Shown: positions 1 to 64,000 of the stretch, in pieces
Layout of the letters: each line of letters begins with the position of its first letter
How positions within the stretch are numbered: position 1 is the stretch's first letter
Source of the DNA: a bacterium
Lineage (GTDB): Bacteria > Patescibacteriota > Minisyncoccia > UBA6257 > GWB1-50-10
Assembly: GCA_030647415.1 (NCBI GenBank)
Contig: JAUSKB010000011.1
Coordinates: 21,858-85,857, forward strand
Reading direction: 5' to 3'
Length of the DNA stretch: 64,000 bases
Notes under the pieces: generated by a model
Told to the model about the DNA's origin: nothing
The model's database searches: none
Seen by the model: only the letters and a program-made list of their open reading frames with translations
Program-made: the position numbers and the translations under genes

Positions 1-2554
1 CTAAAAACCCGTAGGATTGCGAACTCGCGCCGATATGATAATTCGCGCCGGGCGCCACATACATTTTGTAATATCCCTGGCTGTCCGTTTTCGCGTTTCC
101 GTTCCCCGGGCCTCCCTCCAGCCAGGCGTAGAGCGAAACACTCGCTAAACCGTTCCCCGCCGCGTCTTTCACATACCCCTCAATAAAATCAGACGGTGGC
201 GCGATAATTATGGTTGGCCCCTTGGGCGGATCAGTAATTTCATACGTGTCATCAACATCAACTTGCACCTCAACGGGGAAAGGCATATTTTCTCCGCCCA
301 CTCCTATTTTCCAGACCCCTTTTGAAACATTGAGCGTGAACGTACTGCTCGCCGTAACTTGCGCGCCGGTTCCTTTTCCGCCATTCGGTTGATAGGCAAA
401 CACCCATAATCTTCCGCGTTCTTCACTGCCAAATTGCCCGGATGGTTTTTGCACCGTGCCGACAATTCTATGTGTGGCCGAGGAAAACGTGAAATTTTTT
501 ACGGCGGTCAGCGTTGAAGACGATATGGTTGCTAACTGCGAATCAGGGTCGGTAAACGCGGTTGAAACCGTAATCCCGCCGGATGACGATGGCGGTATAT
601 GCGCCTCAATTCTATATGTTCCGTTTATCGGCACCCCAACGGCATAATTTGCGATACAATCGCCTCCGGTGGTAAAGAACGCCGGCTCAACTTGTTTAAA
701 GCCGGAATCCCCGGAATTAACGCTGTCGGGCATCGCGAATACAACAACTTGTTTATTTTGTCCGCCCGCCGCGCAGGACGCGCCCAACGTTACGGTGCCG
801 GAAATTTTCCGAGAAGTCGCCGGCATAAACAGATTTTGCGCCGCCGAAGTATTCACTTCTCTCCCCGCGGAATTCAAATGCGTTCCGGTTACATCATAGC
901 CCCAGGTATATCCCATTGAAGAAACACCCGTTATTGAAAATGTATCGGTGCCGGCATTGTACGTCATAAAGCCATCACCGACTGAATAGACCGTCATACC
1001 ACTCATTCCTCCGATTACAATACGAATGTTTGTGTTATCCCCGTCCGTCATCGGCGTTGACGTGCCCGACGAATAATACACCTTCGCGGTATACGCGCCC
1101 GCGATGTCGAAGAACGTGTTCGGTCCCATATCATTCATCACGCTTCCCGCAAGAACGTTGACGGGGCCTCCCTGCGCTCCCGCCGGCACTTTTACCACAA
1201 TTGAAGTATTGGACCAACTTCCGCCGGTATAATTCGCCTCAATGGGAGGAAGCGGTCCTGTTTGCTGGCTAAACCCGCCGGAAAAGAAAACCTTGTGATT
1301 GGCATCGCCAATAGTCCCCCCGCCCAGCGTACCGAAATTCGTTCCCGTAATCGTAACGGTTGAGCTTACCGCCCCCGATTGCGGACTTATGCTCGTAATA
1401 CTGGGAAGCGTAAGCGCCTGCACCGGCATACTTGAACTTGAGTAGGCGGTAAGTTTATTATTTGCCCCGCCCAGATCCGTAATCGTCGTGGAGGTGGGGA
1501 CAGAAAAGGAAGCGGTTCCAGACAATGCAAGTCCGCGAATGGTTATCTTCGTTCCGGAAAAATCTACAAACGGAAGGCCCATGCCTCCGCACGTAAGCGC
1601 CGCTCCGTTCACAATATAATTCGGCGTACAGTTCATCGCCTGCATCCCGTCAACATTTTCACTTAAGTTCAAAATAATTCTGTCGGTAAACGCCGTGGCG
1701 GAAGTTATAAACGGCGCCGCGTCCGCCGCAATCGTCACCATATTTGATACATTGCCCGCCTGGTCGTTTACTTGCACATCCACGCTTGTATAGGTGGTAG
1801 TATTAATCGCGAATGGCGCAAATTGACCGGATGGTCCCAACGTCGCTTGCCCTAACAGTGTCGTGCTGGCAGACACATACGCCTTGACTATGCTTCCATT
1901 CGTACCAATGGAAGCGCTCCCCATTGGCGCGAGTTGATTATTCCCAAGCAGAAAATATCCGGCCAAAATATTCGCCGGAGAAACCGCGTCTATGGAAATC
2001 ACCGCTGTTGACGTCGCGTTTATGGTCGGCGAAACACCGCTGGTGGCAACGCTGCTCGTCGCAACCGAAAGCACAAATTTATGCGTATCCGAATTTAATC
2101 CGCTTGCTGTTTTAAACGCGACGAGAAGCACGCTTGGCGTTGACGTTGAGAGCGCTACGGGAACTTTCAATGCAAGTGTCGTTGTAAATGGTCCTGCACC
2201 AGTCCATGAAGGAGTGGTGGACGCTTCCAAAAATCCGCTGGAAGCGCTGTATAAAGAAATACCCGAATTCGTGCTCGTTCCAAGCGCCGCAAGGTCGCTC
2301 GTTAAAAATCCGGTACTCGTCGCATCCGCGACAGAAATTGTAATCGCGGCAAGCGATTCACCTGCATTGCCGGTCAAAGAAATTTGTATGGCCGAGGTTG
2401 TCGCGCTTCCTCCCATTACCCACACTGGTCCTCCCAGTAAGTTTGTCGCGTTCCCAGAAACCGCAGCGCGAACCGTCACCAGATACGCGGAAGCGAAAGA
2501 AACGACTGCAACGACCGATACTACGAGGAACGCAATTTTATATAATTTTTTCAT
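1..2554 (-). CDS. Large secreted surface protein, partial (3' end runs off the window start). It is Ser/Thr/Gly-rich with IPT/TIG-like Ig repeats.
   Basis: On the minus strand an ATG at 2554-2552 opens MKKLYKIAFLVVSVVAVVSFASA (signal peptide), followed by repeats such as ITGTNFG. No in-frame stop occurs before position 1. The long + strand ORFs over it (1992..2627, 599..919) read as antisense shadows. The gene is absent from the ORF track because it is truncated. Confidence 0.55.
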   Translation of the reverse strand, partial: MKKLYKIAFLVVSVVAVVSFASAYLVTVRAAVSGNATNLLGGPVWVMGGSATTSAIQISLTGNAGESLAAITISVADATSTGFLTSDLAALGTSTNSGISLYSASSGFLEASTTPSWTGAGPFTTTLALKVPVALSTSTPSVLLVAFKTASGLNSDTHKFVLSVATSSVATSGVSPTINATSTAVISIDAVSPANILAGYFLLGNNQLAPMGSASIGTNGSIVKAYVSASTTLLGQATLGPSGQFAPFAINTTTYTSVDVQVNDQAGNVSNMVTIAADAAPFITSATAFTDRIILNLSENVDGMQAMNCTPNYIVNGAALTCGGMGLPFVDFSGTKITIRGLALSGTASFSVPTSTTITDLGGANNKLTAYSSSSMPVQALTLPSITSISPQSGAVSSTVTITGTNFGTLGGGTIGDANHKVFFSGGFSQQTGPLPPIEANYTGGSWSNTSIVVKVPAGAQGGPVNVLAGSVMNDMGPNTFFDIAGAYTAKVYYSSGTSTPMTDGDNTNIRIVIGGMSGMTVYSVGDGFMTYNAGTDTFSITGVSSMGYTWGYDVTGTHLNSAGREVNTSAAQNLFMPATSRKISGTVTLGASCAAGGQNKQVVVFAMPDSVNSGDSGFKQVEPAFFTTGGDCIANYAVGVPINGTYRIEAHIPPSSSGGITVSTAFTDPDSQLATISSSTLTAVKNFTFSSATHRIVGTVQKPSGQFGSEERGRLWVFAYQPNGGKGTGAQVTASSTFTLNVSKGVWKIGVGGENMPFPVEVQVDVDDTYEITDPPKGPTIIIAPPSDFIEGYVKDAAGNGLASVSLYAWLEGGPGNGNAKTDSQGYYKMYVAPGANYHIGASSQSYGFL

Positions 2555-2668
2555 CCCATTAGAAATAAACAAGCATAACCCAATTGACCAGAAAGGGCCT
2601 CGTATTCAAATGCTTTGTTGTTCATAAAAATTGATTGCATGTTTATTTCTAACGGGATGCATCCCTAC

Positions 2669-3823
2669 CTACAGAAGTCCATTTAGTTTCGCGCGGGTTT
2701 TCGGTCCCACAAAACCATAGCCGGAATCGCCCGGCTTCGCGATATTGTATTTCTCCTGGAAGGCCTTCACCGCGCTTTCAGTCAAGGCGCCGAAATATCC
2801 GGTCGCGGACACATTCAAGAGACCTTCGTTCTTCAGTATGTTCTGAAGCGCTGTCACGTCTGCTCCCTTCGAGCCTGCGCCTAATGGCCGGTTGAAAGCC
2901 GTGCGGGGAGCGGCGGCGGGAGACGATGGCGTCGTGGCGGGCGCCGGAGCAGGCACGGAGATGGGCGCGGACGGAATAATGTTTTCCGCAATCTTCGTCC
3001 GGGTAAGGGGTCCGAGATACCCGGTGGCCGGAAGTCCAATGCTCGCTTGGTATCGCGCCAGAGCCGCCCGGGTAGCATTCCCGAATAGATTTGTTTCGTG
3101 ACCTGGGGACCCCGCGCCGCCTGCCGCCACCGGAAAACCGTTGCTGTTTAAGAATGTTTGAAGTTGCCGCACATCTTCACCGTGCGAATTAAACTGTAAA
3201 TTGCGTGAAAAAGACGCTCCACCGCCCGCCGCGGTTGAAGGAGCCGCTCCTTGTTGCGTACCTGCTTTGTTTTGTAGGACCTGCAATTGAGCGAGCAACG
3301 CGCTCAATTGGTTTTGCGCCGAAGTGCTGGTACTGGCGCTGGTACTGGCGGGGGTGGCAACGGAAGTTGTGGTAGCGGCAGTCGGCGCTACATACGTACC
3401 GCCGCCTCCCCCGCCGCCGCTGACATTGACCGTAGCTGCTGATGAAACCGTGATGGTATAGGCAAAGCTTGCCACCGTCGAAGAAGCGCTATTTGCATAG
3501 CAGGCAATCGCTTTAATGGTCGCCGATGAGCCCACCGAGATTGCGCTGGAGTATGTCGTGCCGGTTGAAGGGCAGGCCGGCGCGCTGCCGTCGGTAGTGT
3601 ACCGGATGCTGGTCTCGCCGGTGGCGTCCAAGGTAACGCTCTGGGCAGAGGTGTAACTGCCCGCCGCGGGACTCGCGGTCGGCGCCGCCACTACCGTCCC
3701 CTCCACGGGACAATTCACGCCGGTGCACAGCGAACCGGTTATTTCAGACGCAAGAACAGGAAGCGCCGCAAGGAAACCAACCGCACATATGAGTAATGTT
3801 TTTGAGTTCACTATCCTATTCAT
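2669..3823 (-). CDS. Secreted peptidoglycan-binding protein. It has a signal peptide, a CHB_HEX_C/Fn3-like domain (IRYTTDGSAP), a coiled-coil (LSALLAQLQVLQ), and two PG_binding_1 domains.
   Basis: Two copies of the motif G.DV..LQ..L...G......G.FG..T..A...FQ (GEDVRQLQTFLNSNGF...ATRAALARYQ and GADVTALQNILKNEGL...TESAVKAFQ). The N-terminus is hydrophobic. Confidence 0.75.
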   Translation of the reverse strand: MNRIVNSKTLLICAVGFLAALPVLASEITGSLCTGVNCPVEGTVVAAPTASPAAGSYTSAQSVTLDATGETSIRYTTDGSAPACPSTGTTYSSAISVGSSATIKAIACYANSASSTVASFAYTITVSSAATVNVSGGGGGGGTYVAPTAATTTSVATPASTSASTSTSAQNQLSALLAQLQVLQNKAGTQQGAAPSTAAGGGASFSRNLQFNSHGEDVRQLQTFLNSNGFPVAAGGAGSPGHETNLFGNATRAALARYQASIGLPATGYLGPLTRTKIAENIIPSAPISVPAPAPATTPSSPAAAPRTAFNRPLGAGSKGADVTALQNILKNEGLLNVSATGYFGALTESAVKAFQEKYNIAKPGDSGYGFVGPKTRAKLNGLL

Positions 3824-3833
3824 TTTTAATTAC

Positions 3834-6800
3834 CTATTGCGACTGTATCCCGTAGCTCGTGGAATACGATCCGCCCGCCGAACCGGTCGGCACTTTCGCT
3901 TCCACCACTATCTGAATCTGGCGGCCGGCGGTATTCGCGTCCAAGTCAGCGTTCAATGTCATCGCGCTGGGATACGTATTTGCCGCGGTGATGGTGATTG
4001 GCGAGCTTGAGGTCGCGTTTGAGGACTGCGCCGAGTAGAAGCGGATGTTGCTTGCCGCGGCAATGGTGTTTGAACCGCTTATCCAATCCGCGAATTTCAT
4101 CGTCGTGCTCGTCTCGCCCGTCGGCACCGTCACGCTGAACACCCAGCTCCACCCGCTTGCATACGTGTCGTTGGCGGTGGCAAAGGTGCTTGAGGCGGAA
4201 ATTCCCGTTACCGCGAGCGTGACCGACTCCGCAGTCGTGGTGAATTCCTGACTGGCTTTGGTGGTGTACGCGGTTACAGTGTTACCCGCGGCATCTTTGG
4301 CTCCCGTTACCCACAAATAGTATTGCGTGCTGTTCGCCAGATTCGCTATAGGGTCAATCGTCACTATGGTGCGCGCGTCATTCATAGAGTAGGAGGCGCT
4401 AACGACACTGTCACCACTGTACAAGCGAAGCTGGACTGTGTTGGTATTCACCGTATTCGCATCCATTGCTTCACTGAAAGTTACTGTCGGTGAGGCGGTA
4501 ATCGCGGTTGTCGTCGCGCCGTCTACGGGCGACTGTGCGGAGACGGTCGGCGCGGTGGTGTCAGTTGCCGCCGTGGTAAATGCGCTGGTTGAACTCGCGC
4601 CGTAGGCAGTCGCGAGCGCATTCCCCGTAGCGTCCTGAACACTGGTTGAAGCGTAGAGATAGTACGAGGTCGTTGCGGTTAGTGAGGAAAGCGGGGCAAT
4701 AATCACTCGCTTGCCGCCGTTCCCCAGGGAAACCGTAGCGGTCACCACGGAATCATCCGAGGACTTGCGAAGCTGCGCCGTATTGGAATTGACCGAAGAA
4801 ACCTTGAGTTCTTCGGAAAATTCAATGTACGGCTGTATTGTGGCGACAACGCTGGTAGAAGCATTTGTCGGATATTGGCTAGAGACGGTCGGCGCGGTGG
4901 TATCGGACCCTATTGTCGTGAATGTCTGGTCACCAGATGTTCCTGTATTACCGGATGCGTCGCTTGAAAGTACGCGGAAGTGGTAGAGGGTGCTTGCAAT
5001 AAGCCCGGTGAGACCCCGCGAATGAGACGTGGTTGACGTAGTCGATACTGTCGAAGATCCGTAGCTTGAGGTCGTGCCATACTGGATTGTAGATGAAGCG
5101 CTCGTTTCGCTCGTCGTCCATGCTATTGACACGCTTGAGCTGGTAATAGAGCTTGCCTGGATGTTTGAGATAGTGGGGGCGGTGGTATCGGCGGAGGCGG
5201 ATACGGTTACGCTTGTTGAGCTGGTAATAGTTGCGTCCGCATAATCACGAGCAGTAATTGTTACGGTTTGCGCCGTGTTGAGTGTTACGCCACTCGTGAA
5301 TGTCTTGGTCCCGGCATCACCGGATACGAACGGATAGGACTCCGGGCTAAGATCGTACGGTGCGGTTGCGGACGCCGAGATAAATACCACACCCGTGTAC
5401 ACGGTTCCATTTACGCCACTCGCGGTATTTCCACTAGTATCTTTTGCCGTAACCGTAAGATTAAACGCTGTTCCCGCCGTCGGCGTCGCCGTTGATGGGG
5501 TGACGGTGTAGGTGGATGCGGCGGCGTGTCGTACCGTCACACTCGTGGAAGTTCCTGTCAGGGTTGCGTCATTCACCGTAATGGCGCCTAACACTTCGGC
5601 TCTCGTCAGCGTAAAGGTTGCAAGAGAAGCCACGCCGCTTGAGAATGCGGCTTGAACGGTTGAACTCGCGGGAATGGTGGGGGCGGTCCCATTCGGCGAT
5701 GTGTGCGTGCTTAACGCAGTACTGCTTGCATCCAGGAAATTATATGTCTTCCCGGTCGCGCTATATCCAGTGTCGGTAATATCACCCGCATTTGCCGCGG
5801 TAAGCGTCATGGTATCCGCCGAACCAGCCGTCGGCGTAGATGTCGCGAGCGTAACCAAGAATTTGGTGGCCACCACATTCGAGACCGTGGAACTCGCGGT
5901 GCTTGACGCGCTATTAAAGTTATTTGTTCCTGCCGCGTCATCGGTAAAGCTCAAGACGAAGGCCTGTTGGTCGGCGGTTGCGGTATACAGGATCGTGGAG
6001 AAGGTGGAGACGCCGTTCGAGGCGGTGGAGGTCGTCGTGCCAGAGAGAGTACCAGCGCCGCTATAGACCGCGGCAGTAACCACATCGGTGTTGGCCAAAG
6101 CATCAAGCGTATTCTGCGCGTCAACGAATCGTATCACCGGCTGGGTCATCGAGACGCCGGAAATGGAGGAGGTCGGATTGGTGTAGACGATAACCTTGGT
6201 GGCGACAACGTCCGAGGTGACGGCGTTTGCATTGACAGTTGCGAGATTTCCCTCCGCGCCACCCGCAACATCATCCGCAGTAAGGGTGAATGCTTCCTGG
6301 TCAGCGGAGGCGGTGTAAATCAAGTCATCGCTAGTAGCAAAATTAGCGACACCGGCGACGGCGGCCTCTGTGGCATTCGCCAGGGTGCCGGTAGACGCTT
6401 CCGTCAGAGTAATCACCTCAACGAAATCAGTGTCAGTCGCGCCAGCTGCGTTTCTGGCTGTTACCACTGGCTGGGTCACGAGGGCGATGCCGGAGGTGGC
6501 GGAGGCCGGTTGCGTGGTAAAGGCAAGCACGGTGGCAATAACGTTTGACAATGTTGAACTCGCGGTGCTTGATGCGCTATTGAAGTTATTCGTGCCTGCC
6601 GCGTCATCAGCAAAACGTAGGACAAAGGCGCTTTGGTCAGTAGTTGAGGAGTAGATGAGGCCGGAGAAGGTGGCGACGCCGTTCGAGGCAGATGAGGTGG
6701 TGTTGCCCGACACCGTTCCTCCACCGCTTAGAACTTCTGCCGTCACCACATCAGCGTTCGCGAACGTGTCAAGCGCGTCAGCCGCGTTCACAAACCTGAT

Positions 6801-8720
6801 GACGGGCTGGGTCATGGAGACGCCGGAAACCGTGGAGGTCGGATTGGTGTAGACAATGGTCTTGGTGGCGATAACGTTTGACAATGTTGAACTCGCGGTG
6901 CTTGATGCGCTATTGAAGTTGTTCGTGCCTGCCACGTCATCGGTAAAGCTCAAGACGAAGGCGCTTTGGTCAGTAGTTGAGGAGTAGATAAGGCCGGAGA
7001 AGGTGGAGACGCCGTTCGAGGCGGTAGAGGTCGTCGTGCCAGAGAGAGTACCAGCGCCGCTATAGACCGCGGCCGTAACCACGTCAGTGTTGACCGCCGC
7101 ATCCAGCGTGTTCTGCGCGTTAACGAATCGAATGACGGGCTGGGTCATGGAGACGCCGGAAACCGTGGAGGTCGGATTGGTGAAGACGATAACCTTGGTG
7201 GCGACAACGTCCGAGGTGAGGGCGTTTGCATTGACAGCCGCAAGGTCGCCTTCGGCGCCACCAGCAACATCATCCGCAGCAAGGGTAAACGCTTCCTGGT
7301 CAACCGAAGCGGTGTACGCAAGACCGGAGAAAGTGGCGACACCAGAAACCGCGCTTGTGGTCGCATTCGCCAGGGTGCCGGTAGACGCTTCCGTCAGAGT
7401 AATCACCTCAACGAAATCAGTGTCAGTCGCGCCAGCTGCGTTTCTGGCTGTTACCACTGGCTGGGTGACCAACGCGATGCCGGAGGTGGCGGAGGCCGGT
7501 TGCGTGGTAAAGGCAAGCACGGTGGCAACAACGTTTGACAATGTTGAACTCGCGTCCACCGGGGCGCCATTAAAGTTATTCGTGCCTGCCGCGTCATCGG
7601 TGAAACGCAGGACAAAGGCGCTTTGGTCGGTTGATGAGGAGTAAAGAAGACCAGAGAAGGTGGAGACGCCGTTCGAGGCGGTAGAGGTCGTCGCGCCGGA
7701 CAATGATCCACTGCCGCTCTGGACTGAAACGGTTACCACGTCAGTGTTGACCGCGGCATCCAGCGTGTTCTGGGCGTCAACGAATCGAATGACGGGCTGG
7801 GTCATAGAGATGCCGGAAACGGTGGAGGTCGGATTAGTGAAGACGATAACCTTGGTGGCGACAACGTTCGAGGTGACGGCGTTGGCGGTAGTTGTAGCAA
7901 GGTTCGTACCCACACCAGCATCATCATCAGCGGTCAAGGTGAATGCCTCTTGGTCAACCGAGGCGGTGTAAATCAAGCTAGCGCCAGTAGCAAAATTAGC
8001 AACACCGGCGACGGCGGCCTCTGTGGCATTCGCCAGCGTGCCGGTAGCGGTTTCAGTCAGAGTAATAAGTTCTGTGAAATTGGTGTCAGTGTTTCCATAT
8101 GTGTCACGCGCCGTTACGACTGGTTGAGTCACCAGTGCGATGCCGGAGGTGGCAGAGGCCGGTTGGGTGGTGAAAACAATTTGCGTAGCAGTCCCCGGCG
8201 TAAGCGTCACGCCCGCAATTCCGCTCTGGGCAGTTTCACCTGATGCGTTACTTGTAATTGTGAAAGTTCCTGTCGCTCCAGAAGTTGTCGCGTTCGTGAT
8301 ACCAGTCGTTATTCGAAAAGTCGTCCCTGTCCCCGTGCCGAGATCATAACCACTCGTTAAGGTCGCTTTAATGGTGCTACTCGCCGAACTACCGATAACA
8401 CTATCTATGCTACGGTCCACACCGTCCACGCTGATAAAGCCGGAGGTTACACACCCGCTATTACAAATGGCTGAAGCCCCAAGCGATCCATTTGTGATTG
8501 CGTAGCCAGCGGGAAACGTAACGGTAAGAGTCGTCGCGGTTGATGTTGTATTTGTATCAAACGAAACATTGTAATCAGCGTTCGCGGCGCCTACCACCAA
8601 ATCAGCCGCAGCAGTCCCAGCCACCGAACCACCGCTCACTGTCGCGTGAGCATTCGGAACCAAAACAAAACCACCGATTAAAACGAACGCGACTACTAAA
8701 AGAAAACTAGATTTTTTCAT
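3834..8720 (-). CDS. Giant (about 1628 aa) Ser/Thr/Ala-rich secreted surface protein, S-layer-like. It carries tandem Ig-like repeats, Fn3 and Big-like domains.
   Basis: The track ORF is 3834..8843. The internal ATG at 8720 gives MKKSSFLLVVAFVLIGGFVLVPNAHA, a signal peptide. Two repeat types of about 100 aa alternate (FTTQPASATSGIALVTQPVVTAR... and KVIVFTNPTSTVSGISMTQPVIRFV...). The C-terminal domains include an Fn3 (SSVSIAWTTSE...LYHFRVLSSDASGN) and a Big-like domain. Confidence 0.8.
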   Translation of the reverse strand: MKKSSFLLVVAFVLIGGFVLVPNAHATVSGGSVAGTAAADLVVGAANADYNVSFDTNTTSTATTLTVTFPAGYAITNGSLGASAICNSGCVTSGFISVDGVDRSIDSVIGSSASSTIKATLTSGYDLGTGTGTTFRITTGITNATTSGATGTFTITSNASGETAQSGIAGVTLTPGTATQIVFTTQPASATSGIALVTQPVVTARDTYGNTDTNFTELITLTETATGTLANATEAAVAGVANFATGASLIYTASVDQEAFTLTADDDAGVGTNLATTTANAVTSNVVATKVIVFTNPTSTVSGISMTQPVIRFVDAQNTLDAAVNTDVVTVSVQSGSGSLSGATTSTASNGVSTFSGLLYSSSTDQSAFVLRFTDDAAGTNNFNGAPVDASSTLSNVVATVLAFTTQPASATSGIALVTQPVVTARNAAGATDTDFVEVITLTEASTGTLANATTSAVSGVATFSGLAYTASVDQEAFTLAADDVAGGAEGDLAAVNANALTSDVVATKVIVFTNPTSTVSGVSMTQPVIRFVNAQNTLDAAVNTDVVTAAVYSGAGTLSGTTTSTASNGVSTFSGLIYSSTTDQSAFVLSFTDDVAGTNNFNSASSTASSTLSNVIATKTIVYTNPTSTVSGVSMTQPVIRFVNAADALDTFANADVVTAEVLSGGGTVSGNTTSSASNGVATFSGLIYSSTTDQSAFVLRFADDAAGTNNFNSASSTASSTLSNVIATVLAFTTQPASATSGIALVTQPVVTARNAAGATDTDFVEVITLTEASTGTLANATEAAVAGVANFATSDDLIYTASADQEAFTLTADDVAGGAEGNLATVNANAVTSDVVATKVIVYTNPTSSISGVSMTQPVIRFVDAQNTLDALANTDVVTAAVYSGAGTLSGTTTSTASNGVSTFSTILYTATADQQAFVLSFTDDAAGTNNFNSASSTASSTVSNVVATKFLVTLATSTPTAGSADTMTLTAANAGDITDTGYSATGKTYNFLDASSTALSTHTSPNGTAPTIPASSTVQAAFSSGVASLATFTLTRAEVLGAITVNDATLTGTSTSVTVRHAAASTYTVTPSTATPTAGTAFNLTVTAKDTSGNTASGVNGTVYTGVVFISASATAPYDLSPESYPFVSGDAGTKTFTSGVTLNTAQTVTITARDYADATITSSTSVTVSASADTTAPTISNIQASSITSSSVSIAWTTSETSASSTIQYGTTSSYGSSTVSTTSTTSHSRGLTGLIASTLYHFRVLSSDASGNTGTSGDQTFTTIGSDTTAPTVSSQYPTNASTSVVATIQPYIEFSEELKVSSVNSNTAQLRKSSDDSVVTATVSLGNGGKRVIIAPLSSLTATTSYYLYASTSVQDATGNALATAYGASSTSAFTTAATDTTAPTVSAQSPVDGATTTAITASPTVTFSEAMDANTVNTNTVQLRLYSGDSVVSASYSMNDARTIVTIDPIANLANSTQYYLWVTGAKDAAGNTVTAYTTKASQEFTTTAESVTLAVTGISASSTFATANDTYASGWSWVFSVTVPTGETSTTMKFADWISGSNTIAAASNIRFYSAQSSNATSSSPITITAANTYPSAMTLNADLDANTAGRQIQIVVEAKVPTGSAGGSYSTSYGIQSQ
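5850..8200. repeat. Near-identical intragenic tandem DNA repeats inside the giant surface-protein gene, with a period of about 1 kb built from alternating 660-bp and 340-bp sub-units.
   Basis: A 60-mer (aacgaatcgaatgacgggctgggtcatggagacgccggaaaccgtggaggtcggattggtg) recurs at about 6130, 6790, 7130 and 7790. The shadow ORFs 6370..6654 and 7087..7644 encode near-identical peptides. Confidence 0.6.
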
Positions 8721-9141
8721 ATTTATTACGAACTGAATTCTATCGCAGGTTCTTCCGCCAGAGGCACCGTGCCTACCGGCGGGCAGGGATCCACCTTCGC
8801 GCTTGCAAACGACCTTTTGTTTTTTTGCGCGGGAAGGTTTCAAGAACCTGCGTTTATTGTTTTAGATAGTTATGCCGAATATTTCTTGATGCCTGAATGA
8901 CCTTTTTATAAGATCTGAAATTAGGGTTAGTTATCAAATCAATATCGTACGTACATTGTAGCATACCCACTATTCTTCACCTGTGGATATGTGCAAAATA
9001 TGCACATACTGCGCGAGCCACGCGATTATCCGCTGGCGCTGCTGGAACGCTGCGTCTGAAATAATAGGTAGTAATGGCAGGTGAGAGTGGCGAGTTCGCG
9101 AAGGCGGGCCCGACTCGCATACAGGCGAGGCAGGGTGTAGG

Positions 9142-9267
9142 ATTCACCCTGTTAGAGATTTGCATACAATTTTCTGCCATATTTAAGTATGACGGTACTG
9201 AAAGCAAAAATGTACACCGAGAAAGTAGCGTGCGTGCAAATCTCTAACAGGGTAAACTTCTAACAGG
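9142..9267. promoter_or_regulatory. Inverted-repeat motif pair, (A)TTCACCCTGTTAGAGATTTGCA and TGCAAATCTCTAACAGGGTAAAC, about 70 bp apart, with an extra half-site TTCTAACAGG. It sits upstream of the initiating sugar-transferase gene.
   Basis: The 18-nt arms are perfect reverse complements (9142-9164 and 9235-9257). The same motif family recurs at 52324-52586. Confidence 0.5.
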
Positions 9268-9276
9268 TTGTTCGAC

Positions 9277-9291
9277 TCTGAGAGTCTCAGA
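9277..9291. promoter_or_regulatory. Palindrome TCTGAGAgTCTCAGA of 15 bp, 29 bp upstream of the ATG at 9320. A possible operator.
   Basis: The 7-bp arms are perfect reverse complements around a single centre base. Confidence 0.3.
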
Positions 9292-9319
9292 CTCGAAGAG
9301 GTAAATCCTGAAACCACGC

Positions 9320-10669
9320 ATGTCTCTTCCGAAGAAATTCGCATTGTTCCTCGGCGACATCCTGCTTCTCTACGTCGCGCTTGCGGGCGCCCTCCTTATC
9401 CGCTACGGCGTGGGCGAGTTCGGCGCCTCGTTTGACACCCATGTGGGACCCTTCTCGAAACTCTTCCTCCTCTGGCTCATCGTCCTCTACATCGCTGACC
9501 TGTACCGCCCCGCCGCGCTCCGGAGCCGCGCGGCCATCTGGCGGTCGCTCATCCGCGTCGTTGCGATCGCCGTCGTCGCCTCCACCGTCGTCTTCTATTT
9601 GTTCGGGAGTGAGTTCTCGCTCACGCCAAAAACGAACCTCCTCATCTTCGGCGCCCTCTTCCTCGCCCTTGACGCGCTGTGGCGAACGACGGTGCGCTCC
9701 CGCTTCGCGGCTGGCGCAGCAAACCTCATCGTCGTCGGCGCCTCGCCCTTGACTGCGGCAACCATCGCGCACCTCCGGGAGAACCCGCAGACCGGCTACC
9801 GCGTGGTCGACTGGCTCGAACGGCCGGATGCCGCGGCGCTTCAAACCCTGCCCGCGCGGATTGCCGAGCACCGGGCGGGCATGGTTGTCTTCGAACGGCA
9901 GACGCTCCTGAACCCGGATGCGCTCGCCGCCGCCTACCGCCTCCTGCCCCGCGAGGTCGCGCTCTTGACCTCGACTGATATCTACGAGACGACCTTTGAG
10001 CGCGTGCCGCTCGCAGAAATTGACGAGACCTGGTTCATCCGGAACATCACCACCCGTCGTCGCTTCTACGACGCGCTGAAGCGCGCCCTCGACCTCGCGG
10101 CATCCGCCATCCTGCTCGTCGTTCTCTCGCCCCTCTTCCTCCTCATCGCCCTCATGGTCGGCGCGACCTCGCGGGGCCCGGTCATCTTCCGGCAATCACG
10201 AATTGGGAAGCTTGGCCGGCCGTTCACACTTTATAAGTTCCGCATCATGGTCAAAAACCACGACGGCTCGCCCGTCACACTCACGAACGACCCGCGGTTC
10301 ACCGGCATCGGAAAATTCCTCAACTTTACCCACCTAAACGAGCTCCCGCAGCTCTGGAACGTCCTCCGCGGCGACCTGTCCTTGACCGGCCCCCGGCCGG
10401 AGAGCGCCGAGCTCGTCGCCCAGTACGCATCCCTCCCCTACTACGACATCCGCCACGTGGTGAAGCCGGGCGTGACCGGCTGGGCGCAGATCAACTTCAA
10501 GCCGAGCACCTCGCGCGAGGAGGCCTTCGAGAAACTCTCCTACGACATCTACTACATCGCCCACCGCTCGCTCCTCCTCGACCTCCTCATCATTTTCCGA
10601 ACCGTGAAACACCTCGTTGCCCCCGTCCGCCAGAACGCGCCCGCCGACCTTGGCGGACAAACCCGCTAA
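9320..10669 (+). CDS. Polyprenyl-phosphate sugar phosphotransferase (WbaP/WcaJ/EpsL bacterial sugar transferase family), the initiating enzyme.
   Basis: An N-terminal TM region and a C-terminal catalytic domain with ...KFRIM...DELPQLWNVLRGDLSLTGPRPE...GWAQIN. ATG at 9320. Confidence 0.9.
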   Translation: MSLPKKFALFLGDILLLYVALAGALLIRYGVGEFGASFDTHVGPFSKLFLLWLIVLYIADLYRPAALRSRAAIWRSLIRVVAIAVVASTVVFYLFGSEFSLTPKTNLLIFGALFLALDALWRTTVRSRFAAGAANLIVVGASPLTAATIAHLRENPQTGYRVVDWLERPDAAALQTLPARIAEHRAGMVVFERQTLLNPDALAAAYRLLPREVALLTSTDIYETTFERVPLAEIDETWFIRNITTRRRFYDALKRALDLAASAILLVVLSPLFLLIALMVGATSRGPVIFRQSRIGKLGRPFTLYKFRIMVKNHDGSPVTLTNDPRFTGIGKFLNFTHLNELPQLWNVLRGDLSLTGPRPESAELVAQYASLPYYDIRHVVKPGVTGWAQINFKPSTSREEAFEKLSYDIYYIAHRSLLLDLLIIFRTVKHLVAPVRQNAPADLGGQTR

Positions 10670-10673
10670 CCCC

Positions 10674-12185
10674 ATGCTCGCCCCCCTTCGCGAACGCTTC
10701 GGTCGGGGCACGGCTCGCCTCCGCCGGTTACTCTTTGAGAATCGGAGCACCCGCCAAACCATCGCGAAAAACATGTTCTGGTTGAGCTTCGGCCAAATCG
10801 CCGGCCGGCTCATCAGGGCGTCGGTCATCATCTACGCCGCACGCGTCCTTGGCGCCGCGGACTACGGGGTATTCTCCTACGCGCTGGGACTCGCCGGATT
10901 CTTCACGATATTCGCAGACGTCGGCATCAACAGCATTCTGACGCGCGAGGTCTCCCAGAAGCCGGCCGAGCGGTCGCAGTACTTTGCGACGGCGCTCTGG
11001 ATAAAGTTCGGACTCCTCCTCGCCACGACCGCACTTGTCGTTTTCGTCGCTCCGTTCTTCTCGAAGATCGAGGCCGCGAGGGCACTCATCCCCTTCGTCG
11101 CCCTCCTCACCATCTTCGACGGCATCCGCGAGTTCGTAAATTCGTTTCTCCGCGCCCTCGAACGGATGGAGCTCGAGGCGTTCGCGAACACGGTGACAAA
11201 CGTCGCCATCACCGCGGCGGGGTTCATCATCCTCTCATTCTCCGCGACCGCGTATTCGCTCACAATGGTCTACGCGCTCGCGGGAAGCGTCGGCGCGCTC
11301 TTCGCGGTGTTCCTGCTCCGGAAGGAGTTCCGTGGCGCCTTCTCGAACTTCCGCCGTTCCCTCCTCCGCCCGCTCATCACCGCCGCGCTACCTATTGCGC
11401 TCATGGGCCTCCTCGGCGCGTTTATGCTAAACACCGATATGATTATGCTGGGCTGGTTGCGAACACCGGAAGAACTCGGCTTCTACTCATCGGCACAGAA
11501 GATCGTGCAGGTGCTCTACGTCATCCCCGGCATCCTCGCCTCCGCAATCTTCCCCGTCTTGGCGCGTCTCATCGGTCAGGCGCGGCACCGCGACGTGCGC
11601 ACGCTTATGGAGCGCACGATCACCGCGGCGTTCCTCGTCGCGATACCACTCACCATCGGCGGCGCCGTTCTTGCGAAGCCCATCATGTCGTTCCTCTACG
11701 GCGCGGAGTACATCCCGGGTGCGGCCGCATTCCAGTTTCTCATCGCGACCACACTCATCGCATTCCCCGGAACACTCGTCGGAAATCTCATCCTTGCCTA
11801 CAACAAACAGAAAAGCGTCGTGTGGGGGGTCGCGCTGGGGAGTATTGGCAACATCGCGTTCAACGCCCTCCTCATCCCGATACTCGGTATTATGGGCGCG
11901 GCCATCGCCACCGTCATCGCGCAGTTTTTGAGCAACGGCTACATGTGGCACGTTATACGAAAGACGAACCAATTTGAGACATTCTCACACCTCAAAAAAA
12001 TCGTCGCGGCGGGTATCATCATGGGTGTCTGCGCCGGAATTCTAAATGTGCTCGGTATCCACGTGCTCGCGACCATTGCGGCCGCCGGCCTCATATACGC
12101 GGGGTTGCTCTGGCTCCTCAAAGAACCGGCCGTAGCCGAACTCATGGCGCTAAAACAGGCTATCCAGCCGAAACCGGAAATATGA
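10674..12185 (+). CDS. wzx: Wzx-type polysaccharide flippase (MOP superfamily), copy 1.
   Basis: A polytopic membrane protein with YAARVLGAADYGVFSYALGL. A paralog lies at 24599..26062. The track ORF starts at 10617 and overlaps the upstream gene. The ATG at 10674 lies 4 nt after the upstream stop. Confidence 0.8.
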   Translation: MLAPLRERFGRGTARLRRLLFENRSTRQTIAKNMFWLSFGQIAGRLIRASVIIYAARVLGAADYGVFSYALGLAGFFTIFADVGINSILTREVSQKPAERSQYFATALWIKFGLLLATTALVVFVAPFFSKIEAARALIPFVALLTIFDGIREFVNSFLRALERMELEAFANTVTNVAITAAGFIILSFSATAYSLTMVYALAGSVGALFAVFLLRKEFRGAFSNFRRSLLRPLITAALPIALMGLLGAFMLNTDMIMLGWLRTPEELGFYSSAQKIVQVLYVIPGILASAIFPVLARLIGQARHRDVRTLMERTITAAFLVAIPLTIGGAVLAKPIMSFLYGAEYIPGAAAFQFLIATTLIAFPGTLVGNLILAYNKQKSVVWGVALGSIGNIAFNALLIPILGIMGAAIATVIAQFLSNGYMWHVIRKTNQFETFSHLKKIVAAGIIMGVCAGILNVLGIHVLATIAAAGLIYAGLLWLLKEPAVAELMALKQAIQPKPEI

Positions 12186-12236
12186 ACAACCGCACCCAAG
12201 CGGTGCGGTATCCGCTTGCGGTATTGGCGGTTGTTC

Positions 12237-12262
12237 ACCCCGCCACGGCGGGGTTTTATTGT
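12237..12262 (+). terminator. Rho-independent terminator after wzx.
   Basis: CCCCGCC-acg-GGCGGGG followed by TTTTATT. Confidence 0.6.
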
Positions 12263-12321
12263 TTGTATCTCCATTCATCCGCGCCGCACGTGACGCGGTA
12301 TTCTGGAGACAAACAATAAAT

Positions 12322-12350
12322 TTGAAAAATCTCTTCCAGCGAATTATACT
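12322..12350 (+). promoter_or_regulatory. Sigma70-like promoter TTGAAA-N17-TATACT, with an AAGGAG RBS 8 nt before the ATG at 12396.
   Basis: The hexamers and spacing were read directly from the sequence. Confidence 0.5.
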
Positions 12351-12395
12351 AGCGCTAGTTCACTAAAACATTACATCATATAAGGAGATGCACCG

Positions 12396-12950
12396 ATGGG
12401 GAAAATCGGTATTTTTTTACGCGATTCAATCAAGGCGGGTCTCATCGCGACCCTCGTCATCCTCTTTCTCGTGTCGCTCGTCTCGGGAAAGACAATGCTA
12501 TCTCTATTCCTCGGCGTCGGCGGCTTGTTCGCCGCGACCGTCTGGGGACAGATCGCCTCGGGGCTCGGCGCGGCCGTGGCCGTCGGCATCGTGACCATGG
12601 CGGCGCGAAAACACAACGGCATGCGGGAATGGCTCATCAAGCGGATTCCCAAAAGGGTCCTTGGAGAACCAGTCGTGCGATGTCAGTTAGTCCCGGGAGG
12701 CGCAGTGCTGGTCGGGACGCTCATTAAGGTCGAGGGCAGGTTCGCGCATGTTCGACAGTTCAATGGGTGGATGCTCGCGATCACCTGGCTCAAGTGGGAA
12801 TTTCCCGTCGAGCTCATCGAGTACGTACGCGACGCAAACGGCAACCAGCGGATGGGGCTCGATCTTATTTTGGAGATCTGTGGATGGGGCGGCCAGAACG
12901 GGAACGGCGCGAACGGCTCGGTAAAAAAATCAGAGGCTCACGTGACGTGA
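12396..12950 (+). CDS. Hypothetical small membrane protein.
   Basis: N-terminal TM helices, a good RBS and promoter, and a terminator. No recognisable family. Confidence 0.55.
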   Translation: MGKIGIFLRDSIKAGLIATLVILFLVSLVSGKTMLSLFLGVGGLFAATVWGQIASGLGAAVAVGIVTMAARKHNGMREWLIKRIPKRVLGEPVVRCQLVPGGAVLVGTLIKVEGRFAHVRQFNGWMLAITWLKWEFPVELIEYVRDANGNQRMGLDLILEICGWGGQNGNGANGSVKKSEAHVT

Positions 12951-12965
12951 GCCTCTTTTAATTTT
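12933..12965. terminator. Bidirectional rho-independent terminator between convergent genes.
   Basis: A 23-bp perfect hairpin GAGGCTCACGTgACGTGAGCCTC followed by TTTTAATTTT. It overlaps the stop of 12396..12950. Confidence 0.7.
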
Positions 12966-14169
12966 GGTGGTCGCGGAGAAACCCGTGACATACGTCCGCG
13001 ATGCGATCCGCAGCGTGCCCGTCGCCGAAGAGCGTCCGTGGCACCGCCATGGCCGCATGGACTGTGGAGTCGTCCAGTATTTTCTCCGTCTCGAGGACAA
13101 TCCGCTCCGGATCGGTCCCCGCGAGTACCGCGGCACCCGCGGTGACCACCTCCGGACGCTCGGTGACGTCGCGCAGGATGACGACCGGCGTCCCCAGGAA
13201 CGACGCCTCCTCCTGCACGCCGCCGGAATCGGTGAGGATGACGACCGCCGTCCGCATGAGCCAGACGAAGAGCTCATAGTCGAGCGGCGGCACGATACAT
13301 ACCCCTGGAACCCCGTCGAGCGACGCGTGCAGGGCGCGCTCTACGTTCGGGTTCGGGTGCGCGGGAAGGACGATGCGGAGATTCGGGTACTGCGCCGAGA
13401 GTGTGCGGAGCGCCTGAAAGATGTTCGTGAGTCCCGTGCCGAAGCTTTCGCGACGGTGCGCCGTCGCGAGCACGAGGGTCGTTTGGCTAACGTCAATACC
13501 GGTCAATGACCTAAATCGTTCGGCGACGCGCACCGCCTCCCGCGGGTCCGCGAGGCGTTCAATTGTCGCACGAAGCGCATCGATGGCGGTGTTTCCTACC
13601 AGGTGGATTCGGCTTGGGTCAATTCCTTCACGTCGGAGATTCTGGGCCGCCTGCGGCGTGGGAGCAAAGTGAACGTCGGCGAGCCGGGAAACCAAGGTGC
13701 GGTTCATCTCCTCGGGGAACGGGCGGTACTTGTCGTACGTGCGGAGCCCCGCCTCCACATGCGCGATGGGAATCTTTAGGTGGAAGGCGAGGAATGCGGC
13801 GATGAAGACCGTCGAGGTGTCGCCCTGCACTACGAGAAGCTTCGGACGGCGGCGCAGGATGCGCAAAAATCGCAGTAGCCCCATACCGCTCCGAGCGAGC
13901 GACCAGAGGCGCCCCACAACACTTGCCGCCGACGAAAAGAGCGCCTGGTCGGACAGGGAGACGGGGAGGTCGTAGGTCGGCGTGAGCGAAAAGGCGCGGA
14001 GCGCCTGGTCGGCAAGCGCCGTATGTTGCCGAAAGAGGCAGGTCGCCACACGGATGCCGGCCTGCTCAAGCGCATGGACCACCGGCACGAGCTTGATAAT
14101 CTCGGGGCGCGTTCCGAACACCACGAGAACGTCGGGAGGGTCGCCGTGATGGCGCGCCGCACGGGTCAT
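12958..14169 (-). CDS. wecB: UDP-N-acetylglucosamine 2-epimerase (non-hydrolysing).
   Basis: VVFGTRPEIIKL ... HVEAGLRT motifs. The ATG at 14169 abuts the upstream gene stop. The track N-terminal extension is GC-rich read-through. Confidence 0.85.
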   Translation of the reverse strand: MTRAARHHGDPPDVLVVFGTRPEIIKLVPVVHALEQAGIRVATCLFRQHTALADQALRAFSLTPTYDLPVSLSDQALFSSAASVVGRLWSLARSGMGLLRFLRILRRRPKLLVVQGDTSTVFIAAFLAFHLKIPIAHVEAGLRTYDKYRPFPEEMNRTLVSRLADVHFAPTPQAAQNLRREGIDPSRIHLVGNTAIDALRATIERLADPREAVRVAERFRSLTGIDVSQTTLVLATAHRRESFGTGLTNIFQALRTLSAQYPNLRIVLPAHPNPNVERALHASLDGVPGVCIVPPLDYELFVWLMRTAVVILTDSGGVQEEASFLGTPVVILRDVTERPEVVTAGAAVLAGTDPERIVLETEKILDDSTVHAAMAVPRTLFGDGHAADRIADVCHGFLRDHQN

Positions 14170-15410
14170 GCGGGTTGACGCTCGCCACGCCCCTCCGCGA
14201 GCACCCGCTCCCACGCCGCGATACCGACCTTCTTCGAAAAGTGCGTCGTGAGGTACCGGTAGCCGTTCGCGCCGAGCGCGGGGAGTGTCGCACGGGCGTC
14301 GTAGGCGGCGCGAAATGCCGCGACGACTGCCGTGCGGTCATCGGACACCGCCGCGAACCCGCACTCGGCCTCACGAACGATTCGGAGCGCGTCGCTCTCC
14401 GTATGCACCGCGACGACCACCGGAACGCCCGCCGCCATGTACCCCATGAGCTTCGCCGGGACCGCCGGCGTCGTGTTCTTCGACGTGAGCGTTGCGATGC
14501 CCACGCTCATCGCCTTCACGAGCTCCGGATACTCCGCGCTGGAGACGAATGGTTTGAATATGACGTTTTCCAGTTTTCGTTCGCGAGCTACACCCTCGAG
14601 CCGCGCGCGGTCCGTACCGTCGCCCACGAAGAGGAACTTCACTCTCGGCACGGCGCGGAACGATTCCGCTGCATCGAGCACCAGGTCGAGCCCCTGCGAG
14701 GGACCCAAGACGCCCGCAAAGAGGAAGACGAAATCGTTCGCCAAACCCCATGCCGTGCGGAACCGGTTGCCGACCGGCGCCGCATCAAAGGGTACGGTGT
14801 CGATCCAGTGCGGAATGACGCGGAGCTTCGCCGCTGGAACGCTACGCCGGTCCGTGAGGTAGCGGGCGTGCAACGCAGACGGAACCACGATTGTCTCGGC
14901 GCGCCGGTACACCGTCCGCTCCATCGGGCCGAAGAAGAGCTGGATGAGCGGCTTCTGCCATGTGGCGACGAGGTCAATGCCGTTCTGGGGAAAAATGTCG
15001 TGAATGTTCGGGATAAATCGGGCGCCATAGCGGTGGGCGAGGCGCGAGGCGGCGAGCGCGAGCGGCAGGGGCGGGCTGTGGACGATGACTGCATCAAACG
15101 GGCCGCGAATCGAGCGTCGAACCGCCCGGGCGAAAACGCCGGGCAGGAGGAGCTGCGAGATGCCCCGAACGAGATACGGCACCTTGTGGTGCGGGAGCGT
15201 CGCAATGCGGACCACGCGCACGCCGCGGCGCACCTCGTCGCGCGGCACCTCCTCGGCGACCGTCCCCGGCGCGAGGTTGTAGGCGGGGACGGTCGTCGCA
15301 ACCGTCACCTCGTGGCCGTTCTCCGCGAGCCCTTCCGCTAACTCCGCCATGAGCTGGGAGGCCGAGCGGAGCTCCGGCGGGTAGGAATCAGTGACGATGA
15401 GGAGTTTCAT
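14166..15410 (-). CDS. GT4 (group 1) glycosyltransferase.
   Basis: A C-terminal GT-B motif region (EGFGLPVLEAMAAG-like: KLMGYMAAGVPVV). ATG at 15410. Confidence 0.85.
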   Translation of the reverse strand: MKLLIVTDSYPPELRSASQLMAELAEGLAENGHEVTVATTVPAYNLAPGTVAEEVPRDEVRRGVRVVRIATLPHHKVPYLVRGISQLLLPGVFARAVRRSIRGPFDAVIVHSPPLPLALAASRLAHRYGARFIPNIHDIFPQNGIDLVATWQKPLIQLFFGPMERTVYRRAETIVVPSALHARYLTDRRSVPAAKLRVIPHWIDTVPFDAAPVGNRFRTAWGLANDFVFLFAGVLGPSQGLDLVLDAAESFRAVPRVKFLFVGDGTDRARLEGVARERKLENVIFKPFVSSAEYPELVKAMSVGIATLTSKNTTPAVPAKLMGYMAAGVPVVVAVHTESDALRIVREAECGFAAVSDDRTAVVAAFRAAYDARATLPALGANGYRYLTTHFSKKVGIAAWERVLAEGRGERQPA

Positions 15411-15450
15411 GGAAATTTATTAAGAAACCGATGTGTAATGGTTTCTGTGT

Positions 15451-15906
15451 CTAGATAATTTCAGTCAATTCAGATAGTGAGTGGATGATAAAGGTTGGTG
15501 TTTTCGTTTCTTCATTTGGTAGCTCATTCTCAAATTTTCCTTTCTGTAACCATACCGTGGGATGATTGCGTAGATTGCCATATTTTATCCCACGAATAAT
15601 GCGGTCGTCGACGATGAGAATTTCTTCCCGCGGTAGATCGAGCTTCGCAACAACCTCGTCCAAAATTTTATCCTTATCTTCATCCGTAACCGCGGCTACC
15701 TCGAAGAACTTTCGTAGCGGGGAGTTCTCAATCTGCTTTGTCCGTTCCTCCAAACTCGCGTTTGCATGAATGCTCACAAGTGAAGCAACGGCCAACCGAT
15801 ACCCACGCTTCCGGCACAGTACCAAAATCTCCTCAGCTTCGGGAAATTCATTCTTCGTTTCCGAATCAAAAAGAGTTCTCCCCCAATCAAAAATAATTGC
15901 TTTCAT
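15451..15906 (-). CDS. HAD-superfamily hydrolase, a probable sugar-phosphate or nucleotide phosphatase. Low-GC gene.
   Basis: MKAIIFDWGRTLFD (DxD/HAD motif I), ...LIVDDR. The track start is TTG at 15954. An internal ATG (M17) is preferred. GC content is about 40%, against 65% in the neighbours. Confidence 0.65.
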   Translation of the reverse strand: MKAIIFDWGRTLFDSETKNEFPEAEEILVLCRKRGYRLAVASLVSIHANASLEERTKQIENSPLRKFFEVAAVTDEDKDKILDEVVAKLDLPREEILIVDDRIIRGIKYGNLRNHPTVWLQKGKFENELPNEETKTPTFIIHSLSELTEII

Positions 15907-16043
15907 ATTCCCTCCCTTGCATTCTAGACCCCAACACGGGCGACGCAAGCTCAAGACTGAATACAGAAGGCGCTACGGGGATAGTTGGCAAGATGGTATC
16001 TACAAAACCTTGTTTTGCTACATAGAGGGATTAGACTTCCTAT

Positions 16044-16523
16044 ATGGAGGATATGTCCAATTACGAGAAGTTGAGAGGGGACGCACAAAAGTTCTACAGC
16101 GAAATCGGAAGTGTCTTCTCCCCTGCTTTTAGCCAAAAAGTACAGTTCAGCTCGGAGGGATTTAACCATATTATCTTCAAAAGCCCTCGAACTGAACGGG
16201 AGAGGTCATCCCAGATTTTGCGATTAAAATTACTACCCTTAGCAATCAAACTCGTGGCAGACTCGACCACACACCAGGAATTCGAGGAGTCTTTGAAGGA
16301 ATTTGATGTTATGAGATTTAAGAAAAGGGCCAGAAAAACAATGATGGTCAGGTATTGGGGCATCATCGCAATCGTAGAGGGAAGAAAAATCAAGGTGATT
16401 ATCAGGAAGGTGGGCGATAATGGTGCCATGCATTTCTGGAGCATCGTGCCAGCCTGGGCAACCAACAAATATCGCGACCAAAAGCTATTCACCACAATGA
16501 AGGGGAACCCGGAAGAAGATTGA
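16044..16523 (+). CDS. Hypothetical protein (159 aa) with no recognised family, in a low-GC insert.
   Basis: A clean ORF followed by a strong terminator. Its composition differs from the flanking sequence. Confidence 0.45.
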   Translation: MEDMSNYEKLRGDAQKFYSEIGSVFSPAFSQKVQFSSEGFNHIIFKSPRTERERSSQILRLKLLPLAIKLVADSTTHQEFEESLKEFDVMRFKKRARKTMMVRYWGIIAIVEGRKIKVIIRKVGDNGAMHFWSIVPAWATNKYRDQKLFTTMKGNPEED

Positions 16524-16532
16524 AAACAAAAA

Positions 16533-16558
16533 GACCGCTCGCACGCGGTCCTTTTGTT
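16533..16558 (+). terminator. Rho-independent terminator.
   Basis: GACCGC-tcgcac-GCGGTC followed by CTTTTGTTGT. Confidence 0.6.
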
Positions 16559-16736
16559 GTGCCTGCCTTCAGCTTTGGTATTAGCCGAATAGGGCTGGCG
16601 CCCCACAAGCACAATCTTAGTATATACCATAGGTAATGGGAAGTTGTCCACATATCCAATATGAGTGGTTTTAATTGGGTAATTCACCCTTCTTAATCAT
16701 TCCATGGAGGATCCCAGAGTGGGAGGATACAAGTCC

Positions 16737-16801
16737 GACATTCCAATGTTCCGCGGAACATTGGAATGTCATACTGTGCCTGTTACCGTGTCTGTTACCG
16801 T
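16737..16801. promoter_or_regulatory. A 34-bp perfect palindrome (GACATTCCAATGTTCCG|CGGAACATTGGAATGTC) followed by a tandem 11-mer CTGTTACCGTG x2. It sits upstream of and overlapping the start of the oxidoreductase fusion gene.
   Basis: Perfect reverse-complement symmetry was verified base by base. The direct repeat lies at 16779-89 and 16791-801. Confidence 0.5.
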
Positions 16802-16840
16802 GCCTTTTCTGAATGGAGCGAGCGACGTATACTATATTTC

Positions 16841-18607
16841 ATGCGCATCCTGACCGGCAAGAAGTGGCGCGGGGGGTTCCTCGACTACCACCGGAACAAG
16901 AAGGAGTACCGAATCCAGGTGCTCGCATGGAAAAATCTTGAAAAACTCGAGAACGTCTACCACACCCGGCCCAAGAGCCTCCGCCTCCTCTGGAACTACC
17001 TCCCCGTCGTGGGGTTCGAAGGGCTCCTCACGAAGACCTGGTCTCGGCTCCGCGAGGACCGGCGGAACGAAAAGTACGTTGCCTGCGGCGTCGGTACCGT
17101 CATCGAGGGCGCCGGCGACGCACGATTCCCCATAGGTTCCATTGTCTGCTTCGTCGCGCCCTGGCACCCCGCGCTCGCGGAGCGCGTCGTCCTCCCCGAG
17201 GAGCTCGTCTTCGCCATCGATACGGCCGCGACGCCGAAGGTCCCCGACGGGACCATCCTCCACGCGCCGCTCGCGCGCGGAAAGAACGAGCTTCCCTGGT
17301 GGAAGCCGGTGCGCGCGTGGAGCACGTACGCCGGCATCGCGCTCTCCACGGAAACGATCTCCGAGCTTGAGCGAGGGCTCCGCATCGAGCTCTCAGCGAC
17401 CGACTGGTCACGGGCGGACCGCATGAACGCGTCCCACCCCGCGCCTGTCGCTCTCGTCCATGGCGGCGTCCCCACGTCAGGGCACTCAAACCAGCAACTG
17501 ACCCGCCTCGCCCGACGAGCGGGCGAGTCGAGGCGGGCAACCGATGGTTCTACAAGCTCACCATCTCTTCGAGAGCCTGAGGGCTCCTCAGAGCCTCGAA
17601 CGGCCCGAGCAGAGTCGAGGGACAACCGACAACCGAAGATGGGGATTCTCTACGGGTTCGGCAACTACGCGAAAACCAACATCATCCCCTACTCGAGGCC
17701 CTTCGTGAACATACGGACGGTCCACGAGATCGACCCCACGCAGATCGCCGGCGCGCACCGCGTGGAGCGATGGGAATCGTCCCCGTTCCCGGCAGAGAAC
17801 GAGCGGGCCGAGGTCTACTTCGTGGCGAGCTACAACCACACCCACGTCCCCATCACCCTCCACGCCCTTGCGCAGGGGGCCTACGTCGTCGTCGAAAAGC
17901 CCGTCGTGATGGACCACGACGAGCTCGCGGAGGTCGAGGTTGCGCTCCGGAAGGCGGGGCGGAAGCTCTTCGTCGGATTCCATAAACGGTACGGGCTTTT
18001 CAACCGGCTGGCGCTCGAGGACCTCAAGGTAGAGCCGGGCGAGCCCATCTCCTACCACTCCATCGTGTACGAGCTCATCCAGCCCGAGTTCTTCTGGTAC
18101 AACTGGCCGGTTTCGCGGAGCACCTTCCTCTCGAACGGCTGCCACCAGGTGGACCACTTCCTCCACCTGAATGGCTTCTCGAAGCCGAAAGACGCAGGAA
18201 TCAAGCTGCTCCAAGACGACGCCGTCGAGGTATGGATCGAACTTGAAAACGGGGCGTCCTTCACCACCACGTTCAGCGAGAAGGGCGTTTCGCGCGTCGG
18301 CCCGCGGGACCACGTGGAGCTGAAGGTACACGGCCGGAACGTGCGCATCACGGACGCCATCCGGTACCAGTCCGAGGATAACCACCGCATCATCCGGCGG
18401 AGGCGCATCGTGAAGACAAACAGCTACAAGGACATGTACCGGACCATCTGCGCGAAGATCGCGGCAAACGAACCGGGCGACACCATTGAGTCTGTCCTCA
18501 TCACCTCAAAAATCATGCTCGACCTCGAGGAGAAGCTCCAACACATGAAACATTGGGGTACTAGATACGATATCGCAAAGAAAGAGTTTGAAAAGCGTTT
18601 CTTCTAA
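16841..18607 (+). CDS. Fusion protein. An unknown N-terminal domain of about 250 aa is joined by a low-complexity linker to a C-terminal Gfo/Idh/MocA-family NAD(P) oxidoreductase, a putative sugar dehydrogenase.
   Basis: The C-terminal half has a Rossmann fold and the VVVEKP motif typical of Gfo/Idh/MocA. The linker is RRAGESRRATDGSTSSPSLREPEGSSEPRTARAESRD. The ATG at 16841 (MRILTGKKW) is preferred over the track start at 16766. Confidence 0.6.
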   Translation: MRILTGKKWRGGFLDYHRNKKEYRIQVLAWKNLEKLENVYHTRPKSLRLLWNYLPVVGFEGLLTKTWSRLREDRRNEKYVACGVGTVIEGAGDARFPIGSIVCFVAPWHPALAERVVLPEELVFAIDTAATPKVPDGTILHAPLARGKNELPWWKPVRAWSTYAGIALSTETISELERGLRIELSATDWSRADRMNASHPAPVALVHGGVPTSGHSNQQLTRLARRAGESRRATDGSTSSPSLREPEGSSEPRTARAESRDNRQPKMGILYGFGNYAKTNIIPYSRPFVNIRTVHEIDPTQIAGAHRVERWESSPFPAENERAEVYFVASYNHTHVPITLHALAQGAYVVVEKPVVMDHDELAEVEVALRKAGRKLFVGFHKRYGLFNRLALEDLKVEPGEPISYHSIVYELIQPEFFWYNWPVSRSTFLSNGCHQVDHFLHLNGFSKPKDAGIKLLQDDAVEVWIELENGASFTTTFSEKGVSRVGPRDHVELKVHGRNVRITDAIRYQSEDNHRIIRRRRIVKTNSYKDMYRTICAKIAANEPGDTIESVLITSKIMLDLEEKLQHMKHWGTRYDIAKKEFEKRFF

Positions 18608-18857
18608 ACTGAAAGGGTGCCCGCCCGCCGCGCCCGACACGCTTCGCGAGTCATGCGGGCGGGCATCGCTACCTGCCCGAAGCTGCTGCATCGCTGCAGG
18701 CGGGCGCGAAGCGTTGCGGGCGGGGGGCGACAAGTATGAGCGGGCGAAAGCGGAGTTCGAGCGCCGCTTCCGGTAAAGAGACTGCGCGGAGCGCACGCAA
18801 TGGCGGAGGCGGAGTTCTTTTTGCCATTTTCGCTAACTTTATATAGTTTCCTAAATA

Positions 18858-18886
18858 TTGCATAACTTTATAAAGTTTGATACTAT
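18858..18886 (+). promoter_or_regulatory. Promoter TTGCAT-N17-TACTAT for the Fic gene, with a leaderless or short-leader start.
   Basis: The hexamers were read directly. The -10 element overlaps the ATG at 18885, and the next ATG is at 18900. Confidence 0.4.
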
Positions 18887-18899
18887 GGCGATATCACGC

Positions 18900-19847
18900 A
18901 TGAAGCAAGCCAAACCCATGACCACTCGTCAAAAACTGGAAATCATCCGAAAGATGCTGGGACTGACCCAGACCAAGCTAGCCCAAAGGTTTGGGGTGTC
19001 CTTCGCGGCCTTCAACAGCTGGTGGACCGGTAAATCGAACCCGCGGCCGAAGATGCAGGCCGCCATCAACGAGCTGTTCCTGGAGGTGACCGGGCAGAAG
19101 ATAATCCCCGCCGACCAGCTCACCGCCAAGAAGCAGGCGTTGTCGCGGAAATCGGGAGAGCATGAAAACGTCGTGGCCGAAATTCTGGACAATCCGGATG
19201 TCCGCGACCAGTTCATATTGAAACTCACCTACCACAGCAACCGCATCGAAGGCAGTACGCTCACCGAGCCGGACACAGCAGCGATCCTTTTTGACAATGT
19301 CGCCTTGCCGAACAAAAGCATCATCGAACAGCTTGAAGCAAAAAACCACCAGACTGCCCTGAACTATCTTTTCGACTCTGTGGCCACGAAGGGGAAAATC
19401 AACGGGGCGCTGGTTCTCAAACTCCACGGCATTCTCATGAACGGCATAAAGTCGGATGCCGGCGCGTACCGCAACCATGGCGTGCGAATCACCGGTGTCA
19501 ATCTGCCGACCGCAAATTATGCAAGCGTACCGAAGTTGATGGCCGAAGCGATGCGCAAGACTGCCAAAAAAACGAAAGATGTCGTCGCACTCGTCGCCGC
19601 GGTGCACGGCACGTTTGAGCAGATCCATCCATTCTCCGACGGCAACGGTCGCACGGGCCGCCTGCTTATGGACGCCATGTTGCTTCAGGCAAATTTCGCC
19701 CCGCCCATCATCCGCCAAGAGCAAAAACGGCTCTACTACATGTATCTCTACAAAGCCCAGACCAAGGAGGATTACAGCCGGCTGGAGGATTTCCTCTGCG
19801 ATGCAATCGTGGACGGATTCAAAATCCTCGAGCGAGCTGATTCGTAG
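18900..19847 (+). CDS. Fic/Doc-family protein (putative AMPylase) with an N-terminal XRE-type HTH.
   Basis: The Fic core is HPFSDGNGRTGR. A class-II inhibitory motif SxxxEG (SNRIEG) precedes the core. The HTH is LGLTQTKLAQRFGVSFAAFNSWWTG. The track start at 18858 is TTG, and the true start is probably the ATG at 18885 or 18900. Confidence 0.7.
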   Translation: MKQAKPMTTRQKLEIIRKMLGLTQTKLAQRFGVSFAAFNSWWTGKSNPRPKMQAAINELFLEVTGQKIIPADQLTAKKQALSRKSGEHENVVAEILDNPDVRDQFILKLTYHSNRIEGSTLTEPDTAAILFDNVALPNKSIIEQLEAKNHQTALNYLFDSVATKGKINGALVLKLHGILMNGIKSDAGAYRNHGVRITGVNLPTANYASVPKLMAEAMRKTAKKTKDVVALVAAVHGTFEQIHPFSDGNGRTGRLLMDAMLLQANFAPPIIRQEQKRLYYMYLYKAQTKEDYSRLEDFLCDAIVDGFKILERADS

Positions 19848-20011
19848 AAAAAGGTCTCGCGTGATCTCTGTCAGCGAACAACTTGAACTGTTCATGGCAC
19901 TGTTCTTGTGGTTGTTGGGATACCCCCTAACTTCCCCTAGCCCGCAACAGTAACTCCCCCTAGCCCCCTCTTATGAATAAGAGGGGATATGCATTTCCCT
20001 CCTCCCCTTAC

Positions 20012-20407
20012 CTATAAGGGGAGGTTGGGAGGGGTTAAGTCCGCGATTGCTTCGCGGACTTTTTCATACACACCCTCCAGATTCCGCAACACGTCATTGT
20101 TCCAAAATCGAATCACCATGATGTTTTGCTCCCGAAGGTATGCGGTCCGAACCGCGTCAGAATCGCTATCAATGTGCTGGCTCCCATCAACCTCTATCGC
20201 CAATCGAAACGCCGGACAGTAAAAATCCAGAATGTACGCACCGATGCCGTACTGCCTGAAAAACTTCACTCCGTTCATACGCTTGCCACGAAGCACACCC
20301 CACAGCTTCCGTTCCGCCTCAGTCTGCGACCTGCGCAACGACCTGCGCCGTTCCTTTAGGTCCTCACTGTTATAGAGGTGGGGCATAATTCCAGTAACCC
20401 CTCTCAT
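20012..20407 (-). CDS. DUF559 / Vsr-like endonuclease-domain protein.
   Basis: FYCPAFRLAIEVDGSQH...VIRFWNNDV matches the DUF559 signature. Family A palindromic repeats flank it on both sides. Confidence 0.7.
   Translation of the reverse strand: MRGVTGIMPHLYNSEDLKERRRSLRRSQTEAERKLWGVLRGKRMNGVKFFRQYGIGAYILDFYCPAFRLAIEVDGSQHIDSDSDAVRTAYLREQNIMVIRFWNNDVLRNLEGVYEKVREAIADLTPPNLPL
20039..20064 (+). terminator. Candidate terminator for the Fic transcript. It lies inside the 3' coding end of the convergent DUF559 gene.
   Basis: GTCCGCG-attgctt-CGCGGAC followed by TTTTT. Confidence 0.35.
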
Positions 20408-20456
20408 TCTCCCCTTATGCTAAAGGGGGTACCCTCCTAACTCCCCCAACCCCCTC

Positions 20457-21599
20457 TTATTCTAAGAGGGGGGCGCCCCGGCGAAGGCGGACGATCTCCC
20501 GGTCGATGAGGAGCGGGTACCAGAGACCGTGCAGTACGTGGTACCGCCACCCCGTCGGACCGTCGAGAAACCCGCCGCGCAGAATGAACACATACCCGAA
20601 GTAGAGGACAGCGCGGAGAAAGAGCGGCAGTCGGTCGTACGCACCCCGCCTCCCCGCCCGCAGTCTCTGTTCGGTGTCCGCACCAACGGCAGCTGTAACC
20701 CCCCCTAGCCCCCCCTTATCGGTAAGGGGGGGGAGCGGACCTAACCCCACCTTATGAGCAAGGGGGGGGATTGGACCTAACCCCACCGTATCTGTAAGGG
20801 GGAGGATCGGGCCTAGCCCAACCGTATGAGCAAGAGAAGTGAGCGGAATCGACCTCCCCTTATCATAAGGGGAGGCAGGAGGGGTTACCCCTCTCCTCTG
20901 CCAATATTCTTTTGCTTTTAAGACGGCATACCGCCGGTGCTTCGCTTTCCAATCCGCGAGGCCGCGACGGTCGTCGTGCACAAGGTCGTGCTCCAGCTTT
21001 CCCGTCGCGCCGTCCACCGCGAAATGCTCGTCCATGAGTTGCCCCTCGCACCGCGCCACCGACCGCCGCATGAGCCGCAGAATCCAGACGGGATAGTACC
21101 CGCCGTGGCGGATCCACCGCCCATCCCACATGAACCGGCGTTTGAGATAGTAGCCGTTTATAGGTGATGTAGGCGCGTGCTCATCTTGTAAATTAACCTC
21201 GATACCCCTCATAACCCCTCCCAACCTCCCCTTATGATAAGGGGAGGCAGGAGGAGTTACTTCCTCGGCGTTTGTCGTTGGTTGTTTATTGTTTATTATT
21301 TGCCCAACCTCCTCCTTCAGCTCCTCCGTCGGATACTCGTCAGCGTCCACGAAGAGCACCCACTCGTTTCGGACCGGAAGCTCCCGGAGCGCCCAGTTCC
21401 GCTGCTCCACGAACCCGGCGAACGTATGCTCCACAACCGTTGCACCCGCCTCTCGTGCAATCGCCGCCGTCCGATCAATGGAGCCCGAGTCGAGAACCAC
21501 GACCTCGTCCGCCCACCCCACGACGTGCTCAAGGCACCGGGCGATGTTCGCCTCCTCGTCCCTGGTGAGCACAACAACTGCGACCGGCGCCACTTTCAT
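20457..21599 (-). CDS. GT2 glycosyltransferase (WaaE/KdtX-like) carrying in-frame palindromic-repeat insertions.
   Basis: The N-terminal GT-A fold is VVVLTRDEEANIARCL...VLDSGSIDRT...FVDADE. The C-terminal region has W.RHGGYYP..LRLMRR and GGFLDGPTGW. The repeat-encoded inserts are PPASPYHKGRLGGV and a PLTD/VGLGP tandem of about 60 aa. Confidence 0.75.
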   Translation of the reverse strand: MKVAPVAVVVLTRDEEANIARCLEHVVGWADEVVVLDSGSIDRTAAIAREAGATVVEHTFAGFVEQRNWALRELPVRNEWVLFVDADEYPTEELKEEVGQIINNKQPTTNAEEVTPPASPYHKGRLGGVMRGIEVNLQDEHAPTSPINGYYLKRRFMWDGRWIRHGGYYPVWILRLMRRSVARCEGQLMDEHFAVDGATGKLEHDLVHDDRRGLADWKAKHRRYAVLKAKEYWQRRGVTPPASPYDKGRSIPLTSLAHTVGLGPILPLTDTVGLGPIPPLAHKVGLGPLPPLTDKGGLGGVTAAVGADTEQRLRAGRRGAYDRLPLFLRAVLYFGYVFILRGGFLDGPTGWRYHVLHGLWYPLLIDREIVRLRRGAPLLE

Positions 21600-21602
21600 G
21601 CC

Positions 21603-22391
21603 TTACCTCTTGGTTCGTTTCAACTCTCGGCGGTACACGCGATCCCGCTGCGCGATGGTGTCTGTGAGCCAACTCCTCATGTGGTGACAGTTTGAAACGA
21701 CACAGTGCCCCCCGATGCCGCCGGGCATGTGTTTCAGAACCGGACGTGCGACGTACGGCTTCCCGAGCTTCCGATACCCCACGTTGTAGTCCTTGTTCGG
21801 CACGGTGTACACCTCGTCGTAGTCGAGCTCCCACTGAGCGCACAGCCGCTTCGCCTCCTTCGCGAAGACGATGTTCCATCCGTAGTACGCGGTATCAAGA
21901 AGCTTCGCGAGCTCGGTCGTTTCCGGCTTCCGGAACGTCACGGTTTTGAACCCTACCCGAGCGAACACATCCGCCGCGCGTTTCGCCTTCGGTCCGGCGA
22001 AGTACTTCGGGAAGGCGAAGAGGCTTCGGGCGAAGTGCCGGGGATTCCCGACCACGACGTGCGGCGATGCGTTCGTGACCCCAGGGTGATGCCTCTTCGT
22101 GTGCATGCCGCGAATCGGGCTGTGTACCGCACGCCTCCCTATTTTCATAGTGGTTCCGACGGGCACCGTCGAGTGCACGATGACGAGCGATGGCCGATAC
22201 AGGGCAATGTAGCGCTTCGTCGCTCTCACAAAATTCTTTGCCATCGGATACGCGATATGCATTACATCGAAACGCCCCTTCAAACCCACTTCTGCGTCTC
22301 GTAGGGAAACAGGAAAGGCACGCGACAACACTATAGCGAGCGCCTGCCCCACCTCGCCTGCGCCGATAATCAAATGCCGTTCTTTGCTCAT
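21603..22391 (-). CDS. Short protein of the UDP-glucose/GDP-mannose dehydrogenase family. It has the N-terminal NAD domain and central domain but lacks the C-terminal UDP-binding domain. Possibly truncated or decayed.
   Basis: IGAGEVG Rossmann motif, HSTVPVGTT, ETTELAKLL...LCAQWELDYDEV...PGGIGGHC (compare PG.G.GG.C). The protein ends about 25 aa later. The start was chosen at MSKERH (22391). An alternative start is MARLQ at 22412. Confidence 0.5.
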   Translation of the reverse strand: MSKERHLIIGAGEVGQALAIVLSRAFPVSLRDAEVGLKGRFDVMHIAYPMAKNFVRATKRYIALYRPSLVIVHSTVPVGTTMKIGRRAVHSPIRGMHTKRHHPGVTNASPHVVVGNPRHFARSLFAFPKYFAGPKAKRAADVFARVGFKTVTFRKPETTELAKLLDTAYYGWNIVFAKEAKRLCAQWELDYDEVYTVPNKDYNVGYRKLGKPYVARPVLKHMPGGIGGHCVVSNCHHMRSWLTDTIAQRDRVYRRELKRTKR

Positions 22392-22550
22392 ATCATTTTG
22401 TAACCTGGCCATTTTCTCGAACAGTATTATATACGGAACAGGGTTGTCCCGCCACCGCGCGCGGGGAAAATGTCTCAAGCGCGAATTTCGGGCACCGAGC
22501 GCAAGATTTTCCCGACGCGATGCGTCCGTGAGCAAACAAACGAGCGCCCC

Positions 22551-22640
22551 TCAGAGCACCCGCGCCGTCTTACGGCAACGCCGCAAAGAGTTCGCCTCCT
22601 CGTCCCTGGTGAGAATGATAACGGTGAGGGGCGTTTTCAT
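22551..22640 (-). pseudogene. A 5' stub of a GT2 gene: MKTPLTVIILTRDEEANSLRRCRKTARVL followed by a stop.
   Basis: It shares an identical 23-mer, ttcgcctcctcgtccctggtgag, and the peptide VxxLTRDEEAN with the start of GT2 20457..21599. It was translated codon by codon, and a stop follows after 29 aa. Confidence 0.45.
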
Positions 22641-23812
22641 GCCAATCGAACAAGTTCAGTGTATGCCTCCCGGAAGGCGTGGGCGACTTTCGGCGCGAGG
22701 AAAGATTTTTCAACAAGGGACTTCCCGCGAACTCCCATATCGTGCGCAACCGTACGGTTCCCCAGAACCTTGAGAATTGCCCCCGCAACCGCCGCCTCGT
22801 CCTTTTCCACCACCAATCCCGCACCCGAATCCGCGACTTCGCGGGAGAGCGCGACTCCGGGAGTCACGACAACCGGGAGTCCGGCATACATCGCCTGGAT
22901 GACAGCCATCCCGAAATTCTCCGAGTACGAGGGGAGCACAAACACATCGGCGTCCGTGAGCGCGGGGACATTCATACCTTCGAATGGCCCGGTGAATAGG
23001 ATGCTCTTTTGCAATTGGTAATTGGAAAGTAGTAATTGGACATTTTTCTTGTACCCTTCATCGCCCGAACCGCTTATGACAAGAAGCACTCTCGGGTCTT
23101 TCTTCGCAACGCGCGCAAGGGCAGGAATGAGCGTGTCGAACCCCTTCTTCCATCCGATGCGCCCCATCGCGAGCACGATACGCCGGTCGAGGGAAATCTT
23201 CCACTTCGAGCGGAAATCACCGGGGGCCGCCGGAGGCCACCCTTCGGTGTCAAGCCCGTTCGGGATAACGAATGCCCTCCGGAGCGGAAATCCGGCGCCC
23301 GCATACTCTTCGCGTTCCGTCTCGCTTGTGAAGTGAATGGCGGCGGCGTGAGCGAGGTTCCGCCGCTCGATGAGCGCGAGGTAGAGGCGCTTCTTCAGGG
23401 CACTTTTCATTCCGAGCGGCTCGCACATCAAACTGCCACGAGGAGAGATGATGTAGGGCTTTCCCGCGCGACGCGCGGCGCTGGCGGCGAGAGTCGAGGC
23501 CGCGAGGAACACTGAGGTGACGTGAACGAGGTCAAATTCACCCGTGCGCTCTTTGAGCGCGCGCCGGAGTGCGGATGAGTACATCCACCGAGCCGGAAAC
23601 GACACGGGAAAGTACCACACCTTCACGCCGTCAATGTCTATCTCCTGGTTCAACACGACGTTCAACCGGTTCGGTCCGTCAGCATTCGTCGTAAAGACCG
23701 TCACCGCAACCCCCCCGCGCACAAGCCACTTGTTCAAGGCGTGGACCGAGATGATCGGCCCCCCGTACCGATACGCGGGTAGGTAGCTCGGCACTATATG
23801 GAGAATCTTCAT
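22637..23812 (-). CDS. GT4 glycosyltransferase.
   Basis: MKILHIVPSYLP...; C-terminal ENFGMAVIQAMYAGLPVV. Confidence 0.85.
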   Translation of the reverse strand: MKILHIVPSYLPAYRYGGPIISVHALNKWLVRGGVAVTVFTTNADGPNRLNVVLNQEIDIDGVKVWYFPVSFPARWMYSSALRRALKERTGEFDLVHVTSVFLAASTLAASAARRAGKPYIISPRGSLMCEPLGMKSALKKRLYLALIERRNLAHAAAIHFTSETEREEYAGAGFPLRRAFVIPNGLDTEGWPPAAPGDFRSKWKISLDRRIVLAMGRIGWKKGFDTLIPALARVAKKDPRVLLVISGSGDEGYKKNVQLLLSNYQLQKSILFTGPFEGMNVPALTDADVFVLPSYSENFGMAVIQAMYAGLPVVVTPGVALSREVADSGAGLVVEKDEAAVAGAILKVLGNRTVAHDMGVRGKSLVEKSFLAPKVAHAFREAYTELVRLA

Positions 23813-24564
23813 CTCTTTGGCGTAGCCAGAATCTCACTCGTCTCAGCGAGCGGAAATCCATCGAGCGCTACCACGTCGTACCCGAACCCCACGAGCATCG
23901 TCTGGCACTCGGCCCGGTTCGCGTCGGTATGTATCGCGATGAAAAGTATGGGGCGACCGGTGCGAATGGTGTTCGTGGCGCCATGGAGCACGGCGGACTC
24001 CGCACCTTCGACATCGATTTTTATCACATTGGGCACCGGGCACTTCATGACGGAAATAAAATCATCGAGCGACGTCGTTTTCACTTGCACGTCGGTCGTC
24101 TTGTCTGCCATCAAACCGCTGAAAGAATCCTCTTTGGTGTCAAAATATGCAGTTCCGGAACGATCGGAAACGGCCGCTTCGATGATCTTCACGTTCCCAC
24201 AATGATTCAGCTCACAGTGCCGTTTCAGAAAAGCGAGGTTCCGTGGCAACGGCTCGAACGCGACTATCTTTCCCCGAATTCCGACTGCCCGAGAAGCGAG
24301 GAGTGTGTAGAACCCGGCGTGCGCTCCGATGTCAAAGACGATATCGGCTTCGTGTAGTGAACGAAAGAACGCTCTCTGTTTCTTCGCTTCGTATGTTCCG
24401 AGCCAATAACTCGCGTTCCCCGAGCCCTTTACCCACCATGCGCCGCGGAGCGGGCCAGAAAGCACCGGCACCACGGTCCTGTCGGGGATAACCTGAAGAA
24501 TGGTTCGTGCTACTGATCGCCACGTCATGTGATTTTCTCCCTCCGGTTCCATATACACTACCAC
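23809..24564 (-). CDS. FkbM-family SAM-dependent methyltransferase, a likely sugar O-methyltransferase.
   Basis: FDIGAHAGFYTL and IKIDVEGAE motifs. Confidence 0.75.
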   Translation of the reverse strand: MVVYMEPEGENHMTWRSVARTILQVIPDRTVVPVLSGPLRGAWWVKGSGNASYWLGTYEAKKQRAFFRSLHEADIVFDIGAHAGFYTLLASRAVGIRGKIVAFEPLPRNLAFLKRHCELNHCGNVKIIEAAVSDRSGTAYFDTKEDSFSGLMADKTTDVQVKTTSLDDFISVMKCPVPNVIKIDVEGAESAVLHGATNTIRTGRPILFIAIHTDANRAECQTMLVGFGYDVVALDGFPLAETSEILATPKR

Positions 24565-24598
24565 CCTGAAATGAAATTCTCACGTCTCTCCGAACGTT

Positions 24599-26062
24599 TT
24601 ATGCGGAGCGGACCAACGATAGAATCTCGTCCAAGGCTCGCTCCTTCAAGAGCTTGAGAATGGCGAAATACACGGCACCGGAGAGGGCGATGTTCAAGAG
24701 AACTGGCCAACCCAGCATCTGAAAAAACCAAGCGAGGACCATCATCGGAACGGCTGCCCCAAAAATTTTCGAAAACCCTCCCCAGAGCGAAAACGGTGTT
24801 ATTTTTCTGCACAGCCGGAACGTAAGATACGAGTACACGACACTCGACATGAGCGTCGCAAACGATGCCCCGATCATACCCAATCGCGGAATAAGGAGGA
24901 AATTCAATCCGATACTGACAAGGGATGTGATAATCGCAATCGCGATTGTTTTGCGTTGTTGATCGTATGCAAATATGCAATTTGTAAAAATGACCATGGG
25001 AAATGTGGCAAGAATGGAAAACAAGAGAATTGCCATGGCGCTTGCTCCCGAAATATACGCCGCGCCGAAAATGAATTCCAAAAGCGGGGCGCCAAGCACG
25101 ACACCGCCAAGCACGAGCGGCACCGCGAACAGGAACAGAACCCGGAGCACGCTCTCTATGACCTGGCGGGTACGCATCGGGTCCCCTGAATGCGCGAGTC
25201 TGGAAAACATAGGAAACATACTGGTAGCCACAAGAGCTGCCGGCACCCCCAGGATGCCAACTATTTTCTGAATGGCCGCGTAAATCCCGACATCGCCGGT
25301 GGTCTTCCAAAAACCGAGCATAATGATGTCGACATTGACCAAAAAGAGGCCGACAATCCCCCCCACCGCAATCGGCCATGCCGATTGCAAAATCGGGACA
25401 ACCAAATCTTTATTGAAGCTTTTGAAAAAGCCCTGAATGTGGCGAATGAATACGATTCCCCCCGCGAGAAAGACACCGAAAAGAGCGGCGGCGGCATATG
25501 CCATGGCCAGATATAAAGGGCTTTTCGAGACCATGAGCGCACCGAAACCGAAAACCACGAGCGCAATGTTGGACGCGAGCGTGACCACGGCCTCCCACTC
25601 CATCTTTTCGATGCCCCGGAAAAAGGCAACGAAGAGATCCCTCATGTCGTCGGCAATGAACATCACCATAAGCGCCGGAATCAGCGTAAGCGCCTCCGGG
25701 ATGTGGGTGAAAAGCGGTGCCACAAACAAGAGGAGGGCGGCGGTTATCACAAGGAGGCCTACCTCCAGCCAGAACGAAGTCGCGAACAGCTGGTTCCGCT
25801 CCGCCGGGCGATGGGCGACCTCTCGCGTCATAATCCCATCAACTCCGATATTCTTGAAAAAAAGGAAGAAGCTGGTGAGACCAACCGCATATGAAAACAC
25901 CCCATAGCCGGAGGTTCCAAGCGCCCGCGCCGCATAAATCGTGATAGCGCTCCTGATGACGCGCCCTCCCACCTGGCTCGTCATCAGCCACAGGAAGTTC
26001 TTCACGACGGTTCCCTTCTGACTGTGATCACCAAAGAATAATTTTTTAAATGTGCGTACCAT
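24599..26062 (-). CDS. wzx: Wzx-type flippase, copy 2.
   Basis: A paralog of 10674..12185 (YAARALGTSGYGVFSYAVGL) and a polytopic membrane protein. Confidence 0.8.
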   Translation of the reverse strand: MVRTFKKLFFGDHSQKGTVVKNFLWLMTSQVGGRVIRSAITIYAARALGTSGYGVFSYAVGLTSFFLFFKNIGVDGIMTREVAHRPAERNQLFATSFWLEVGLLVITAALLLFVAPLFTHIPEALTLIPALMVMFIADDMRDLFVAFFRGIEKMEWEAVVTLASNIALVVFGFGALMVSKSPLYLAMAYAAAALFGVFLAGGIVFIRHIQGFFKSFNKDLVVPILQSAWPIAVGGIVGLFLVNVDIIMLGFWKTTGDVGIYAAIQKIVGILGVPAALVATSMFPMFSRLAHSGDPMRTRQVIESVLRVLFLFAVPLVLGGVVLGAPLLEFIFGAAYISGASAMAILLFSILATFPMVIFTNCIFAYDQQRKTIAIAIITSLVSIGLNFLLIPRLGMIGASFATLMSSVVYSYLTFRLCRKITPFSLWGGFSKIFGAAVPMMVLAWFFQMLGWPVLLNIALSGAVYFAILKLLKERALDEILSLVRSA

Positions 26063-26103
26063 GAGAATAGTCGCAGTCCGGAGAATTTATTTTATCCCCG
26101 AAA

Positions 26104-27309
26104 TCATACCCCATTTTTAACCGCCAAGATACGTTCGTATTCCTTCACCATCTTATCGCCGTAATTATCCCAGGTAAAACCCGCCAACACTCTTGTTTTG
26201 GCGGACTGTCCCATTGCTCCACGAATTTCAGGATTTTCATAAAGATACAGCAGCTTTTCTTTTAATCCGGCGACGTCGCGGATGGGAATTATAAAACCGT
26301 CTTGTCCTCCCCGCACAATATCTTCCGCGCCCGTATTCGTTGTTGCGATTATGGGCAATCCGCACGCCATTGCCTGAATGATTACCATCCCAAATCCGTC
26401 CTGGATGGAATTCAATACAAAAACCGATGATTGACTATAATAGGATGCGAGCTTACGCTGCGGCACGCGGCCGATCCACCGGTAATGTCCTTTAAATGTA
26501 TCGAAAAACGGCTTTATCTCATCGCTGAAGCCACCGACAAGCAATAGTTCTGAATTAGGAAGATTAAGTTCGGTAAATGCCTGTAGCAGATAGTGCACGC
26601 CTTTTTGTAAAGACATACCGCCGGCATAAACAACCCTGAAAACATCATCGGTTTTGGGGGTTTGTCTAAACTCCGCAAGATCCACGCCATACGGAATATG
26701 GATCAATTTTTCCTCCGGGATGCCGGCATCCAGAAAAGTTCTCCTGACAAACAGCGAAGGAATGGATATGTAGTCCGCTTCTTCGTATTCATTAAGTTCC
26801 TTTTCGATGATTTTTGGATGGGGCAGCTGAAACGGCTCAAGACGAACGCCGAATTTTTCATATTCCTCTTTGAGAATTTTATCCTGATAAAGGATGTGCG
26901 CGCTCCCTCGTTCGATAATGGTGGTGGCACCCAATCGCTTGGCGACAATCAGGCTCTTCAGAGAAGCCGAAGACGCTCCCACAAAAATATCGCATGGCTT
27001 GAGGATTCGCGCCGCTAATCTATCAAAGGTTTCGAGGATAAGAAACTGCGGATTATAGTAGGTGCGCAAAATCGGAATTTTTTGCCAACCCCGCTGAACT
27101 ATTTCCTTACTAATGATCGAATCTGTCTTGTCGCGCGGAATTCCATATTTAACAACTTCAAACTTTGGATAAGAAGTGATGAGCTGTGAAAGGTAGCCAC
27201 GTTTCAAAAGCTGCTGAGCGAGATTGAACAAATGGAACCGACCCGGAACAGAAATTACGACTTTCACGTTTTTGTTATTGAAAAATTGGATTACTTCCTC
27301 ACTATCCAC
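26104..27309 (-). CDS. GT4 glycosyltransferase.
   Basis: C-terminal GFGMVIIQAMACGLPII, a GT-B fold. Lower GC content. Confidence 0.85.
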   Translation of the reverse strand: MDSEEVIQFFNNKNVKVVISVPGRFHLFNLAQQLLKRGYLSQLITSYPKFEVVKYGIPRDKTDSIISKEIVQRGWQKIPILRTYYNPQFLILETFDRLAARILKPCDIFVGASSASLKSLIVAKRLGATTIIERGSAHILYQDKILKEEYEKFGVRLEPFQLPHPKIIEKELNEYEEADYISIPSLFVRRTFLDAGIPEEKLIHIPYGVDLAEFRQTPKTDDVFRVVYAGGMSLQKGVHYLLQAFTELNLPNSELLLVGGFSDEIKPFFDTFKGHYRWIGRVPQRKLASYYSQSSVFVLNSIQDGFGMVIIQAMACGLPIIATTNTGAEDIVRGGQDGFIIPIRDVAGLKEKLLYLYENPEIRGAMGQSAKTRVLAGFTWDNYGDKMVKEYERILAVKNGV

Positions 27310-28295
27310 TCTCCGAGCCTCTGGAAAACACGTAGAGGGGAAATGATAAAAGAAAGAAATTTTTCTTTACAAGAGTAATCACTGAAGAAATCACGAAGTG
27401 CTTTCCATGGCGAACCGGATGCCCGCTTGAGCAACAAATCAAAGAACGTCCCCGCGAGCGTATTGGAGCCTATAAATATCCTCCAGCGGGAAAGGTACTG
27501 GGGTGCGTGGTTCTTATAGAAATAACTGTGTCCAACCTGGTCCATGTGATTGAATTTTATATGGTCGCCAATGGCGCCCCTCGTGAGACCAAAGAACATT
27601 TTCACGGAGTTGCCCTGATGTTCCGTGCTTTCGTAAAATACGTTATCCAGATAATACATAAACTTATAGTCCGCAAGGATAGCCAAAAATATTACGACAT
27701 CCATTATTTTTCCGCCTCTCCGATACGCATTGTCATACCCCCATGTATTGGGAATTATATCCATAAAATGCTTCAGCATATCCCCGCGCCTCACCGTACA
27801 TGCAGTACAAACAATTGCCGGTTTCCTGTAAAAATTACCGAACAAATATGAGGCATCGTAGCGGCCGGGGGGGTGCGTGGTCTCGTTCAAGACGCTGAAT
27901 GTACCATCAGGCTTCGCGAGGTACGTTCGTATCCCGGCACCCACGAACGCAACATCGGGGTACCTCTCAAAAACTCTCATTTTCTCCTCAATGAAGTCGT
28001 CGGTGAGACGGTCATCGCTTCCCAGGTGTTGGACGTACTCACCGGTGGCAAGCTCGAACGTGCGGCCCCAATTGGGGACCATGCCGAGGTTCTTTTCGTT
28101 CCGGTAATACTTGACCCGCGGGTCGCGCGTCGCGTACGCCTTAATGACATCCGGCGTCGAATCGGTGCTCGCATCGTCTACCACTACAATCTCAATATTC
28201 CGATAGGTCTGACGAAGACAAGAATCAATGGATCGTTTGATAAGCTCGGGGCGGTTGTATGCCGGTATGCAGATGGATACTAGTGGGTTTTTCAT
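27291..28295 (-). CDS. GT2 glycosyltransferase.
   Basis: PLVSICIPAYNR, VVVDDASTD and DDR motifs. The ATG at 28295 was verified. Confidence 0.85.
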   Translation of the reverse strand: MKNPLVSICIPAYNRPELIKRSIDSCLRQTYRNIEIVVVDDASTDSTPDVIKAYATRDPRVKYYRNEKNLGMVPNWGRTFELATGEYVQHLGSDDRLTDDFIEEKMRVFERYPDVAFVGAGIRTYLAKPDGTFSVLNETTHPPGRYDASYLFGNFYRKPAIVCTACTVRRGDMLKHFMDIIPNTWGYDNAYRRGGKIMDVVIFLAILADYKFMYYLDNVFYESTEHQGNSVKMFFGLTRGAIGDHIKFNHMDQVGHSYFYKNHAPQYLSRWRIFIGSNTLAGTFFDLLLKRASGSPWKALRDFFSDYSCKEKFLSFIISPLRVFQRLGEWIVRK

Positions 28296-28339
28296 GGGTA
28301 CTATTTGGTTCTTTGTTGCCACTCCGATAACTCGAACGG

Positions 28340-28972
28340 TTAATGCGCCCTTTGTATTATATAATGCCGCTTGTATTGCCTAAGGGTTCGATAGAGATGC
28401 AGGGGGTTCAGGTTGTAGGCGACGCTCCTTATGAACACCGTTCGTTTTAGTTTGCCGTGATCAATCGTACCCCTATAAGCGAGGAGGTCGTCGTAGGACT
28501 TTGGCGTGAGATCAGGGCGGAGGTGATAGTTTTTAAAGGAAAACACCAGGAACCCCATATCCTCAAACTCTTGTGGGGTAAATCCGCACCGATGCGAGAG
28601 ATATGGGTTCTCGTTATCTTCCCGCATGAACCCAGAGGGAGTCCCGATGAGTATGGACTTCGCCATAAAGAGATACTTGGTAATGAGTTTCATGGACTCG
28701 TCTTTGGGAAGATATTCGACGATCTGAAACATACTTACGAAGTCGAAGTATTTATCCGTCGTCCATGTGACAACATCTGCATGTTCAAACTCGAACCCGC
28801 AAGGAAGCATTGGATTCTCGCAGATGTCTATCCCCAACCCCTCTTTGGGGGTGAAACCGATTTGTTCTAAAAATCTCCCGTCTCCGCAGGCGACATCAAG
28901 CCAACCCCGCACGTTCTCACGTTCGAGTATCCATCTCACCACCAAACTTGTAGGAACTCCGTAAATATTCAT
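28340..28972 (-). CDS. Class I SAM-dependent methyltransferase.
   Basis: LDVACGDGRF, motif I. Confidence 0.7.
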   Translation of the reverse strand: MNIYGVPTSLVVRWILERENVRGWLDVACGDGRFLEQIGFTPKEGLGIDICENPMLPCGFEFEHADVVTWTTDKYFDFVSMFQIVEYLPKDESMKLITKYLFMAKSILIGTPSGFMREDNENPYLSHRCGFTPQEFEDMGFLVFSFKNYHLRPDLTPKSYDDLLAYRGTIDHGKLKRTVFIRSVAYNLNPLHLYRTLRQYKRHYIIQRAH

Positions 28973-29070
28973 AGTAAAAATACTTATTCAATATGTGGCC
29001 GCACAAGGGCGAGGAAAAAGAGATGGTCTTCGCCTCGTGAAAAAAGAAGGGGGGCTATCACTCATCCCGC

Positions 29071-30087
29071 TTACGCCTCGAGTGCGCCGAGATGTTCCTG
29101 CATATCCTTCGGTAGCCCCTTAAAATACGCGACTGCGTCTTCTACAACCCGCTTCCTGTCGAATTTCGGTTTCCAACCCAGCTCGTTCATGGCGCGGCTC
29201 GCATCCGGGAATTTGTCGTTCGCCTCCTCGAAGAACGAACCGTAGATCGTCTTTGGGTCAACGTAGACCTTGCCGGCCCCCTTCACACACGCAAGAACGG
29301 TTTCCGCAAGTTCGTTGATAGAACATTTGTTTGCCGGATTTCCGATGTTATACACGTTGCCGTCCTTTCCTTTATCCATGGTGAGAACGATCGAGTCCAC
29401 AATATCCTCGACGTGTGTGAACGCGCGAAGCGCGGTTCCATCCCCGAATATCGTGAGCGGTTTGCCGGAGATCGCCTGCGCGACAAAACGAGCGAGTACG
29501 AATCCCCCCTTTCCTGATTGTCGGGGCCCTGCGACATTGAATGGCCGCACGATCTTCGCATGAACCCCTTTCACGTCGGCGGTGTTCAGGAGCGCTATCT
29601 CCGCCGCCAATTTTCCTGCGGAATATTCCAAACGGGCGGAATGTTTTGCCTTCACAATCCTCGGCATCTCCTCGGAACACAGCCCTTCCTGTCCCCCTCC
29701 ATAGATCTCACTTGTTGATACATCGAGAAGTTTCGCGTCGTTCTTGAGCGCCATTTTGGTGAGTAAGAACGAATCGGAAACGATCTCATGTGCTATCTCA
29801 CCCGCTCGCGGGATGACGCCCGCCGGCCCGACGATTGACGCAAGGTGGTATATCTCCGAAAAAACGGATGTATCGACGTCCGGTTTCGTGCAAAAATCGT
29901 TCACCGAAGCAATCGTGTACGAAAGATTTTTTGGTTTTCCGAGCTCCTCCAAAAGAAATTCGAGCGGCAACGGGCTCGAAGAAAGATTATCCACGACGTG
30001 GACGTGGTTATCTTTTTCTTCAAGCAAACGCTCAATGAGATGGCTTCCAATAAAGCCGAATCCGCCGGTAACAAGGATGTTCTTCAT
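29071..30087 (-). CDS. NAD-dependent epimerase/dehydratase (extended SDR).
   Basis: TGGFGFIGSH and YSAGK, the catalytic Y..K. Confidence 0.85.
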   Translation of the reverse strand: MKNILVTGGFGFIGSHLIERLLEEKDNHVHVVDNLSSSPLPLEFLLEELGKPKNLSYTIASVNDFCTKPDVDTSVFSEIYHLASIVGPAGVIPRAGEIAHEIVSDSFLLTKMALKNDAKLLDVSTSEIYGGGQEGLCSEEMPRIVKAKHSARLEYSAGKLAAEIALLNTADVKGVHAKIVRPFNVAGPRQSGKGGFVLARFVAQAISGKPLTIFGDGTALRAFTHVEDIVDSIVLTMDKGKDGNVYNIGNPANKCSINELAETVLACVKGAGKVYVDPKTIYGSFFEEANDKFPDASRAMNELGWKPKFDRKRVVEDAVAYFKGLPKDMQEHLGALEA

Positions 30088-30137
30088 GGTTTTGAGCTTA
30101 CCTTACTATTTTAAAAAATCAAGGAAAAACGGCTGGA

Positions 30138-30878
30138 TCACTCTTCCTTTTTTAGATATTCCTCCACTTCGCGATACCGCTCCGGCGTGCCAATATCTTT
30201 GCGGAACTCGCCCGGCTGAAGCTTGTATGCAAAGTAGCTGTACCCGCGGCGTAAAAGATCGGGCACAAGCTGGTGGTCAATTTCGTAATACGTCTTGGGT
30301 GGAATGTACTGCAAGATCTTCTTTGAAAAAATATACGGCGCAGACATTCCCCAGTAATCTTTCGGGAGTTCCTTGTGCGGCCTTAAAAGAAGCCGAACCA
30401 CGTTGCCGTCGCTATCCAAGATCGCCAGGTCGGAATCATGCGGATGGTCGGTGCGTCGCGCCGTACCTATGCCAATTGCGCCTTTTTTTAAAGAATAAAA
30501 GTCAATTAAATTCTCATAATCAATCCCATAAAATGTATCTGCGTAGAGCACAAAAAAAAGTTCACCGAGCATCCCGTCGAAATCTTTAATTCCTCCCGCG
30601 GTCCCCAAAATTTCAGGGCTTTCAAGCGCATAGATAATTTTGACACCCCATTTTGATCCATCTCCGAAATAACCCTGGATCACGTCTGGTAGGTAATGTA
30701 AATTAACAAAAAATTCACTGACCCCGTATTTTTTAAGCGTCTCAATGTGCCACTCAAGAAGCGGCTTGCCCAAAAGCGGGACCATTACTTTCGGGATGTT
30801 CATGTTCTCGGTCAGAGCCCGCATTCGCGTGCCAAACCCGGCCGAAAGCAATACTGCTTGGATGATTTTATTTTGCAT
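30138..30878 (-). CDS. hddC: Sugar-1-phosphate nucleotidyltransferase, probably D-glycero-alpha-D-manno-heptose-1-phosphate guanylyltransferase.
   Basis: AVLLSAGFGTRMRALT..PKVMVPLLGKP. It is adjacent to gmhB, gmhA and hddA. ATG at 30878. Confidence 0.7.
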   Translation of the reverse strand: MQNKIIQAVLLSAGFGTRMRALTENMNIPKVMVPLLGKPLLEWHIETLKKYGVSEFFVNLHYLPDVIQGYFGDGSKWGVKIIYALESPEILGTAGGIKDFDGMLGELFFVLYADTFYGIDYENLIDFYSLKKGAIGIGTARRTDHPHDSDLAILDSDGNVVRLLLRPHKELPKDYWGMSAPYIFSKKILQYIPPKTYYEIDHQLVPDLLRRGYSYFAYKLQPGEFRKDIGTPERYREVEEYLKKEE

Positions 30879-31422
30879 GTCGTGTGATGATACGAACGGC
30901 TGCCTGCAAATTGCGGGCGACAAAATCCGGTTTTGCGCCGTAGTCGATATCCTTTCCTCCGTACCCGGTCGCGACGAGTATCGTCCTCACGCCTGCCTTC
31001 TTGCCGGCCGCGACATCACGGCCGCTATCGCCGATCACCCACGAGGCCCGCGGATCGATCCCAAACTCGCGAACCGCTTTCTGAATCATGCCGATGCCCG
31101 GCTTCCTGCAACGACATCTGATGCGGTACTTTTTAAGATTTGCATTCGGGTGATGTGGACAGTAATAGATGGCATCGATTTTTGCACCGCGCTTTGCAAG
31201 CCGGCGGATAAGGACATCATGGATATATTCAACTTCTTTCTCGGTAAGCCATCCGCGAGCAATGACCGGCTGGTTGGTAATCACAACCACTAACAACCGC
31301 AGCTGGTTTAATTTTTTTATTGCTTTTGCCGCTCCGGGCAAAAGACGAAGCTGCCGGACATCCCGCAAGACATTGACCTCACGGTTAATGGTCCCGTCGC
31401 GGTCAAGAAAAACGGCTTTCAT
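30868..31422 (-). CDS. gmhB: D,D-heptose 1,7-bisphosphate phosphatase (HAD IIIA).
   Basis: FLDRDGTIN and a Zn-binding C.H...C.C motif (CPHHPNANLKKYRIRCRCRKP). Confidence 0.8.
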   Translation of the reverse strand: MKAVFLDRDGTINREVNVLRDVRQLRLLPGAAKAIKKLNQLRLLVVVITNQPVIARGWLTEKEVEYIHDVLIRRLAKRGAKIDAIYYCPHHPNANLKKYRIRCRCRKPGIGMIQKAVREFGIDPRASWVIGDSGRDVAAGKKAGVRTILVATGYGGKDIDYGAKPDFVARNLQAAVRIITRHAK

Positions 31423-32018
31423 TAGGGATGCTCAACTAAATGGTTAAAATATTCCTTAAAGTACCTCGTCATTAGATGCATAATCGTGTCGTGCGTGCTC
31501 TCGACGATTTCATAGTCACCTTTTGGTGTCGGAACGAGAATTTTTACATCCGCAAGCTCATTCAGCTTTCCCCCGTCAAATCCGGAAAGTCCGATCACCG
31601 GCACTTTGTGCCTTTTTGCGACCTCAACGGCTTTAATGATATTCGGTGAATTCCCGGAACTTGAGATTGCAATCACCACATCCGTATCTTCAAGTACGTT
31701 CTCAAGCGGCCTCGCAAAGATCATATCGTAGCCCACGTCATTCGCCCATGCGGTGAGCTCCTCTGCGCTTGAGGGAATACGGCTCACCCGAAACCGCCTG
31801 CTGTGCTCTTCCAGGTGGTGACTGAAGATTGTCTTGTTAAAATCCGTCACCCAGTGCCCGGCAATCGCCCACGAACCGCCGTTGCCAAATACGTATACGC
31901 GGCCGTTCCGTTCATAGACAGCTTGTAAAATATTAAGCGCCTTCGCAACCTCTTTATGAGGCATGCTCTGGATCGCCTCGATGGACCTTTTCGAAAACTC
32001 GTCGATGAATTCTTTCAT
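31422..32018 (-). CDS. gmhA: Phosphoheptose isomerase (SIS domain).
   Basis: VFGNGGSWAIAGH, about 199 aa from the internal ATG at 32018. The track start is an upstream TTG. Confidence 0.8.
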   Translation of the reverse strand: MKEFIDEFSKRSIEAIQSMPHKEVAKALNILQAVYERNGRVYVFGNGGSWAIAGHWVTDFNKTIFSHHLEEHSRRFRVSRIPSSAEELTAWANDVGYDMIFARPLENVLEDTDVVIAISSSGNSPNIIKAVEVAKRHKVPVIGLSGFDGGKLNELADVKILVPTPKGDYEIVESTHDTIMHLMTRYFKEYFNHLVEHP

Positions 32019-32049
32019 TTCGTGGTCGTGATTACTATTGTGGTGCGCG

Positions 32050-33057
32050 CTACTTCGTATCCCCGTTAAACAAAATCTCTGCGCCCGACTGTACGAACCG
32101 TACCGGAATCTCTTGAAAGTCGGTAAGATTATTGGCTGCCGCAACTCTCTTGACTGCTTCCCGCACTGCCGTTTTCTTATCCTCGGGCGCAAGGAACATC
32201 ACACATCCGCCGCCGCCTGCACCTGCAATCTTCCCGCCCCATGCGCCCGCGTTCATACCGGCATCATACAACCCATCAATTACGCCGCTTGAAATGTTCG
32301 AGGCTAAGCTCTTTTTCTTAAGCCATCCCTCGTGTAGCATGGTGCCCAGCCCCCTGAAGTCGCCTTGAACCAACCGCGACCTAAACTCCGGCACCGAATC
32401 CGCCATCTGTTTCAACGTTTCGAATTTTTTATTAATATTTGCTTTCTGCTCGGTCAAAATGCTCGAGGCGTGGCGTGTGATACCCGTAAAGAAAACGAGG
32501 GTGTGACTTTCAAGACCGAGCCGTTTTTTGTAATCCAATAGCACCGGTTCAACGGTCACCGTATCGTCAGGATTAAATTTAATCACGTTAAAGCCCCCAA
32601 ACGCAGCTGCGTATTGATCCTGCCTGCCGATCGGTTCGCCCACAAGTTCAATCTCGAGCCGCGACGCGGCCTCAGCAGCTTCGCCTTTATCGATTTTCTT
32701 TCCAACATATGCATTGAGCCCCTTCATGAGCGCGACGGAAAAACTCGACGACGAGCCGAGTCCGGTTTTTGCTGGAAGATGCGCAAAAGAAGCGATCTCA
32801 ATGTTCTTTTGAATCCCCATGTCAATGAGCGCCGCCTTGATCCGCGTATGCTTCAACTCGTCCGCAAAATCAACGGTTTCAGAAACTGAATACCGTGCAG
32901 AAACCTTATGAATCAGCGGCGTGCGGTTAATTACGACGTAGACGAATTTGTCGATGGCAGTCGAAATCACGCTTCCGGGATAGCGGTGATAAAAATCGGC
33001 GAGATCGGTTCCTCCTCCCACAAAGCTGATGCGAAGCGGCGCGCGCGAAATAATCAT
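32050..33057 (-). CDS. hddA: GHMP-family kinase, D-glycero-alpha-D-manno-heptose 7-phosphate kinase.
   Basis: PAKTGLGSSSSFSVAL (GHMP motif) and the gene context. Confidence 0.75.
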   Translation of the reverse strand: MIISRAPLRISFVGGGTDLADFYHRYPGSVISTAIDKFVYVVINRTPLIHKVSARYSVSETVDFADELKHTRIKAALIDMGIQKNIEIASFAHLPAKTGLGSSSSFSVALMKGLNAYVGKKIDKGEAAEAASRLEIELVGEPIGRQDQYAAAFGGFNVIKFNPDDTVTVEPVLLDYKKRLGLESHTLVFFTGITRHASSILTEQKANINKKFETLKQMADSVPEFRSRLVQGDFRGLGTMLHEGWLKKKSLASNISSGVIDGLYDAGMNAGAWGGKIAGAGGGGCVMFLAPEDKKTAVREAVKRVAAANNLTDFQEIPVRFVQSGAEILFNGDTK

Positions 33058-33140
33058 TACAATAGCAGAGTACAAAAACCGCGGCTGGGCGTCAATGTTG
33101 GACCACTGCCGCACTGCAAACAAGTAGAATTCGCACGCTC

Positions 33141-34259
33141 TTAACCGACAACACCCAAATCCTTCAACTTTTTCGCCGTATGCCGGACAAATCCAAGATC
33201 AAACTTCTCGGTCTTTATCCATCGCATGTAATCTCGGATCGCTTTTTCGGGTCGGTAGCGAGGCCGCCAACCGAGTCCTTTGAGTTTCGAAATATCGGAA
33301 ACCGCGTGGCGCGTATCGGTCCTCCTGAATCCCCCTACAACGATCGGCGAGGGCGTTCCGGTGATGTGTTTGACCATCTTTGCAAAATCGAGGACGCGGT
33401 ACCCTTTTCCGCAACCCACGTTAAAGATCTGATAATCGGCTTTTTTGTTCTGCATGACAAGCATATTCGCGGCGACAACGTCGGCAACATTCACAAAATC
33501 CCGAAGCTGCTTCCCGTCCTCATACACCGTGATGGGAAGCCCTGCGAGCGCTTGTGTTACGAAAATGCGGAGCGCCCCGGAATACGCGTTCAGCGGAGAC
33601 TGGCGAGGGCCTTGGACGATCGAGTATCGAAGCGCTACCGTCGGGATGGTGTGTGTTTTGCCAAAACGGAATGCCAACTGCTCAAGCGCTATCTTTGAAA
33701 GGCTGTACGCGTTCGGAGGAGAGGCAAGCTGGTTTTCGCGGAACGGAAAGAACTTCGCGGGCTTTCCGTGCTCGCATAAAATCGGCCACGTCGCTTTTTC
33801 CTTTTGCGCGGCAGGACGAAGTTCCGGATAAAAAATCTTCCCCGAATGGCGGCATTGGTACTTCCCGTCCCCGTACACAAACTGGGAGCTGGCGAGCACG
33901 ATTTTTTTTACCGGAAATCTTTTCTCGGCGATCACTTCGTACATCATCGCCGTCCCAGCTGTGTTGATGTGGAAAAAAGTGCTGAAGTCCGGCAATTGAT
34001 CCTGATATGCCGCCAGGTGAAACACATAGTCAATCCCTTGTAGCGCCCTCACCCAATCTTTTTTGTTTCGAACATCGCCCTTGATCAGTTCGAACCCCTT
34101 GCCCAGCACATACTTCGGCCATCGATCCGTATGCACCGGTTTTAAGAGGCAGTCCAAAATCCGCGCCGTGTATCCTTTGGCTTTAAGCGCGTCAGCGGTG
34201 TGACTTCCGATAAACCCCGCACCACCGGTAATTAAAACCTTTTGCTTTTGGTTATTCAT
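33141..34259 (-). CDS. NAD-dependent epimerase/dehydratase (extended SDR).
   Basis: VLITGGAGFIGSH and YSLSK. Confidence 0.85.
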   Translation of the reverse strand: MNNQKQKVLITGGAGFIGSHTADALKAKGYTARILDCLLKPVHTDRWPKYVLGKGFELIKGDVRNKKDWVRALQGIDYVFHLAAYQDQLPDFSTFFHINTAGTAMMYEVIAEKRFPVKKIVLASSQFVYGDGKYQCRHSGKIFYPELRPAAQKEKATWPILCEHGKPAKFFPFRENQLASPPNAYSLSKIALEQLAFRFGKTHTIPTVALRYSIVQGPRQSPLNAYSGALRIFVTQALAGLPITVYEDGKQLRDFVNVADVVAANMLVMQNKKADYQIFNVGCGKGYRVLDFAKMVKHITGTPSPIVVGGFRRTDTRHAVSDISKLKGLGWRPRYRPEKAIRDYMRWIKTEKFDLGFVRHTAKKLKDLGVVG

Positions 34260-34299
34260 GCCAGAGAAGATGCAAACTATGCAGGTGGTGCGGGGTGAA

Positions 34300-34329
34300 T
34301 CACGCGCCGCCGGTAATTAAAACCCGCAT
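34300..34329 (-). pseudogene. A 5' stub duplicating the start of the downstream epimerase gene (MRVLITGGA, then stop).
   Basis: Decoded codon by codon. It shares gttttaattaccggYggYgcg with the gene start at 34221-34245 and lies 40 nt upstream of the real ATG. Confidence 0.4.
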
Positions 34330-34365
34330 AGTGTGTTCACAATGAGTTTACCGTTCCGCACATTT

Positions 34366-35571
34366 TTATGGAATACTGAACTCTCGACGGAGTACCCCCA
34401 ACAATCGCACAGTAAAAGCTTCTCGCGAAAGCTCCTTTTGCGCTCGCTCTGCCGCCGCCAAGCCCATCCTCTCTCGCAACCGAACGTCCGTTGTAAGACG
34501 CACGAGCGCGTTAGCGAAACCTCTCGTATCATCGCTCGGGAGAAGGATGCCCGCGTCTCCCACGACCTCCGGCAGTGAACCTTCTCCGTACGCCACCGTC
34601 GGCAATCCCGCCGCCATACCCTCTATTACCGTGTAACCGAATGTTTCCGATTCGGAAGTGCTGATGGCGATATCAGAAGCGGAGTAAAACTCGCGTACCT
34701 CATGGGATTTAACCTCGCCAATCCGTAGGCAGCGGCCACGAAACTCATCGCTCTCTGCGAGCTCGTCGAGCGGCGCTGCAGCAATACCTCGGCCCACGAA
34801 CAGAAATTTGGCATTCGCCTTCGGCAGCGAATCGTAATACTGGCGCACAATGGCTGGTACGCGGTCCGCTCTCTTTTTTGGGGCAAAATTTGAAATGTAC
34901 GTTATGAGCACCTCATCTCTATCCAACCCCAAAGCCCGCCGCCGCTGAACGCGCGCTTCTTCATCCCGACGGTACCCCGCCACATCTGTCGGCTGATAAA
35001 TCACGTAGGACTCCAACTCTTTGGGGTCTATCTTGCGTTCCGCAGCCAACTCCGTGAGGGTGTAACGAGAGTTGATAAGGGGGATACCGGTCTCCCGGCG
35101 CAGTAACCCCAGCTGCATACGACCTAAAAACGGCTTCTGCCACAAGAGTACTTCTAAACTTGAGCGTGGATGCCGTAAAAGATGACCTAGGCCAAAATGC
35201 CAACCTGCTTCGGGCCCGATAAATAAGCACGCCACTGGCGCCTTCGGCAACCACGAAAAACACGTTAGGGGCTGGTCAGATATATACAAATCCTGCGGCG
35301 GCATTTTCTTGAGTCGGCTTCTGATCTTGAGCGCCCAAGGAATTCCAGATTCAGCCAGACTTACAAAACTGCGCCAAGGCAAGTCTATATACTGCACCTT
35401 CGGAGAACCTATCGGCGGCGTGCCCGTTTCACCCTTATATCGTACCGCAAAAACAGTTAAGTTAATGGGCAACGCGTCCAGTATGTGGAAAAATTCTTTC
35501 CCGCAATGTATCGCCCCGCCTGTCGCTCTCCCTTCGTATCCAAAATCCGTGATTAAGGTTACGTTCTTCAT
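34366..35571 (-). CDS. GT4 glycosyltransferase.
   Basis: ESETFGYTVIEGMAAGLP. Confidence 0.85.
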   Translation of the reverse strand: MKNVTLITDFGYEGRATGGAIHCGKEFFHILDALPINLTVFAVRYKGETGTPPIGSPKVQYIDLPWRSFVSLAESGIPWALKIRSRLKKMPPQDLYISDQPLTCFSWLPKAPVACLFIGPEAGWHFGLGHLLRHPRSSLEVLLWQKPFLGRMQLGLLRRETGIPLINSRYTLTELAAERKIDPKELESYVIYQPTDVAGYRRDEEARVQRRRALGLDRDEVLITYISNFAPKKRADRVPAIVRQYYDSLPKANAKFLFVGRGIAAAPLDELAESDEFRGRCLRIGEVKSHEVREFYSASDIAISTSESETFGYTVIEGMAAGLPTVAYGEGSLPEVVGDAGILLPSDDTRGFANALVRLTTDVRLRERMGLAAAERAQKELSREAFTVRLLGVLRREFSIP

Positions 35572-35577
35572 GGAAGA

Positions 35578-36192
35578 TTATTTCCTTGCTATCCCGATGA
35601 TGTGTTCTCCTGTATAAAACGCCCCCTTCCAAAACCGCCACGCCTTTATCCTCCCGAGGCCCCTAAAACAGCCATGGCTTTTGACTAGTACGCTATCAAA
35701 ATCTGCCCGGCGCAACGCTCGCGCGATGCTTTGTCTTGTGTACGGATGAATGTGCGTTGGGTCATCATAAAATTCGCTCGGGTGTTTCTTCCAATCGGGA
35801 ACCATGATGAAAAGTGTACCCCCTGCACGCAAAATCCGATACGCTTCATCCAAAAGATGAAATGGGCTTGGAAGATGCTCGAGGATATGCGAACAATTAA
35901 CTATGTCAAAAGAACCATCCTGGAACGGAAATGTATCTTTGGTCGCATCGAATCTCGTAAAATCAATTCCGTTTTCTTTAAATATCGCTTCCGCAGTGTT
36001 TTCGATATCGGCAGTGAAAAGGTTTTTATACCCAAGTTCTTTCAGAACTATCAAAAAATCGCCATAACCAGACCCCACGTCCATTATTTTTGCCTCTTTT
36101 GAGGGAAAATATTCCTGGGCCTGATACGAGGTGAAAACCCGCATGAATTCACTCACCGGCACGGGAGTGCCATCTGGAAAATATTTTTGCAT
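35578..36192 (-). CDS. Class I SAM-dependent methyltransferase (Methyltransf_11-like).
   Basis: IMDVGSGYGDF ... LRAGGTLFI. Confidence 0.8.
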   Translation of the reverse strand: MQKYFPDGTPVPVSEFMRVFTSYQAQEYFPSKEAKIMDVGSGYGDFLIVLKELGYKNLFTADIENTAEAIFKENGIDFTRFDATKDTFPFQDGSFDIVNCSHILEHLPSPFHLLDEAYRILRAGGTLFIMVPDWKKHPSEFYDDPTHIHPYTRQSIARALRRADFDSVLVKSHGCFRGLGRIKAWRFWKGAFYTGEHIIGIARK

Positions 36193-36198
36193 ATTTTC

Positions 36199-37149
36199 TT
36201 ATATGACCGCACTCAATGCGGGCGGCTTGTAGGTGCGATTGAGCCGTTTTATGTAGAACCACCCCTGCCATTCACCAACACACCGAGCGAGCCGGTGCAA
36301 AAAGTATGCGTAGTAGAGCGGGAAAAAGTCGCGGCCCGGGTGGTCAAGATACTTCGCGAGCTTTCCCGTTTCCACGAGTGCCGGCACGATGAGCACAAAA
36401 TGAAAGAAGGTCAGCGTGGACTTAACAACGAACTTGACGAACAGGTAAAGCGGGGTCCGGCGGAAAAGGAAGTATGGCTGGAAAGCTGACCAGCGCCCCC
36501 GCTCTTTTTGCACCCTCCAGTACTCATTAAAATTATCGGGCGAAATGTGGCCGACAATGATGGAACGGTCGATCATTTTCTTACACCCTTGTGCCTCCAT
36601 TTTTTTCACGAGCGTCCAATCGCGGCAAATATTCACCGGGTAATCCGCGCCCGAGATGCCGCCCACCGCAAGCGCCGCATCCCGCCGTACGGAATACCCC
36701 TGGGTGGTGTAGGGGTTGTAGCCGGGCTTGTTCGCCACAATCAGGTGTTGTACCTGGACAAAGCGTGAGTAGATCGAATCAAGATTCGAGGACGACTCCA
36801 CCATCACGTAGTCATACCCCTTTTCGTAGTATGGAAGTATCTTCTCCAAGTAGTGGGGCTCAAGCTTCGTGTCCGCAGTCAAAAAAACAATGACGTCGCC
36901 CGTCGCCTTCTGCATAGCCACATTCCTCGCCTGGCAGCATCCATGCCCCGGCCCGTCGATAAGGATCACGCCCCGGTCCTTATATTCGCGGATAATATCT
37001 TTCGTGCGGTCCGTGGAGTCATCGGCAAAAATAATCTCCTTGTACGGGTAGGTTTGCTCGAGGGCGGTTTCGATGGTAACGCGAACATCCTTCTCCTCGT
37101 TCTTACTTGCGCAGAGAAGGGTGAACTTGATCGGGTGATTCGTTGGCAT
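36199..37149 (-). CDS. GT2 glycosyltransferase.
   Basis: FTLLCASKNEE..., IFADDSTD, and a C-terminal TM region. Confidence 0.8.
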   Translation of the reverse strand: MPTNHPIKFTLLCASKNEEKDVRVTIETALEQTYPYKEIIFADDSTDRTKDIIREYKDRGVILIDGPGHGCCQARNVAMQKATGDVIVFLTADTKLEPHYLEKILPYYEKGYDYVMVESSSNLDSIYSRFVQVQHLIVANKPGYNPYTTQGYSVRRDAALAVGGISGADYPVNICRDWTLVKKMEAQGCKKMIDRSIIVGHISPDNFNEYWRVQKERGRWSAFQPYFLFRRTPLYLFVKFVVKSTLTFFHFVLIVPALVETGKLAKYLDHPGRDFFPLYYAYFLHRLARCVGEWQGWFYIKRLNRTYKPPALSAVI

Positions 37150-37193
37150 ATTAAAAGGATATCAAAATCTATTTTTGGTGTCTACCGGCCGTA

Positions 37194-38186
37194 TTATTTC
37201 GGATTATTCAGGTACCAATCGTACGTTCTCTTCAGGCCCTCATCAAGCGAGATCTCTGGCTTCCACCCGACGAGTTTTTGTAATTTTGAAACATCCGCAA
37301 GCCGGCGCTTCACGCTCCCGGGTGGAGAGGATTGTATATCCAAAGACTTCGGATGCCACCCGACGATTTGAAACATCTTCTCCACAAGGTCTTTCATCGT
37401 GATCTCGGTGAAATCGCCGATATGCACGGTCTCGATCGGTTGCCCGTCGGTCTTTGAGGAATCCATGAGCATCCGCATCGCCCGGACTGCGTCGTCAATA
37501 TAACAGAACGTTCGAGTGTCGTCGGCACCATAAATAGGGAATGGATCAACGTGGGCGGCGATACGACCGCAGAAGTCAGGTATCACGTGCCCATCATAAC
37601 CGGCGCGAGGACCATAGAAGTTATGCGGTCTTACGATAAGAGCCCGGAAATTATATGCTTTCGCATAGTGGATAACGAACAGCTCCCCCACCAATTTGGT
37701 CGACCCATACGACCATCGCGGGTTGTAGGGGTTGTCTATCACAAGCGGAACCTTCTCCGGCGTGGGAATAGGCAGGACACCAAAGGCGCTCAATCCGCCT
37801 GCGTAGGCCTCGTTGGAGGATGTAAAACAGAACTTTCCGTCATGGTTCTTCTTTACGAGCCAATCCAACATGTACACAAGCGTGAGAATGTTCACCCGCA
37901 AGACCTCATGGGGAATCTCGTAGAAAAGCTTGGTGCCGTTAATCGCCGCGAGGTGATACACGTGCCCATAGCCGCTCCCAAGCTTTTCATAGGAGGAGAG
38001 GTCCGTGAGGTCCAGATTCAATAACTGTATCCTCGGGTTCTTCACGAGCTCCTCAAAGTCGTGGTCCATCTTCCCTCTCCGGAAGTTGTCTACTAAAACA
38101 ATCTCGCTATCGGTAGTTTGAACGAGGTACTTCGCGAGATGATAACCTATAAATCCAGCTCCACCGGTTATAAGAACCTTCATCAT
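37194..38186 (-). CDS. NAD-dependent epimerase/dehydratase (extended SDR).
   Basis: MMKVLITGGAGFIGYH and YGSTK. The ATG at 38186 forms an ATGA overlap with the stop of the upstream dehydrogenase. The track start is TTG at 38198. Confidence 0.85.
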   Translation of the reverse strand: MMKVLITGGAGFIGYHLAKYLVQTTDSEIVLVDNFRRGKMDHDFEELVKNPRIQLLNLDLTDLSSYEKLGSGYGHVYHLAAINGTKLFYEIPHEVLRVNILTLVYMLDWLVKKNHDGKFCFTSSNEAYAGGLSAFGVLPIPTPEKVPLVIDNPYNPRWSYGSTKLVGELFVIHYAKAYNFRALIVRPHNFYGPRAGYDGHVIPDFCGRIAAHVDPFPIYGADDTRTFCYIDDAVRAMRMLMDSSKTDGQPIETVHIGDFTEITMKDLVEKMFQIVGWHPKSLDIQSSPPGSVKRRLADVSKLQKLVGWKPEISLDEGLKRTYDWYLNNPK

Positions 38187-39391
38187 GACAACTTCCAAAA
38201 ATTCCAGACGTCGACGAACTTTTTGTTCGGATGTTTGCGCGGATCAATCTCCTGGTATTTCTTGTGTGGGGTTGCCAACACAATTATATCCGAGTCGCGA
38301 AGCGCCACATCGAGAGGAACGAACCGGGGGTCCTTAATGAACTCATCCGTGCAGAGAACCACATCACATTCCAAGAGCAGCATCTTCCGGAGCTTGTACG
38401 AGAGGGAGGAACGCGGATCGTCGAGCTCCGGCTTGAACGCCATCCCTAAAATAGCCACTGTCTTCTCCGAGAGCGAGTCCGAGAATTCGCGCTTGAGTTC
38501 GTGTACCACGTGGTTCACGAGGCCTTCATTCACGAGCATCGCGGCATTGCCGATCAAAAAATGGTTATGGGTGAACGCCGACAGCTGCATGGTGTCCTTA
38601 AAAAGACAGGGACCGGCCGCGAACCCAGCCGCCGGCAGATCGTGGTCCCGCGGGTAGTCCTTGCTCATCGCCTTCTGAATGATATGGAAATTGAGACCGT
38701 TATTTTGCGCGATCATGAAGAACTGGTTCGCAACGGCGAATTTGATGTACCGCCACGAATTGATGAAGAGCTTGGCGAGCTCCGCTTCGATCGGTTTCAT
38801 GGCGATCGGCTCCTTCGGGGAGATTTTCCTGAAGAGTTCCGTGACCTCCCGCAAGCCCTCATCGTCATATGCCGAAACAAGCTGAGGCAGGGCCCTCAAC
38901 TCTTCAACCGCGTAGCCCTCCGCGATGCGCTCCGGACAGAACGTGACCTTCGCCTGTATGTTCTTCTTCTTGAAATATTTCTGTATCTTTTCGGTGGTCC
39001 CCGGGAACACCGTGCTCCGGATAATGAGGACCTGCCCGTCCCTGAAATGCTTGATGCTCTCCTCGAAAAGCTTGGTAATGCCCCTGAAATCGGGGTTCAA
39101 GAATTCATCCACCGGGGTCCCGACGATTATGACCACGAACTTGGATTGGCTGATCACCTCCGAAGAATCGGAGGCAAACAGCATCTTCTTTGCTAGGGCG
39201 GATCGGAGCACCATGTTCCCGTTCTTTTCTATGAACGGGAACTCTCCGCCCATGATCTTCTTCAACGCCTCCTGGTTGATGTCCAGAAGAACCGTCTTCA
39301 CCCCGCTGTCGGCGAACACGACACCGAGCGGCAATCCGACGTGACCGGCTCCGCCAACGATGCAAAGGTCATATTGAAAGTTATGTTCCAT
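38183..39391 (-). CDS. Full-length nucleotide-sugar dehydrogenase of the UDP-glucose/GDP-mannose dehydrogenase family.
   Basis: IVGGAGHVGLP, RSTVFPGTT and GFAAGPCLFKD. The internal ATG at 39391 (MEHNFQYDLCIVGG) is preferred. Confidence 0.8.
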   Translation of the reverse strand: MEHNFQYDLCIVGGAGHVGLPLGVVFADSGVKTVLLDINQEALKKIMGGEFPFIEKNGNMVLRSALAKKMLFASDSSEVISQSKFVVIIVGTPVDEFLNPDFRGITKLFEESIKHFRDGQVLIIRSTVFPGTTEKIQKYFKKKNIQAKVTFCPERIAEGYAVEELRALPQLVSAYDDEGLREVTELFRKISPKEPIAMKPIEAELAKLFINSWRYIKFAVANQFFMIAQNNGLNFHIIQKAMSKDYPRDHDLPAAGFAAGPCLFKDTMQLSAFTHNHFLIGNAAMLVNEGLVNHVVHELKREFSDSLSEKTVAILGMAFKPELDDPRSSLSYKLRKMLLLECDVVLCTDEFIKDPRFVPLDVALRDSDIIVLATPHKKYQEIDPRKHPNKKFVDVWNFWKLS

Positions 39392-39456
39392 GGTGAAGAT
39401 CGCAAAAATACCTCCGTTCGATTGTTTCCTGATTATCTCGCGTTGAAACTTCCCCG

Positions 39457-40416
39457 TCAAACACGCTTCATGTCTTCCTCGACCATCATGCGCACCAGAT
39501 CGGCAAAGCCGGCCTTCGGCCGCCACCCGAGGGCGGTTCGGATCTTTGTTGAGTCTGCGCGCCACTCGTGCGCTTCGATCGGGCGGAAGAACGACTGGTC
39601 TATCACCACGTATTTTTCCCAGTCGAGGCCCGCGAACGCGAACGCGGCTTCAACGAATTCGCGAATGGTGTGCGTTTCCCCCGTTCCGACCACATAGTCG
39701 TCCGCAACAGGGGCCTGAAGCATGAGCCACATCGCCTCAACATAGTCGCCGGCAAATCCCCAGTCTCGCCGCGAATCCAGATTTCCGAGACGGAGCTCTT
39801 TTTCTGTCCCTGCTTTTATCTTTGCAATCGTCGTCGTGATCTTTCGTGTCACAAAGTTAGCCCCTCTCCTCGGAGATTCGTGACTGAACATTATGCCCGA
39901 GCACGCAAAGAGGCCGTGCGCTTCGCGATAAAGCTTCGTCAGATAGAAACTCGCGATCTTCGAAACGCCGTAGGGCGACGTCGGGTTATAGGGTGTGTTC
40001 TCGTTCTGCGGAGACGACGTGATCTTTCCGAAACAATCCGCGCTGCTGGAAAAATAAAAATGCGCTTTCGGAGCAGATTCTTTGAGCGCGGCGAGAAAGT
40101 AGTGCGTGCTTGAGATATTTGTGGTGAATGTCCCAAATTCGTCCTGAAATGACTCGGGGATGCTTGAGACCGCCGCAAGGTGATAAACCTCGTCGGGCAT
40201 TATCTCTTCCACGAGGCGCCGCACGGTTGGATGGTCCGTGACGTCGCCTGTATGCAGAACGAGGCTCTTGTTCCCGAGAAGGTGCCGGATACGCCAAAGA
40301 TCTTTTTCGTCGGGGCTCTTCCTCTCCACGCCGTGTACCTCGTATCCTTTGGAAAGCAGAAGTTCGGTGAGGTAGGAGCCGTCCTGACCCGCAACACCCG
40401 TAATAAGTGCCCTCAT
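39457..40416 (-). CDS. gmd: GDP-mannose 4,6-dehydratase.
   Basis: LITGVAGQDGSYLTELLL, YGVSK and GIMFSHESPRRG. Confidence 0.9.
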   Translation of the reverse strand: MRALITGVAGQDGSYLTELLLSKGYEVHGVERKSPDEKDLWRIRHLLGNKSLVLHTGDVTDHPTVRRLVEEIMPDEVYHLAAVSSIPESFQDEFGTFTTNISSTHYFLAALKESAPKAHFYFSSSADCFGKITSSPQNENTPYNPTSPYGVSKIASFYLTKLYREAHGLFACSGIMFSHESPRRGANFVTRKITTTIAKIKAGTEKELRLGNLDSRRDWGFAGDYVEAMWLMLQAPVADDYVVGTGETHTIREFVEAAFAFAGLDWEKYVVIDQSFFRPIEAHEWRADSTKIRTALGWRPKAGFADLVRMMVEEDMKRV

Positions 40417-40545
40417 GTGTATATAATGGCTTTATTTATTGTTTTTTTCAATTATTCAAATACTTGACTTTTTTATATTTATCTGCTATTTTACAGACAG
40501 CATCTACGAATTGATAATTTTACACAAACAAATTAGGATACCTTC
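40417..40545. promoter_or_regulatory. AT-rich divergent promoter region between gmd and the HD-domain gene.
   Basis: TTGAAA...ATTATA lies just upstream of the gmd ATG on the minus strand, consistent with a leaderless start. On the plus side there is TTGACT and an AGGA RBS. The assignments are weak. Confidence 0.3.
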
Positions 40546-41265
40546 ATGGAGAAGGATGTTTTTTTGAAGCGTTTGGATGCGTTTCTTATCCCCCATTTCA
40601 CACCGCCGAACGTCGCGGGCGGACATGACTGGGCGCACGTATGCGATGTGGTAGCCCTAGGACCAAAAATCGCTGCGTACCTCACGTTCGATTTGGATGA
40701 ATTCGCAGTGTTGGCACGCCTCCATAATGTGGATAGGTCCCCAAGTCTTTTGGGGGGAACCAGCGAAGAAGAACGCATGAAACAACTTTTAGCAGACAGT
40801 CCCTTCGATAATGCTGCGCGGGCTCGCATCATCAATGCGGCACTGCGCCACAGCCAGAAGGACATCCAGCCGGACGACTCCAACCTTTTAATCGCCCTCA
40901 TGGACGCCGATAAGCTCGTACGTTTCCAGCCCTCCTGGCTTTTGGGAGTAGGAGCGTTCGGGTTCACGCTCCATCTTCCCCTGTTTCTGCCCACAAGACC
41001 TTTCGGGTTCATGTCCACAAAACCAAAGGATCGCTTTTCGATCTGGATAGAGTTCATGAGTGTGCTCGAGTGGGTGGGGATGCTCTCATGTGATGCGGCG
41101 CGCGCGATGATCGACAAACGGTACCTCCGGTTGCGCATAGAGTTCCTTCGGTTATGGGGGGAGGAGATAGCCGCACAGACCGGCGTAGAAAACACGTCAG
41201 AGGACGACATTAAGAAATCGCTCGGCCGTTACTACGGGTGGACACTGGAGCACGCCGGACTGTGA
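40546..41265 (+). CDS. HD-domain (metal-dependent phosphohydrolase) protein, hypothetical.
   Basis: The GHDWAHV...D pattern. It is the only plus-strand gene in a minus-strand run. Confidence 0.45.
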   Translation: MEKDVFLKRLDAFLIPHFTPPNVAGGHDWAHVCDVVALGPKIAAYLTFDLDEFAVLARLHNVDRSPSLLGGTSEEERMKQLLADSPFDNAARARIINAALRHSQKDIQPDDSNLLIALMDADKLVRFQPSWLLGVGAFGFTLHLPLFLPTRPFGFMSTKPKDRFSIWIEFMSVLEWVGMLSCDAARAMIDKRYLRLRIEFLRLWGEEIAAQTGVENTSEDDIKKSLGRYYGWTLEHAGL

Positions 41266-41288
41266 GTAGTGCTGGAGATGTTCCGAAA

Positions 41289-41322
41289 AGGGTCGAGTAT
41301 ATCTCAACCCTTTTTTATTTTT
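41289..41322 (+). terminator. Rho-independent terminator.
   Basis: GGGTCGAG-tatat-CTCAACCC followed by TTTTTTATTTTT. Confidence 0.55.
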
Positions 41323-41426
41323 AAAAAACCCGACATTGTGGCGGGAACATAGAAAACTCCCATTTCTAGCGAGGCACGAACCATCAGGGCTGGGACTACC
41401 CGCGACAAGCGCGCTTTCGTACTGTT

Positions 41427-42725
41427 TTATTGGAGATCTTCTCCACCAATAATCTTAAATTCCGGCATCGGCACGATGAATTTGCCACCCGCTTTTAGGT
41501 AGTCAGCCTCCCGCTTTAAAAATTCAGGCAAGAAGTGCCACGCGAGGATGAGAACGTAATCGGGTTTTTTATTTCGAAACTCCTCCTCGGAAATAATTGG
41601 TATCATCGTCCCGACGGTCTTTGTGCCCCACTTGTCCGGATTCCTATCAGCAATAGCCGTGACAAGATCCGGTGTAAGTCCGAAGAACTGCAGTGTGGTA
41701 TTGCCTTTGGTAGAGGCGGCATAGGCAAATACCGTTTTGCCGGCAGCAACCTCCTTTTTAATCGAGGTGATGGTCATCTCTTTAAGCTCCAAAACCCGGC
41801 GGACAAACTCCTCGTATATCCTCTTATCATCGAGCCCGAGCGCTTTCTCCTCTCTACGGAACGCTTGTACCCGCTCTGATGCCCCCGGCTGTAGTCGTAG
41901 CGACTTCCCCATCCCCACCTTGCGGACGTAGACTCGAATACTTCCCTCATTTACATGCTCCCGCATTTCGGCATCAATTACCTCCAAGCCGTGCCGCTTC
42001 AGTAGGTTCTCGAGCGAGAGCAGGGAATAATACTCGAGGTGCTCGTGGCAAATGCCGTCGAACGCGTTCCGCTTCAGGAAGGAGGGTAGGTACATCATCT
42101 GCACGACAAGCAGGCCGTCGTCATCCATGCACTTCACGATGTCGCCAACGAACATGTTTGGGTCGTCCAGGTCATAAAACATTGCGATTGCGGTAACGAT
42201 TTTCGCTTTCGCGTTCCCGAACTTCGCATGTAATGCGGAGAAACTGAAAAAATCAGTAAATACGTGCGTGATACCCTCGAGTCCATATTTTTCCGCAAGA
42301 GCTCGCGCTGGCTCAAATCCTATTCGATTCAAACCTTTTCCCCCATAAGCCCGGAGCAGTGTGCCGTCATTCGAACCAATATCGATAATGAAATCGCCGG
42401 AGGAGAGCGGCACGATGGCCTCCACCTTCTTCACAATCCCGACGAGCTCGTCGGTCATGCTCTTGTTGATGCCCGAACGGTACCAGTAGTTCCGATACAT
42501 CTCTTCGGGGTCAACGGAGTGTTTGAGCTGGAGCAACCCACACCCACCGTCCTTCTCATTGCACAACACGAGCTCCAGGGGAGCTTTTACCGCATTTTTC
42601 TCCTGTGCTTTCGCGTCGGCAAAGAAGTTTGAAACGTAGAGATCTCCCAGCGAGAGGATCGGGGTCAGATTGGCGGACCTGCACACACGACATTTTGTGA
42701 TCTCCTTGTAAAGTGGATTCGACAT
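41427..42725 (-). CDS. NDP-hexose C-methyltransferase family (TylC3/NovU-like).
   Basis: An N-terminal Zn-ribbon CRVCRS...LSLGD, a SAM-MT core IIDIGSNDG, and a C-terminal C-MT domain. ATG at 42725. Confidence 0.7.
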   Translation of the reverse strand: MSNPLYKEITKCRVCRSANLTPILSLGDLYVSNFFADAKAQEKNAVKAPLELVLCNEKDGGCGLLQLKHSVDPEEMYRNYWYRSGINKSMTDELVGIVKKVEAIVPLSSGDFIIDIGSNDGTLLRAYGGKGLNRIGFEPARALAEKYGLEGITHVFTDFFSFSALHAKFGNAKAKIVTAIAMFYDLDDPNMFVGDIVKCMDDDGLLVVQMMYLPSFLKRNAFDGICHEHLEYYSLLSLENLLKRHGLEVIDAEMREHVNEGSIRVYVRKVGMGKSLRLQPGASERVQAFRREEKALGLDDKRIYEEFVRRVLELKEMTITSIKKEVAAGKTVFAYAASTKGNTTLQFFGLTPDLVTAIADRNPDKWGTKTVGTMIPIISEEEFRNKKPDYVLILAWHFLPEFLKREADYLKAGGKFIVPMPEFKIIGGEDLQ

Positions 42726-42744
42726 ATAGCTAGGGTATGCTATC

Positions 42745-43677
42745 TTATCCCGAAAAATTTGAGTACGGGTTCGGAATGGTGACCGATGGGAGCGCCCGGA
42801 GTAGCTCATCGACGCCCTGGCTCAGGGCGTATTCGGTTTCGAACCCGCGGGCCCGTATTTTCGCATACGAGACCGCATAGTCGCGCTTGTCCGGGTCCTC
42901 GCCTACGTCGGCGAAGTGAACATAGAAGCGTGGATACTGGCGCTGAATTTCCTTCACCATTTCCTCCTTTGTGTGATTCAACGATTCATGCCCAACGTTG
43001 AAGATGTTGTTCTTCAATGTGCTGAAATTCTCGACGGCGAACAAAAGCGCCCGGGCCATATCGCGCACGTGGATGAAGGTCCTCCGCACGTCTTTTTGGT
43101 ACACAATGAGGCTCCCGCTTGTCACCGCCTTGTGGCAGAAGTCATTCACGAGGAGATCAAGGCGCATACGCGGTGAAACGCCGAACCCGGTCGCGAACCG
43201 ATACACCACCACATCGCCCTTATCCAAGAAATCTTTTTCCGCATCGAGTTTCGTCTTTGCATAGAGCGAGAGGGGGTTGGTCACGGTCTCCTCGGTGCAG
43301 ACCCCATTCACCTTTCCGTAATTGCTTCCCGTCGAGGAGAATATCAGGGGCTTTTTACCGCGAAGGCGGTTCAGAAGCTTGCTCGCGTCAGAGTTTACGG
43401 TCGTCGCGAGCTGGGGATTCACGCGGCATGCCGGCTCCCCCACGATACCCGCGAGGTGCACGATGCAGTCCGCCTCATCCACGAGCGGCTTCAATACTTT
43501 TTCGTCCCGTATATCGCCGTAGGTGAATGAAAAAATCTTATTCGAAAAATACAGGAGGAGTGTCGTCTGATTGAAAAGCAGATTGTCGACGACGCGAACC
43601 GAGTGCCCCTTCTCTAAGAGCAGTGGGACCAAGAGCGACCCAATGTACCCTGCGCCACCAGTGATGAGAACTTTCAT
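42745..43677 (-). CDS. NAD-dependent epimerase/reductase (SDR), a probable GDP-4-keto-6-deoxyhexose reductase or epimerase.
   Basis: MKVLITGGAGYIGS and YAKTK. It lies next to gmd and the C-MT. Confidence 0.8.
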   Translation of the reverse strand: MKVLITGGAGYIGSLLVPLLLEKGHSVRVVDNLLFNQTTLLLYFSNKIFSFTYGDIRDEKVLKPLVDEADCIVHLAGIVGEPACRVNPQLATTVNSDASKLLNRLRGKKPLIFSSTGSNYGKVNGVCTEETVTNPLSLYAKTKLDAEKDFLDKGDVVVYRFATGFGVSPRMRLDLLVNDFCHKAVTSGSLIVYQKDVRRTFIHVRDMARALLFAVENFSTLKNNIFNVGHESLNHTKEEMVKEIQRQYPRFYVHFADVGEDPDKRDYAVSYAKIRARGFETEYALSQGVDELLRALPSVTIPNPYSNFSG

Positions 43678-43709
43678 AAGTAGATAAACAAGCCTATACT
43701 TAACTCAAC

Positions 43710-44297
43710 GTGAAAAAAGTTTACCATACAAGAAAGACGCGTGTAAAGAGGTATGGCACAGAACTACCCACGCGCTACTACGAGAACAAGCGCCACCGCA
43801 TAAAACCGCTCTTCCTTTCCCCTGGGGAGTATGCCCGTGCGATCCGATCGTTCGTGGTCGTCTGTGTTGATGCGCTCATCGTGAACCGCTCAAAAAGGAC
43901 GGTGTTCCTTGCGAAACGGCAGGCAAAACCGGCGCAAGGAATATGGTGGTACATTGGGGGGCGCGTGCTTGCGGGGGAAACATTCGAACGATCAATCGTC
44001 CGGTGCTTCGAACGAGAGACCTCTCTCTCTGTCCCGATGATCAGGTTCGAACCCGCGAACGCACAGGATTTTTTTTGGGGCATGCGGCAACAGCGCCCAC
44101 AGAACGCCGGCCTGCACAGTCTCGGTTTTGTATTCTCACTCGAACTGACCGAACCGGAACGGCGGGCGGTTGCGCGTTCTCTTGACCCGCATGAATACCA
44201 TGTGAAATCCGGCCTGCGAGAATTTTCCCGCCGCGAGCTCGTGCGGGAGAATGTCCATCCCGCGGTCATCGAGACATACGATCGCATCTTTAGCTAG
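43710..44297 (+). CDS. Putative Nudix hydrolase, GDP-sugar hydrolase-like.
   Basis: A Nudix-box-like segment GGRVLAGETFERSIVRCFERETS. The match is partial. Confidence 0.45.
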   Translation: MKKVYHTRKTRVKRYGTELPTRYYENKRHRIKPLFLSPGEYARAIRSFVVVCVDALIVNRSKRTVFLAKRQAKPAQGIWWYIGGRVLAGETFERSIVRCFERETSLSVPMIRFEPANAQDFFWGMRQQRPQNAGLHSLGFVFSLELTEPERRAVARSLDPHEYHVKSGLREFSRRELVRENVHPAVIETYDRIFS

Positions 44298-44421
44298 TAG
44301 ACCAGAGATTGGCTGCTACGGCCTTGATGCCGTTTTTTGATACTTGACAAAATATTTTATTTGGGCAATCATTAAAATAGAACAAAAACAAAACAGAATT
44401 TGCCAACAATAGGAGGCGTTA

Positions 44422-44976
44422 ATGAAACTGGTCATGATTTATGGACCACCGGCAGTCGGTAAGCTCACTGTCGCAAAAGCGCTACAGGAAGCAACTGGAT
44501 TCAGGCTTCTGCACAATCATTTGTTTACGGATATCTGTGATGCTGTTTTCGAAAAATTCGGCACGCAGGCACGTACGGAACTCAATCTTCAGCTCCGGAC
44601 CGATGTTATTAGAGCGACCGCAAAAGACGGGGCTCTCGGGATGATCTTCACGTTCTCCTACTACGCCGGCCCATTACGCGAAGCAGCAGATCACGCGGTG
44701 CGAACCTATATCCGCGTGATAAAAGAGCTGCAGGGCGAGATTTATTTCGTTAAGCTCTCGTGCGATATGCCTGAACTCGAAAAACGCGTCAAGAATTCTT
44801 CGCGTGCCGGGACGCGGAAGATCACGGACATAGAGAAACTGCGACGAGTGCTCCAGGAAGAGCGCCCCGCCGAAATACCCTTGCAGATCGCGGAAAGCTA
44901 CACGATCGACAATACCCACCTCAGTCCGAAGGTAGTTGCGACCATGATCAAAGACTATACCATTCGCCCCCAGTAA
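44422..44976 (+). CDS. P-loop NTPase, a small-molecule kinase-like protein (AAA_33-like), with a deviant Walker A motif.
   Basis: IYGPPAVGKLTV, and an AGGAGG RBS 7 nt upstream. Confidence 0.55.
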   Translation: MKLVMIYGPPAVGKLTVAKALQEATGFRLLHNHLFTDICDAVFEKFGTQARTELNLQLRTDVIRATAKDGALGMIFTFSYYAGPLREAADHAVRTYIRVIKELQGEIYFVKLSCDMPELEKRVKNSSRAGTRKITDIEKLRRVLQEERPAEIPLQIAESYTIDNTHLSPKVVATMIKDYTIRPQ

Positions 44977-45036
44977 GTGGGGGCATTTTTATTCCGAGAA
45001 AAAAGCAATACAATTAAATACAAGAGAATCGAGGAT

Positions 45037-45588
45037 ATGAAAAAAATAGTTTTGGTTGATATGGACGGACCTCTCGTCGACTTTGAAAGCGGTTTTTTGG
45101 CATCATGGCGGAAAACATTCCCGAGCGAATTCTTTCTACCGGTGGAACAAAGAACGACGCGATACGTGAATCAGGAATACCCGGCCCGCCTTAACGAGAA
45201 GATCGAGTCGGTCAAGAGCGCTGAGGGGTTTTTCGTGGGTCTTCCTCCCCTCGAAGCCGGTATCAATGCTGTACGAGAGATGGGCGCGCTCGGGTTCCGA
45301 GTATTCGTCTGCACAACGGCTATATACAACAGCAAGACGTGTTTAGTTGAAAAGAAATATTGGCTTGAAAAATACCTCGGACCCGACTTTGCAAAAAACG
45401 CGATCTTCACAAAAGATAAAACGGTGATAAAAGGACAGTACCTTATTGACGACGCACTTGAAATAACCGGCGAAGTGACCCCGGAATGGGAACATGTCCT
45501 TTATGATCAGCCCTTCAACAGGACTATAACTGATCGCCCGCGGTTAAAAATCGACTGGTCGAATTGGAAGGAGGTGATCACTTCCTAG
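45037..45588 (+). CDS. HAD-superfamily 5'(3')-deoxyribonucleotidase-like (NT5C family) phosphatase.
   Basis: MKKIVLVDMDGPLVDF. The ATG at 45037 was verified. Confidence 0.65.
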   Translation: MKKIVLVDMDGPLVDFESGFLASWRKTFPSEFFLPVEQRTTRYVNQEYPARLNEKIESVKSAEGFFVGLPPLEAGINAVREMGALGFRVFVCTTAIYNSKTCLVEKKYWLEKYLGPDFAKNAIFTKDKTVIKGQYLIDDALEITGEVTPEWEHVLYDQPFNRTITDRPRLKIDWSNWKEVITS

Positions 45589-46304
45589 CGATCCTCCTTG
45601 GCATTGATACGCTTCTCGAGTTCCGTTCTTATAAACTCAACAATAGTCCCCGGCGACAATTCAATCTTATGTTCAAATTCTTCTTCCTCGGATTCGGCGA
45701 GTTCTTTTTGAAACTCCTTCAAATTTTTTCCTCCATAGATACCCCGATATGATTCGGAATACGCTTTGAAAAAAGGTTCTTTCTCAAGTTCACGCCAGCG
45801 ATCCTTCACTTCGACATACTCGGAACCGAGTGTGATATGGTCCATAAAGTGCACAATTTTTTCATTCCGAGAACGCCCTGCGATGTATTCAGGATCGGCG
45901 CTCACGGGCATGTTAGCATGCGCGACCCGGATGAATTCTTCCGAAAAACCATACTCGCGCAATAGACGGTCATCCTCCTGTACGGTTTTGGTAACACCTT
46001 TTTCTCCGCCGTGCTCCCGGATCGCCTCGACCTCACGCCGCTTATACCAATCATGCAGAAATGTCGCGAGGACGACCGTATCACGATCTGCGTTCAGGTG
46101 CTCCGCCAAAATATCCGCGCCAACTGCGGCAACGAGACAATGTTCTGCTACGTTCCGCCACTCTTTATTATCCTCTCCCAACACGCCGCCTTTTTCCAAG
46201 ATTCTCATCGCACTCAAATGTTTCAGCGCAAATTGGGAAAAATATTCAGTCTTTTTCTTTTCCTTGTCGATTTTTTCTGCGATTAGTTTTTCCATATCGT
46301 TCAC
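45585..46304 (-). CDS. HD-domain phosphohydrolase-like protein, hypothetical.
   Basis: H...LHDWYK (an HD motif). Glu-rich C-terminus. Confidence 0.5.
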   Translation of the reverse strand: MNDMEKLIAEKIDKEKKKTEYFSQFALKHLSAMRILEKGGVLGEDNKEWRNVAEHCLVAAVGADILAEHLNADRDTVVLATFLHDWYKRREVEAIREHGGEKGVTKTVQEDDRLLREYGFSEEFIRVAHANMPVSADPEYIAGRSRNEKIVHFMDHITLGSEYVEVKDRWRELEKEPFFKAYSESYRGIYGGKNLKEFQKELAESEEEEFEHKIELSPGTIVEFIRTELEKRINAKEDR

Positions 46305-46309
46305 AAATA

Positions 46310-47179
46310 TTATATGCTGTCGCGAATATGTCGAATAAAATCGCGCGCTAATGCTTCGGTTGAAGCGATTATAATGGGTAGTTCCTCATGTTGACCGAAT
46401 TCAAAATATTTTTTATCTTGTAAACTCTCTCCATTAAGGTCCACCATAACTCCGCCCGCTTCGGCAACAAAGCCATAGCCTATCGCGGGTTCCAGATTAT
46501 TCTTTGCCGTGCACGTCAAAATCAAATCAACCTTGCCGGAAGCTAAATCGGAAAAATAAGTTGCGTAAGCACGCGGATCCGTTATTTTGAATTGCCGGAG
46601 TTTTTCTGAAAAAACCCGGTGGCACACATCAAAATGTCCGTTCATATATATTCGCGTTCTTTCGCTTAAAATATTTTGCTCGGAAGCGTGAAGAGGAATT
46701 CTGCCTCCTTGCGCATCCAAAAGAAAACTGCCAACGCCTTTTTCGGTGACAAAAAGTTTTCCGGTTGAATGTTCCATAATACCGCTTGTCACGTAATCGC
46801 CATATACGGGGTCGATATTGGAAAATATACCAAGCATCGTTCCGTAACGTTCCTTTCCTCTTCCTGCCTGGTAACGATTGGAACCGTCAAGGCCATCGAG
46901 TATGCCGAGATAGACGGGACTCGGAACGATTTCCACTTTTCCATGTTCCTCCGAAATAACTCTTATTGGGATCCCGCTTTCTTTCAGAAAATCGAGTACT
47001 GCCTCTTCGGCCTCAATATCGATACGCAAGGCTGTTTCTCCAAATTGGTTTTTCTGCACCAACTCTTCACCCCTCGAACCGAGAGCTTCGTGTATTGTAT
47101 ATGCCCGATGTAATGCGGATTGTAAAATCCGCTCAAAATCGTGAACCGTTTCAAATTGTTTTTCTTTCATCTCACTCAC
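46310..47179 (-). CDS. Inositol monophosphatase / CysQ-family phosphatase.
   Basis: ILDGLDGS ... GFVAEAGGVMVD, the IMPase motifs. Confidence 0.75.
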   Translation of the reverse strand: MSEMKEKQFETVHDFERILQSALHRAYTIHEALGSRGEELVQKNQFGETALRIDIEAEEAVLDFLKESGIPIRVISEEHGKVEIVPSPVYLGILDGLDGSNRYQAGRGKERYGTMLGIFSNIDPVYGDYVTSGIMEHSTGKLFVTEKGVGSFLLDAQGGRIPLHASEQNILSERTRIYMNGHFDVCHRVFSEKLRQFKITDPRAYATYFSDLASGKVDLILTCTAKNNLEPAIGYGFVAEAGGVMVDLNGESLQDKKYFEFGQHEELPIIIASTEALARDFIRHIRDSI

Positions 47180-48383
47180 GCAATACTACTATATCATTAA
47201 AAATCAAATCGAGTGCCTCCTTTATTCCTTCTATATCCTTTTCGTGCGAGTAGTGCGCGATGATTTCTTTTGATCTTTTCCCGAAGTTTTCCACGCGCTC
47301 GCGACTCTCTACCAACTTCCTTATGCACTCGGCGAGCTCATCAATATTACCAAGCCGGAATATAAAACCGTTCTCATTTCTATGCACTAGATCCGATCCG
47401 CACCCCACGATATCGGAAACCACGACCGGGAGTCCGAAGCACATCGCTTCATTCACGACCAGTCCCCATGTCTCGCCGATTCCCGAAGGGAGCACAAACA
47501 CATCCGCCACGGCGTAGCATTCCGGGAGTTCTGACTGGTTTTTGAAACCCGCGAACCGGACGTTCTTTAAACCATGATCTTGAGCGTATGCTTCGAGTGT
47601 TTGTCTGAGTTCTCCATCGCCAACGAAGAGTAGGGAGGGGGTAATGGGTAAAGAGTAATGAGTAATGAGTAATTCGTAGGCCTGAAGCAGATCGAGGGGG
47701 CGTTTTTTTCCAATAAGCTTTCCGACGAAGAGAACGAGCGGATGATCCGGCAAAACGCCGAGTTTCTTTTTGAGTTCCGGTTTCTTTCCCACAAACGTCT
47801 TGGCTACTTCAATGTACCGATCGTTTTCGACGGCGTATGGGACAAAGAACAGCTTCTTTTTAGGCACACCATAATACTCATAGAATTTTCTATTCTCCTC
47901 GCCAATGTAGAGAAATCCCGAAACGCGGCGGAACAGCATGCCAAGAATAATTTTTTTTACCGCCCGTTTTCGCCCGCTCTTCAGGGATTCCTGATTCATC
48001 GGATTCTCGCCATGGAGAAGAACTGGGGTCCTGCGAAGAAAGGCGGTTGCAAATGCAAGCCAGTTTGTGAGCGAATTCCACCCATAGACGATTACCGCGT
48101 CATACTTCCCCTTCCACAAAGCCGGAATGATCCCGAGGTTTATCTGGCCAAGGAAGCTCGGACCTGGTTTTAATGAAAAATTTTTCGGGAATAAGTGGCG
48201 ATACCCCTCCGTAAGAATAATGTCCCACTCGATCGCGCACCCGAACTCCGGATCGAACATCTTTTTCGCACCGAAATCCCAGCAAAAGTAGACCGTGAGA
48301 TCGATGCCGGGCATGACCGCGAACTTTCGGAAAAGCGGCGCCTGGTATTGGATCACGTGCGAAGTAAGAATCGCGATTTTCAT
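47172..48383 (-). CDS. GT4 glycosyltransferase containing a heptanucleotide repeat tract.
   Basis: GETWGLVVNEAMCFGLPVV. A tract of five heptamers, G[GA]GTAA[TA] (three perfect GAGTAAT), lies at 47638-47672. Confidence 0.85.
   Translation of the reverse strand: MKIAILTSHVIQYQAPLFRKFAVMPGIDLTVYFCWDFGAKKMFDPEFGCAIEWDIILTEGYRHLFPKNFSLKPGPSFLGQINLGIIPALWKGKYDAVIVYGWNSLTNWLAFATAFLRRTPVLLHGENPMNQESLKSGRKRAVKKIILGMLFRRVSGFLYIGEENRKFYEYYGVPKKKLFFVPYAVENDRYIEVAKTFVGKKPELKKKLGVLPDHPLVLFVGKLIGKKRPLDLLQAYELLITHYSLPITPSLLFVGDGELRQTLEAYAQDHGLKNVRFAGFKNQSELPECYAVADVFVLPSGIGETWGLVVNEAMCFGLPVVVSDIVGCGSDLVHRNENGFIFRLGNIDELAECIRKLVESRERVENFGKRSKEIIAHYSHEKDIEGIKEALDLIFNDIVVLRE
47638..47672. repeat. Heptanucleotide tandem repeat (GGGTAAT GGGTAAA GAGTAAT GAGTAAT GAGTAAT) inside the GT4 CDS.
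   Basis: Read directly. The unit is not a multiple of 3. Confidence 0.6.
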
Positions 48384-49441
48384 GATGCGTATGCGGCCTC
48401 AATGAATTCCCGGATCCGCGCCTTACTCTTCTCGAGCCCGTACACTTCGAGTGTCCTCCGGCGGAGCGCCTCACCTTTCAAAAGCTTCGGCGCCGTACCC
48501 GATACAATCGAGATGATTGCACCCGCGATCGCACCGCGGTCATCCGGATCGACGAGAATACCTAACTCCCCGTTCGCGAACGCTTCATCACCGCACTCGC
48601 GGTTTCCACCCACGATAGGCGTTCCGCACGCGAGCGCTTCGAGCAATACAATTGCGGGAAACCCCTCCCCCTTCGAGGGAAGTACAAATACATCAGCAAG
48701 ATTGTAATACTCAACGAGCGCCTGATCTGGTACCGCGCCGGTAATCGTCACATGGTTTCTCAAATGCAAACGGTTGATCAGCGCCTCAACGCGCGGGCGG
48801 TCGTCACCGTCGCCCACGATGACGTACTTGATGTCGGGGATCCGCTCCCGAACCCTCGGCAAACTTTCGATGACCCGATCATATCCCTTTCCCCCTATCT
48901 CGAGCGATGAAAGGCGCGCGACGGTACAGATCACTTTTTCGCTTCCGATGCCAAGCGTCCGCTTCAATGCCTCCGGCTTCCCTGTAATATGGAACCGTTC
49001 GCCATCGACACTGTTCGGCAAAATAAACGATCGCCGTTCTACTTCGGGAAACTGCCGAAGAATATTTCCCATCGTCCACCGGAAAGGAGCGACAACGATA
49101 CGGGCGGTCCGCACGGCCCGACGCTTCAGGGGATCCGTGATGCGGACCGCTTCAACGCCATGAAGCTCGACGGTAAAAGGGATCCGCAAGAATACATGGA
49201 GGAAGTAGGCGACAACCGCAAAATTGATGTGGATACAGACTATGAGCGTCGGACGGAACACGAGCGCATTCCATACGAACGAGAGTGTGAAGTGAAGTTT
49301 CGCAAGCAAGCCACCGCGTTTCCGCTCGACGACCTTCAGTAGAATGCCCGCTTCCTGGATAACGCCACTGATCTTTTTCGCGACATTTTGGATGCCGCCG
49401 ATTGTCTCCATATCCGGAACGGCAAATAAAATCTTTTTCAT
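48380..49441 (-). CDS. GT4 glycosyltransferase.
   Basis: KGEGFPAIVLLEALACGTPIV. Confidence 0.85.
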   Translation of the reverse strand: MKKILFAVPDMETIGGIQNVAKKISGVIQEAGILLKVVERKRGGLLAKLHFTLSFVWNALVFRPTLIVCIHINFAVVAYFLHVFLRIPFTVELHGVEAVRITDPLKRRAVRTARIVVAPFRWTMGNILRQFPEVERRSFILPNSVDGERFHITGKPEALKRTLGIGSEKVICTVARLSSLEIGGKGYDRVIESLPRVRERIPDIKYVIVGDGDDRPRVEALINRLHLRNHVTITGAVPDQALVEYYNLADVFVLPSKGEGFPAIVLLEALACGTPIVGGNRECGDEAFANGELGILVDPDDRGAIAGAIISIVSGTAPKLLKGEALRRRTLEVYGLEKSKARIREFIEAAYAS

Positions 49442-49460
49442 TGATGAAAATTCAGGGATG

Positions 49461-50381
49461 TTACCGCTTCGAGAGCGTTGACACGAGAAATACGCCCATG
49501 TGAAGCGCGCCGGTAAGGAACCGGTTCAGCGAGAGCGGGAAGTGCCGAAGCGCCACATCTTTGAGGCGGCCTCCAGGCAAAAGAATTAGGTCGGCGCATG
49601 GACCGCGCACTTCGATCTTTTTTTCGAGAAAGAGGGGGGCCATGAGCGCGCGCCATTCGGAAATGGTGTAGTACCGCGCGAGCGCGCCGTCGGTGTTCAT
49701 TTGGATTGACTTACTCAAGGAACGAAATTTGAATAACTTTCCAGAAATAATACCGCGGAGCAGTCCTGTCACGTAGTAGTTCCACCATCCACGGTGATAA
49801 ACCATCAGAACCGCGGTTCCACCGGGACGAAGTATTCGATGTATCTCATCAAGAATCCTCTTCGTGTTCGCGGAGTGATGTATGACGCCCCAACTCCAGA
49901 CGAAGTCGAAGCTTCCATCGCGAAATTCAAGCTTTTCCGCATCCATCCTCTTAATATCCGCCGTGAGCCCGAAAACACTCATCCTCTTTTTCGTCGCCTG
50001 AACCGCATAATCCGTGAGATCAATACCCGCGAAGGTTTTTGCGTGGGACGCCAAAAGTTGTGCGTGACTCCCGTTCCCCACCCCGATTTCCAGAACATCC
50101 TTCGTTCCCAGATCTGAAAAGTGAATGAACTCGTTGAATGGTAATTCGGAGTCGCGCCGCAAATACTCTCGAGCGTTCGAAAAAAAACTCTTGTCAATTT
50201 CAATAAAAAACTCTTTTGTAAACTCACGGTACTGATTCGCGCGATTCCAATCGTACCGCATAGGGTTACGCTCCCACCAGCTTCGGTTTGCGTGCTGCCA
50301 TTCAGAAGCTTGCGTAGGTGAAACCGGCAAGGATGTTGGGGCTGTAAAATCCTTTACATTCCCCTCATTAAAATTCTTCAT
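49461..50381 (-). CDS. Class I SAM-dependent methyltransferase.
   Basis: VLEIGVGNGSHA ... LRPGGTAVL. The internal ATG (MKNFNEG) is preferred. The track N-terminal extension is Arg/Ser-rich junk. Confidence 0.7.
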   Translation of the reverse strand: MKNFNEGNVKDFTAPTSLPVSPTQASEWQHANRSWWERNPMRYDWNRANQYREFTKEFFIEIDKSFFSNAREYLRRDSELPFNEFIHFSDLGTKDVLEIGVGNGSHAQLLASHAKTFAGIDLTDYAVQATKKRMSVFGLTADIKRMDAEKLEFRDGSFDFVWSWGVIHHSANTKRILDEIHRILRPGGTAVLMVYHRGWWNYYVTGLLRGIISGKLFKFRSLSKSIQMNTDGALARYYTISEWRALMAPLFLEKKIEVRGPCADLILLPGGRLKDVALRHFPLSLNRFLTGALHMGVFLVSTLSKR

Positions 50382-50439
50382 GCTCTTGATGTTATTATAC
50401 CGCAAACTGCCGAATACCCCGACTGAAACATAGGCATAA

Positions 50440-52323
50440 TCACTGCCATGTGCTTGCAATAGTAGCCGCCCACAGGCGCGACCAGTGGAGATCTCCTGCC
50501 TTGAAGCGGCGGAGGAGTTCCTTGCCATGGGCAGTCGCGAGCAACGGGCGAAACGCGTTATGCTCACCCACCACCGACGCGAGCCACTCGGCGAACGGGA
50601 AGGTGAATCCCATCTTCGGCCGCTGAAACACCTCCCGGGGCACGATATCCCTGACCGCCTCGACAAGGAGGGGCTTATTCACCCCGCCGCGCGGGAACTT
50701 GAGGTCTGCCGGGAGCGAGGCGAGGTACTCGACGAGCGGGTGGTCGAGGAAGGGCACCCGGACCTCGACCGAGTGGTGCATCGCCATGAAGTCGGTGTCT
50801 TTGAGGAGCTGGGATTCGAGATAGCTCTTCAATTCAAGATACGAGTGCGTGTCGGCTGGGTGAAGCGATTCGAGCACCTGGAGCTCGTGGCCTCCGGGAA
50901 CGAGCGATGCCGCGATATCCTCGACCACCGCCAACACCTCCGCTTCGTGCACGCCGAGAAGGGTCGCCGCTTCGCGCGGCGTGAAGAGCCCCCGGACCGT
51001 GAGATACTCGCCGATGAGGTCGCCCCGCATGAGGTACGATGCCTTAGGCGTCCGGCGGCCGAGCATCGCATGAGACGTCGCGAGCGACCGGAGCGCCGCG
51101 GGGAGGTGTGACACGAACCGGAGCGCTCTCGCCTTTCGGAAAGCAGGGTAGCCGAAGAATATCTCATCGCTCCCGAGGCCCGAGAGGACTGCCTTTAATC
51201 CTGCGGCCTTCGCTGCGCCGGCGATGAAGAAGGTGTTCACGCCGTCCACCGTCGGCTGGTCCATCGCTCCGAGCGCCTCGTCGAGCTCACCCATAAAATC
51301 GGCACGGCGGATGCGCGACTCCCGATGGTCGGTCTTCAGCCACCCCGCGACGCGGTCCTGGTAGAGCTTCTCGGAATATGCCGGCTCGTCAAAATTAACC
51401 GAAAGTGTGGTAACCGGTTTCGCGCGACCATGCGCCGCAAGTGCCGTAATCGCTGACGAATCAAGCCCGCCCGAAAGAAAGATGCCGAGCGGCGCGTCGG
51501 AGACGAGGTGGCTTCCGACCGCATCCGAGAGCAGCCGCCGCACCTCATGGGTCGCTTCGGCGAACGAGACGTCCCGTTTCCTCGTGAATGCCTCGAGCGG
51601 GTCGTAGTACCGAACGGTACGGATGGTGCCATCCACTCGCCGCTCCAGGTACGACCCCGACGGCACCGCAGAGACAGCGCGGAGCGTCGTCCAAGGCGAA
51701 GGCACCGACCCGGTGAGGAGAAACCCAATGAGCGCACGGGGGTCCCGTTCCGCCGGCACGAGACCGCTTTCGGCGAGCGCGCCGACGGTCGATGCGAACA
51801 CCACCTGATTGGGCGTTGCCGCGTAGTAGAGGGGTTTGATGCCATACCGGTCCCGAACGAGGTAGAGCATCTGATTTCGAGAATCCCACAGCGCAAATGC
51901 AAACATGCCACGGAGCTTCGAGAATGAAGCGACTCCTTCCCGCGCGAAGAGCGTGAGAATCACCTCCGTGTCGGTTTCCGTGTTGAATCGCTCACCGCGA
52001 GCCACGAGCTCCGCGCGAAGTTCGCGAAAATTGTATATCTCGCCGTTAAAGGTGATAGAAAGAATGCCCCCGGGAATCGAACGTTCCATGGGCTGATGGC
52101 CGGCGGAAGAGAGGTCGATGATGGAAAGCCGACGGTGCCCCAGCACCACTTCGCCTGTCCTGAGCGAAGCCGAAGGACCGCCGCCATTCGCAAGTGGATA
52201 GCTCGCAATCCCCTCGTCATCGGGTCCGCGCCGGACCTGCCGCGCGTTCATCGCCCGAACCGCGCGCTCAATCAATGCGCGGTCGCCCGCCCGAGTCGCT
52301 AGTATGCCGCTGATGCCGCACAT
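50440..52323 (-). CDS. asnB: Asparagine synthase (glutamine-hydrolysing) family amidotransferase.
   Basis: N-terminal MCGI (nucleophile Cys2), and SGGLDSS (PP-loop). Confidence 0.9.
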   Translation of the reverse strand: MCGISGILATRAGDRALIERAVRAMNARQVRRGPDDEGIASYPLANGGGPSASLRTGEVVLGHRRLSIIDLSSAGHQPMERSIPGGILSITFNGEIYNFRELRAELVARGERFNTETDTEVILTLFAREGVASFSKLRGMFAFALWDSRNQMLYLVRDRYGIKPLYYAATPNQVVFASTVGALAESGLVPAERDPRALIGFLLTGSVPSPWTTLRAVSAVPSGSYLERRVDGTIRTVRYYDPLEAFTRKRDVSFAEATHEVRRLLSDAVGSHLVSDAPLGIFLSGGLDSSAITALAAHGRAKPVTTLSVNFDEPAYSEKLYQDRVAGWLKTDHRESRIRRADFMGELDEALGAMDQPTVDGVNTFFIAGAAKAAGLKAVLSGLGSDEIFFGYPAFRKARALRFVSHLPAALRSLATSHAMLGRRTPKASYLMRGDLIGEYLTVRGLFTPREAATLLGVHEAEVLAVVEDIAASLVPGGHELQVLESLHPADTHSYLELKSYLESQLLKDTDFMAMHHSVEVRVPFLDHPLVEYLASLPADLKFPRGGVNKPLLVEAVRDIVPREVFQRPKMGFTFPFAEWLASVVGEHNAFRPLLATAHGKELLRRFKAGDLHWSRLWAATIASTWQ

Positions 52324-52586
52324 TTACCCTGTTAGAATTTTGCAGACATACTCGACTGATGAAAACAGATGTTTGTGTAGCAGGTCAGTGTCCAAAAATT
52401 TGAGTGTGTGCAAAATTCTAACAGGGTGAACCGCATTAGAGTTTTACACATAGACAGTTTCATAAAGATACGTCTTCTAAACCACAAACAATGTTTCATT
52501 CTTTTTCGAGTGTTTGTAAAACTCTAACAGGATAAACCACCGTTGAGTTTTGTACATCCCAGCGACATCTCTAACAGGGTGAATCC
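52324..52586. promoter_or_regulatory. Cluster of the same inverted and direct repeat motif seen at 9142-9267. It lies upstream of asnB.
   Basis: TTACCCTGTTAGAATTTTGCA (52324-44, reverse complement), TGCAAAATTCTAACAGGGTGAACC (52409-32), TGTTTGTAAAACTCTAACAGGATAAACC (52511-38), GACATCTCTAACAGGGTGAATCC (52564-86), and the reverse-complement partner TTAGAGTTTTACACA (52435-50). Confidence 0.5.
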
Positions 52587-53900
52587 CTACTGCCTTGGCG
52601 TCCCCGACGCCGATGGAGACGGGGACGTGTAATGAAACAGTGTGTAGAGTTTGGTAAACGGAATAAATTGTACGGTTGTGTCGTTAATTTTCATTTTACC
52701 CTCATCGCCAAGATGAACAACCAACGCCTTTTGGGGGGCGTATTTCCTGATAAAACTTCTCATGGAGCGCTCAACTGAAGGCGTAGTAATATTTTTATAT
52801 TTCACCTCAATCGGAATGATTTCGCCATCTAATTCGGCGATAATATCAACCTCCGCGCCATCCTTCGATCTCCAAAAACGAGTATCCCCTCCGCTTGATT
52901 GCGTACCGATATGCCTCAATTCATTCGCGATGAAGTTTTGAAATAGAAATCCTCCATCGTTGCTTGAAAGAGTTCTCCCAAAAATACCGCGCGCATAATT
53001 CCGTAACCCGATATCATTGAAATAAATGAGTGGTGATTTAGTGATCTCTTTTCGCGTGTTGCGAAAATACGGATACGCGCGGCGAATCACAAATGTTTTT
53101 TCCGCATACGCGATATAGTTTTTTATCGTGGGAAGAGATATGCCCAGCGTGGAAGAAAGCTCCGTATAATGAACCATATTCCCCGTCTGTTCCGCAAATA
53201 TCTTAATCAATCCTCGAAACGCGTCTATCCGCTCCACATGAAGCAGGTATGAAATATCTCGCTCGATATAACTTTCAAATATTTCGTTTATCACTCGTTC
53301 CTTCTCCCGCGATTCGTCTTCGGTAATAACACGGGGATATCCTCCAAATTGCATATATTCCTGCAGGAATTTTTCGGTGTGTGTTTTTTCAATTTTGAAA
53401 AATTCATCCAGGCGCCCCTCGTACCGATTTTCTGTTTTGAAATTCACAAATTCGCCGAACGAAACCGGGGTCATTTCAAATACGCGCTTTCTCCCCAGAA
53501 GCGATTCGTGTATTTTTTCTTTTAATTCCAAGCTCCCTGATCCTGAAACGATAAATTTATATGGAAGACCCATATCGTACAACCCCTTCAAAAACAATCC
53601 TGCATTTTCTTTTCTTTGAATCTCATCAATAAATACGTACCCGGTATGTTTCCCGAACTCAAGCATGAGTTTTTTTACGAGTGATTCTTGAGAGTCAAAA
53701 AATATTCTGTCGGATTCTACATCAAGATTGAGCCAAACCGTCCGTTCTCCGCGGGAGCGCAGCATATCATCAAGCATACGCATTAGTGTCGTCTTCCCAA
53801 CTTGACGGGCGCCAACAATAAGCGAAATTTCCTTTGCGGAAAGATGCTTTTTCAATAATTCAAATATAGTACGCTTGATAACCGAGTTTTTCAAAACCAT
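52587..53900 (-). CDS. AAA+ superfamily ATPase (AAA_14 with a DUF4143 C-terminal domain). Low-GC gene.
   Basis: Walker A GARQVGKTTL and Walker B VFIDEIQ. AT-rich compared with the cluster. Confidence 0.8.
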   Translation of the reverse strand: MVLKNSVIKRTIFELLKKHLSAKEISLIVGARQVGKTTLMRMLDDMLRSRGERTVWLNLDVESDRIFFDSQESLVKKLMLEFGKHTGYVFIDEIQRKENAGLFLKGLYDMGLPYKFIVSGSGSLELKEKIHESLLGRKRVFEMTPVSFGEFVNFKTENRYEGRLDEFFKIEKTHTEKFLQEYMQFGGYPRVITEDESREKERVINEIFESYIERDISYLLHVERIDAFRGLIKIFAEQTGNMVHYTELSSTLGISLPTIKNYIAYAEKTFVIRRAYPYFRNTRKEITKSPLIYFNDIGLRNYARGIFGRTLSSNDGGFLFQNFIANELRHIGTQSSGGDTRFWRSKDGAEVDIIAELDGEIIPIEVKYKNITTPSVERSMRSFIRKYAPQKALVVHLGDEGKMKINDTTVQFIPFTKLYTLFHYTSPSPSASGTPRQ

Positions 53901-53997
53901 CTCTCAATTTTAGCCCGAGATTTCTACAAGTCAACATCCATTGGTTTTAGCCCATGACTGCGACAATTTAAACATATTCGTATCATTTATACCTATT

Positions 53998-54020
53998 AAT
54001 CGTATCATATTGATACGATT
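53998..54020. promoter_or_regulatory. Palindrome AATCGTATCAtatTGATACGATT of 23 bp. It sits upstream of the ATPase gene and downstream of 54050..54682.
   Basis: The 10-bp arms are perfect. A direct repeat CGTATCAT lies nearby. Confidence 0.35.
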
Positions 54021-54049
54021 ACAAGGACATGCATTCGACGCAATCCTTC

Positions 54050-54682
54050 CTACAGCGTCGTGGTTGCCGACGAAGGGGCTTCCCGTGCCTTGAGCAGGGC
54101 GTTCCCCACGTCGGTCGCGGTCGGCCAGTACCGCACTATTTCATTACCAATCTCCTCTGCCTTCGCCGTGTCACCGTGCGCGCCGTACAGGTTCAGGAGG
54201 CCGAAGAGCACCGGCGGGAGCTTGGGACCGATGGCGTACGCGTCTCGGTAATACCGTTCTGCGGTTACATAATCCTCGTCCTTCTGAAACCGTTGCCAGA
54301 GCGTCGCGTGGAGCTGGGCGATTGCAAGAAGATGCCGAACATTATTATGAAACGCGTACTGTTCGATATACCTGACCAATTCGCGTGAGACCTCCTCCGG
54401 CTGGCGAGGATTCGATATCATGTTCAGCACATCGTATGAGGCGAACTTCGCAAGCTCCTCACCGCCGACGGGCGAAGGAATTTTGAATGCTCGGTCGTAT
54501 CCGGCGATGACCTCGGTGAGCGATTTTGCAGTCTGGAGGTTCCGGATGGCATTGATGTAGGCGCTCGACTTCCGGAACGGCAGGTAGACGCCGTAGACGA
54601 GCGAGAAAACTGCGGCGGCGATACCGAGGGCAGGGAGAAAACGACGGAGGAAAAAGGAAAAAGGAAAAAAGAAACGAGACAT
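54050..54682 (-). CDS. Hypothetical membrane-anchored protein.
   Basis: An N-terminal TM helix. No recognised family. Confidence 0.45.
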   Translation of the reverse strand: MSRFFFPFSFFLRRFLPALGIAAAVFSLVYGVYLPFRKSSAYINAIRNLQTAKSLTEVIAGYDRAFKIPSPVGGEELAKFASYDVLNMISNPRQPEEVSRELVRYIEQYAFHNNVRHLLAIAQLHATLWQRFQKDEDYVTAERYYRDAYAIGPKLPPVLFGLLNLYGAHGDTAKAEEIGNEIVRYWPTATDVGNALLKAREAPSSATTTL

Positions 54683-54728
54683 GGGGGTGGTTAGAGGATA
54701 AAAGACAAAAGATAAAAGAAAAAGTGAG

Positions 54729-56123
54729 TTACGCGGCCTGTTTCAGTGGGTTTCCTCCTTTTTCTTTTATCTCTTTTCTTTTTTCATCCTGAATCCTAGT
54801 CACGTACGCCCCGCCGAGTGCGAGGAAAAAGAAGAGGTTGTATGAGATGGGGAGCACATCAAAGAGAACAACGCCCTGCACCAAATAGGCGACGGCAAGG
54901 CCGATGAGGATACTCTCTTCCGTGAGTAATCGCCTGGTAAGCTCAATCTTCCGTGTGCGGAAAAACTGCCAAAAGAACACCACGAACATGCCGAGGTAGC
55001 TTACGAGCCCGAGCGCGCCGGTTTCAACAAGGTAGTCGAAAATGATGCTATGCGCGCGGTCGAACCAGGCGCCAAACGGATTGCCGGGCACGTAGTAGGC
55101 TGTGTCGAAGTGCCGGTCAAAGACCTGAATGTAGTTCTCTGGTCCCCAACCGAGGACCGGACGGTCAAGAAACCCGCGGTAGGCAACACCCCACATGATG
55201 CCTCGCGTCTGGAAGGTCTCGGCGCCGATCGAGATATCAAAGATGCGCGAGATGGGAAGGGATTGGATGAACTGCGTTTGGCGGAACTGCACCGCCACGA
55301 CGAGTAGCACGATAAGAAGCGCGCCACCGGCAAGCAACCGCTTCCGCCATGCCCGGTGGAACCATGCAAAGTAGGCGATGGCGACCGCCGCCGCGACGAC
55401 GAGCGCCACGAGCGCACCGCGCGTCTTTGAGAAGAAGAGAACGGCGATAAAACCCGCGCCGAGAAGCCCGACAAAAAAACTTCCGAGCGAAAGTAGCTTC
55501 CGTTCCCGGTACCGAGCGTGCAACAGGTACGCTAAATATCCCAGAAAGAATATACAGAGCGCCCCGACATACGCGGGATTGCCGATGGAACCCTGGAACC
55601 GGAAACCTGAACCTGATTCCGCAAGCGTTGCGCCCACAAATCCCTGGTACCCATACGCCGCAAAAAAACCGTACACCACCATAAGCACCCCGCCCGCGAC
55701 GACCCACCGGAGCATGCGGCGCCAGTCTTCCGTGCTCGCGAGGAGTGAAGATAAAAGAAAAAAGAAAAGGGACAGATGTAAAACTTGCAGACCGCCCTCG
55801 CCACGCTCGAAGTTGGACCAGAAGGATGCGGCGGGGTCGACCCCAAAAAGTCCTGCAAGAATAAAGAAAAATGAAAAAAGAATAACGGAAATCCCGATAG
55901 GAGAAACGAGTGTCGCCCGGAGACGGGCGAGGTATGGCTTTGCGGCTTCGTGGTTCGCGAGCACGCCGATACAAAAAAGCCCGAGCGAGATTGCCACCGA
56001 CCCCCGGAACCAGGCGTACTTCCCCACGATAAACGGGAAGAGTGTCGAGGGTACCACAATAGCGACGAAGAGCGCCGAGAGGCGGAGGAAGAAAGCGGAG
56101 AGTTTAAACCAACTCATATTCAT
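54729..56123 (-). CDS. O-antigen ligase / Wzy_C-family polytopic membrane protein, a candidate O-oligosaccharyltransferase or polymerase.
   Basis: About 10 TM helices and a Wzy_C-like loop (FSKTRGALVALVVA...). A paralog lies immediately upstream. Confidence 0.7.
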   Translation of the reverse strand: MNMSWFKLSAFFLRLSALFVAIVVPSTLFPFIVGKYAWFRGSVAISLGLFCIGVLANHEAAKPYLARLRATLVSPIGISVILFSFFFILAGLFGVDPAASFWSNFERGEGGLQVLHLSLFFFLLSSLLASTEDWRRMLRWVVAGGVLMVVYGFFAAYGYQGFVGATLAESGSGFRFQGSIGNPAYVGALCIFFLGYLAYLLHARYRERKLLSLGSFFVGLLGAGFIAVLFFSKTRGALVALVVAAAVAIAYFAWFHRAWRKRLLAGGALLIVLLVVAVQFRQTQFIQSLPISRIFDISIGAETFQTRGIMWGVAYRGFLDRPVLGWGPENYIQVFDRHFDTAYYVPGNPFGAWFDRAHSIIFDYLVETGALGLVSYLGMFVVFFWQFFRTRKIELTRRLLTEESILIGLAVAYLVQGVVLFDVLPISYNLFFFLALGGAYVTRIQDEKRKEIKEKGGNPLKQAA

Positions 56124-56302
56124 TGTTTGAGCGTCTGGGTAAGTATACCTATTTTCTTCACGGGTTACTAATTTCTAATTCCTAATTCATAATTTCCAAT
56201 GAAATTCCCAATTCCCAAAACTTTGGCTCGAAAGATGGGGATTGGAAATTAGAAATTGTCCGCCTGAGGCGGATCCGCCTTCGGCGGAGGATTTGGAAAT
56301 TA

Positions 56303-58813
56303 TTAGAGTTTTCTGATTATCTCCCAATTCCCCTTCTCGGCGAGGTCGATCAACACATCCATGTCGTCCGCGATACTCGGGAACGTGCCCTTCATGAATT
56401 TTGCGAGTGCCGCGAAATGCTCTTGGTCCTTTTGGTCAGCATAACGCTTGAGTGCCAGCGTGTAGGTCTCCTGGTCGAGCGCGACAGGCAATGCGCCGCG
56501 CATGCTCCGGTCGATGAGTAATATAAGTTGGTCGTTCTCGCCCAAGCTCGCATAGAGCATGCCGAGTGTCCGAAAATCGGTGTTCATGAGCGTGTTGAGA
56601 CGGGGATTGAGGCGTTCCACCTCGGCGAGCTCCCGCTTCGCCTCATCCTTTTGCCCGCCCGCGTCGAGCATGAGCCCGAGGTGGAAGTGGGCGCGCGCGA
56701 CACGGGTATCAAGCGCGACCCCGCGACGGGCGATGGTAATCGACTCGTCCACCCTCCCCTGTCCGGCGAGATTGAATGCAAGTAGGTAGAAAAGCTCTTG
56801 GCGGGTCGGCGAGAGCTCGAGCGCCTTCCGCAGGTACAGCTCCGCCTTCGCGTAGTACGACTCATCGTCGCGCGCCATCGCGTGGAGCATCGTCGCGTAC
56901 CGGATGTAGTAGCGCACATCGTAGACCGGCTCCCGATCAATCATCTCCTTGGCCCCGGCGAGCAGGAGGTCCCCGACCGCCTTGAACTTCGGGTTCTGCC
57001 GATACGGGTCGTACAGGAAGTACTGATCCTGGTAGATGTTGTCGATACCGACGCCTCGAATATCCTTTTGCGCATAGGTTGTCGGGTACATGCCATCCCG
57101 GAGCCGCGCCGTTACCTTCTTGATATCACCGAGGCCCGGCGACTCCTTGTACGCTCGCGCCTGCGCGTAGGGCAGGGCATTCACGAAGTAGATGCCGCCG
57201 ATGGCGGCAACAAACAACAAACAACAAACAACAAACAACGCATACCGACGGAGCGGGGATGCCGGCGCGGCAGAAACTGACGATAGCGATGCAGGCTCGC
57301 ACCCGCCTGCCCACTTCGCCGGAGCTTCAGCGAGGCGAGCTGGTGAGGTGGGGCGTGCAGCCCACGCAACAAACACCGCAAACGTCAGGTATGAGACTAC
57401 TTGGTCGAAGAGGACGAGATTTTGGACGACATACGAGACGAGGAAGCCGAGGAGAACCGCTCGGACCGCGCCGGCATTCCGCCGCCAGATCAATGCGCCG
57501 AGCGCGACGAGGAGCGAGACGTATGCCACCGTGCCAACGACCCCCTGCGTGACGAGGAGGTCAAACACCTTGCTGTGCGCGCGGTCGAGCCATGTCTCGC
57601 CGTAGTACGCGAATGCGGGGTCGTAATGGCGCTCATACGCGGTGATGTAGTGTTCTGGTCCCCACCCGAGTACCGGCTTTTCGAGGAATGCCTTCCAGCT
57701 GACTCGCCAAGTAATAAGCCGCGTCTCCGTTGAGGCGTCCGACAGGGACTCCTCCGCGGTTACCGCGAGGCGGTTCAATCCGGGAATCGACTGCCACAGC
57801 GGCGCCGTCCGCGTTGTCCAAAAGACGCCCGCGAATACGAAAAGTGCAGCAAGAAGCATGCCCGCGCGAATTCGCCGTCGCTGAACCGAAATATCACCAC
57901 GGTCGCCCCTCTGGAAAAGAGTGAGCACGAGCGCCACGACACCCCCCACCGCAAGGCCGAGCATCGCGCCGCGGGTGCCGGTGAGGAACACAGTGAGCGC
58001 GCCGAGGCCGATCGTCGCGAACGCAAACCACCGCCAGGCGCGCACCAAAAAGAAAAGGGGCAGAGGCGAGATGAGGCGAGACCTTAAAGGAATTCCAAGG
58101 TCTCGCCTCGGGACTGATCTCGCCTCTGTCTCTTTTCTTTTATCTTTTCCCCACACCGACATCCACGCGAACACCATTACAAAGAGGGCGTACGTCGCGA
58201 GGAAGGCGGGGTTCCCGATGAACGATTCGGCGCGATCCTGCGCATGGCGGGCAAATGGAACCCAGGTGATACCGAAGTGCTGGAAAAGACCGTAGAGAAA
58301 AACGACGAACCCGACAAGGACCGTGAGCTTGAGATACCGGCTCCAGTCGCGCGGTCGGAAAAGGGCAAGGAGGAGGCCGCCGAACGTAATGACGTGCATG
58401 ATGCCGATAACCCCCTCCCCTCGCTCGATGTCGCCCCAGAAGGCGCGATAGGGGTCGAGAGAAAACGCCATCGAGATGACAAGGGAAAAAAGAAAAAGGA
58501 TAAGGGAAATACCAAGGGGACTCTTAATCGCTTTCCACGCCTCGGCTCGGGACGGAAGCCCGATGAATCCCGAGGCGAGACGAGGCGAGACCTTAAGGGA
58601 ATTCCAAGGTCTCGCCTCGGGGTTGGTCTCGCCTCGCACCAACGTCCACGCGACAGAAAGCGCGACACAGGCGAGCGCGAGCTCAACGAGCGTCCGGAAG
58701 AGGGCAAGCTTCGGGAAGGCGTAGGGGAAAAAGACGCTCGAATCGATGACAAGCGGCACGAGCACGGTCGCGGTGAGAAACCATCGAGCGAGCGTGAGGA
58801 GACGGCGGGGCAT
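56303..58813 (-). CDS. O-antigen ligase / Wzy_C-family membrane protein fused to C-terminal TPR repeats. It carries two in-frame family B repeat insertions.
   Basis: ATG at 58813 (MPRRLLTLARWFLTATVLV). The Wzy_C region is LTGTRGAMLGLAVGG. The C-terminal 300 aa are TPR-like (YYAKAELYLRKALELSP...). The track ORF extends to 59074 through repeat sequence. Confidence 0.7.
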   Translation of the reverse strand: MPRRLLTLARWFLTATVLVPLVIDSSVFFPYAFPKLALFRTLVELALACVALSVAWTLVRGETNPEARPWNSLKVSPRLASGFIGLPSRAEAWKAIKSPLGISLILFLFSLVISMAFSLDPYRAFWGDIERGEGVIGIMHVITFGGLLLALFRPRDWSRYLKLTVLVGFVVFLYGLFQHFGITWVPFARHAQDRAESFIGNPAFLATYALFVMVFAWMSVWGKDKRKETEARSVPRRDLGIPLRSRLISPLPLFFLVRAWRWFAFATIGLGALTVFLTGTRGAMLGLAVGGVVALVLTLFQRGDRGDISVQRRRIRAGMLLAALFVFAGVFWTTRTAPLWQSIPGLNRLAVTAEESLSDASTETRLITWRVSWKAFLEKPVLGWGPEHYITAYERHYDPAFAYYGETWLDRAHSKVFDLLVTQGVVGTVAYVSLLVALGALIWRRNAGAVRAVLLGFLVSYVVQNLVLFDQVVSYLTFAVFVAWAARPTSPARLAEAPAKWAGGCEPASLSSVSAAPASPLRRYALFVVCCLLFVAAIGGIYFVNALPYAQARAYKESPGLGDIKKVTARLRDGMYPTTYAQKDIRGVGIDNIYQDQYFLYDPYRQNPKFKAVGDLLLAGAKEMIDREPVYDVRYYIRYATMLHAMARDDESYYAKAELYLRKALELSPTRQELFYLLAFNLAGQGRVDESITIARRGVALDTRVARAHFHLGLMLDAGGQKDEAKRELAEVERLNPRLNTLMNTDFRTLGMLYASLGENDQLILLIDRSMRGALPVALDQETYTLALKRYADQKDQEHFAALAKFMKGTFPSIADDMDVLIDLAEKGNWEIIRKL

Positions 58814-58978
58814 GGGGTCAATTATGGAGGAAAAAGGATAAAAGAAAAGAGATGGGAAAGACCAGAGGCGAGAGACCAGAGACGAGAGACGGGTAACACC
58901 GAATACGGGCCCAGAGGCGAGACGAGGCGAGACCTTAAGGGAATTCCAAGGTCTCGCCTCGGGACCGGTCTCGCCTCT
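58062..58978. repeat. Family B palindromic element of about 60 bp, (GAGACGAG)GCGAGACCTTAAGGGAATTCCAAGGTCTCGCCTCGGG..GGTCTCGCCTC, in three copies.
   Basis: Copies at 58062-58126 and 58571-58636 lie inside the CDS, encoding ...EARPWNSLKVSPRLASG... and ...RRDLGIPLRSRLISP.... The copy at 58913-58978 lies in the 5' region. Each has 14-bp inverted arms around GGAATTCC. Confidence 0.7.
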
Positions 58979-59222
58979 CCCGCGACACACCCCGAAGCAC
59001 GTTCGATATATTATTCTCCAAAATACCTGATTTATTCCTCGGCAGCGCCTTCGGCTTACGTATTCAAAACACAAACTATACCCTGAACGTGCAACGGGGT
59101 TCCCGTGGCTGAAACCTCGCCCCGCCAGCCGGCGGGGCTCGGGAAGCCACCGGAAAACTCACCCCCCTCCGACCTAGGTCGGAGGGGGGATGCCGATGCA
59201 GTCAGTACCGGAAGCAGAAGAA

Positions 59223-62200
59223 CTAGTTGTTCTTCGTCGAGAACGAGTCGGACGGCAGCGTCTTCACAAACACGCTGTTCGCCCAGTCCGAAGTCGACTC
59301 CGTGTGACCCACCGCCGAGTTGTCCGACCAGATGAAGGACGGCGCACCGTCGTTGTTCGCGCCGCCGAGGCTGGTTTCAACAGCCGCGGCAGTCGTCGCC
59401 GCAACGAGCGTCGTCTCCGTCTGGTTGAGCTTGACCGACGCGTTCGCGCCGCCCGACCCTGACGCAACAAGGTCAGAGAAGGTGAGCGCAACTTCGTAGG
59501 TCTTCGATGAACCAGCCGCGATGTCCTCCGCGGTGTTCAGGATGAGCGTCACGAACCCGGACGTAGCAGGCACGATCGCCGACGTACTTGAAGTCGTCGC
59601 CGACGTACCCGAGAAGGCCGAGGCGATGTTCAGGTTCGAAGAACCGATCGGCTTCAACGTGACGTTACCCGACGTGCCCGGAACGGCGTTCACCGCCGTC
59701 ATGGTCGCACCGCTCATCGTGACCGCGAGCTGAACCTTCTTCCACGACACCTGCTCGGCAGAATCTGCCGCAACGGTGAAGCGGATGATGGGGGTCAGGG
59801 TCGCGCCGAGGGTCGCACCAGCCGAAGCGACCGTGATGGTCGGCTTCGTCTTGTACGCGACCTTCTGGAAGCCCGTCGCCGCCGTGACGGTCGTGTCAAG
59901 CGCCGATGCGCCCTGCGCCTCGAAGTTCGCGGCCATAACGCTCGCGTAGACCGAGGCACCCGAGTCCGCACCGTTCGAGAAGGAGTTCATGACTCCCTTC
60001 ACGACGAGCGTCTTCGAGGTGTCCTTCGGGATGTTCCACCCGAGGGTTTCAATCACCGCCACACCCGAGCTGTCACCCGAGGCCTGGACGGTGTATCCCG
60101 CCGCCGAGCCGACAGCCGCGCCGTTCGTGTCGTAGAGCTTCACGACCGGCACCTCGTCCGTAGACGCGCCCGAGGTTGCAGTCGCCGAACTCGTGGGAAC
60201 CACGAGGAGCTGGAGCTTGTTCACGGTCATGTCCTCGTTCGTCGCCGTGAAGCGGAACTTCCCGATGACGTTCTCGCGACCCATGATGACGATGCCCGCT
60301 TCGGACTCGGTGTCCGACGGAGCCGTCACCACCGTCACGTCGCCCACGTTGGCGACCGAGACCAGGACCGTACCACCCGAGTTCGCCGCGGTTCCCGTGA
60401 GGGAAACGGCGTTCCCCTCCACGTCGTACGCGGAGATGTTCGCAGACGAAACTGCGGCGATGTAGAACTTGTACACATCACCCACGGTGTCCGACGCCGA
60501 GACATTCCCACGGAGCGTGAGAATTTTCGTCACGCCTGACTCGATCGTGTAGTTCAACGAGTCAAACGTCGCGTCGATGTTCGTGGTGTCGAGCGACTTG
60601 AAGGACGAAATCCGGTTCGTGCCGTCGTAGAGCGCAAGGCTCTGGACGTCACCCGAGTTGAGCGTCCCACTGGTCGCCGAACCCGTCACCTTGATGGTAT
60701 CGATGCGCACCTTGCCCGCGACAGCCCGGAAGCTGAAGCCGGCGAGCGCGACATCGCTCTTGCCTTTCACGTAGGTCTGCGACGTTGGCGTCGAAGACAA
60801 CTGCGTGTCGAGTGAGAGCGCCTTCACCGTCAACGTGTTCCCTGAAATCGTGCTGTTCGGCACGATAACCGAGGTCGCGACGTAGGTGTTGTTATCCAGG
60901 TTCCGAACATCATTCGACTGGAAGGCGAGGAGGTGTACCCGCACGGTCCCGTTCGAGCTGTTCGTGGAGTCCACGTCAGCCGTAACCTTGAACCGCTTGG
61001 ATGTCCCGGCCGAGAGGTTGATGACGTCGGTGAAGGTGACGTTCGTGGACGATGCCGTCGTGACGTTCACCGCCGAGGTAATCAGCGAGTTCCCTGCCGT
61101 GTCCCACACCTTGAAGTCGTTGTAGAGCGCGATCGTACCCGTCGAGGAGACGTTGAACCGGAGGTTCCGGATTTCAACGTTGTTCTGCGAGGCAATCGTG
61201 AAGTCGTAGAGCATCGCGTCCTGCTGGCGGAGGGTGACGTCGCCCGTCACCGGACCGTTGAAGGTGATGGTGAGCTCGCCGCCCGCGACCGTCAGCGTGT
61301 CCGCCTCGCCAGTCGTGTCGATACCCGTGATGTCAGGAAGCACGGGGTAGCCGTAGGTCTTCCCGATCGCGTAGACATCCGACGCGCTGTCGAAGTAAAA
61401 CACGATGGTGTCCGCAGACCGGGTCGTACCCGAGATGTCCGCGTATACCTCAAAGGTGCGCTGCTGACCCTTCTCGAGGAGGAACGGCGTCGTGAAGTTA
61501 AACACGGCGAGGTCCTTCGCGCCGATCGAGGCCGCCGTCGCAACGACGTTCCCGCCCTGCTTCAACATGAAGTTAGACAGGTTTTCGTTCGCGATGGAAC
61601 CACCTTCGGTAATAGCGATACGCTGGACCACGATGTCCTCCGTCGAGCTCGCCTGGAGCATAAACTCCGCGAGCTTCGCACCCTGCTGACCCACCTTAGG
61701 GTTCGAGGGCGCAGCGCCAGAGGTCACGGCAACGCCGCCAACCACCTGGCCGCCGATGGACATCTCATTCCCCATGAGCACTCCGGTCGGGTTTGGCGTC
61801 CCCGCCGCGGAAACGAGCGAGAAGTAGTTCCGGTTCGAAGCAGTCGCGGAACTTGAGATATCCGCCACGAGCGAGAGGGTCTTCACGCCTGCAACCGCAA
61901 TGTTCAGGTTCAGGAAGGTGACCTCGTGCGTCGTGGAGTTGATGCTCCGGCCGTTGGTGAGACGGGTCATACCATCGTAGAGGTAGATGCCCGCCGAGCC
62001 GAAGTCGGATGTCGAACCGATGCCGAGCCGCTTGAAGGTGAGCGAGGAGAGCGTGCCGGTCCCCGAAACGTTGAATTTGAGGAAGACGACGCCCGTCGCA
62101 CCCTTCGGAATCGACTGTGCAATCGGGTTGTCAGCCGCGAGGCTGACGCTAAAGCCGGACGGAGCCGGGCCGGGGCCTGGGCCTGGACCTGGACCGGGGC

Positions 62201-62621
62201 CTGGTGTTACCACACTATTCATTGCTGCGCGGCTTATCGGACCGAAGTATCCCACCCAGGGCGAGATGTTCGCGTCCTTCTGCCATGCGGCGACCGCAGC
62301 TTTCGTCATCGGGCCGAAGAAGCCCGTTGGCGCGCTGATCTTCAGATACCCCTTGCTGATAAGCACGTTCTGCAACGCAGTGACGTCAGCTCCCTTGCTG
62401 CCGAGTGTGAGGTTCACGGCAAACTGGTATGACGACGCGGCGGGAGTTCCGCCCTGGTTCCCGAGCTGTGCCTGCAAAGCGTTAATCTGAGCCAGCAATG
62501 CTGCAATCTGCGCCTGGAGGTCCGCATTTGTCTGTGCGAACGCGGGCGCGACACCGGAGAGGGAAATGGCCGTAACGACCGCAATCCCGACCGATGCAAT
62601 CTTCGTTGAAAGCTTACTCAT
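59223..62621 (-). CDS. Giant secreted surface protein (about 1130 aa). It has a signal peptide, a coiled-coil, a PG_binding_1 anchor, a (PG)n linker and multiple Ig-like beta-sandwich repeats.
   Basis: ATG at 62621 gives MSKLSTKIASVGIAVVTAISLSGVAPAFA. Then QAQIAALLAQINALQAQL, then GSKGADVTALQNVLISKGY...AAVAAWQ, then PGPGPGPGPGPGP. Thr/Ser/Ala-rich. Confidence 0.75.
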   Translation of the reverse strand: MSKLSTKIASVGIAVVTAISLSGVAPAFAQTNADLQAQIAALLAQINALQAQLGNQGGTPAASSYQFAVNLTLGSKGADVTALQNVLISKGYLKISAPTGFFGPMTKAAVAAWQKDANISPWVGYFGPISRAAMNSVVTPGPGPGPGPGPGPAPSGFSVSLAADNPIAQSIPKGATGVVFLKFNVSGTGTLSSLTFKRLGIGSTSDFGSAGIYLYDGMTRLTNGRSINSTTHEVTFLNLNIAVAGVKTLSLVADISSSATASNRNYFSLVSAAGTPNPTGVLMGNEMSIGGQVVGGVAVTSGAAPSNPKVGQQGAKLAEFMLQASSTEDIVVQRIAITEGGSIANENLSNFMLKQGGNVVATAASIGAKDLAVFNFTTPFLLEKGQQRTFEVYADISGTTRSADTIVFYFDSASDVYAIGKTYGYPVLPDITGIDTTGEADTLTVAGGELTITFNGPVTGDVTLRQQDAMLYDFTIASQNNVEIRNLRFNVSSTGTIALYNDFKVWDTAGNSLITSAVNVTTASSTNVTFTDVINLSAGTSKRFKVTADVDSTNSSNGTVRVHLLAFQSNDVRNLDNNTYVATSVIVPNSTISGNTLTVKALSLDTQLSSTPTSQTYVKGKSDVALAGFSFRAVAGKVRIDTIKVTGSATSGTLNSGDVQSLALYDGTNRISSFKSLDTTNIDATFDSLNYTIESGVTKILTLRGNVSASDTVGDVYKFYIAAVSSANISAYDVEGNAVSLTGTAANSGGTVLVSVANVGDVTVVTAPSDTESEAGIVIMGRENVIGKFRFTATNEDMTVNKLQLLVVPTSSATATSGASTDEVPVVKLYDTNGAAVGSAAGYTVQASGDSSGVAVIETLGWNIPKDTSKTLVVKGVMNSFSNGADSGASVYASVMAANFEAQGASALDTTVTAATGFQKVAYKTKPTITVASAGATLGATLTPIIRFTVAADSAEQVSWKKVQLAVTMSGATMTAVNAVPGTSGNVTLKPIGSSNLNIASAFSGTSATTSSTSAIVPATSGFVTLILNTAEDIAAGSSKTYEVALTFSDLVASGSGGANASVKLNQTETTLVAATTAAAVETSLGGANNDGAPSFIWSDNSAVGHTESTSDWANSVFVKTLPSDSFSTKNN

Positions 62622-63016
62622 TATGTTGTTTGTTTTAGTTATTTTTGACTCACTCCTTTTTTTCCCATCTGGCAGAGTCGTCCAGACGGAATATATCGAC
62701 CTTTTTTCAGGAATCACCGCACGCGCTCGTCGTCGCAACTTCCCTGGAGTGAGGATCGGGAGTGCTGGAGCGCACACGATGGGCAGTATCAAAAGAAAAA
62801 GCCTCGCTTCGGGTGCTCCGAACGAGGCGAACAATGCCGCATGACGGCAAAACCCTGCCCCATCTGGCATCGGGGCATCGGGTCGCCGAAAAACGAGCTT
62901 CGCCTCACACGAAGCAGATGATACCTACCGCTCAAAAGTTCAGTCGTTTACAGTATTTTCAGCGGGTATCACTAGAGAAAACGACCGAATGACCGCATTG
63001 TTACGGAGTAATCGCT

Positions 63017-63095
63017 AATAATGCGAATGTAACTCAAATAATGCGAATAAATGCGCATTTCATTCGCATTATTACTCTGCTATTCGCATTATTCG
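63017..63095. promoter_or_regulatory. AT-rich nested palindrome (AATAATGCGAATAAATGCGCATTTCATTCGCATTATT with flanking extra arm copies). It sits upstream of the surface-protein gene and downstream of 63105..63878.
   Basis: Arms AATAATGCGAA/TTCGCATTATT around a near-palindromic centre AAATGCGCATTT. Additional copies of each arm lie at 63017-30 and 63081-95. Confidence 0.4.
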
Positions 63096-63104
63096 CGATT
63101 ACTC

Positions 63105-63878
63105 CTAGATGGACCACGGAACCGTGGAGAAGAGGAGGAGCGTCCCGAGGACGCCGGCGAGGACCCCCTTCAGAACGGTCGTACGGGTAATCTCCCCGAG
63201 CGCCGCGAGGGAAATGGCCTCTCGGGCAAGCACGACGACCAATGTTGTGAAAAGCGCCTGCCCGAGCACGGTGAGCGGTAGAAGCCCGGCAATGAGGATG
63301 GTCTGGAACGAAAGGAGCGCGAGCACACCAGCGGCGAGTATGGCATGATGCCGCGTGAGGCGGGGAGACCGATGCCGAAACCGCTCATAGTACACCGCGG
63401 CGATGATTCCCACAGTCCCGAGACGGACCGCAAGTATCTGAATAAGATTCGCCGAGACGCCTACCGAGCTCGTGAGGAGCGCGGCGATGACCACGACCTC
63501 CATCGTGAACACCGTCTCGAGGAGCCCTGCCGTGAGGGAAGTGTGCCGAACGACAAGCCGGGCGATTGCCGATACTGCTCCCACCGCCGCGGCGGAGGCA
63601 ACCGCCCATACGAGGAGTGCGAGCGTGTTGAACCCGGAAACGACCGGGAGCGGCAGGAGCACGCCGAAAACTACGGCGAACCCCAAAACCGCGGCGCCGC
63701 TCCGCGGGGGTGCGGCGAGGAATACGAGTGTGAGGAGCGCCGCGGCGGCGAGGAATACGAGCCACCAGGGTGCCCCGGCAAAACCCACGAGCGCGAGTAT
63801 GAGCGCCGCGAGCGCCGCTCTACCGAACGAGTGCCACGGTTCGGTCCTTGGTAAGAATCGCCTGAATCTTTCCACCAT
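63105..63878 (-). CDS. Hypothetical polytopic membrane protein. Its start is uncertain, because the ORF overlaps the 3' end of the clpB-like gene by about 59 nt.
   Basis: The hydrophobic Ala/Leu-rich ORF could be partly a GC-rich artefact. Confidence 0.35.
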   Translation of the reverse strand: MVERFRRFLPRTEPWHSFGRAALAALILALVGFAGAPWWLVFLAAAALLTLVFLAAPPRSGAAVLGFAVVFGVLLPLPVVSGFNTLALLVWAVASAAAVGAVSAIARLVVRHTSLTAGLLETVFTMEVVVIAALLTSSVGVSANLIQILAVRLGTVGIIAAVYYERFRHRSPRLTRHHAILAAGVLALLSFQTILIAGLLPLTVLGQALFTTLVVVLAREAISLAALGEITRTTVLKGVLAGVLGTLLLFSTVPWSI

Positions 63879-64000
63879 GCGTGATTTCCCCCTTCACAAA
63901 TCGGTCCGCGAGCGCGTCGACGATGACCTTCTCGATGAGCCGTTTCACCGGTCGCGCGCCGTAATTCGGGTCGAACCCGTGCTCCACGAGGTAGGCGCGG
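63820..64000 (-). CDS. clpB: Partial Hsp100/Clp ATPase (ClpB/ClpC family). Only the C-terminal end lies in the window; the 5' end runs off the window end.
   Basis: The translated C-terminus is RAYLVEHGFDPNYGARPVKRLIEKVIVDALADRFVKGEITHGGKIQAILTKDRTVALVR, then a stop. Compare ClpB ...YDPVYGARPLKRAIQ...GKVIRLEV.... Confidence 0.7.
   Translation of the reverse strand, partial: RAYLVEHGFDPNYGARPVKRLIEKVIVDALADRFVKGEITHGGKIQAILTKDRTVALVR

Follow-up and report, generated by a model that had tools for sequence, protein, structure and literature searches.

We propose that a locus of an uncultured, ultra-small Paceibacteria-type CPR bacterium (Patescibacteria), contained in a window of 64,000 nucleotides (GCA_030647415.1, JAUSKB010000011.1:21858-85857), is an slg-like O-glycosylation locus at which the adjacent surface protein would be O-glycosylated en bloc, and we put the probability of this reading at roughly 55%. 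Established for the locus are its gene content, the enzyme family, the conservation of catalytic residues, the fold, the predicted topology, the homology between fused and split forms, and the gene pairing. The initial annotation had suggested glycosylation of surface proteins, and this central idea is supported by (i) a gene pair conserved in both directions, (ii) a TPR domain predicted to be extracytoplasmic, (iii) the CPR lineage, and (iv) an slg-like arrangement.

In the proposed pathway, the Bac_transf phosphoglycosyl transferase (PGT) would prime undecaprenyl phosphate, GT4 and GT2 glycosyltransferases would build a methylated glycan on the cytoplasmic face, probably with heptose, 6-deoxy sugars, and a uronamide, and Wzx would flip the lipid-linked glycan. 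At the outer face, an enzyme with the WaaL fold and an Arg/Arg/His site would take the glycan from Und-PP and attach it to side-chain hydroxyls of the surface protein, with a thirteenth transmembrane helix (TM13) and an extracellular TPR domain as its protein-docking module, while a second Wzy_C protein with a split-off TM+TPR partner may first polymerise repeat units or may transfer a second glycan.

A large part of bacterial diversity belongs to the CPR, whose members live as epibionts on other cells and whose envelopes have hardly been characterised; our literature search found nothing about O-glycosylation of proteins, or about enzymes of the O-antigen-ligase family, in CPR/Patescibacteria. 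The conserved pair supplies a definite candidate for the glycoprotein and another for the enzyme. A true O-oligosaccharyltransferase (O-OTase) with TPR docking would widen the choice of enzymes for bioconjugation. A bolder proposal, which we offer tentatively and consider doubtful, is that the ~1130-aa PG_binding_1/Ig-like protein is the long-sought, glycosylated S-layer (major envelope) protein of much of the class Paceibacteria, with a dedicated, co-inherited Wzy_C-TPR O-OTase and a hypervariable downstream glycan cassette that would provide every lineage with a sugar coat of its own; such a conserved CPR system would have a bearing on epibiont host recognition and phage evasion.

Table 1. 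Features of the locus (coordinates in the window)
Feature	Coordinates	Strand	Details
Secreted protein	2669..3823	-	384 aa; CHB_HEX_C_1/Fn3_assoc and two PG_binding_1
Giant repetitive Thr/Ser/Ala-rich surface protein	3834..8720	-	1628 aa; 32% S+T; pI 4.05
Initiating polyprenyl-phosphate glycosylphosphotransferase	9320..10669	+	Bac_transf E 1.1e-58; TIGR03025 320.7, above cutoff
Wzx-type flippase 1	10617..12185	+	Polysacc_synt E 2.2e-39
Variable glycan-assembly region	12958..50666	.	Profile searches
GT4 genes (6)	14166..15410, 22637..23812, 26104..27309, 34366..35571, 47172..48383, 48380..49441
GT2 genes (3)	20457..21599, 27291..28322, 36199..37149
Methyltransferases (5)	23809..24564, 28340..28972, 35578..36192, 41427..42809, 49461..50666
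Wzx-type flippase 2	24599..26062	-	Polysacc_synt E 1.1e-35
Heptose block	30138..33123		Four contiguous genes: NTP_transferase, HAD, SIS, GHMP kinase
GDP-mannose 4,6-dehydratase	39457..40416		Pfam E 9e-112; NCBIfam gmd 359.9, below the cutoff of 415
AsnB-like glutamine amidotransferase	50440..52323	-	Asn_synthase and GATase_7; TIGR01536 414 bits, above cutoff
Small N-in single-pass membrane protein	54050..54682	-	210 aa; predicted extracytoplasmic TPR-like domain; weak TPR_19
Second Wzy_C paralogue	54729..56123	-	464 aa; Wzy_C E 6.5e-17; no TPR of its own
Wzy_C-TM13-TPR enzyme	56303..58813	-	836 aa; Wzy_C and C-terminal TPRs
TM13 (~residues 520-545) and TPR-like domain	56306..57256	-	~290 aa, all-helical (domain)
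Large extracytoplasmic catalytic loop (predicted)	57572..57814	-	Residues 334-414
Terminator-like hairpin	59162..59189	-	12 bp stem, 10 G-C pairs, T-rich tail
Big surface protein	59223..62621	-	1132 aa; ~112 kDa mature; PG_binding_1 E 9.5e-9
Polytopic membrane protein	63105..63878	-	257 aa; upstream of the big gene; ~6 hydrophobic segments

A surface protein paired with a Wzy_C-TPR enzyme

The big surface protein is composed of a signal peptide, a coiled coil, the PG_binding_1 domain, a Pro-Gly repeat linker (PGPGPGPGPGPGP), and a tandem of Ig-like domains of ~950 aa, which an AF2 model (pLDDT 85) renders as all-beta sandwich domains beyond residue 158. With a pI of 4.9 and no Cys, it resembles its relatives (pI 4.6-5.1; zero Cys in 4/6 examined), and its bulk properties, namely this acidity, the lack of Cys, a mass of 112 kDa, and a wall-binding domain, make it a candidate S-layer-like protein. 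That it forms an S-layer is only inferred, as its fold search is unspecific: Foldseek returned only generic Ig-like arrays, among which 7PTP, a Haloferax S-layer protein, ranked 34th. Its 489 homologues are mostly 1120-1180 aa long, and every named one is from Patescibacteria. In cultured Paceibacteria, genes for proteins that combine a signal peptide with PG-binding domains rank near the top in expression; one such protein has 693 aa, compared with ~1130 aa here, and so may not be an orthologue of the big protein (PMC10936435). The strong hairpin that starts 34 nt past the stop codon of the big gene is only suggestive of a terminator, since such sites are no commoner in the scanned region than in shuffles. 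Upstream, the polytopic membrane protein matched no Pfam family and is 34% identical to the protein encoded just before the big orthologue in one related locus (L001); it is possibly part of the conserved neighbourhood.

The conserved core among relatives is a ~1130-aa PG_binding_1 protein gene followed by a Wzy_C-TM13-TPR gene, often extended by a Wzy_C gene, a gene for a small TM+TPR protein, and an AsnB-like gene. Starting from the big protein, a Wzy_C(-TPR) gene lies downstream in 49 of the 57 metagenome loci with at least 1.5 kb of downstream sequence (86%; enzyme start within 3 kb, same strand), mostly at a spacing of 100-400 bp; starting from the enzyme, a big orthologue lies just upstream in 25/30 loci of species-representative genomes with an enzyme of at least 29% identity (83%). 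More distant Wzy_C-TPR genes (<29% identity) mostly have no obvious surface-protein neighbour, with the big orthologue upstream in only 3 of 32, and big-protein homologues of at most 39% identity often have no enzyme downstream. The identities of the two proteins co-vary (r 0.75 over 69 pairs), the big protein being the better conserved in 68/69 pairs and 34-77% identical to the window protein in paired relatives, and the downstream glycan genes vary between genomes. In a 30%-identical relative (L004), two type-IV-pilin-like genes occupy the position of the big protein, and both L004 and L008 have only a single TPR-fused enzyme beside the putative acceptor. Pilin genes likewise adjoin 21 of 31 PglL-like O-OTase candidates (PMC3643930). 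We infer that the adjacent, co-oriented gene encodes the acceptor of the enzyme, which would make the big protein the glycan acceptor here; conserved adjacency would also be expected if the glycan were a wall ligand or matrix of the big protein rather than attached to it.

The two tandem Wzy_C genes of the initial annotation, one of them TPR-fused, are both genuine family members (PF04932: 81.8 and 62.1 bits, cutoff 31.7). For the fused enzyme, a TTG start at 59074 was rejected as an over-extended ORF, and the ATG at 58813 fits the N-termini of homologues. The enzyme has the WaaL-type 12-TM fold, with WaaL as its top structural match; in its catalytic loop, R348, R365, GWG383-385, D410, and H413 are invariant in 42 homologues, and an Arg/Arg/His triad is made complete by R281, which lies where TM8 ends on the outer side. 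Profile alignment equates R281/R365/H413 with R191/R265/H313 of the Cupriavidus metallidurans WaaL 7TPG (E 2.9e-10). Such a triad, placed in external loops, is common to WaaL and PglL (R215/R288/H338 in Escherichia coli WaaL, R191/R265/H313 in CmWaaL; PMC3643930). Beyond the 12-TM core, the predicted topology continues with a K/R-rich cytoplasmic linker, TM13, and the TPR domain outside the membrane, as judged from AF2 helices, hydropathy, and K+R distribution, together with TPR matches to PDB sequences. The TPR domain is hence predicted to be extracellular and not cytoplasmic, the latter being the placement that the initial annotation had associated with ordinary Wzy polymerases. Neither paralogue matched PglL_A (PF15864) at E <= 0.01, and none of the sequence or structure features tested allows an O-OTase to be told apart from either a Wzy polymerase or a glycopolymer/wall-polymer ligase. 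We propose that the enzyme, which has relatives in at least 568 species-representative genomes and goes by the annotation 'O-antigen ligase family protein', is an O-OTase whose TPR domain would dock the big protein.

The second Wzy_C paralogue is 30% identical to the first and has the same triad (R235/R307/H358, invariant); its orthologues follow Wzy_C-TPR in L001, L002, L003, L006, L010, L016, L020, L036, and others, and it is a candidate repeat-unit polymerase or second transferase. Directly after it lies the gene for the small membrane protein, which the initial annotation had missed. An hhalign comparison of this protein with the C-terminal module of Wzy_C-TPR gave a probability of 98.2% (E 4.6e-14) over 172 columns that include the TM anchor, and in L002 this protein and the Wzy_C paralogue form a single fusion (645 aa). 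It corresponds, in split-off form, to the TM13+TPR module and is the partner of the second Wzy_C. The AsnB-like gene follows the small TPR gene in L001, L003, L010, L015, L016, L017, L020, and L036, and its product probably converts a uronic acid in the glycan to the amide.

The glycan cluster and its other flank

Pfam and NCBIfam profile searches bore out the gene content of the contiguous ~43-kb glycan cluster (9320-52323) that had been annotated, including its initiating transferase, two Wzx flippases, GT4 and GT2 transferases, and five methyltransferases (Table 1). The product of 9320..10669 is predicted to make the Und-PP-linked primer. The cluster is not purely glycan-related, for HTH-Fic, DUF559, NUDIX, kinase, NT5C, HD, and AAA_14/DUF4143 ATPase genes are interspersed among the sugar genes. 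An inositol monophosphatase family gene (Inositol_P) also interrupts it. The variable glycan-assembly region, a GC mosaic of 45-62%, further encodes a UDP-GlcNAc 2-epimerase and UDP-Glc/GDP-Man dehydrogenase-family proteins. On the side of GDP-6-deoxyhexose, it has the GDP-mannose 4,6-dehydratase and four further SDR enzymes. The four contiguous heptose genes have the right folds for the GDP-D-glycero-alpha-D-manno-heptose pathway (GmhA, HddA, GmhB, HddC), but fall short at equivalog level: HddA, the best NCBIfam match of the GHMP kinase, reaches 153 bits (cutoff 600) and HddC 74 (cutoff 300). PGT, Wzx, and Wzy-family proteins of the Wzx/Wzy-dependent pathway are all present in the window. The guess of a CPR-like host was correct, with homologues nearly all from Patescibacteria/Paceibacteria MAGs.

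The picture of PG_binding_1-anchored, extremely Ser/Thr-rich proteins on both flanks holds only in halves. The big protein has the wall-binding domain and an S+T content of 23%, an ordinary value for a surface protein; the giant protein at 3834..8720 is indeed Ser/Thr-rich, with two Big_5 domains, fn3, and the repeat families D1/D2, but has no PG_binding_1 match in Pfam, the PG-binding domains there belonging to the separate downstream gene 2669..3823. No conserved homologue of this giant protein was found in ~150 related loci, and nothing found ties it to the module, so that it is at most a conceivable extra acceptor.

Alternative roles for the Wzy_C proteins

The main rival explanation, which we regard as unlikely although a real contender, has the Wzy_C paralogues polymerise and/or ligate a cell-wall glycopolymer that ends on peptidoglycan or lipid rather than on the protein, with the big protein anchored in or organised by that polymer; the locus would then reveal which two enzymes polymerise and ligate such a polymer in the CPR. 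It agrees with the presence of two tandem paralogues, with the conserved adjacency to a wall-bound protein, which fits equally, and with the UDP-GlcNAc 2-epimerase gene, ManNAc being typical of wall-polymer units. Its precedent is the Bacillus anthracis S-layer, where WpaA and WpaB are the suggested polymerase and ligase of the secondary cell-wall polysaccharide and depletion of either disturbs S-layer assembly, although their activity itself is without experimental proof (PMC6030368). The big protein, however, carries PG_binding_1 and not SLH, and profile searches of the window found no LCP, TagO-type, or CsaB-like pyruvyl transferase gene. Moreover, TM13 with an extracellular TPR, fused or split, is a feature of published protein O-OTases, and pilin-like genes take the acceptor position in L004.

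It is quite improbable, in our view, that both Wzy_C proteins are ordinary Wzy polymerases of a capsule/EPS-type Wzx/Wzy pathway, with the TPR as a scaffold or chain-length module in a general envelope neighbourhood. In its favour, Wzy polymerases too fall within the Pfam Wzy_C family, a single PGT with two Wzx and two Wzy_C would fit two Wzx/Wzy lines, and distant Wzy_C-TPR genes lie inside glycan clusters without a surface-protein neighbour. Against it, the pairing with one orthologous protein (86% and 83%) is far tighter than a loose neighbourhood, and the glycan genes vary. A built-in chain-length regulator is conceivable, since no Wzz/GNVR match was found among the 56 ORFs scanned and the unassigned ORFs do not have the 2-TM large-loop shape expected of Wzz/PCP; yet the closest solved relative is the ligase WaaL, and L004 and L008 manage with one TPR-fused enzyme. 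A third alternative, a Gram-negative host in which a WaaL-type ligase joins O-antigen to lipid A-core, has in its favour that WaaL is the best structural and profile match and that the protein is annotated as 'O-antigen ligase'. An ordinary LPS-ligase role is made unlikely by the CPR lineage, and we consider it barely credible: every informative named relative is from Patescibacteria, which are not known to have lipid A synthesis or an outer membrane, profile searches found no lipid A/core gene in the 64-kb window, and WaaL itself has no 13th helix or TPR domain. The type IV secretion system of Patescibacteria has been described as of the monoderm type.

Comparison with known glycosylation systems

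En bloc O-glycosylation of the big protein finds its closest parallels in slg loci. These contain Wzy_C proteins with a TPR either fused C-terminally (WsfB) or on a small accompanying ORF (WsaA beside WsaB), an Asn-synthase homologue (wsfA), and S-layer genes drawn in their maps (PMC2943079), and they likewise unite PGT, glycosyltransferases, nucleotide-sugar genes, and the export step in one locus. The fused and split Wzy_C+TPR forms, both of which occur in the window, and the Asn-synthase homologue support an slg-like reading; the resemblance noted initially extends to this set beside the wall-bound protein and not to the second giant protein at 3834..8720. The TPR-fused enzyme is likened, by description, to WsfB of Paenibacillus alvei CCM 2051T, whose slg locus also has wsfA and an initiating phosphoglycosyl transferase (WsfP listed), with the S-layer structural gene (SpaA) among the mapped ORFs. 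The window differs in its phylum (CPR rather than Firmicutes), in its PG_binding_1-anchored candidate acceptor, and in having two Wzy_C paralogues; P. alvei glycosylates tyrosine. The split arrangement of Geobacillus stearothermophilus NRS 2004/3a (sgsE), where WsaB has no TPR and the 168-aa WsaA carries it, parallels our second Wzy_C and its 210-aa TM+TPR-like neighbour, except that the small gene lies upstream there and downstream here, and that export there is by an ABC transporter (Wzm/Wzt) rather than Wzx flippases.

Among more distant systems, B. anthracis WpaA/WpaB are likewise a pair of membrane paralogues from the Wzy/WaaL clan with a link to S-layer assembly, but they are assigned to PF13425, with the secondary cell-wall polysaccharide as proposed substrate and no TPR module mentioned in the source (PMC6030368). 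WaaL of C. metallidurans (PDB 7TPG/7TPJ) shares the catalytic residues at 17% identity, with no 13th helix or TPR, and no lipid A-core acceptor is expected in CPR. The Gram-negative O-OTases PglL, PglS, and TfpO (PilO) share the Wzy_C core and Arg/Arg/His, and PglS combines 13 helices with a large periplasmic domain at its C-terminus (PMC12800693), much as a 13th helix and a C-terminal extracytoplasmic domain are predicted here. PglL-type genes usually adjoin the acceptor gene in the same orientation, as does the enzyme gene here with its candidate acceptor and, in L004, with pilin-like genes; in contrast to them, PglL_A was not detected, the C-terminal domain is a long TPR array and not Wzy_C_2, and the candidate acceptor is a 112-kDa Ig-like-domain protein and not a pilin. 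We place the locus, with glycosylation itself as a prediction, as another instance of the known slg/O-OTase type, here in the CPR.

Pairing of surface-protein and Wzy_C genes

At the right end of the window, a gene for a secreted PG_binding_1 protein (the big protein) is followed by genes for a Wzy_C-TPR fusion (the fused enzyme), a second Wzy_C protein (its paralogue), and a 210-aa protein with a weak TPR match. The same order, namely a ~1140-aa PG_binding_1 protein, Wzy_C-TPR, Wzy_C, and a small ~205-aa protein, is common to the loci of homologues that are 56%, 42%, 41%, and 37% identical. An AsnB-like gene comes next in two of the fetched relatives' loci (L001 and L003) and is absent from two others (L002 and L006), and variable GT4 and methyltransferase genes then follow. 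Because the small TPR gene and the AsnB-like gene adjoin in L001 and L003, the ATPase gene that separates them in the window is a local insertion. The downstream glycan genes vary by genome; it is the surface protein and the enzyme(s) that are constant, not the sugar pathway.

Features of the window, with the glycan cluster at 9320-52323
Feature	Coordinates	Strand	Remarks
Giant repetitive protein, left flank	3834..8720	-	Big_5 x2, fn3, internal repeats
Bac_transf initiating transferase	9320..10669		TIGR03025 above cutoff
Wzx-type flippases (n = 2)	10617..12185; 24599..26062		
UDP-GlcNAc 2-epimerase	within 9320-52323		Pfam scan
GT4 glycosyltransferases (n = 6)	in cluster		
GT2 glycosyltransferases (n = 3)	in cluster		
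Methyltransferases (n = 5)	in cluster		
Heptose block, four genes	30138..33123		NTP_transferase, HAD, SIS, GHMP kinase
UDP-Glc/GDP-Man dehydrogenase-family genes	in cluster; full-length copy 38183..39565		
GDP-mannose 4,6-dehydratase	39457..40416		Pfam E 9e-112
Additional SDR epimerase/reductases (n = 4)	in cluster		
AsnB-like amidotransferase	50440..52323	-	
AAA_14/DUF4143 ATPase	52587-53900		44% GC patch; between small TPR and AsnB-like genes
210-aa protein	54050..54682	-	Weak TPR_19 match; after second Wzy_C
Second Wzy_C (paralogue)	54729..56123	-	After Wzy_C-TPR
Wzy_C plus TPR (fused enzyme)	56303..58813	-	Next after big gene
Big protein, 1132 aa, secreted	59223..62621	-	Coiled coil, one PG_binding_1, Pro-Gly linker
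Polytopic membrane protein	63105..63878	-	Upstream of big gene

The pairing was counted by tblastn on fetched loci. In a genome scan from the enzyme, a same-strand orthologue of the big protein ended <4 kb upstream of the enzyme in 25 of the 30 loci whose enzyme has 29% or more identity to that of the window and whose upstream sequence spans 3.6 kb or more, and in just 3 of 32 loci of more distant Wzy_C-TPR genes was it upstream. An independent metagenome scan, seeded with the big protein, found a Wzy_C(-TPR) start at most 3 kb downstream on the same strand in 49 of the 57 loci that extend downstream for 1.5 kb or more, the gap being 100-400 bp as a rule; in the metagenome loci that lacked such a gene, every big-protein homologue was at most 39% identical. 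In 68 of 69 adjacent pairs, the big protein was the better conserved of the two partners (mean identity of 49.7% vs 33.6% for the enzyme), and the identities of the two co-varied (r 0.75). In one locus with a 29% identical enzyme (L008), the upstream gene encodes a 1273-aa protein that is 27% identical over 700 aa. On a groundwater Parcubacteria contig (L004; enzyme 30% identical), two ~380-aa type-IV-pilin-like (N_methyl) genes at 6943-9918 of that locus replace the big protein directly upstream of Wzy_C-TPR, as also in L005. A PMT_2 (GT-C) gene was observed downstream of Wzy_C-TPR in L004 (and L005).

The initial annotation had guessed a CPR host, and the lineage of the named relatives of both proteins bears this out. 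The sequence of the fused enzyme matches exactly that of a MAG protein at NCBI titled 'O-antigen ligase family protein', and nearly all of the relatives with a named source come from Patescibacteria, Parcubacteria, or Paceibacterota, Jorgensenbacteria among them. At least 568 genomes (one genome per GTDB species) encode a Wzy_C-TPR relative, and the 79 loci that were kept are almost all from Patescibacteria (among others Jorgensen-, Harrison-, Kaiser-, Colwell-, Wildermuth-, Wolfe-, Sungii-, Portnoy-, Azam-, and Uhrbacteria). For the big protein, 489 homologues were detected; most of those listed are 1120-1180 aa long, and all of the named ones belong to the Patescibacteria group. Some records titled Saccharibacteria (many of them 'uncultured Candidatus Saccharibacteria'), Nanoarchaeota, Hydrogenophilales, Prolixibacteraceae, or Gammaproteobacteria carry Wzy_C-TPR relatives typical of Paceibacteria (L019, L022, L026, and L083), with a big-protein gene also upstream in L022 and L026; these titles probably reflect mis-binned contigs, labelling errors, or generic labels.

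Architecture of the enzymes and surface proteins

Two tandem Wzy_C proteins, one of them with a TPR extension, had been proposed from the sequence, and both indeed exceed the Pfam cutoff for Wzy_C. In the alignments of 42 homologues and of the two paralogue families, the invariant residues (numbered as in the fused enzyme) are Arg281 in a TRGA motif, Arg348, Arg365, Gly-Trp-Gly 383-385, Trp408, Asp410, and His413. As single-sequence PDB searches returned nothing beyond TPR matches for the fused enzyme and no match for the paralogue, a 12-sequence profile was needed for a match to WaaL; this profile reaches Cupriavidus metallidurans WaaL (7TPG) with an E of 2.9e-10, aligning Arg281, Arg365, and His413 to Arg191, Arg265, and His313, respectively. 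NCBIfam names neither protein: the sole match of the paralogue, 'putative O-glycosylation ligase, exosortase A system-associated', scores 40.5 bits vs a cutoff of 188 and was discounted as evidence.

The topology of the fused enzyme was predicted from model helices, hydropathy, and the K+R distribution. In this prediction, the N terminus lies inside, 12 helices follow as in WaaL, and an 80-residue catalytic loop (334-414) lies outside; a K/R-containing linker of low pLDDT (487-519) then lies inside and is followed by a 13th helix (about 520-545), which places a TPR-like domain of ~290 aa outside, on the active-site side of the membrane. This combined prediction speaks against a cytoplasmic TPR domain, the arrangement that the initial annotation had held to count against its proposal. 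The 210-aa protein has a single N-terminal helix, and since an RR precedes this helix, its N terminus is predicted inside and its C terminus outside. The TM13+TPR part of the fused enzymes is matched by a profile of 15 orthologues of this protein (hhalign probability of 98.2%, E 4.6e-14, 172 columns including the membrane anchor). Furthermore, in L002 a protein of this type is fused to the second Wzy_C (645 aa in total); over residues 454-645 of the fusion, the identity to the window's 210-aa protein is 44%. Each paralogue therefore has a TM+TPR module as its partner, fused in one case and split off in the other.

The fused-enzyme gene also carries insertions. A 67-nt palindromic element (core GGCGAGACCTTAAGGGAATTCCAAGGTCTCGCC) occurs in three copies (58061-58127, 58570-58636, and 58912-58978; 0 expected by chance), two of them in frame within the coding sequence and the third just upstream of the start codon. 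The in-frame copies add about 22-30 residues to two predicted cytoplasmic loops (low pLDDT), and homologues lack them: insert 1 is common only to the window protein and a 68%-identical homologue (P0002), and insert 2 is found solely in the window protein. The element resembles the in-frame palindromic elements of Rickettsia.

The big protein is of about 112 kDa with a pI of 4.6-5.1, and four of the six relatives examined contain no cysteine. In its model (pLDDT 85, pTM 0.49), a signal peptide and a single long helix precede the PG_binding_1 domain, which is helical; a disordered Pro-Gly linker then leads to a string of β-sandwich domains. A fold search with this model returned nothing but generic Ig-like or macroglobulin-like arrays (such as PrgB, macroglobulins, and integrins) at very low TM-scores, with the Haloferax S-layer protein 7PTP at rank 34, and neither favors nor rules against an S-layer assignment; the big protein is a candidate S-layer protein. 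One of the highly expressed PG-binding proteins of PMC10936435 is 693 aa long, which lends no support to its orthology with the big protein. Around the big gene, an AT-rich inverted repeat (63005-63105; 47-nt arms, 81% complementary, with repeated AATAATGCGAAT-like motifs) separates it from the membrane-protein gene and might have a regulatory or promoter function, and 34 nt past the stop codon there is a G+C-rich hairpin of 12 bp followed by a T-rich tail; in the scanned region, promoter-like and terminator-like sites showed no enrichment over shuffles.

The coordinates first assigned to both giant proteins agree with sensible start codons. The further claim that both are PG_binding_1-anchored and extremely Ser/Thr-rich is only partly sustained: by Pfam, the domain is present in the big protein, but next to the left-flank giant it belongs to a separate 384-aa gene (2669..3823), and Ser+Thr amounts to 32% in the left-flank giant and to 23%, which is not extreme, in the big protein. 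The left-flank giant has no conserved homologue among about 150 related loci (each ±8-10 kb around the core), and we did not count it in the module. Its only sizeable homologue in these loci (L162, 11179-12225; 39% identity, 362 aa) is encoded immediately after a big-protein homologue, at a locus without a Wzy_C gene.

The glycan cluster

Of the ORFs of the window, 56 were scanned against Pfam, and 10 of these also against NCBIfam. The ~43-kb glycan cluster of the initial annotation holds up in its glycan gene content, with non-glycan genes interspersed: HTH-Fic, DUF559, NUDIX, a small kinase, NT5C, HD, Inositol_P (inositol monophosphatase family), and the AAA_14/DUF4143 ATPase. Given these interruptions and a GC content that swings from 45% to 62%, the cluster is a mosaic, as is usual in O-antigen-type loci. 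In 2-kb bins, GC is high at 10-24 kb (56-62%), 50-52 kb (60%), and 54-64 kb (55-61%), and low at 24-50 kb (mostly 45-53%) and 52-54 kb (44%), a pattern consistent with the central glycan cassette having been exchanged horizontally. Wzz, LCP, ABC-transporter, and lipid A genes were not found by Pfam among the 56 ORFs, and tRNA and Rfam scans of the window gave no matches. The heptose block would, at the level of its domains, supply a GDP-heptose pathway; this route (GmhA/HddA/GmhB/HddC) was reportedly first worked out for the S-layer glycan of Aneurinibacillus thermoaerophilus.

Several genes within the cluster merit description. The HTH-Fic gene (18858..19847, + strand) and the DUF559 endonuclease-like gene (20012..20407) have the look of a remnant of toxin-antitoxin or mobile type. 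A 43-nt G/C hairpin family (CCCCTCTTATG..AAGAGGGG) occurs in four copies (19944-19986, 20388-20430, 20689-20731, and 21205-21247), two of which lie inside a GT2 ORF (20457..21599) whose Pfam match covers residues 8-98 only; this gene may be disrupted or insertion-bearing. In the ORF at 21603-22535, the match to the UDP-glucose/GDP-mannose dehydrogenase family is confined to the central domain, and this gene may be truncated or decayed; a full-length paralogue lies at 38183..39565. Finally, the genes at 43710-47179 (NUDIX, AAA_18/33 kinase, NT5C 5'-nucleotidase, HD hydrolase, and Inositol_P) are of a nucleotide-metabolism type and might be part of a salvage pathway for nucleotide sugars.

Proposed glycan transfer and comparison with known systems

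In the reading that we favor, to which we give a probability of roughly 0.55, a lipid-linked (Und-PP) glycan would be built and then flipped; the Wzy_C-TM13-TPR enzyme would transfer it to the product of the upstream gene, its TPR domain serving as a docking module; and the second paralogue, together with its split TPR partner, would serve as a polymerase or a second transferase. Conserved adjacency alone fits equally well with the main rival, in which the Wzy_C pair is the polymerase/ligase of a wall glycopolymer that the big protein binds; this has a precedent in WpaA/WpaB of B. anthracis, whose own activity is unproven, and we regard it as possible, though rather unlikely. That the enzymes are ordinary Wzy polymerases is a poor fit to their tight pairing with one orthologous protein and seems improbable, and a true LPS ligase (WaaL) is rejected on lineage and architecture as very improbable indeed. 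The E. coli WaaL counterparts of the aligned C. metallidurans residues, Arg215, Arg288, and His338, are functionally important and common to PglL, and simple similarity cannot tell the two apart (PMC3643930); pglL usually adjoins its acceptor gene in the same orientation (21 of 31 cases; PMC3643930).

In the literature on CPR, Patescibacteria, and Parcubacteria, we found no paper describing an O-antigen-ligase, S-layer, protein-glycosylation, or oligosaccharyltransferase system of such kind; one preprint predicts S-layer proteins in Patescibacteria, giving no detail. Among protein O-oligosaccharyltransferases (O-OTases), PglS has 13 helices and a large C-terminal periplasmic domain (PMC12800693), which resembles the 13 helices and extracytoplasmic C-terminal domain predicted for the fused enzyme. 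The PglL_A motif of PglL (PF15864; PMC3643930) was not detected by Pfam in either Wzy_C protein, and both were therefore kept out of the PglL family proper. In the S-layer glycosylation (slg) clusters, Wzy_C is present in both predicted O-OTases, WsaB of Geobacillus stearothermophilus and WsfB of Paenibacillus alvei; WsfB, like PglL, has a C-terminal TPR, whereas WsaB lacks one and is adjoined by a 168-aa TPR ORF (WsaA); wsfA is an asparagine-synthase homologue; and the S-layer genes sgsE and spaA are among the ORFs of the cluster maps (PMC2943079). The window resembles these loci in having Wzy_C, a fused and a split TPR, and an asparagine-synthase homologue, all near a wall-bound surface protein. 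The proposed mechanism is already known in kind (slg or PglL-like); what is new here is its phylum, the conserved family of putative acceptors, their anchoring through PG_binding_1, and the pairing of fused and split enzymes.

Follow-up and report, generated by a model that had tools for sequence, protein, structure and literature searches.

Inverted arms at gene starts of a Parcubacteria genome are probably the ends of small non-coding foldback elements of one lineage-specific family

In the 64,000-nucleotide stretch of DNA analysed here (the window), a short motif recurs in inverted orientation upstream of an initiating sugar transferase gene and again upstream of an asnB-like gene, which raises the question of what this motif is and why it lies there. 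The original prediction favoured an operator shared by the two promoters and read by a regulator of the glycan cluster, with a structured cis-RNA or the terminal inverted repeats of a small element bounding the island as other options. The motif is far above chance: allowing up to three mismatches, TGCAAANNTCTAACAGGGTGAA matches the window five times and matches none of 100 dinucleotide-preserving shuffles, and with up to two mismatches CTAACAGGGTGAA gives six matches against 0.92 expected. Both the inverted pair about 70 bp apart at the transferase and the cluster at asnB are present, the latter as three full and three truncated arms in 52323–52583. The motif of 18 to 23 nt described at the outset is real, but conservation extends over more of the arm, to about 30 nt (GAGTGTnTGTAAAACTCTAACAGGGTGAATCC), and arms span 22–30 nt.

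One unit is about 107–114 bp and comprises two inverted arms, whose outward ends read ...CTAACAGGRTRAA, and the spacer between them. The spacer keeps its length (65.7 ± 1.9 nt, n = 19, range 63–71) while its sequence is free, and within the arm consensus no stem forms (MFE −1.2 kcal/mol; the longest self-complement is 4 nt). Three loci of this kind lie in the window, at 9143–9305, at 52323–52583 and, in degenerate form, at 2550–2661 (Table 1). The two flanking arms of element 1 are 22 nt each and 95% complementary, and 14 nt separate the end of a third arm from the ATG of the transferase gene (9320). The nested palindrome that splits this third arm occupies the identical arm position in L045, a contig from the same sample, and in L020. 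A CTGATGAG string within the L045 insert was considered as a hammerhead core and rejected by inspection, as its flanks form a plain 5-bp Watson–Crick stem; the window copy reads CTGAGAG at that position. The palindrome at 8989–9007, previously taken for a related half-palindrome, has only about 8 nt in common with the arm and is conserved in relatives that lack the element, which makes it a feature of its own.

Upstream of asnB the units form a tandem array. The asnB ATG (MCGI...) starts at the last base of the gene-proximal arm, where ...CTAACAGGGTAA runs directly into ATGTGCGGC, and at the other end the collapsed third unit stops 3 nt from the stop codon of a DUF4143 ATPase gene (52587–53900). 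Element 3, overlooked in the original prediction, lies outside the glycan cluster, and its arms agree at 19/20 positions in a geometric inverted-repeat scan. Its minus arm contains the ATG (2554–2552) from which a long gene for a TIG/Big-domain surface protein runs on the minus strand (Pfam TIG; translation MKKLYKIAFLVVSVVAVVSFASA..., with the frame still open where the window ends), and its plus arm ends 7 nt from the stop codon of the gene at 2669–3823 on the minus strand.

Table 1. Positions of arms, spacers and adjoining genes at the three loci of the window
Feature	Position	Strand	Evidence and remarks
Arm, element 3	2550–2571	−	nhmmer with arm profile; sequence
Spacer, element 3	2572–2639		68 nt
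Partner arm, element 3	2640–2661	+	nhmmer with arm profile
Gene-distal arm, element 1	9143–9164	−	Ends GGGTGAA-TCC; sequence match
Spacer, element 1	9165–9234		70 nt
Second arm, element 1	9235–9256	+	Ends GGGTAAA
Third arm, element 1	9254–9267 and 9300–9305	+	Split by nested 32-nt palindrome, 9268–9299
Initiating sugar transferase (Bac_transf)	9320–10669	+	Pfam PF02397, 1.1e-58
asnB-like amidotransferase	50440–52323	−	Pfam Asn_synthase/GATase_7; first gene of long minus-strand glycan operon
Gene-proximal arm, unit 1	52323–52344	−	Full; ends GGGTAA-ATG
Spacer, unit 1	52345–52408		64 nt
Distal arm, unit 1	52409–52430	+	Full; TGCAAAAT subtype, as in its partner
Truncated arm, unit 2	52434–52451	−	TGTAAAAC subtype
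Spacer, unit 2	52452–52514		63 nt
Arm, unit 2	52515–52536	+	Full; TGTAAAAC subtype, matches 52434–52451
Collapsed third unit	52540–52583		Truncated arm 52540–52557 (−) and half arm 52568–52583 (+)

The motif is not specific to the glycan cluster. In the source genome and a sister population, units precede nusA, pheS, ssb, recO, gatA, a pilB-like T2SSE ATPase gene, prgI and nrdR, besides the TIG-protein gene, which disagrees with a cluster-specific operator; a search for the motif as a marker of glycan loci finds it before many unrelated genes, scattered through the genome, which is an outcome that the original prediction had named as its refutation. Our view of the source genome covers about 73 kb (the window and L045) and includes five loci with about nine units. 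In a metagenome scan, the same layout of a minus arm, 63–71 nt and a plus arm occurs on about ten contigs of metagenome Ga0209211 and in several other organisms with a GC content of 0.33–0.62. A pattern scan of GTDB representative genomes gave four single matches, which is chance level (about nine chance matches estimated), and no match was found in phage collections, plasmid collections or viral contigs. Since Wzy_C/O-antigen-ligase-like genes follow at 54729–59074, asnB is not the outermost gene of the cluster. That much of the cluster lies between the two loci is due only to their place at the head of an operon each. Of the ideas offered at the outset, that of terminal inverted repeats comes closest to the truth: every arm pair delimits a separate unit of about 110 bp. 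The island as a whole is not a single mobile unit enclosed by the two loci.

Concerted changes keep the arms of a unit complementary to each other. Across the copies, 81% of the cells in the arm alignment are paired and both sides change in 17 of the 30 pairs; the covariation score of 0.244 is reached by none of 500 shuffles (0.159 ± 0.014), and slid controls stay at or below 0.141. Either strand of the unit folds into a stem of 24–30 bp, with folding z-scores of −4 to −8. The spacers add no structure of their own (mean folding z, +0.1), and the stem shows no G·U bias between sense and antisense strands (16 on the sense strand versus 22). At the gathering threshold Rfam has no match in the window, and at the E-value threshold the elements overlap only with sub-threshold miRNA and snoRNA hairpin look-alikes. 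The covariation that was suggested as a check is thus present and an Rfam family is not, and a structured cis-RNA is possible only as a consequence of the element: the 24–30 bp stem fits it, whereas the lack of G·U bias and of an Rfam family does not.

A second constant feature is the start codon. In all 17 elements to which a gene could be assigned, the distance from an arm end to the ATG is −5, −1 or +8 to +15, and this proximity also holds for three elements in intergenic regions of 360–476 nt. The ATG is within the arm (AGGATGAA) in five genes and is begun by the last arm base (GGGTAA-ATG) in four, such that nine of the 17 assigned gene starts are in or flush with the arm. At arm positions 18–20, RTG is found in 12 of 18 distal arms, versus 0 of 12 proximal arms whose gene start is outside the arm (Fisher p = 3e-4), and the GTG in the arm is mutated to GTA whenever the true start sits just downstream. 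From these sequence features, the units have probably been co-opted as a gene-start module.

We found no conserved −35 or −10 box in the spacers, and promoter scans gave one arm-overlapping match at the transferase locus and none at the asnB locus. The match, a sigma70-like TTCACC-16-TACAAT at 9143–9170, overlaps the distal arm of element 1 and is directed inward; it is not conserved in the other copies and is disrupted in the L045 copy. The generalized form TTCACC-16-TAnAnT was rejected as an inward promoter of the distal arm, as A at −11 together with T at −7 occurs in only about 4 of 11 copies. An extended −10-like match in the arm is weak (3/6 in the hexamer, plus TG), and its −35 is absent. 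The nusA unit sits downstream of a canonical TTGACA-17-TACCAT promoter, so at least this unit need not carry one. Sigma54, ECF-sigma and T7-like promoters, T-boxes, LexA and DnaA boxes, attC and Xer sites were compared by eye with consensus sequences from general knowledge and set aside, as key positions or geometry did not fit.

Between close relatives, the units differ in presence, copy number and content, and in a sister strain the orthologous sites hold elements that have been replaced. Three relatives (L039, L040 and L041), whose transferase is 96% identical, have an empty site that reads ...GGGTGTAGGA joined to TAATCC...ATG, relative to which the window holds 160 extra nucleotides that begin exactly at the arm edge, 9143. 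This is the only clean empty site; the orthologous transferase promoter is without the element in these three close and in two distant relatives, and the nusA site is empty in L046, L047 and L049. The element-free transferase and nusA promoters of the relatives keep their own conserved promoter boxes, and no copy was found in about 61 kb of the relatives L042, L043, L046, L047, L048 and L049. Next to asnB, the DUF4143 gene of sister locus L031 matches that of the window at 98.5%, with one unit in L031 and 2.5 units in the window; a direct repeat TCTAACAGGGTGAA (52417–52430 and 52570–52583) bounds 153 nt that are absent from L031. Both the spacer and the asnB gene of L031 are unrelated to those of the window, with no homology between the spacers in either orientation, and the locus coincides with a recombination breakpoint between the conserved flank and the variable glycan genes.

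For at least one pair of copies, which lie at unlinked loci, the duplication is recent. In an all-against-all comparison of spacers, the only clearly related pair is that of element 1 (9165–9234) and the nusA unit of L045, which are 82% identical (z 11.7–13.4). The L020_1925 spacer is a more distant relative of both and is reversed with respect to the nested-insert arm (z 5.9 reversed, 1.2 direct). L024 carries a unit at exactly the same nusA site as L045, with another arm subtype and an unalignable spacer, whose only trace of similarity is a weak alignment in reverse (z 3.5 versus 0.9); the two nusA genes differ by only 17.5% at 4-fold degenerate sites. No long-form unit shows a target-site duplication, and the sole form with a flanking direct repeat is a tight 37-nt palindrome flanked by TCTGCG in L014, L017 and L032. 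Among 50 open reading frames scanned with Pfam, which cover the window ORFs in part, with about 73 kb of the genome in view, no transposase, RAYT (Y1_Tnp) or recombinase domain was found.

Taken together, we consider it probable that the motif forms the terminal inverted repeats of small foldback elements without coding capacity, which make up a lineage-specific family in a Parcubacteria (Patescibacteria/CPR) genome. In the best reading the family is new and non-autonomous, and similar to REPINs, Correia elements and MITEs. REPINs have inverted conserved ends, a spacer that is conserved in length and not in sequence, and compensatory changes in the hairpin (Bertels & Rainey 2011, PMC3116915), and like the present units they are about 100 bp, extragenic, present in many copies and sometimes clustered in tandem (PMC3116915). 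The inverted ends, the spacer of fixed length and the hairpin-keeping changes all recur here. However, each REP is in itself a short palindrome that bears a GTAG or CGTC tag, whereas the arm lacks an internal palindrome; the REPIN spacer joins the hairpin, whereas the spacer here is unstructured; and REPINs are random in extragenic space, whereas these units abut start codons. In addition, REPINs go with a single-copy RAYT (Y1 transposase) gene that the repeats flank, and here no Y1_Tnp gene was among the 50 ORFs scanned; the host is a CPR bacterium and not a proteobacterium or cyanobacterium.

The Correia elements of Neisseria (CREE/NEMIS) offer the best functional analogy. They are non-coding units of about 105–155 bp with terminal inverted repeats of about 26 bp and many copies 5′ of genes; promoters can arise from their ends, RNase III cleaves the hairpin once it is transcribed, and they are recombination hotspots that differ in presence between strains and duplicate their target sequence (PMC2649163). 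The present units share the small non-coding body, the terminal inverted repeats and the position 5′ of genes, and have a predicted fold and one sigma70-like match to set beside these properties. They differ in that the conserved core and ends of CREE, CCGGTACGG and TCAGGACAA, have zero occurrences in the three window loci and that no target duplication is seen. CREE lie at variable distances from genes and are not known to supply a start codon. As in bacterial MITEs, the non-autonomous derivatives of insertion sequences, terminal inverted repeats (arms of 22–30 nt) enclose a small non-coding unit, copies are dispersed within one genome (the five loci in about 73 kb; at least ten contigs in Ga0209211), and filled and empty sites exist at 9143 and at nusA. 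Unlike MITEs, the long-form units have no target-site duplication, neither a related full-length insertion sequence nor a transposase-encoding element with the same ends is seen in the DNA examined, and most spacers are unrelated, whereas a common interior is the norm among MITE copies.

This last point weighs on the preferred reading, since mostly unrelated spacers are unusual for a family that spreads by copying and count against mobility. Old copies with intact arms imply either that the arms are under selection where they stand, and so have a function for the host, or gene conversion between arms. Arm conservation is also in part an ascertainment effect, since the arm served as the query with which copies were found. 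The old copies favour a host-encoded RNA or DNA hairpin in place of a mobile element, a conserved stem in a 5′ UTR or between one gene's stop codon and the next gene's start that would signal processing, stability or translational coupling and be read by a conserved host factor, and so do the covariation, the folding z-scores, the arm sequence kept across organisms of GC 0.33 to 0.62, and the way in which the unit fills the gap from upstream stop to downstream start at element 3 (W3), the asnB locus (W2), L031, L033, L037 and L007. Nevertheless, we consider such a hairpin unlikely. The arm sequence itself, and not the ability to pair alone, is conserved among copies. The sense strand lacks an excess of G·U pairs, no Rfam family matches, and the distribution is patchy, with about 61 kb of closer relatives and the orthologous sites devoid of copies; a recent duplicate at an unlinked locus also fits such a signal poorly, and a stem of 24–30 bp across a start codon would block translation, not help it.

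That a site-specific invertase flips the 66-bp segment at the arms and switches the downstream gene on or off is very unlikely. The inverted repeats do enclose a short stretch that precedes genes for glycans, a surface protein, a pilus ATPase and prgI, their identity would be expected of crossover sites, the spacers of one subfamily point either way with respect to the nested-insert arm (L020 versus L045 and the window), and the nusA spacers of L045 and L024 align weakly and only in reverse. Bacteroides capsular invertons similarly have inverted repeats of about 20–25 bp with one consensus at several loci upstream of glycan operons. Inverton segments are about 170–190 bp and contain a promoter, and a dedicated invertase exists; for the synapse of an invertase, 63–70 bp is a very short distance. 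In the present units the segment measures 66 bp and lacks a consistent promoter, no recombinase or invertase is among the scanned ORFs, and the asnB locus has the same orientation in L002, an independent assembly of the same sample. Moreover, an OFF state would be lethal at the essential nusA, pheS, ssb, gatA and recO genes downstream of units, and a start codon in or next to the arm is not uncoupled by flipping.

Least probable of all is a paired operator, with two sites spaced by about 88 bp that would be bound by a cluster-specific regulator, as originally proposed, or else by a nucleoid or other global protein. Conservation of sequence and not of structure alone, the fixed spacing, the adjoining gene starts and an HTH-Fic gene within the cluster (18858–19847) are in its favour. 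Yet the element is not confined to the cluster and is missing from the relatives' orthologous transferase and nusA promoters, which keep their own boxes, and covariation of the arms is not required of an operator. Within a unit, the variable positions of the two arms change together, and between units they differ, a pattern that a shared protein contact surface would not yield, and the 63–71 bp range of spacing spans most of a helical turn.

For the foldback family that we prefer, a working scheme is as follows. The hairpin or foldback would be recognized through its arms, would spread or be exchanged between sites, and would be mobilized in trans by an enzyme encoded outside the window; since no target-site duplication is seen, a single-strand (HUH/RAYT-like) or recombination route is likelier than DDE cut-and-paste. 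The surviving copies would be those that landed against a gene start, where the outward arm may have been co-opted as gene-start context. The in-arm ATGs, the GGGTAA-ATG starts and the GTG-to-GTA changes suggest that transcription or mRNA processing makes a 5′ end inside the arm. One candidate route is the weak extended −10-like T-G-n-A-A-A-n-n-T at arm positions 1–9, from which transcription would begin near position 16; alternatively, RNase III would cut the long stem when the unit is read through. Either route would give short-leader or leaderless mRNAs.

A more radical reading, possible if rather unlikely, is that the unit is more than a selfish repeat and serves as a portable CPR gene-start cassette, in which the arm gives the 5′ end made by transcription or processing and even the start codon, a protein binds the stem, and the loop is rewritten. 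Essential genes would then receive leaderless or short-leader mRNAs from the outward arm, a dedicated protein would recognize the stem with its fixed 66-nt open loop, and the loop would be rapidly rewritten through cassette exchange, through inversion between the arms or through mutation targeted at the single-stranded loop. If true, gene heads could pass from locus to locus and from strain to strain, also at the border of the variable glycan cluster.

The genomes of CPR/Patescibacteria are usually regarded as very small and streamlined, and our search of the CPR literature found nothing on small repeats or gene-start signals. For annotation, the motif should not be read as a glycan regulator, and the 22-nt arm is a handy marker for tracing the lineage and its strain-level rearrangements in groundwater metagenomes. 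The nine of 17 starts in or flush with an arm amount to a natural experiment on Shine–Dalgarno-free initiation in an uncultured phylum. In sum, CPR genomes are able to harbour a foldback repeat that is active or was so until recently, one that would reshape the 5′ ends of essential genes and that marks a recombination breakpoint at a surface-glycan locus.

The inverted-repeat motif that the original prediction placed at both edges of the glycan cluster is borne out at locus 1, upstream of the initiating transferase, and at locus 2, upstream of asnB. Allowing three mismatches at most, TGCAAANNTCTAACAGGGTGAA has five matches in the window, and not one of 100 dinucleotide-preserving shuffles contains any. 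For the 13-mer CTAACAGGGTGAA, at no more than two mismatches, there are six matches in the window (0.92 expected). At locus 2 the last arm base is the first base of the asnB ATG (CTAACAGGGTAA followed by ATGTGCGGC), and the encoded N-terminus, MCGI, is obligatory for a class II amidotransferase. The left arm of a third unit contains the ATG of a long minus-strand gene for a secreted TIG-domain protein, so the family is not limited to the glycan cluster even inside the window. The ORF of this gene (window 1–2554, ATG at 2554) encodes a TIG domain and an N-terminus, MKKLYKIAFLVVSVVAVVSFASA, that resembles a signal peptide; it is missing from the ORF list because it runs, still open, past the window edge. 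A listed plus-strand ORF at 1992–2627, with neither a Pfam match nor a gene on record, is probably spurious. Rfam at gathering thresholds gave no match anywhere in the window, which also holds no tRNA genes; a weak PreQ1 riboswitch match on the minus strand at 8811–8857 (20.9 bits, gathering score 39, E = 0.08), overlapping the start of a 1669-aa surface-protein gene, is probably due to chance.

Coordinates of the foldback units, the gene bordering locus 2 and the nested mini-element
Feature	Position	Strand or orientation	Particulars
Locus 1 arms	9143-9164 and 9235-9256	- and +	95% complementary, separated by 70 nt
Locus 2	between the ATPase gene stop and the asnB ATG (52323)	arms alternate in orientation	three full and three truncated arms
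AAA_14/DUF4143 ATPase gene, bordering locus 2	52587-53900	minus	
Third unit, degenerate	2550-2661		spacer 68 nt; found by arm profile search over all collected sequences
Nested mini-element	window 9268-9299; L045 1791-1823; L020 1925-2021		ends TCTTCGAGTCTGAGAC...GTCGAACGA

An exact-pattern scan of representative genomes gave just four single matches, at chance level, and a metagenome scan gave 32 loci. The architecture arm(-), 63–71 nt, arm(+) is common to about ten contigs of metagenome Ga0209211 and recurs on contigs of several other organisms, with GC contents of 0.33–0.62. The aligned units share an arm of about 30 nt, GAGTGTnTGTAAAACTCTAACAGGGTGAATCC, and show no conservation in the interior; the spacer measures 65.7 ± 1.9 nt, is richer in AT than the surrounding genome and has no self-structure (mean z +0.1). 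Adjoining genes include pheS, nusA, ssb, recO, gatA, prgI, nrdR, a T2SSE (pilB-like) ATPase gene, asnB and unknowns. The host is a Parcubacteria-type CPR bacterium: among named organisms, the best matches to its transferase and NusA come from Jorgensen-, Wolfe-, Lipton- and Brennerbacteria and 'Patescibacteria group'.

The arms of a unit vary together. A variable dinucleotide (AC, TT, CT, TC or AT) and rarer changes are the same in partner arms and different between units; across 20 aligned units, 81% of cells are paired, and both sides have changed in 17 of 30 pairs. The arm covariation score, 0.244 against 0.159 ± 0.014, is reached by none of 500 shuffles, and slid controls give at most 0.141. 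G.U pairs have no strand bias (16 sense, 22 antisense).

All 17 units with an assignable gene have its start codon at -5, -1 or +8 to +15. At -5 the ATG lies within AGGATGAA (ssb, gatA, prgI, nrdR and the TIG gene), at -1 it follows as GGGTAA-ATG (asnB in two strains, recO and one unknown), and the more distant position is seen at pheS, nusA in two strains, the T2SSE gene, the transferase and others. We regard these starts as real because several N-termini look canonical by inspection (AsnB MCGI, SSB MNLNKV, NrdR MNCPVC). The second arm usually adjoins the stop codon of the preceding gene, and the unit stands against a start codon even where the intergenic region is as long as 360 nt (upstream of nusA) or 476 nt (locus 1). 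Of 18 gene-distal arms, 12 have GTG or ATG at arm positions 18–20. None of the 12 gene-proximal arms with a gene start outside the arm has either triplet there, GTA being found instead (Fisher p = 3e-4), a bias that fits the position where a start codon would be used.

Three contigs from groundwater samples other than the window's, whose transferase is 96% identical and whose upstream region is homologous, have an empty site that reads GGCAGGGTGTAGGA joined directly to TAATCCACATACGCC-ATG. The window carries 160 extra bases there, beginning precisely at the outer arm edge, 9143, with no evident target duplication. The more distant relatives L042 and L043 conserve a GGGTGTAGGATA box 15–20 nt before the transferase ATG (window 9131–9142, relatives about 9975–9990) at just 62–65% transferase identity; the motif is absent from the 21 kb of each. 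This box is probably the native -10 region; in the window the element is inserted immediately after TAGGA.

A contig from the window's own sample (L045) carries two further units upstream of nusA, one abutting a divergent T2SSE gene and the other in the nusA 5' UTR, 15 nt before the ATG. Ahead of the latter, the nusA unit, lie a canonical TTGACA-N17-TACCAT promoter and a leader hairpin that resembles a terminator. The spacer of the nusA unit is 82% identical to window spacer 9165–9234 (z 11.7–13.4), every other pair being unrelated in an all-against-all comparison; the two loci are unlinked, and the copying is recent. In a sister population (L024; NusA 94% identical, 4-fold sites 17.5% diverged) a unit occupies the identical nusA position, but with another arm subtype and an unalignable spacer, and relatives with 83–84% NusA identity have no unit at nusA. 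The nusA leader is conserved (L045 1705–1795, and upstream of nusA in L024, L046, L047 and L049) as a TTGAC(A/T)-N17-TACCAT promoter, then a GC-rich hairpin and a T-run, and looks like an attenuator.

At locus 2, the sister contig L031 has a 98.5%-identical ATPase gene and one unit, against two and a half in the window, whose extra 153 nt is bounded by the direct repeat TCTAACAGGGTGAA. Since the ATPase flank is conserved and the L031 spacer and asnB are unrelated to their window counterparts, the arm coincides with the breakpoint between conserved flank and variable glycan genes. The ATPase is about 60% identical to proteins annotated in Thermodesulfovibrionales, Nitrospirae, Omnitrophica and Aminicenantes, which suggests horizontal transfer; the GC content of its stretch is 0.40 (about 0.55–0.6 nearby). 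A Fic/HTH protein gene (18858–19847) and a DUF559 endonuclease-like gene (20012–20407) lie inside the glycan cluster.

In a third arm at locus 1 (9254–9267 plus 9300–9305), a palindrome of 32 nt (9268–9299) separates CAGG from GGTAAA. This mini-element sits at one arm position, between TTCACC and CCTGTTAG, in three different units; it is a palindrome of 32–33 nt in the window and in the nusA unit of L045, and is 97 nt long in contig L020. Only in reverse, relative to the insert-bearing arm, is the spacer of L020 similar to that of the window (z 5.9 vs 1.2), reflecting either inversion between the arms or separate, site-specific insertions of the nested element.

Other palindromes occur nearby and elsewhere. 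In another organism (L014 262–298, L017, L032, L038) the arm takes the form of a tight palindrome of 37 nt, TTTACCCTGTTAGAT-TGTAAAC-ATCTAACAGGGTAAA, flanked in the first three by the direct repeat TCTGCG, the sole hint of target duplication. The palindrome ATGTGCAAAATATGCACAT at 8989–9007 is conserved in the relatives L039–L041, none of which carries the foldback element; it stands on its own in the divergent intergenic region and is possibly an operator. A different inverted-repeat element at 63005–63105 has 20-nt arms (GGAGTAATCGCTAATAATGC, 19/20 complementary) 61 nt apart and internal AATAATGCGAAT repeats, and abuts the stop codon of gene 63105–63878; a similar arm occurs in L009 (9207–9226). 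Logan contigs of the window's sample end inside small palindromic elements (L001 at 9278, L044 at 63077, within the 63005–63105 element), and such hairpins may be where assemblies of this genome are prone to break. A 20-nt inverted repeat (34209–34301, 17/20 complementary) lies across the start of an epimerase-like gene (33141–34259), upstream of which inspection finds a duplicated N-terminal coding fragment (VLITGGA), and a GC-rich one (18628–18725, 17/20 complementary, 58 nt apart) occupies the gap between genes 16766–18607 and 18858–19847.

On the best-supported reading, the units form a family of non-coding foldback repeats that is specific to this lineage and that moves, or is exchanged, between sites. 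A functional hairpin encoded purely by the host would account for the intact arms of old copies and for the wide GC range, but it leaves the patchy distribution, the empty sites and the recent duplicate unexplained, and we consider it unlikely. An inverton is highly improbable: surface-related genes and the reversed L020 spacer fit it, whereas essential genes and a 66-bp segment do not, the spacer has no promoter, and no recombinase was found among the scanned ORFs of the window. Least probable is the operator pair, suggested in the original prediction as serving a regulator specific to the glycan cluster, which is contradicted by the covariation of arms within units, by orthologous promoters without the unit and by the units at many unrelated genes.

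For such a family of foldback repeats, a trans-acting enzyme would recognise the arms as a hairpin or as paired ends; since target duplication is lacking, the likelier route is single-strand (HUH-type) or recombinational. Copies landing against a gene start would persist, the outward arm providing gene-start context. A 5' end could form inside the arm by two non-exclusive routes. Arm positions 1–9 weakly resemble an extended -10, which would predict a start near position 16; the invariant G2, A4–A6 and T9 match -14, -12 to -10 and -7 of the extended -10, and the variable positions 7–8 match the least conserved -9 and -8. RNase III may also cut the 24–30 bp stem in read-through transcripts, and read-through of the unit must occur for nusA. 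The single sigma70-like match, TTCACC-16-TACAAT at 9143–9170, is not conserved in other copies. In the window and in the relative L042, several genes lack a Shine-Dalgarno sequence but carry a -10-like box within a few bases of the start codon, on its 5' side, which makes short-leader or leaderless expression plausible here. From these sequence patterns we infer that the arm may act as a promoter or processing context for gene starts.

The suggestion of a small element with terminal inverted repeats was essentially right, except that each arm pair is its own unit. The family belongs to none of the REPINs, Correia elements or MITEs. REPINs have two conserved ends in inverted orientation, a spacer that keeps its length but not its sequence, and compensatory changes (PMC3116915), all of which the units share, but the arm has no REP palindrome or tag. 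Correia elements have terminal repeats of about 26 bp, often lie 5' of genes, create promoters at their ends, form RNase III hairpins and are recombination hotspots (PMC2649163); the units resemble them in terminal repeats and position, but those of the window lack the Correia core motifs. The general plan is that of MITEs. The units differ from known kinds in having no target duplication and an interior not common to most copies; no transposase was found in about 73 kb of this genome, and nothing similar to the units in phage, plasmid and viral collections. In sum, the interest of the family lies in its host phylum, in the tight coupling to start codons and in a loop that is conserved in length but free in sequence.

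Follow-up and report, generated by a model that had tools for sequence, protein, structure and literature searches.

A displaced second gene end behind a Gfo/Idh/MocA-type oxidoreductase gene of a Patescibacteria genome, and its possible origin

The host gene and its two ends

The window, that is, the whole stretch of 64,000 nucleotides that was analysed, contains on its forward strand an open reading frame of 613 amino acids (16766..18607, +) whose product carries the Gfo/Idh/MocA NAD-binding Rossmann domain PF01408 at residues 297-405 (E=4.5e-10; 40.7 bits against a cut-off of 24). The gene belongs to a conserved Gfo/Idh/MocA-type family of Patescibacteria, about 540 amino acids in length, with 383 homologues, the best being 67-68% identical over 96% of the length. 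The best 120 of the 383 are 56-68% identical with more than 90% of the length covered, and those among these 120 that bear a name are mostly Patescibacteria; the nearest of the family's genomic loci carry labels such as Jorgensenbacteria and Paceibacterota, and distant members (31-42% identity) occur in other phyla. A PF01408-type domain is present in all close homologues, and the two-part architecture of about 540 amino acids is common to the whole family, so that calling the gene a fusion, as was done in the earlier note on this DNA, is misleading. Since the family consensus begins MRILTGKK, the real start is probably M26 (MRILTGKK...) at position 16841, the listed reading frame beginning upstream at 16766; the native body of the gene would then occupy 16841..18538 (+), as supported by the PF01408 match, the homologues and a GC3 of 0.85.

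The C-terminus is well conserved in the family (...KIMLDLEEKLQKMKGWGDRYEKAKEEFWSYFK, then stop). In the window the host gene ends ...HWGTRYDIAKKEFEKRFF (C-terminal stretch MLDLEEKLQHMKHWGTRYDIAKKEFEKRFF), followed by taa at 18605-18607, and a second open reading frame (18588..18776), in another frame than the host gene, ends ...AGGDKYERAKAEFERRFR, again followed by taa. A C-terminus HMM, built on the last 30 family positions of 120 homologues with the window protein left out, was searched against all 2391 six-frame segments of the window. It recovers the host gene's own end at E=4e-15 and the segment 18723..18773 at E=1.9e-5 (profile positions 14-30 of 30), the next-best match having E=1.2; the similarity, whose significance against homologues had been named in the earlier note as the refuting test, is thus well above the background of the window. 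The stop codon follows directly after the last profile position, as in a real gene end and in the equivalent place that had been claimed for it. The profile match shows this stretch of 17 codons (GGDKYERAKAEFERRFR, then taa; 18723..18776, +; GC3 0.83), hereafter the relic, to correspond to a true family C-terminus, from which the codons for QKMKGW are missing.

Relic and present gene end share 8 of 14 residues, with three more conservative (9 of 16 if the preceding G is counted), for which the earlier "nine of 13" was right in substance and slightly generous in number. The description of the pair as a recoded duplicate holds, the two copies being 47% identical in DNA over 45 nt, and the gap between the host-gene stop and the first matching relic codon measures 115 nt instead of about 130 bp. 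With no credible start and out of frame with the host gene, the relic is, on these grounds, non-coding; as an independent ORF it has no Pfam match. It is probably without function, and would owe its intact look solely to the recency of the event. Annotators should be warned that the 62-amino-acid ORF 18588..18776 is not a gene, whichever way the event itself is read. A scan of every long ORF found no other real gene in the window with a duplicate of its tail within 700 nt downstream.

Diversity-generating retroelements are common in this bacterial group, and the geometry, in which one copy closes the gene at its 3' end and another follows shortly downstream, fits that of a variable repeat and its template repeat. 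The substitutions, however, are of all types and not confined to the adenines of one copy, in copies only 47% identical; no reverse transcriptase was found among the neighbouring gene-sized ORFs scanned; and the target is an oxidoreductase, not a ligand-binding fold. The substitution pattern and the lack of a reverse transcriptase nearby rule such a pair out, and its probability may be regarded as negligible.

The two ends differ sharply in composition. GC3 amounts to 0.85 in the gene body and 0.83 in the relic, against 0.43 in the last 22 codons plus stop of the gene. Within the body, most windows of 15 codons lie between 0.8 and 1.0, values falling to about 0.5 in the linker, and the neighbouring polysaccharide-locus genes (9320-15410) range from 0.77 to 0.85. 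The fall from about 0.9 to 0.43 takes place at ctc|caa, between 18538 and 18539 (ctc = 18536-18538), from where the codons read caa cac atg aaa cat tgg ggt act aga and so on. The foreign replacement end accordingly spans 22 codons (QHMKHWGTRYDIAKKEFEKRFF) and taa (18539..18607, +), joined in frame and at the homologous position. It is 69-71% identical in nucleotides to AT-rich relatives (loci L146, L081 and L012, with proteins ending ...FF or ...FS), and its identity to the gene ends of L146 and L081 is 71%, compared with 47% to the relic. The last 170 codons of the body, for their part, are about 80% identical in nucleotides to L009 and L013, and the best nucleotide matches of the relic are L025, L020, L009 and L013.

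Because codon usage and nearest relatives of body and relic differ from those of the new end, the sequence comparison shows the downstream relic to be the native end and the functional end to be imported and not yet adapted to the composition of its host. Codon usage, incongruent relatives and kept invariant residues agree in this with the earlier suggestion of a displaced original 3' end; likewise, the contrast drawn there between an AT-rich gene end and a GC-rich downstream copy corresponds to the GC3 values of 0.43 and 0.83, and the suggestion that inserted DNA brought a replacement gene end agrees with the foreign codon usage and nearest relatives of the AT-rich end. The invariant or near-invariant C-terminal residues W, Y, A, K and F are all kept in the new end, and for this reason the host protein, complete with its imported end, should still work. 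A replacement of the low-GC 5' end of the host gene was also considered and rejected, GC3 there being 0.87-1.0; the low GC is due to amino-acid composition.

The spacer and its surroundings

Between the two ends lies a spacer of 115 nt (18608..18722), imperfectly palindromic and about 70% GC. Two of its blocks, GAAAGGGTGCCCGCC on the left (18611-18625) and AGGCGGGCGCGAAGCG on the right (18698-18713), are common to the spacer of a second locus of the family, L006, described below. The inverted-repeat arms lie at 18628-18648/18705-18725 and 18618-18628/18655-18665; the region does not fold much better than its shuffled versions (z=-1.6). The spacer looks like an expanded form of the L006 hairpin with several GCCCGCC/GGCGGGC units. 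Its GC content of about 70%, against 37% in the adjoining new end, is odd for a single donor fragment.

No further copies of the spacer were found in the 64-kb window or in 753 kb of related loci, and the GCCCGCC palindrome is single-copy in the window, in 21.6 kb of L006 and in the same 753 kb. Matches of the right-block motif in L013 and L021 were discarded as spacer copies, both lying inside unrelated coding sequence. Neither the window spacer nor that of L006 gave an Rfam match at E<=10 beyond noise, and the window contains no tRNA or tmRNA as an insertion target. A reading of the right half of the spacer as garbled native codons (EKLQ..K.W) was dropped, several ad hoc indels being needed, although suggestive 6-mers occur at the E-K-L codons of both genomes. 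An integron attC site was rejected as well: RYYYAAC/GTTRRRY core sites are absent, the window having 5-6 of 7 matches at either end and L006 no GTT at the right end.

On its left the insert joins the gene at ctc|caa without a seam and in frame; the right-hand junction (gggg|ggc gac) is in a run rich in G, which leaves any microhomology unassignable. Past the relic, the native 3' flank (18777..18835, +), delimited by a terminator scan and the composition profile, holds a weak terminator-like hairpin (18808-18825) followed by a T-rich tail, and the GC-rich block ends within this interval, before the AT-rich operator of the Fic gene.

The earlier note had proposed an inserting element of the attB/attP kind and a search for an integrase or att sites nearby. 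Two features of such elements are present, namely a foreign replacement end (18539..18607) with the native end (18723..18776) displaced to the other junction, and a break at the same site in independent genomes, L006 being interrupted before the same D-[KR]-Y codons. The remaining features do not bear the proposal out: the insert measures only about 185 bp, and a Pfam scan of gene-sized ORFs up to about 10 kb away in both directions detected no integrase or recombinase in or near it. The scanned flanks encode glycosyltransferases, an epimerase, flippases, a HAD-like hydrolase, Fic and DUF559 proteins, two ORFs being left without a confident Pfam match (12396..12950, none; 16044..16523, below threshold). 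There are no genes inside the insert. An identical att core is absent from the junctions, the longest common string being 6 nt (GAAGCT in the window, AAAATT in L006), a length expected by chance, yet both strings lie on E-K-L codons. No full-size element was seen between new end and relic in 45 related Patescibacteria loci, each examined with as much as 10 kb of flank, nor did the limited sampling of these 45 and some extra loci reveal an autonomous partner element with common att sites, as looked for in a test for CIMEs, which are decayed integrative elements.

A second case in a compositionally distant genome

When 80 genomic loci of the family were surveyed by a C-terminal profile search that reached up to 10 kb into either flank, exactly one further relic came to light, in L006, which belongs to a Patescibacteria genome of 38% GC, about 25 points of GC apart from that of the window. 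There, the gene ends ...KWKDRYTVAKQEFRKYFF (...DRYTVAKQEFRKYFF*), then taa; a spacer of 54 nt follows in the form of a near-perfect hairpin (GCCCGCCTAAATTT...AAATTTAGGCGGG); and the relic (GAC AGA TAC ... = DRYKKAKEEFSNYFFK, then taa; E=1e-4 among 59,335 segments) begins at the same D-[KR]-Y codons and is directly succeeded by a canonical terminator hairpin with a T-run. The relic is 84% identical in nucleotides to the real gene end of L147. The insert measures about 120 bp, compared with about 185 bp in the window, and the L006 region folds far better than its shuffled versions (z=-6.2).

The two spacers resemble each other at both ends. On the left, GAAAGGG stands 2-4 nt after the stop and is followed, after 1-3 nt, by GCCCGCC; on the right, both read AGGCGGG-YG-(CG)-AAGCG. 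One occurrence of the left-block motif is found in the window, against 0 expected from shuffles, and one in a set of 83 loci, that of L006; both stand directly after the stop of this gene. GCCCGCC is found once only in the 21.6 kb of the L006 locus. The local alignment of the two spacers is reached by 2-5 of 2000 shuffles (p about 0.001-0.0025). These comparisons show the same architecture, with a related spacer, in two Patescibacteria genomes of very different composition.

That the assembler concatenated two gene-end alleles of co-existing strains is very improbable. The window does come from an uncultured-type genome and is mosaic in composition, but the AT-rich version has no long k-mers in common with the GC-rich one at which an assembler could switch, a palindromic spacer of 115 nt is left unexplained by a concatenation of alleles, and the same architecture recurs in an unrelated genome, from another study and in two public records. 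The second of these records, L085, from the same sampling site as L006, has an identical (100%) structure. It was the only relevant one among the 36 matches of a metagenome scan for TTCTAA-GAAAGGG-GCCCGCC, the others being one human-gut gene and a few unrelated sequences.

A gene with two functional ends would be another way to account for relics intact to their stop codons in both genomes and for the strong fold of L006 (z=-6.2): an alternative C-terminus would be reached by recoding (readthrough, frameshift or bypass) or by deletion between the repeats, the spacer acting as a regulatory RNA. The frame of the relic relative to the gene differs, however, between the two genomes, being another frame in the window and the same frame behind a second stop in L006, and no consistent model of readthrough or frameshift fits both. 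Moreover, the codons for QKMKGW are absent from the relic, the window fold is unremarkable (z=-1.6) and Rfam gives no match. Such a gene is correspondingly hard to credit.

The distribution of the insert among relatives bears on its age. P0004/L012 and P0007/L082, which are 79-81% identical in amino acids to L006 over the protein body (C-terminal tail excluded) and closer to it than the window is, are without an insert; as these closer relatives lack it, the L006 event is lineage-specific. The flanks of the clade whose proteins end ...FF* were also read as those of potential carriers, with P0017's two loci left out: the loci of P0001, P0007, P0025, P0015, P0055 and P0056 have no such hairpin or relic, and none is seen in P0024 within the 52 nt between the stop and the end of its contig, which falls at another palindrome. 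A third case was found neither in the 45 related loci, nor in 9 more loci of the ...FF* clade (contigs of 8 proteins), nor in the one exact-motif metagenome scan, and scans of viral sequences (for the hairpin and for a degenerate gene-end pattern) returned nothing relevant, no viral contig carrying a piece of the gene end.

The window protein and L006 are alike in belonging to the ...FF* subclade or its vicinity and in having new ends of the FF type, as would be expected from a single ancient insertion, vertically inherited, of which this clade would be the descendants, most of them having later lost spacer and relic. An old new end would nevertheless match the host GC3 of 0.85, and it has 0.43; an old non-coding relic would not keep a profile match over 17 codons, native codon usage and an intact stop; and the closer relatives of L006 are without the insert. 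A common ancient origin is for these reasons quite unlikely.

Possible origins of the insert

Elements that integrate into the ends of conserved genes are well known. Phage 21 and e14 in the icd gene of E. coli carry a replacement end and leave a displaced icd remnant, and ICESt1/ICESt3 integrate in the 3' end of the Streptococcus fda gene. Integration by tyrosine recombinases at the 5' or 3' ends of genes has been reviewed (PMC5704250). As in the 3'-end integrating elements, the functional gene end in the window consists of diverged codons that would be element-borne, the host end is displaced at the far side, and the end of a conserved gene is targeted at the same site across genomes; in contrast to them, since they are kilobases long, encode an integrase and share an identical or near-identical core, the present insert measures about 185 bp (about 120 bp in L006), has no recombinase nearby and has no more than 6 nt in common at its junctions. 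The likeness to CIMEs lies in a gene-less insert between replacement and displaced ends, at a repeatedly used site, on which a recombinase would act in trans; CIMEs are, however, much larger and have att sites in common with a known autonomous element, and neither a partner element nor an att core was found here. The footprint of gene-sparing integrating elements is present, while the element itself is almost absent (less than 200 bp, with no enzyme gene).

On balance, the most probable explanation is the insertion of a small, non-autonomous gene-end replacement cassette with displacement of the native end as a relic. An insertion of about 185 bp (18539..18722) would have cut the native last codons from the gene, supplying in their place its own in-frame last 22 codons and stop, which would derive from an AT-rich relative of the same family, with the GC-rich palindromic spacer following the new stop within the insert. 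The native last 17 codons, their stop and the terminator would have been left just downstream as an untranslated relic. We infer that such a laterally transferable cassette entered the family gene at least twice, independently in the two lineages.

Two routes, to which about equal weight is given, may be envisaged for its entry. The cassette might be a minimal or decayed site-specific integrating element whose conserved palindrome ends serve as recombination sites, the enzyme being encoded elsewhere and acting on the palindrome or the target, in the manner of CIMEs (PMC5704250). Alternatively, the cassette might have been copied in after DNA uptake, by recombination through its two flanks, of which the left is the gene body and the right the native end or an old relic.

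Along the same line, but much more tentatively, the two cases might represent an undescribed class of miniature gene-less cassettes in Patescibacteria, each consisting of the recoded last 20 or so codons of the polysaccharide-locus oxidoreductase gene and a GAAAGGG..GCCCGCC ... GGCGGGYG..AAGCG palindrome. Such cassettes would home to the same codon in distant genomes without inactivating the gene, and a recombinase or nuclease encoded at an unlinked site, with the palindrome or the native target as its recognition sequence, would drive them; this stronger proposal is a possibility to be held with some reserve.

The main rival to a cassette is that of two unrelated accidents, in which homology-facilitated or short-patch illegitimate recombination with DNA of a relative took place separately in each genome, with a crossover in the conserved ...MLDLEEKLQ region, an illegitimate join shortly before the native end, and spacers that are alike through chance or convergence. 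Acinetobacter and Streptococcus are known to undergo both homology-facilitated illegitimate and short-patch double illegitimate recombination following natural transformation. In the products, DNA from a diverged homologue is fitted in register at one end and attached through short microhomology at the other, and host DNA may be left next to it. The window resembles such products in its in-register join, and the patchy identity seen at its left junction (GAGAAGCT/CAA) would be in keeping with joining at a microhomology. Neither a recombinase nor an att core nor further copies were found, as accidents would have it, and the new ends of window and L006 are only 56% identical to each other in nucleotides. 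Moreover, terminator-like GAAAGGG-GCCCGCC...GGCGGG hairpins exist in unrelated GC-rich phage contigs, so that the similarity of the spacers could be in part convergent. Such recombination, however, is made of one-off events, and here the same codon and a related non-coding spacer are met in two distant genomes. The right junction lies within two codons of the same position in both, although the relic is unselected; the left block of 15 nt stands 2-4 nt past the stop in both, with a second common block at the right end; and a hairpin after the stop occurs in none of the ...FF*-clade relatives examined, so that no donor is visible. Weakened as it is by the common junction codon and the common spacer ends, the hypothesis of two accidents is unlikely, though it deserves more attention than the other alternatives.

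To our knowledge, very few mobile elements have been described in Patescibacteria, and no genetic tools exist for them. If real, a mobile cassette of this kind would be a minimal example of gene-safe insertion and would offer a handle on recombination in this group; if the insert should prove to be no more than the scar of a repair, it would still illustrate cleanly how, in nature and in an uncultured lineage, foreign DNA comes to be patched into a conserved gene.

Short repeated palindromes deserve a separate comparison, for palindromic repeats of about 36 nt (TAACCCC...CCCCTTAT..TAAGGGG) are found in the window and in L001, L002 and L009. The spacer is like REP/MITE-like repeats in being a short, imperfect palindrome whose ends are conserved and whose centre varies, located directly after the stop of this gene in several genomes; in contrast to them, the GCCCGCC palindrome is single-copy in all the DNA examined and comes with a replacement end and a relic. 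More generally, the 3' flank of the host-family gene is busy in many genomes: in the window it is occupied by an HTH-Fic gene and a DUF559 nuclease gene, in L082 by a ParE/Phd toxin-antitoxin pair, and in L001, L002 and L009 small palindromic repeats stand directly after the stop of the family gene.

Repeats, HTH-Fic and DUF559 genes downstream of the oxidoreductase gene

Downstream of the Gfo/Idh/MocA-type oxidoreductase gene, the window carries a region encoding HTH-Fic and DUF559 proteins (18823-19847 and 20012-20407), in which the HTH-Fic gene (18858..19847) is followed by the gene for a DUF559 (Vsr-like) endonuclease. Ahead of the HTH-Fic gene lie an AT-rich inverted repeat, with arms at 18823-18848 and 18864-18889, and a direct repeat, TAACTTTATATAGTTT / TAACTTTATAAAGTTT, that looks like an operator. 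In L082, a related locus, a ParE/Phd pair occupies the matching position 3' of the homologous oxidoreductase gene.

Palindromic repeats of about 36 nt, of the pattern TAACCCC..CCCCTTAT-nnn-TAAGGGG.., are found at 19928-20054, 20388-20474, 20689-20884 and 21205-21256, and border the DUF559 gene on both sides. Such repeats also occur within the GT2 glycosyltransferase gene (20457..21599), in its reading frame; four copies stand there in tandem at 20704-20883, and the encoded peptides are PPxSPYxKGRLGGV-like. In three related loci (L001, L002 and L009), the oxidoreductase homologue has the same kind of repeat after its stop codon.

The oxidoreductase linker and the upstream AT-rich islet

Between its N-terminal domain and its Rossmann domain, the oxidoreductase protein of the window contains a low-complexity linker (17470-17650; sequence …SGHSNQQLTRLARRAGESRRATDGSTSSPSLREPEGSSEPRTARAESRDNRQPK), which is some 45-50 aa longer than in the homologues and whose GC3, 0.47-0.67, is below that of the remainder of the gene. 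Upstream, an AT-rich islet at 15411-16840 (43-50% GC, GC3 0.47-0.57) separates the oxidoreductase gene from a GC-rich GT4 gene. Within the islet lie a gene for a HAD-like hydrolase on the minus strand (15451..15954) and a plus-strand ORF of 159 aa (16044..16523), the sole match of which, a weak one, is to LPD3; the islet has the appearance of DNA inserted into the polysaccharide locus.

When the long ORFs of the window were searched for C-terminal copies within 700 nt downstream, the best scores fell on antisense ORFs of a 1669-aa minus-strand ORF with internal repeats (3834-8843).

Flanks and islands in other contigs

The homologue with the tail closest to the new gene end of L006, a 38%-GC Patescibacteria locus, is P0024 (...AKQEFRKYFF*). 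At L150 1799-1850 its gene is followed by AAAAGCGCTGGGGGTAACGAAG, after which comes a perfect palindrome of 11 bp; the contig stops there, leaving a flank too short to show the presence or absence of a relic of the native end.

A GC-rich island of about 215 nt (L111 575-790), in a very AT-rich metagenome contig, starts with GAAAGGGCTCGCCCGCC-ATCCAT-GGCGGGCGCTTCG, almost identical to the sequence that opens the L006 spacer; more ACTTCG repeats lie within the island. No oxidoreductase gene adjoins it, and its comparison with Rfam gave no match except a sub-threshold CRISPR-repeat-like hairpin. The island may be related to the palindrome of L006 and the window, here in another context, or the likeness may be due to chance.
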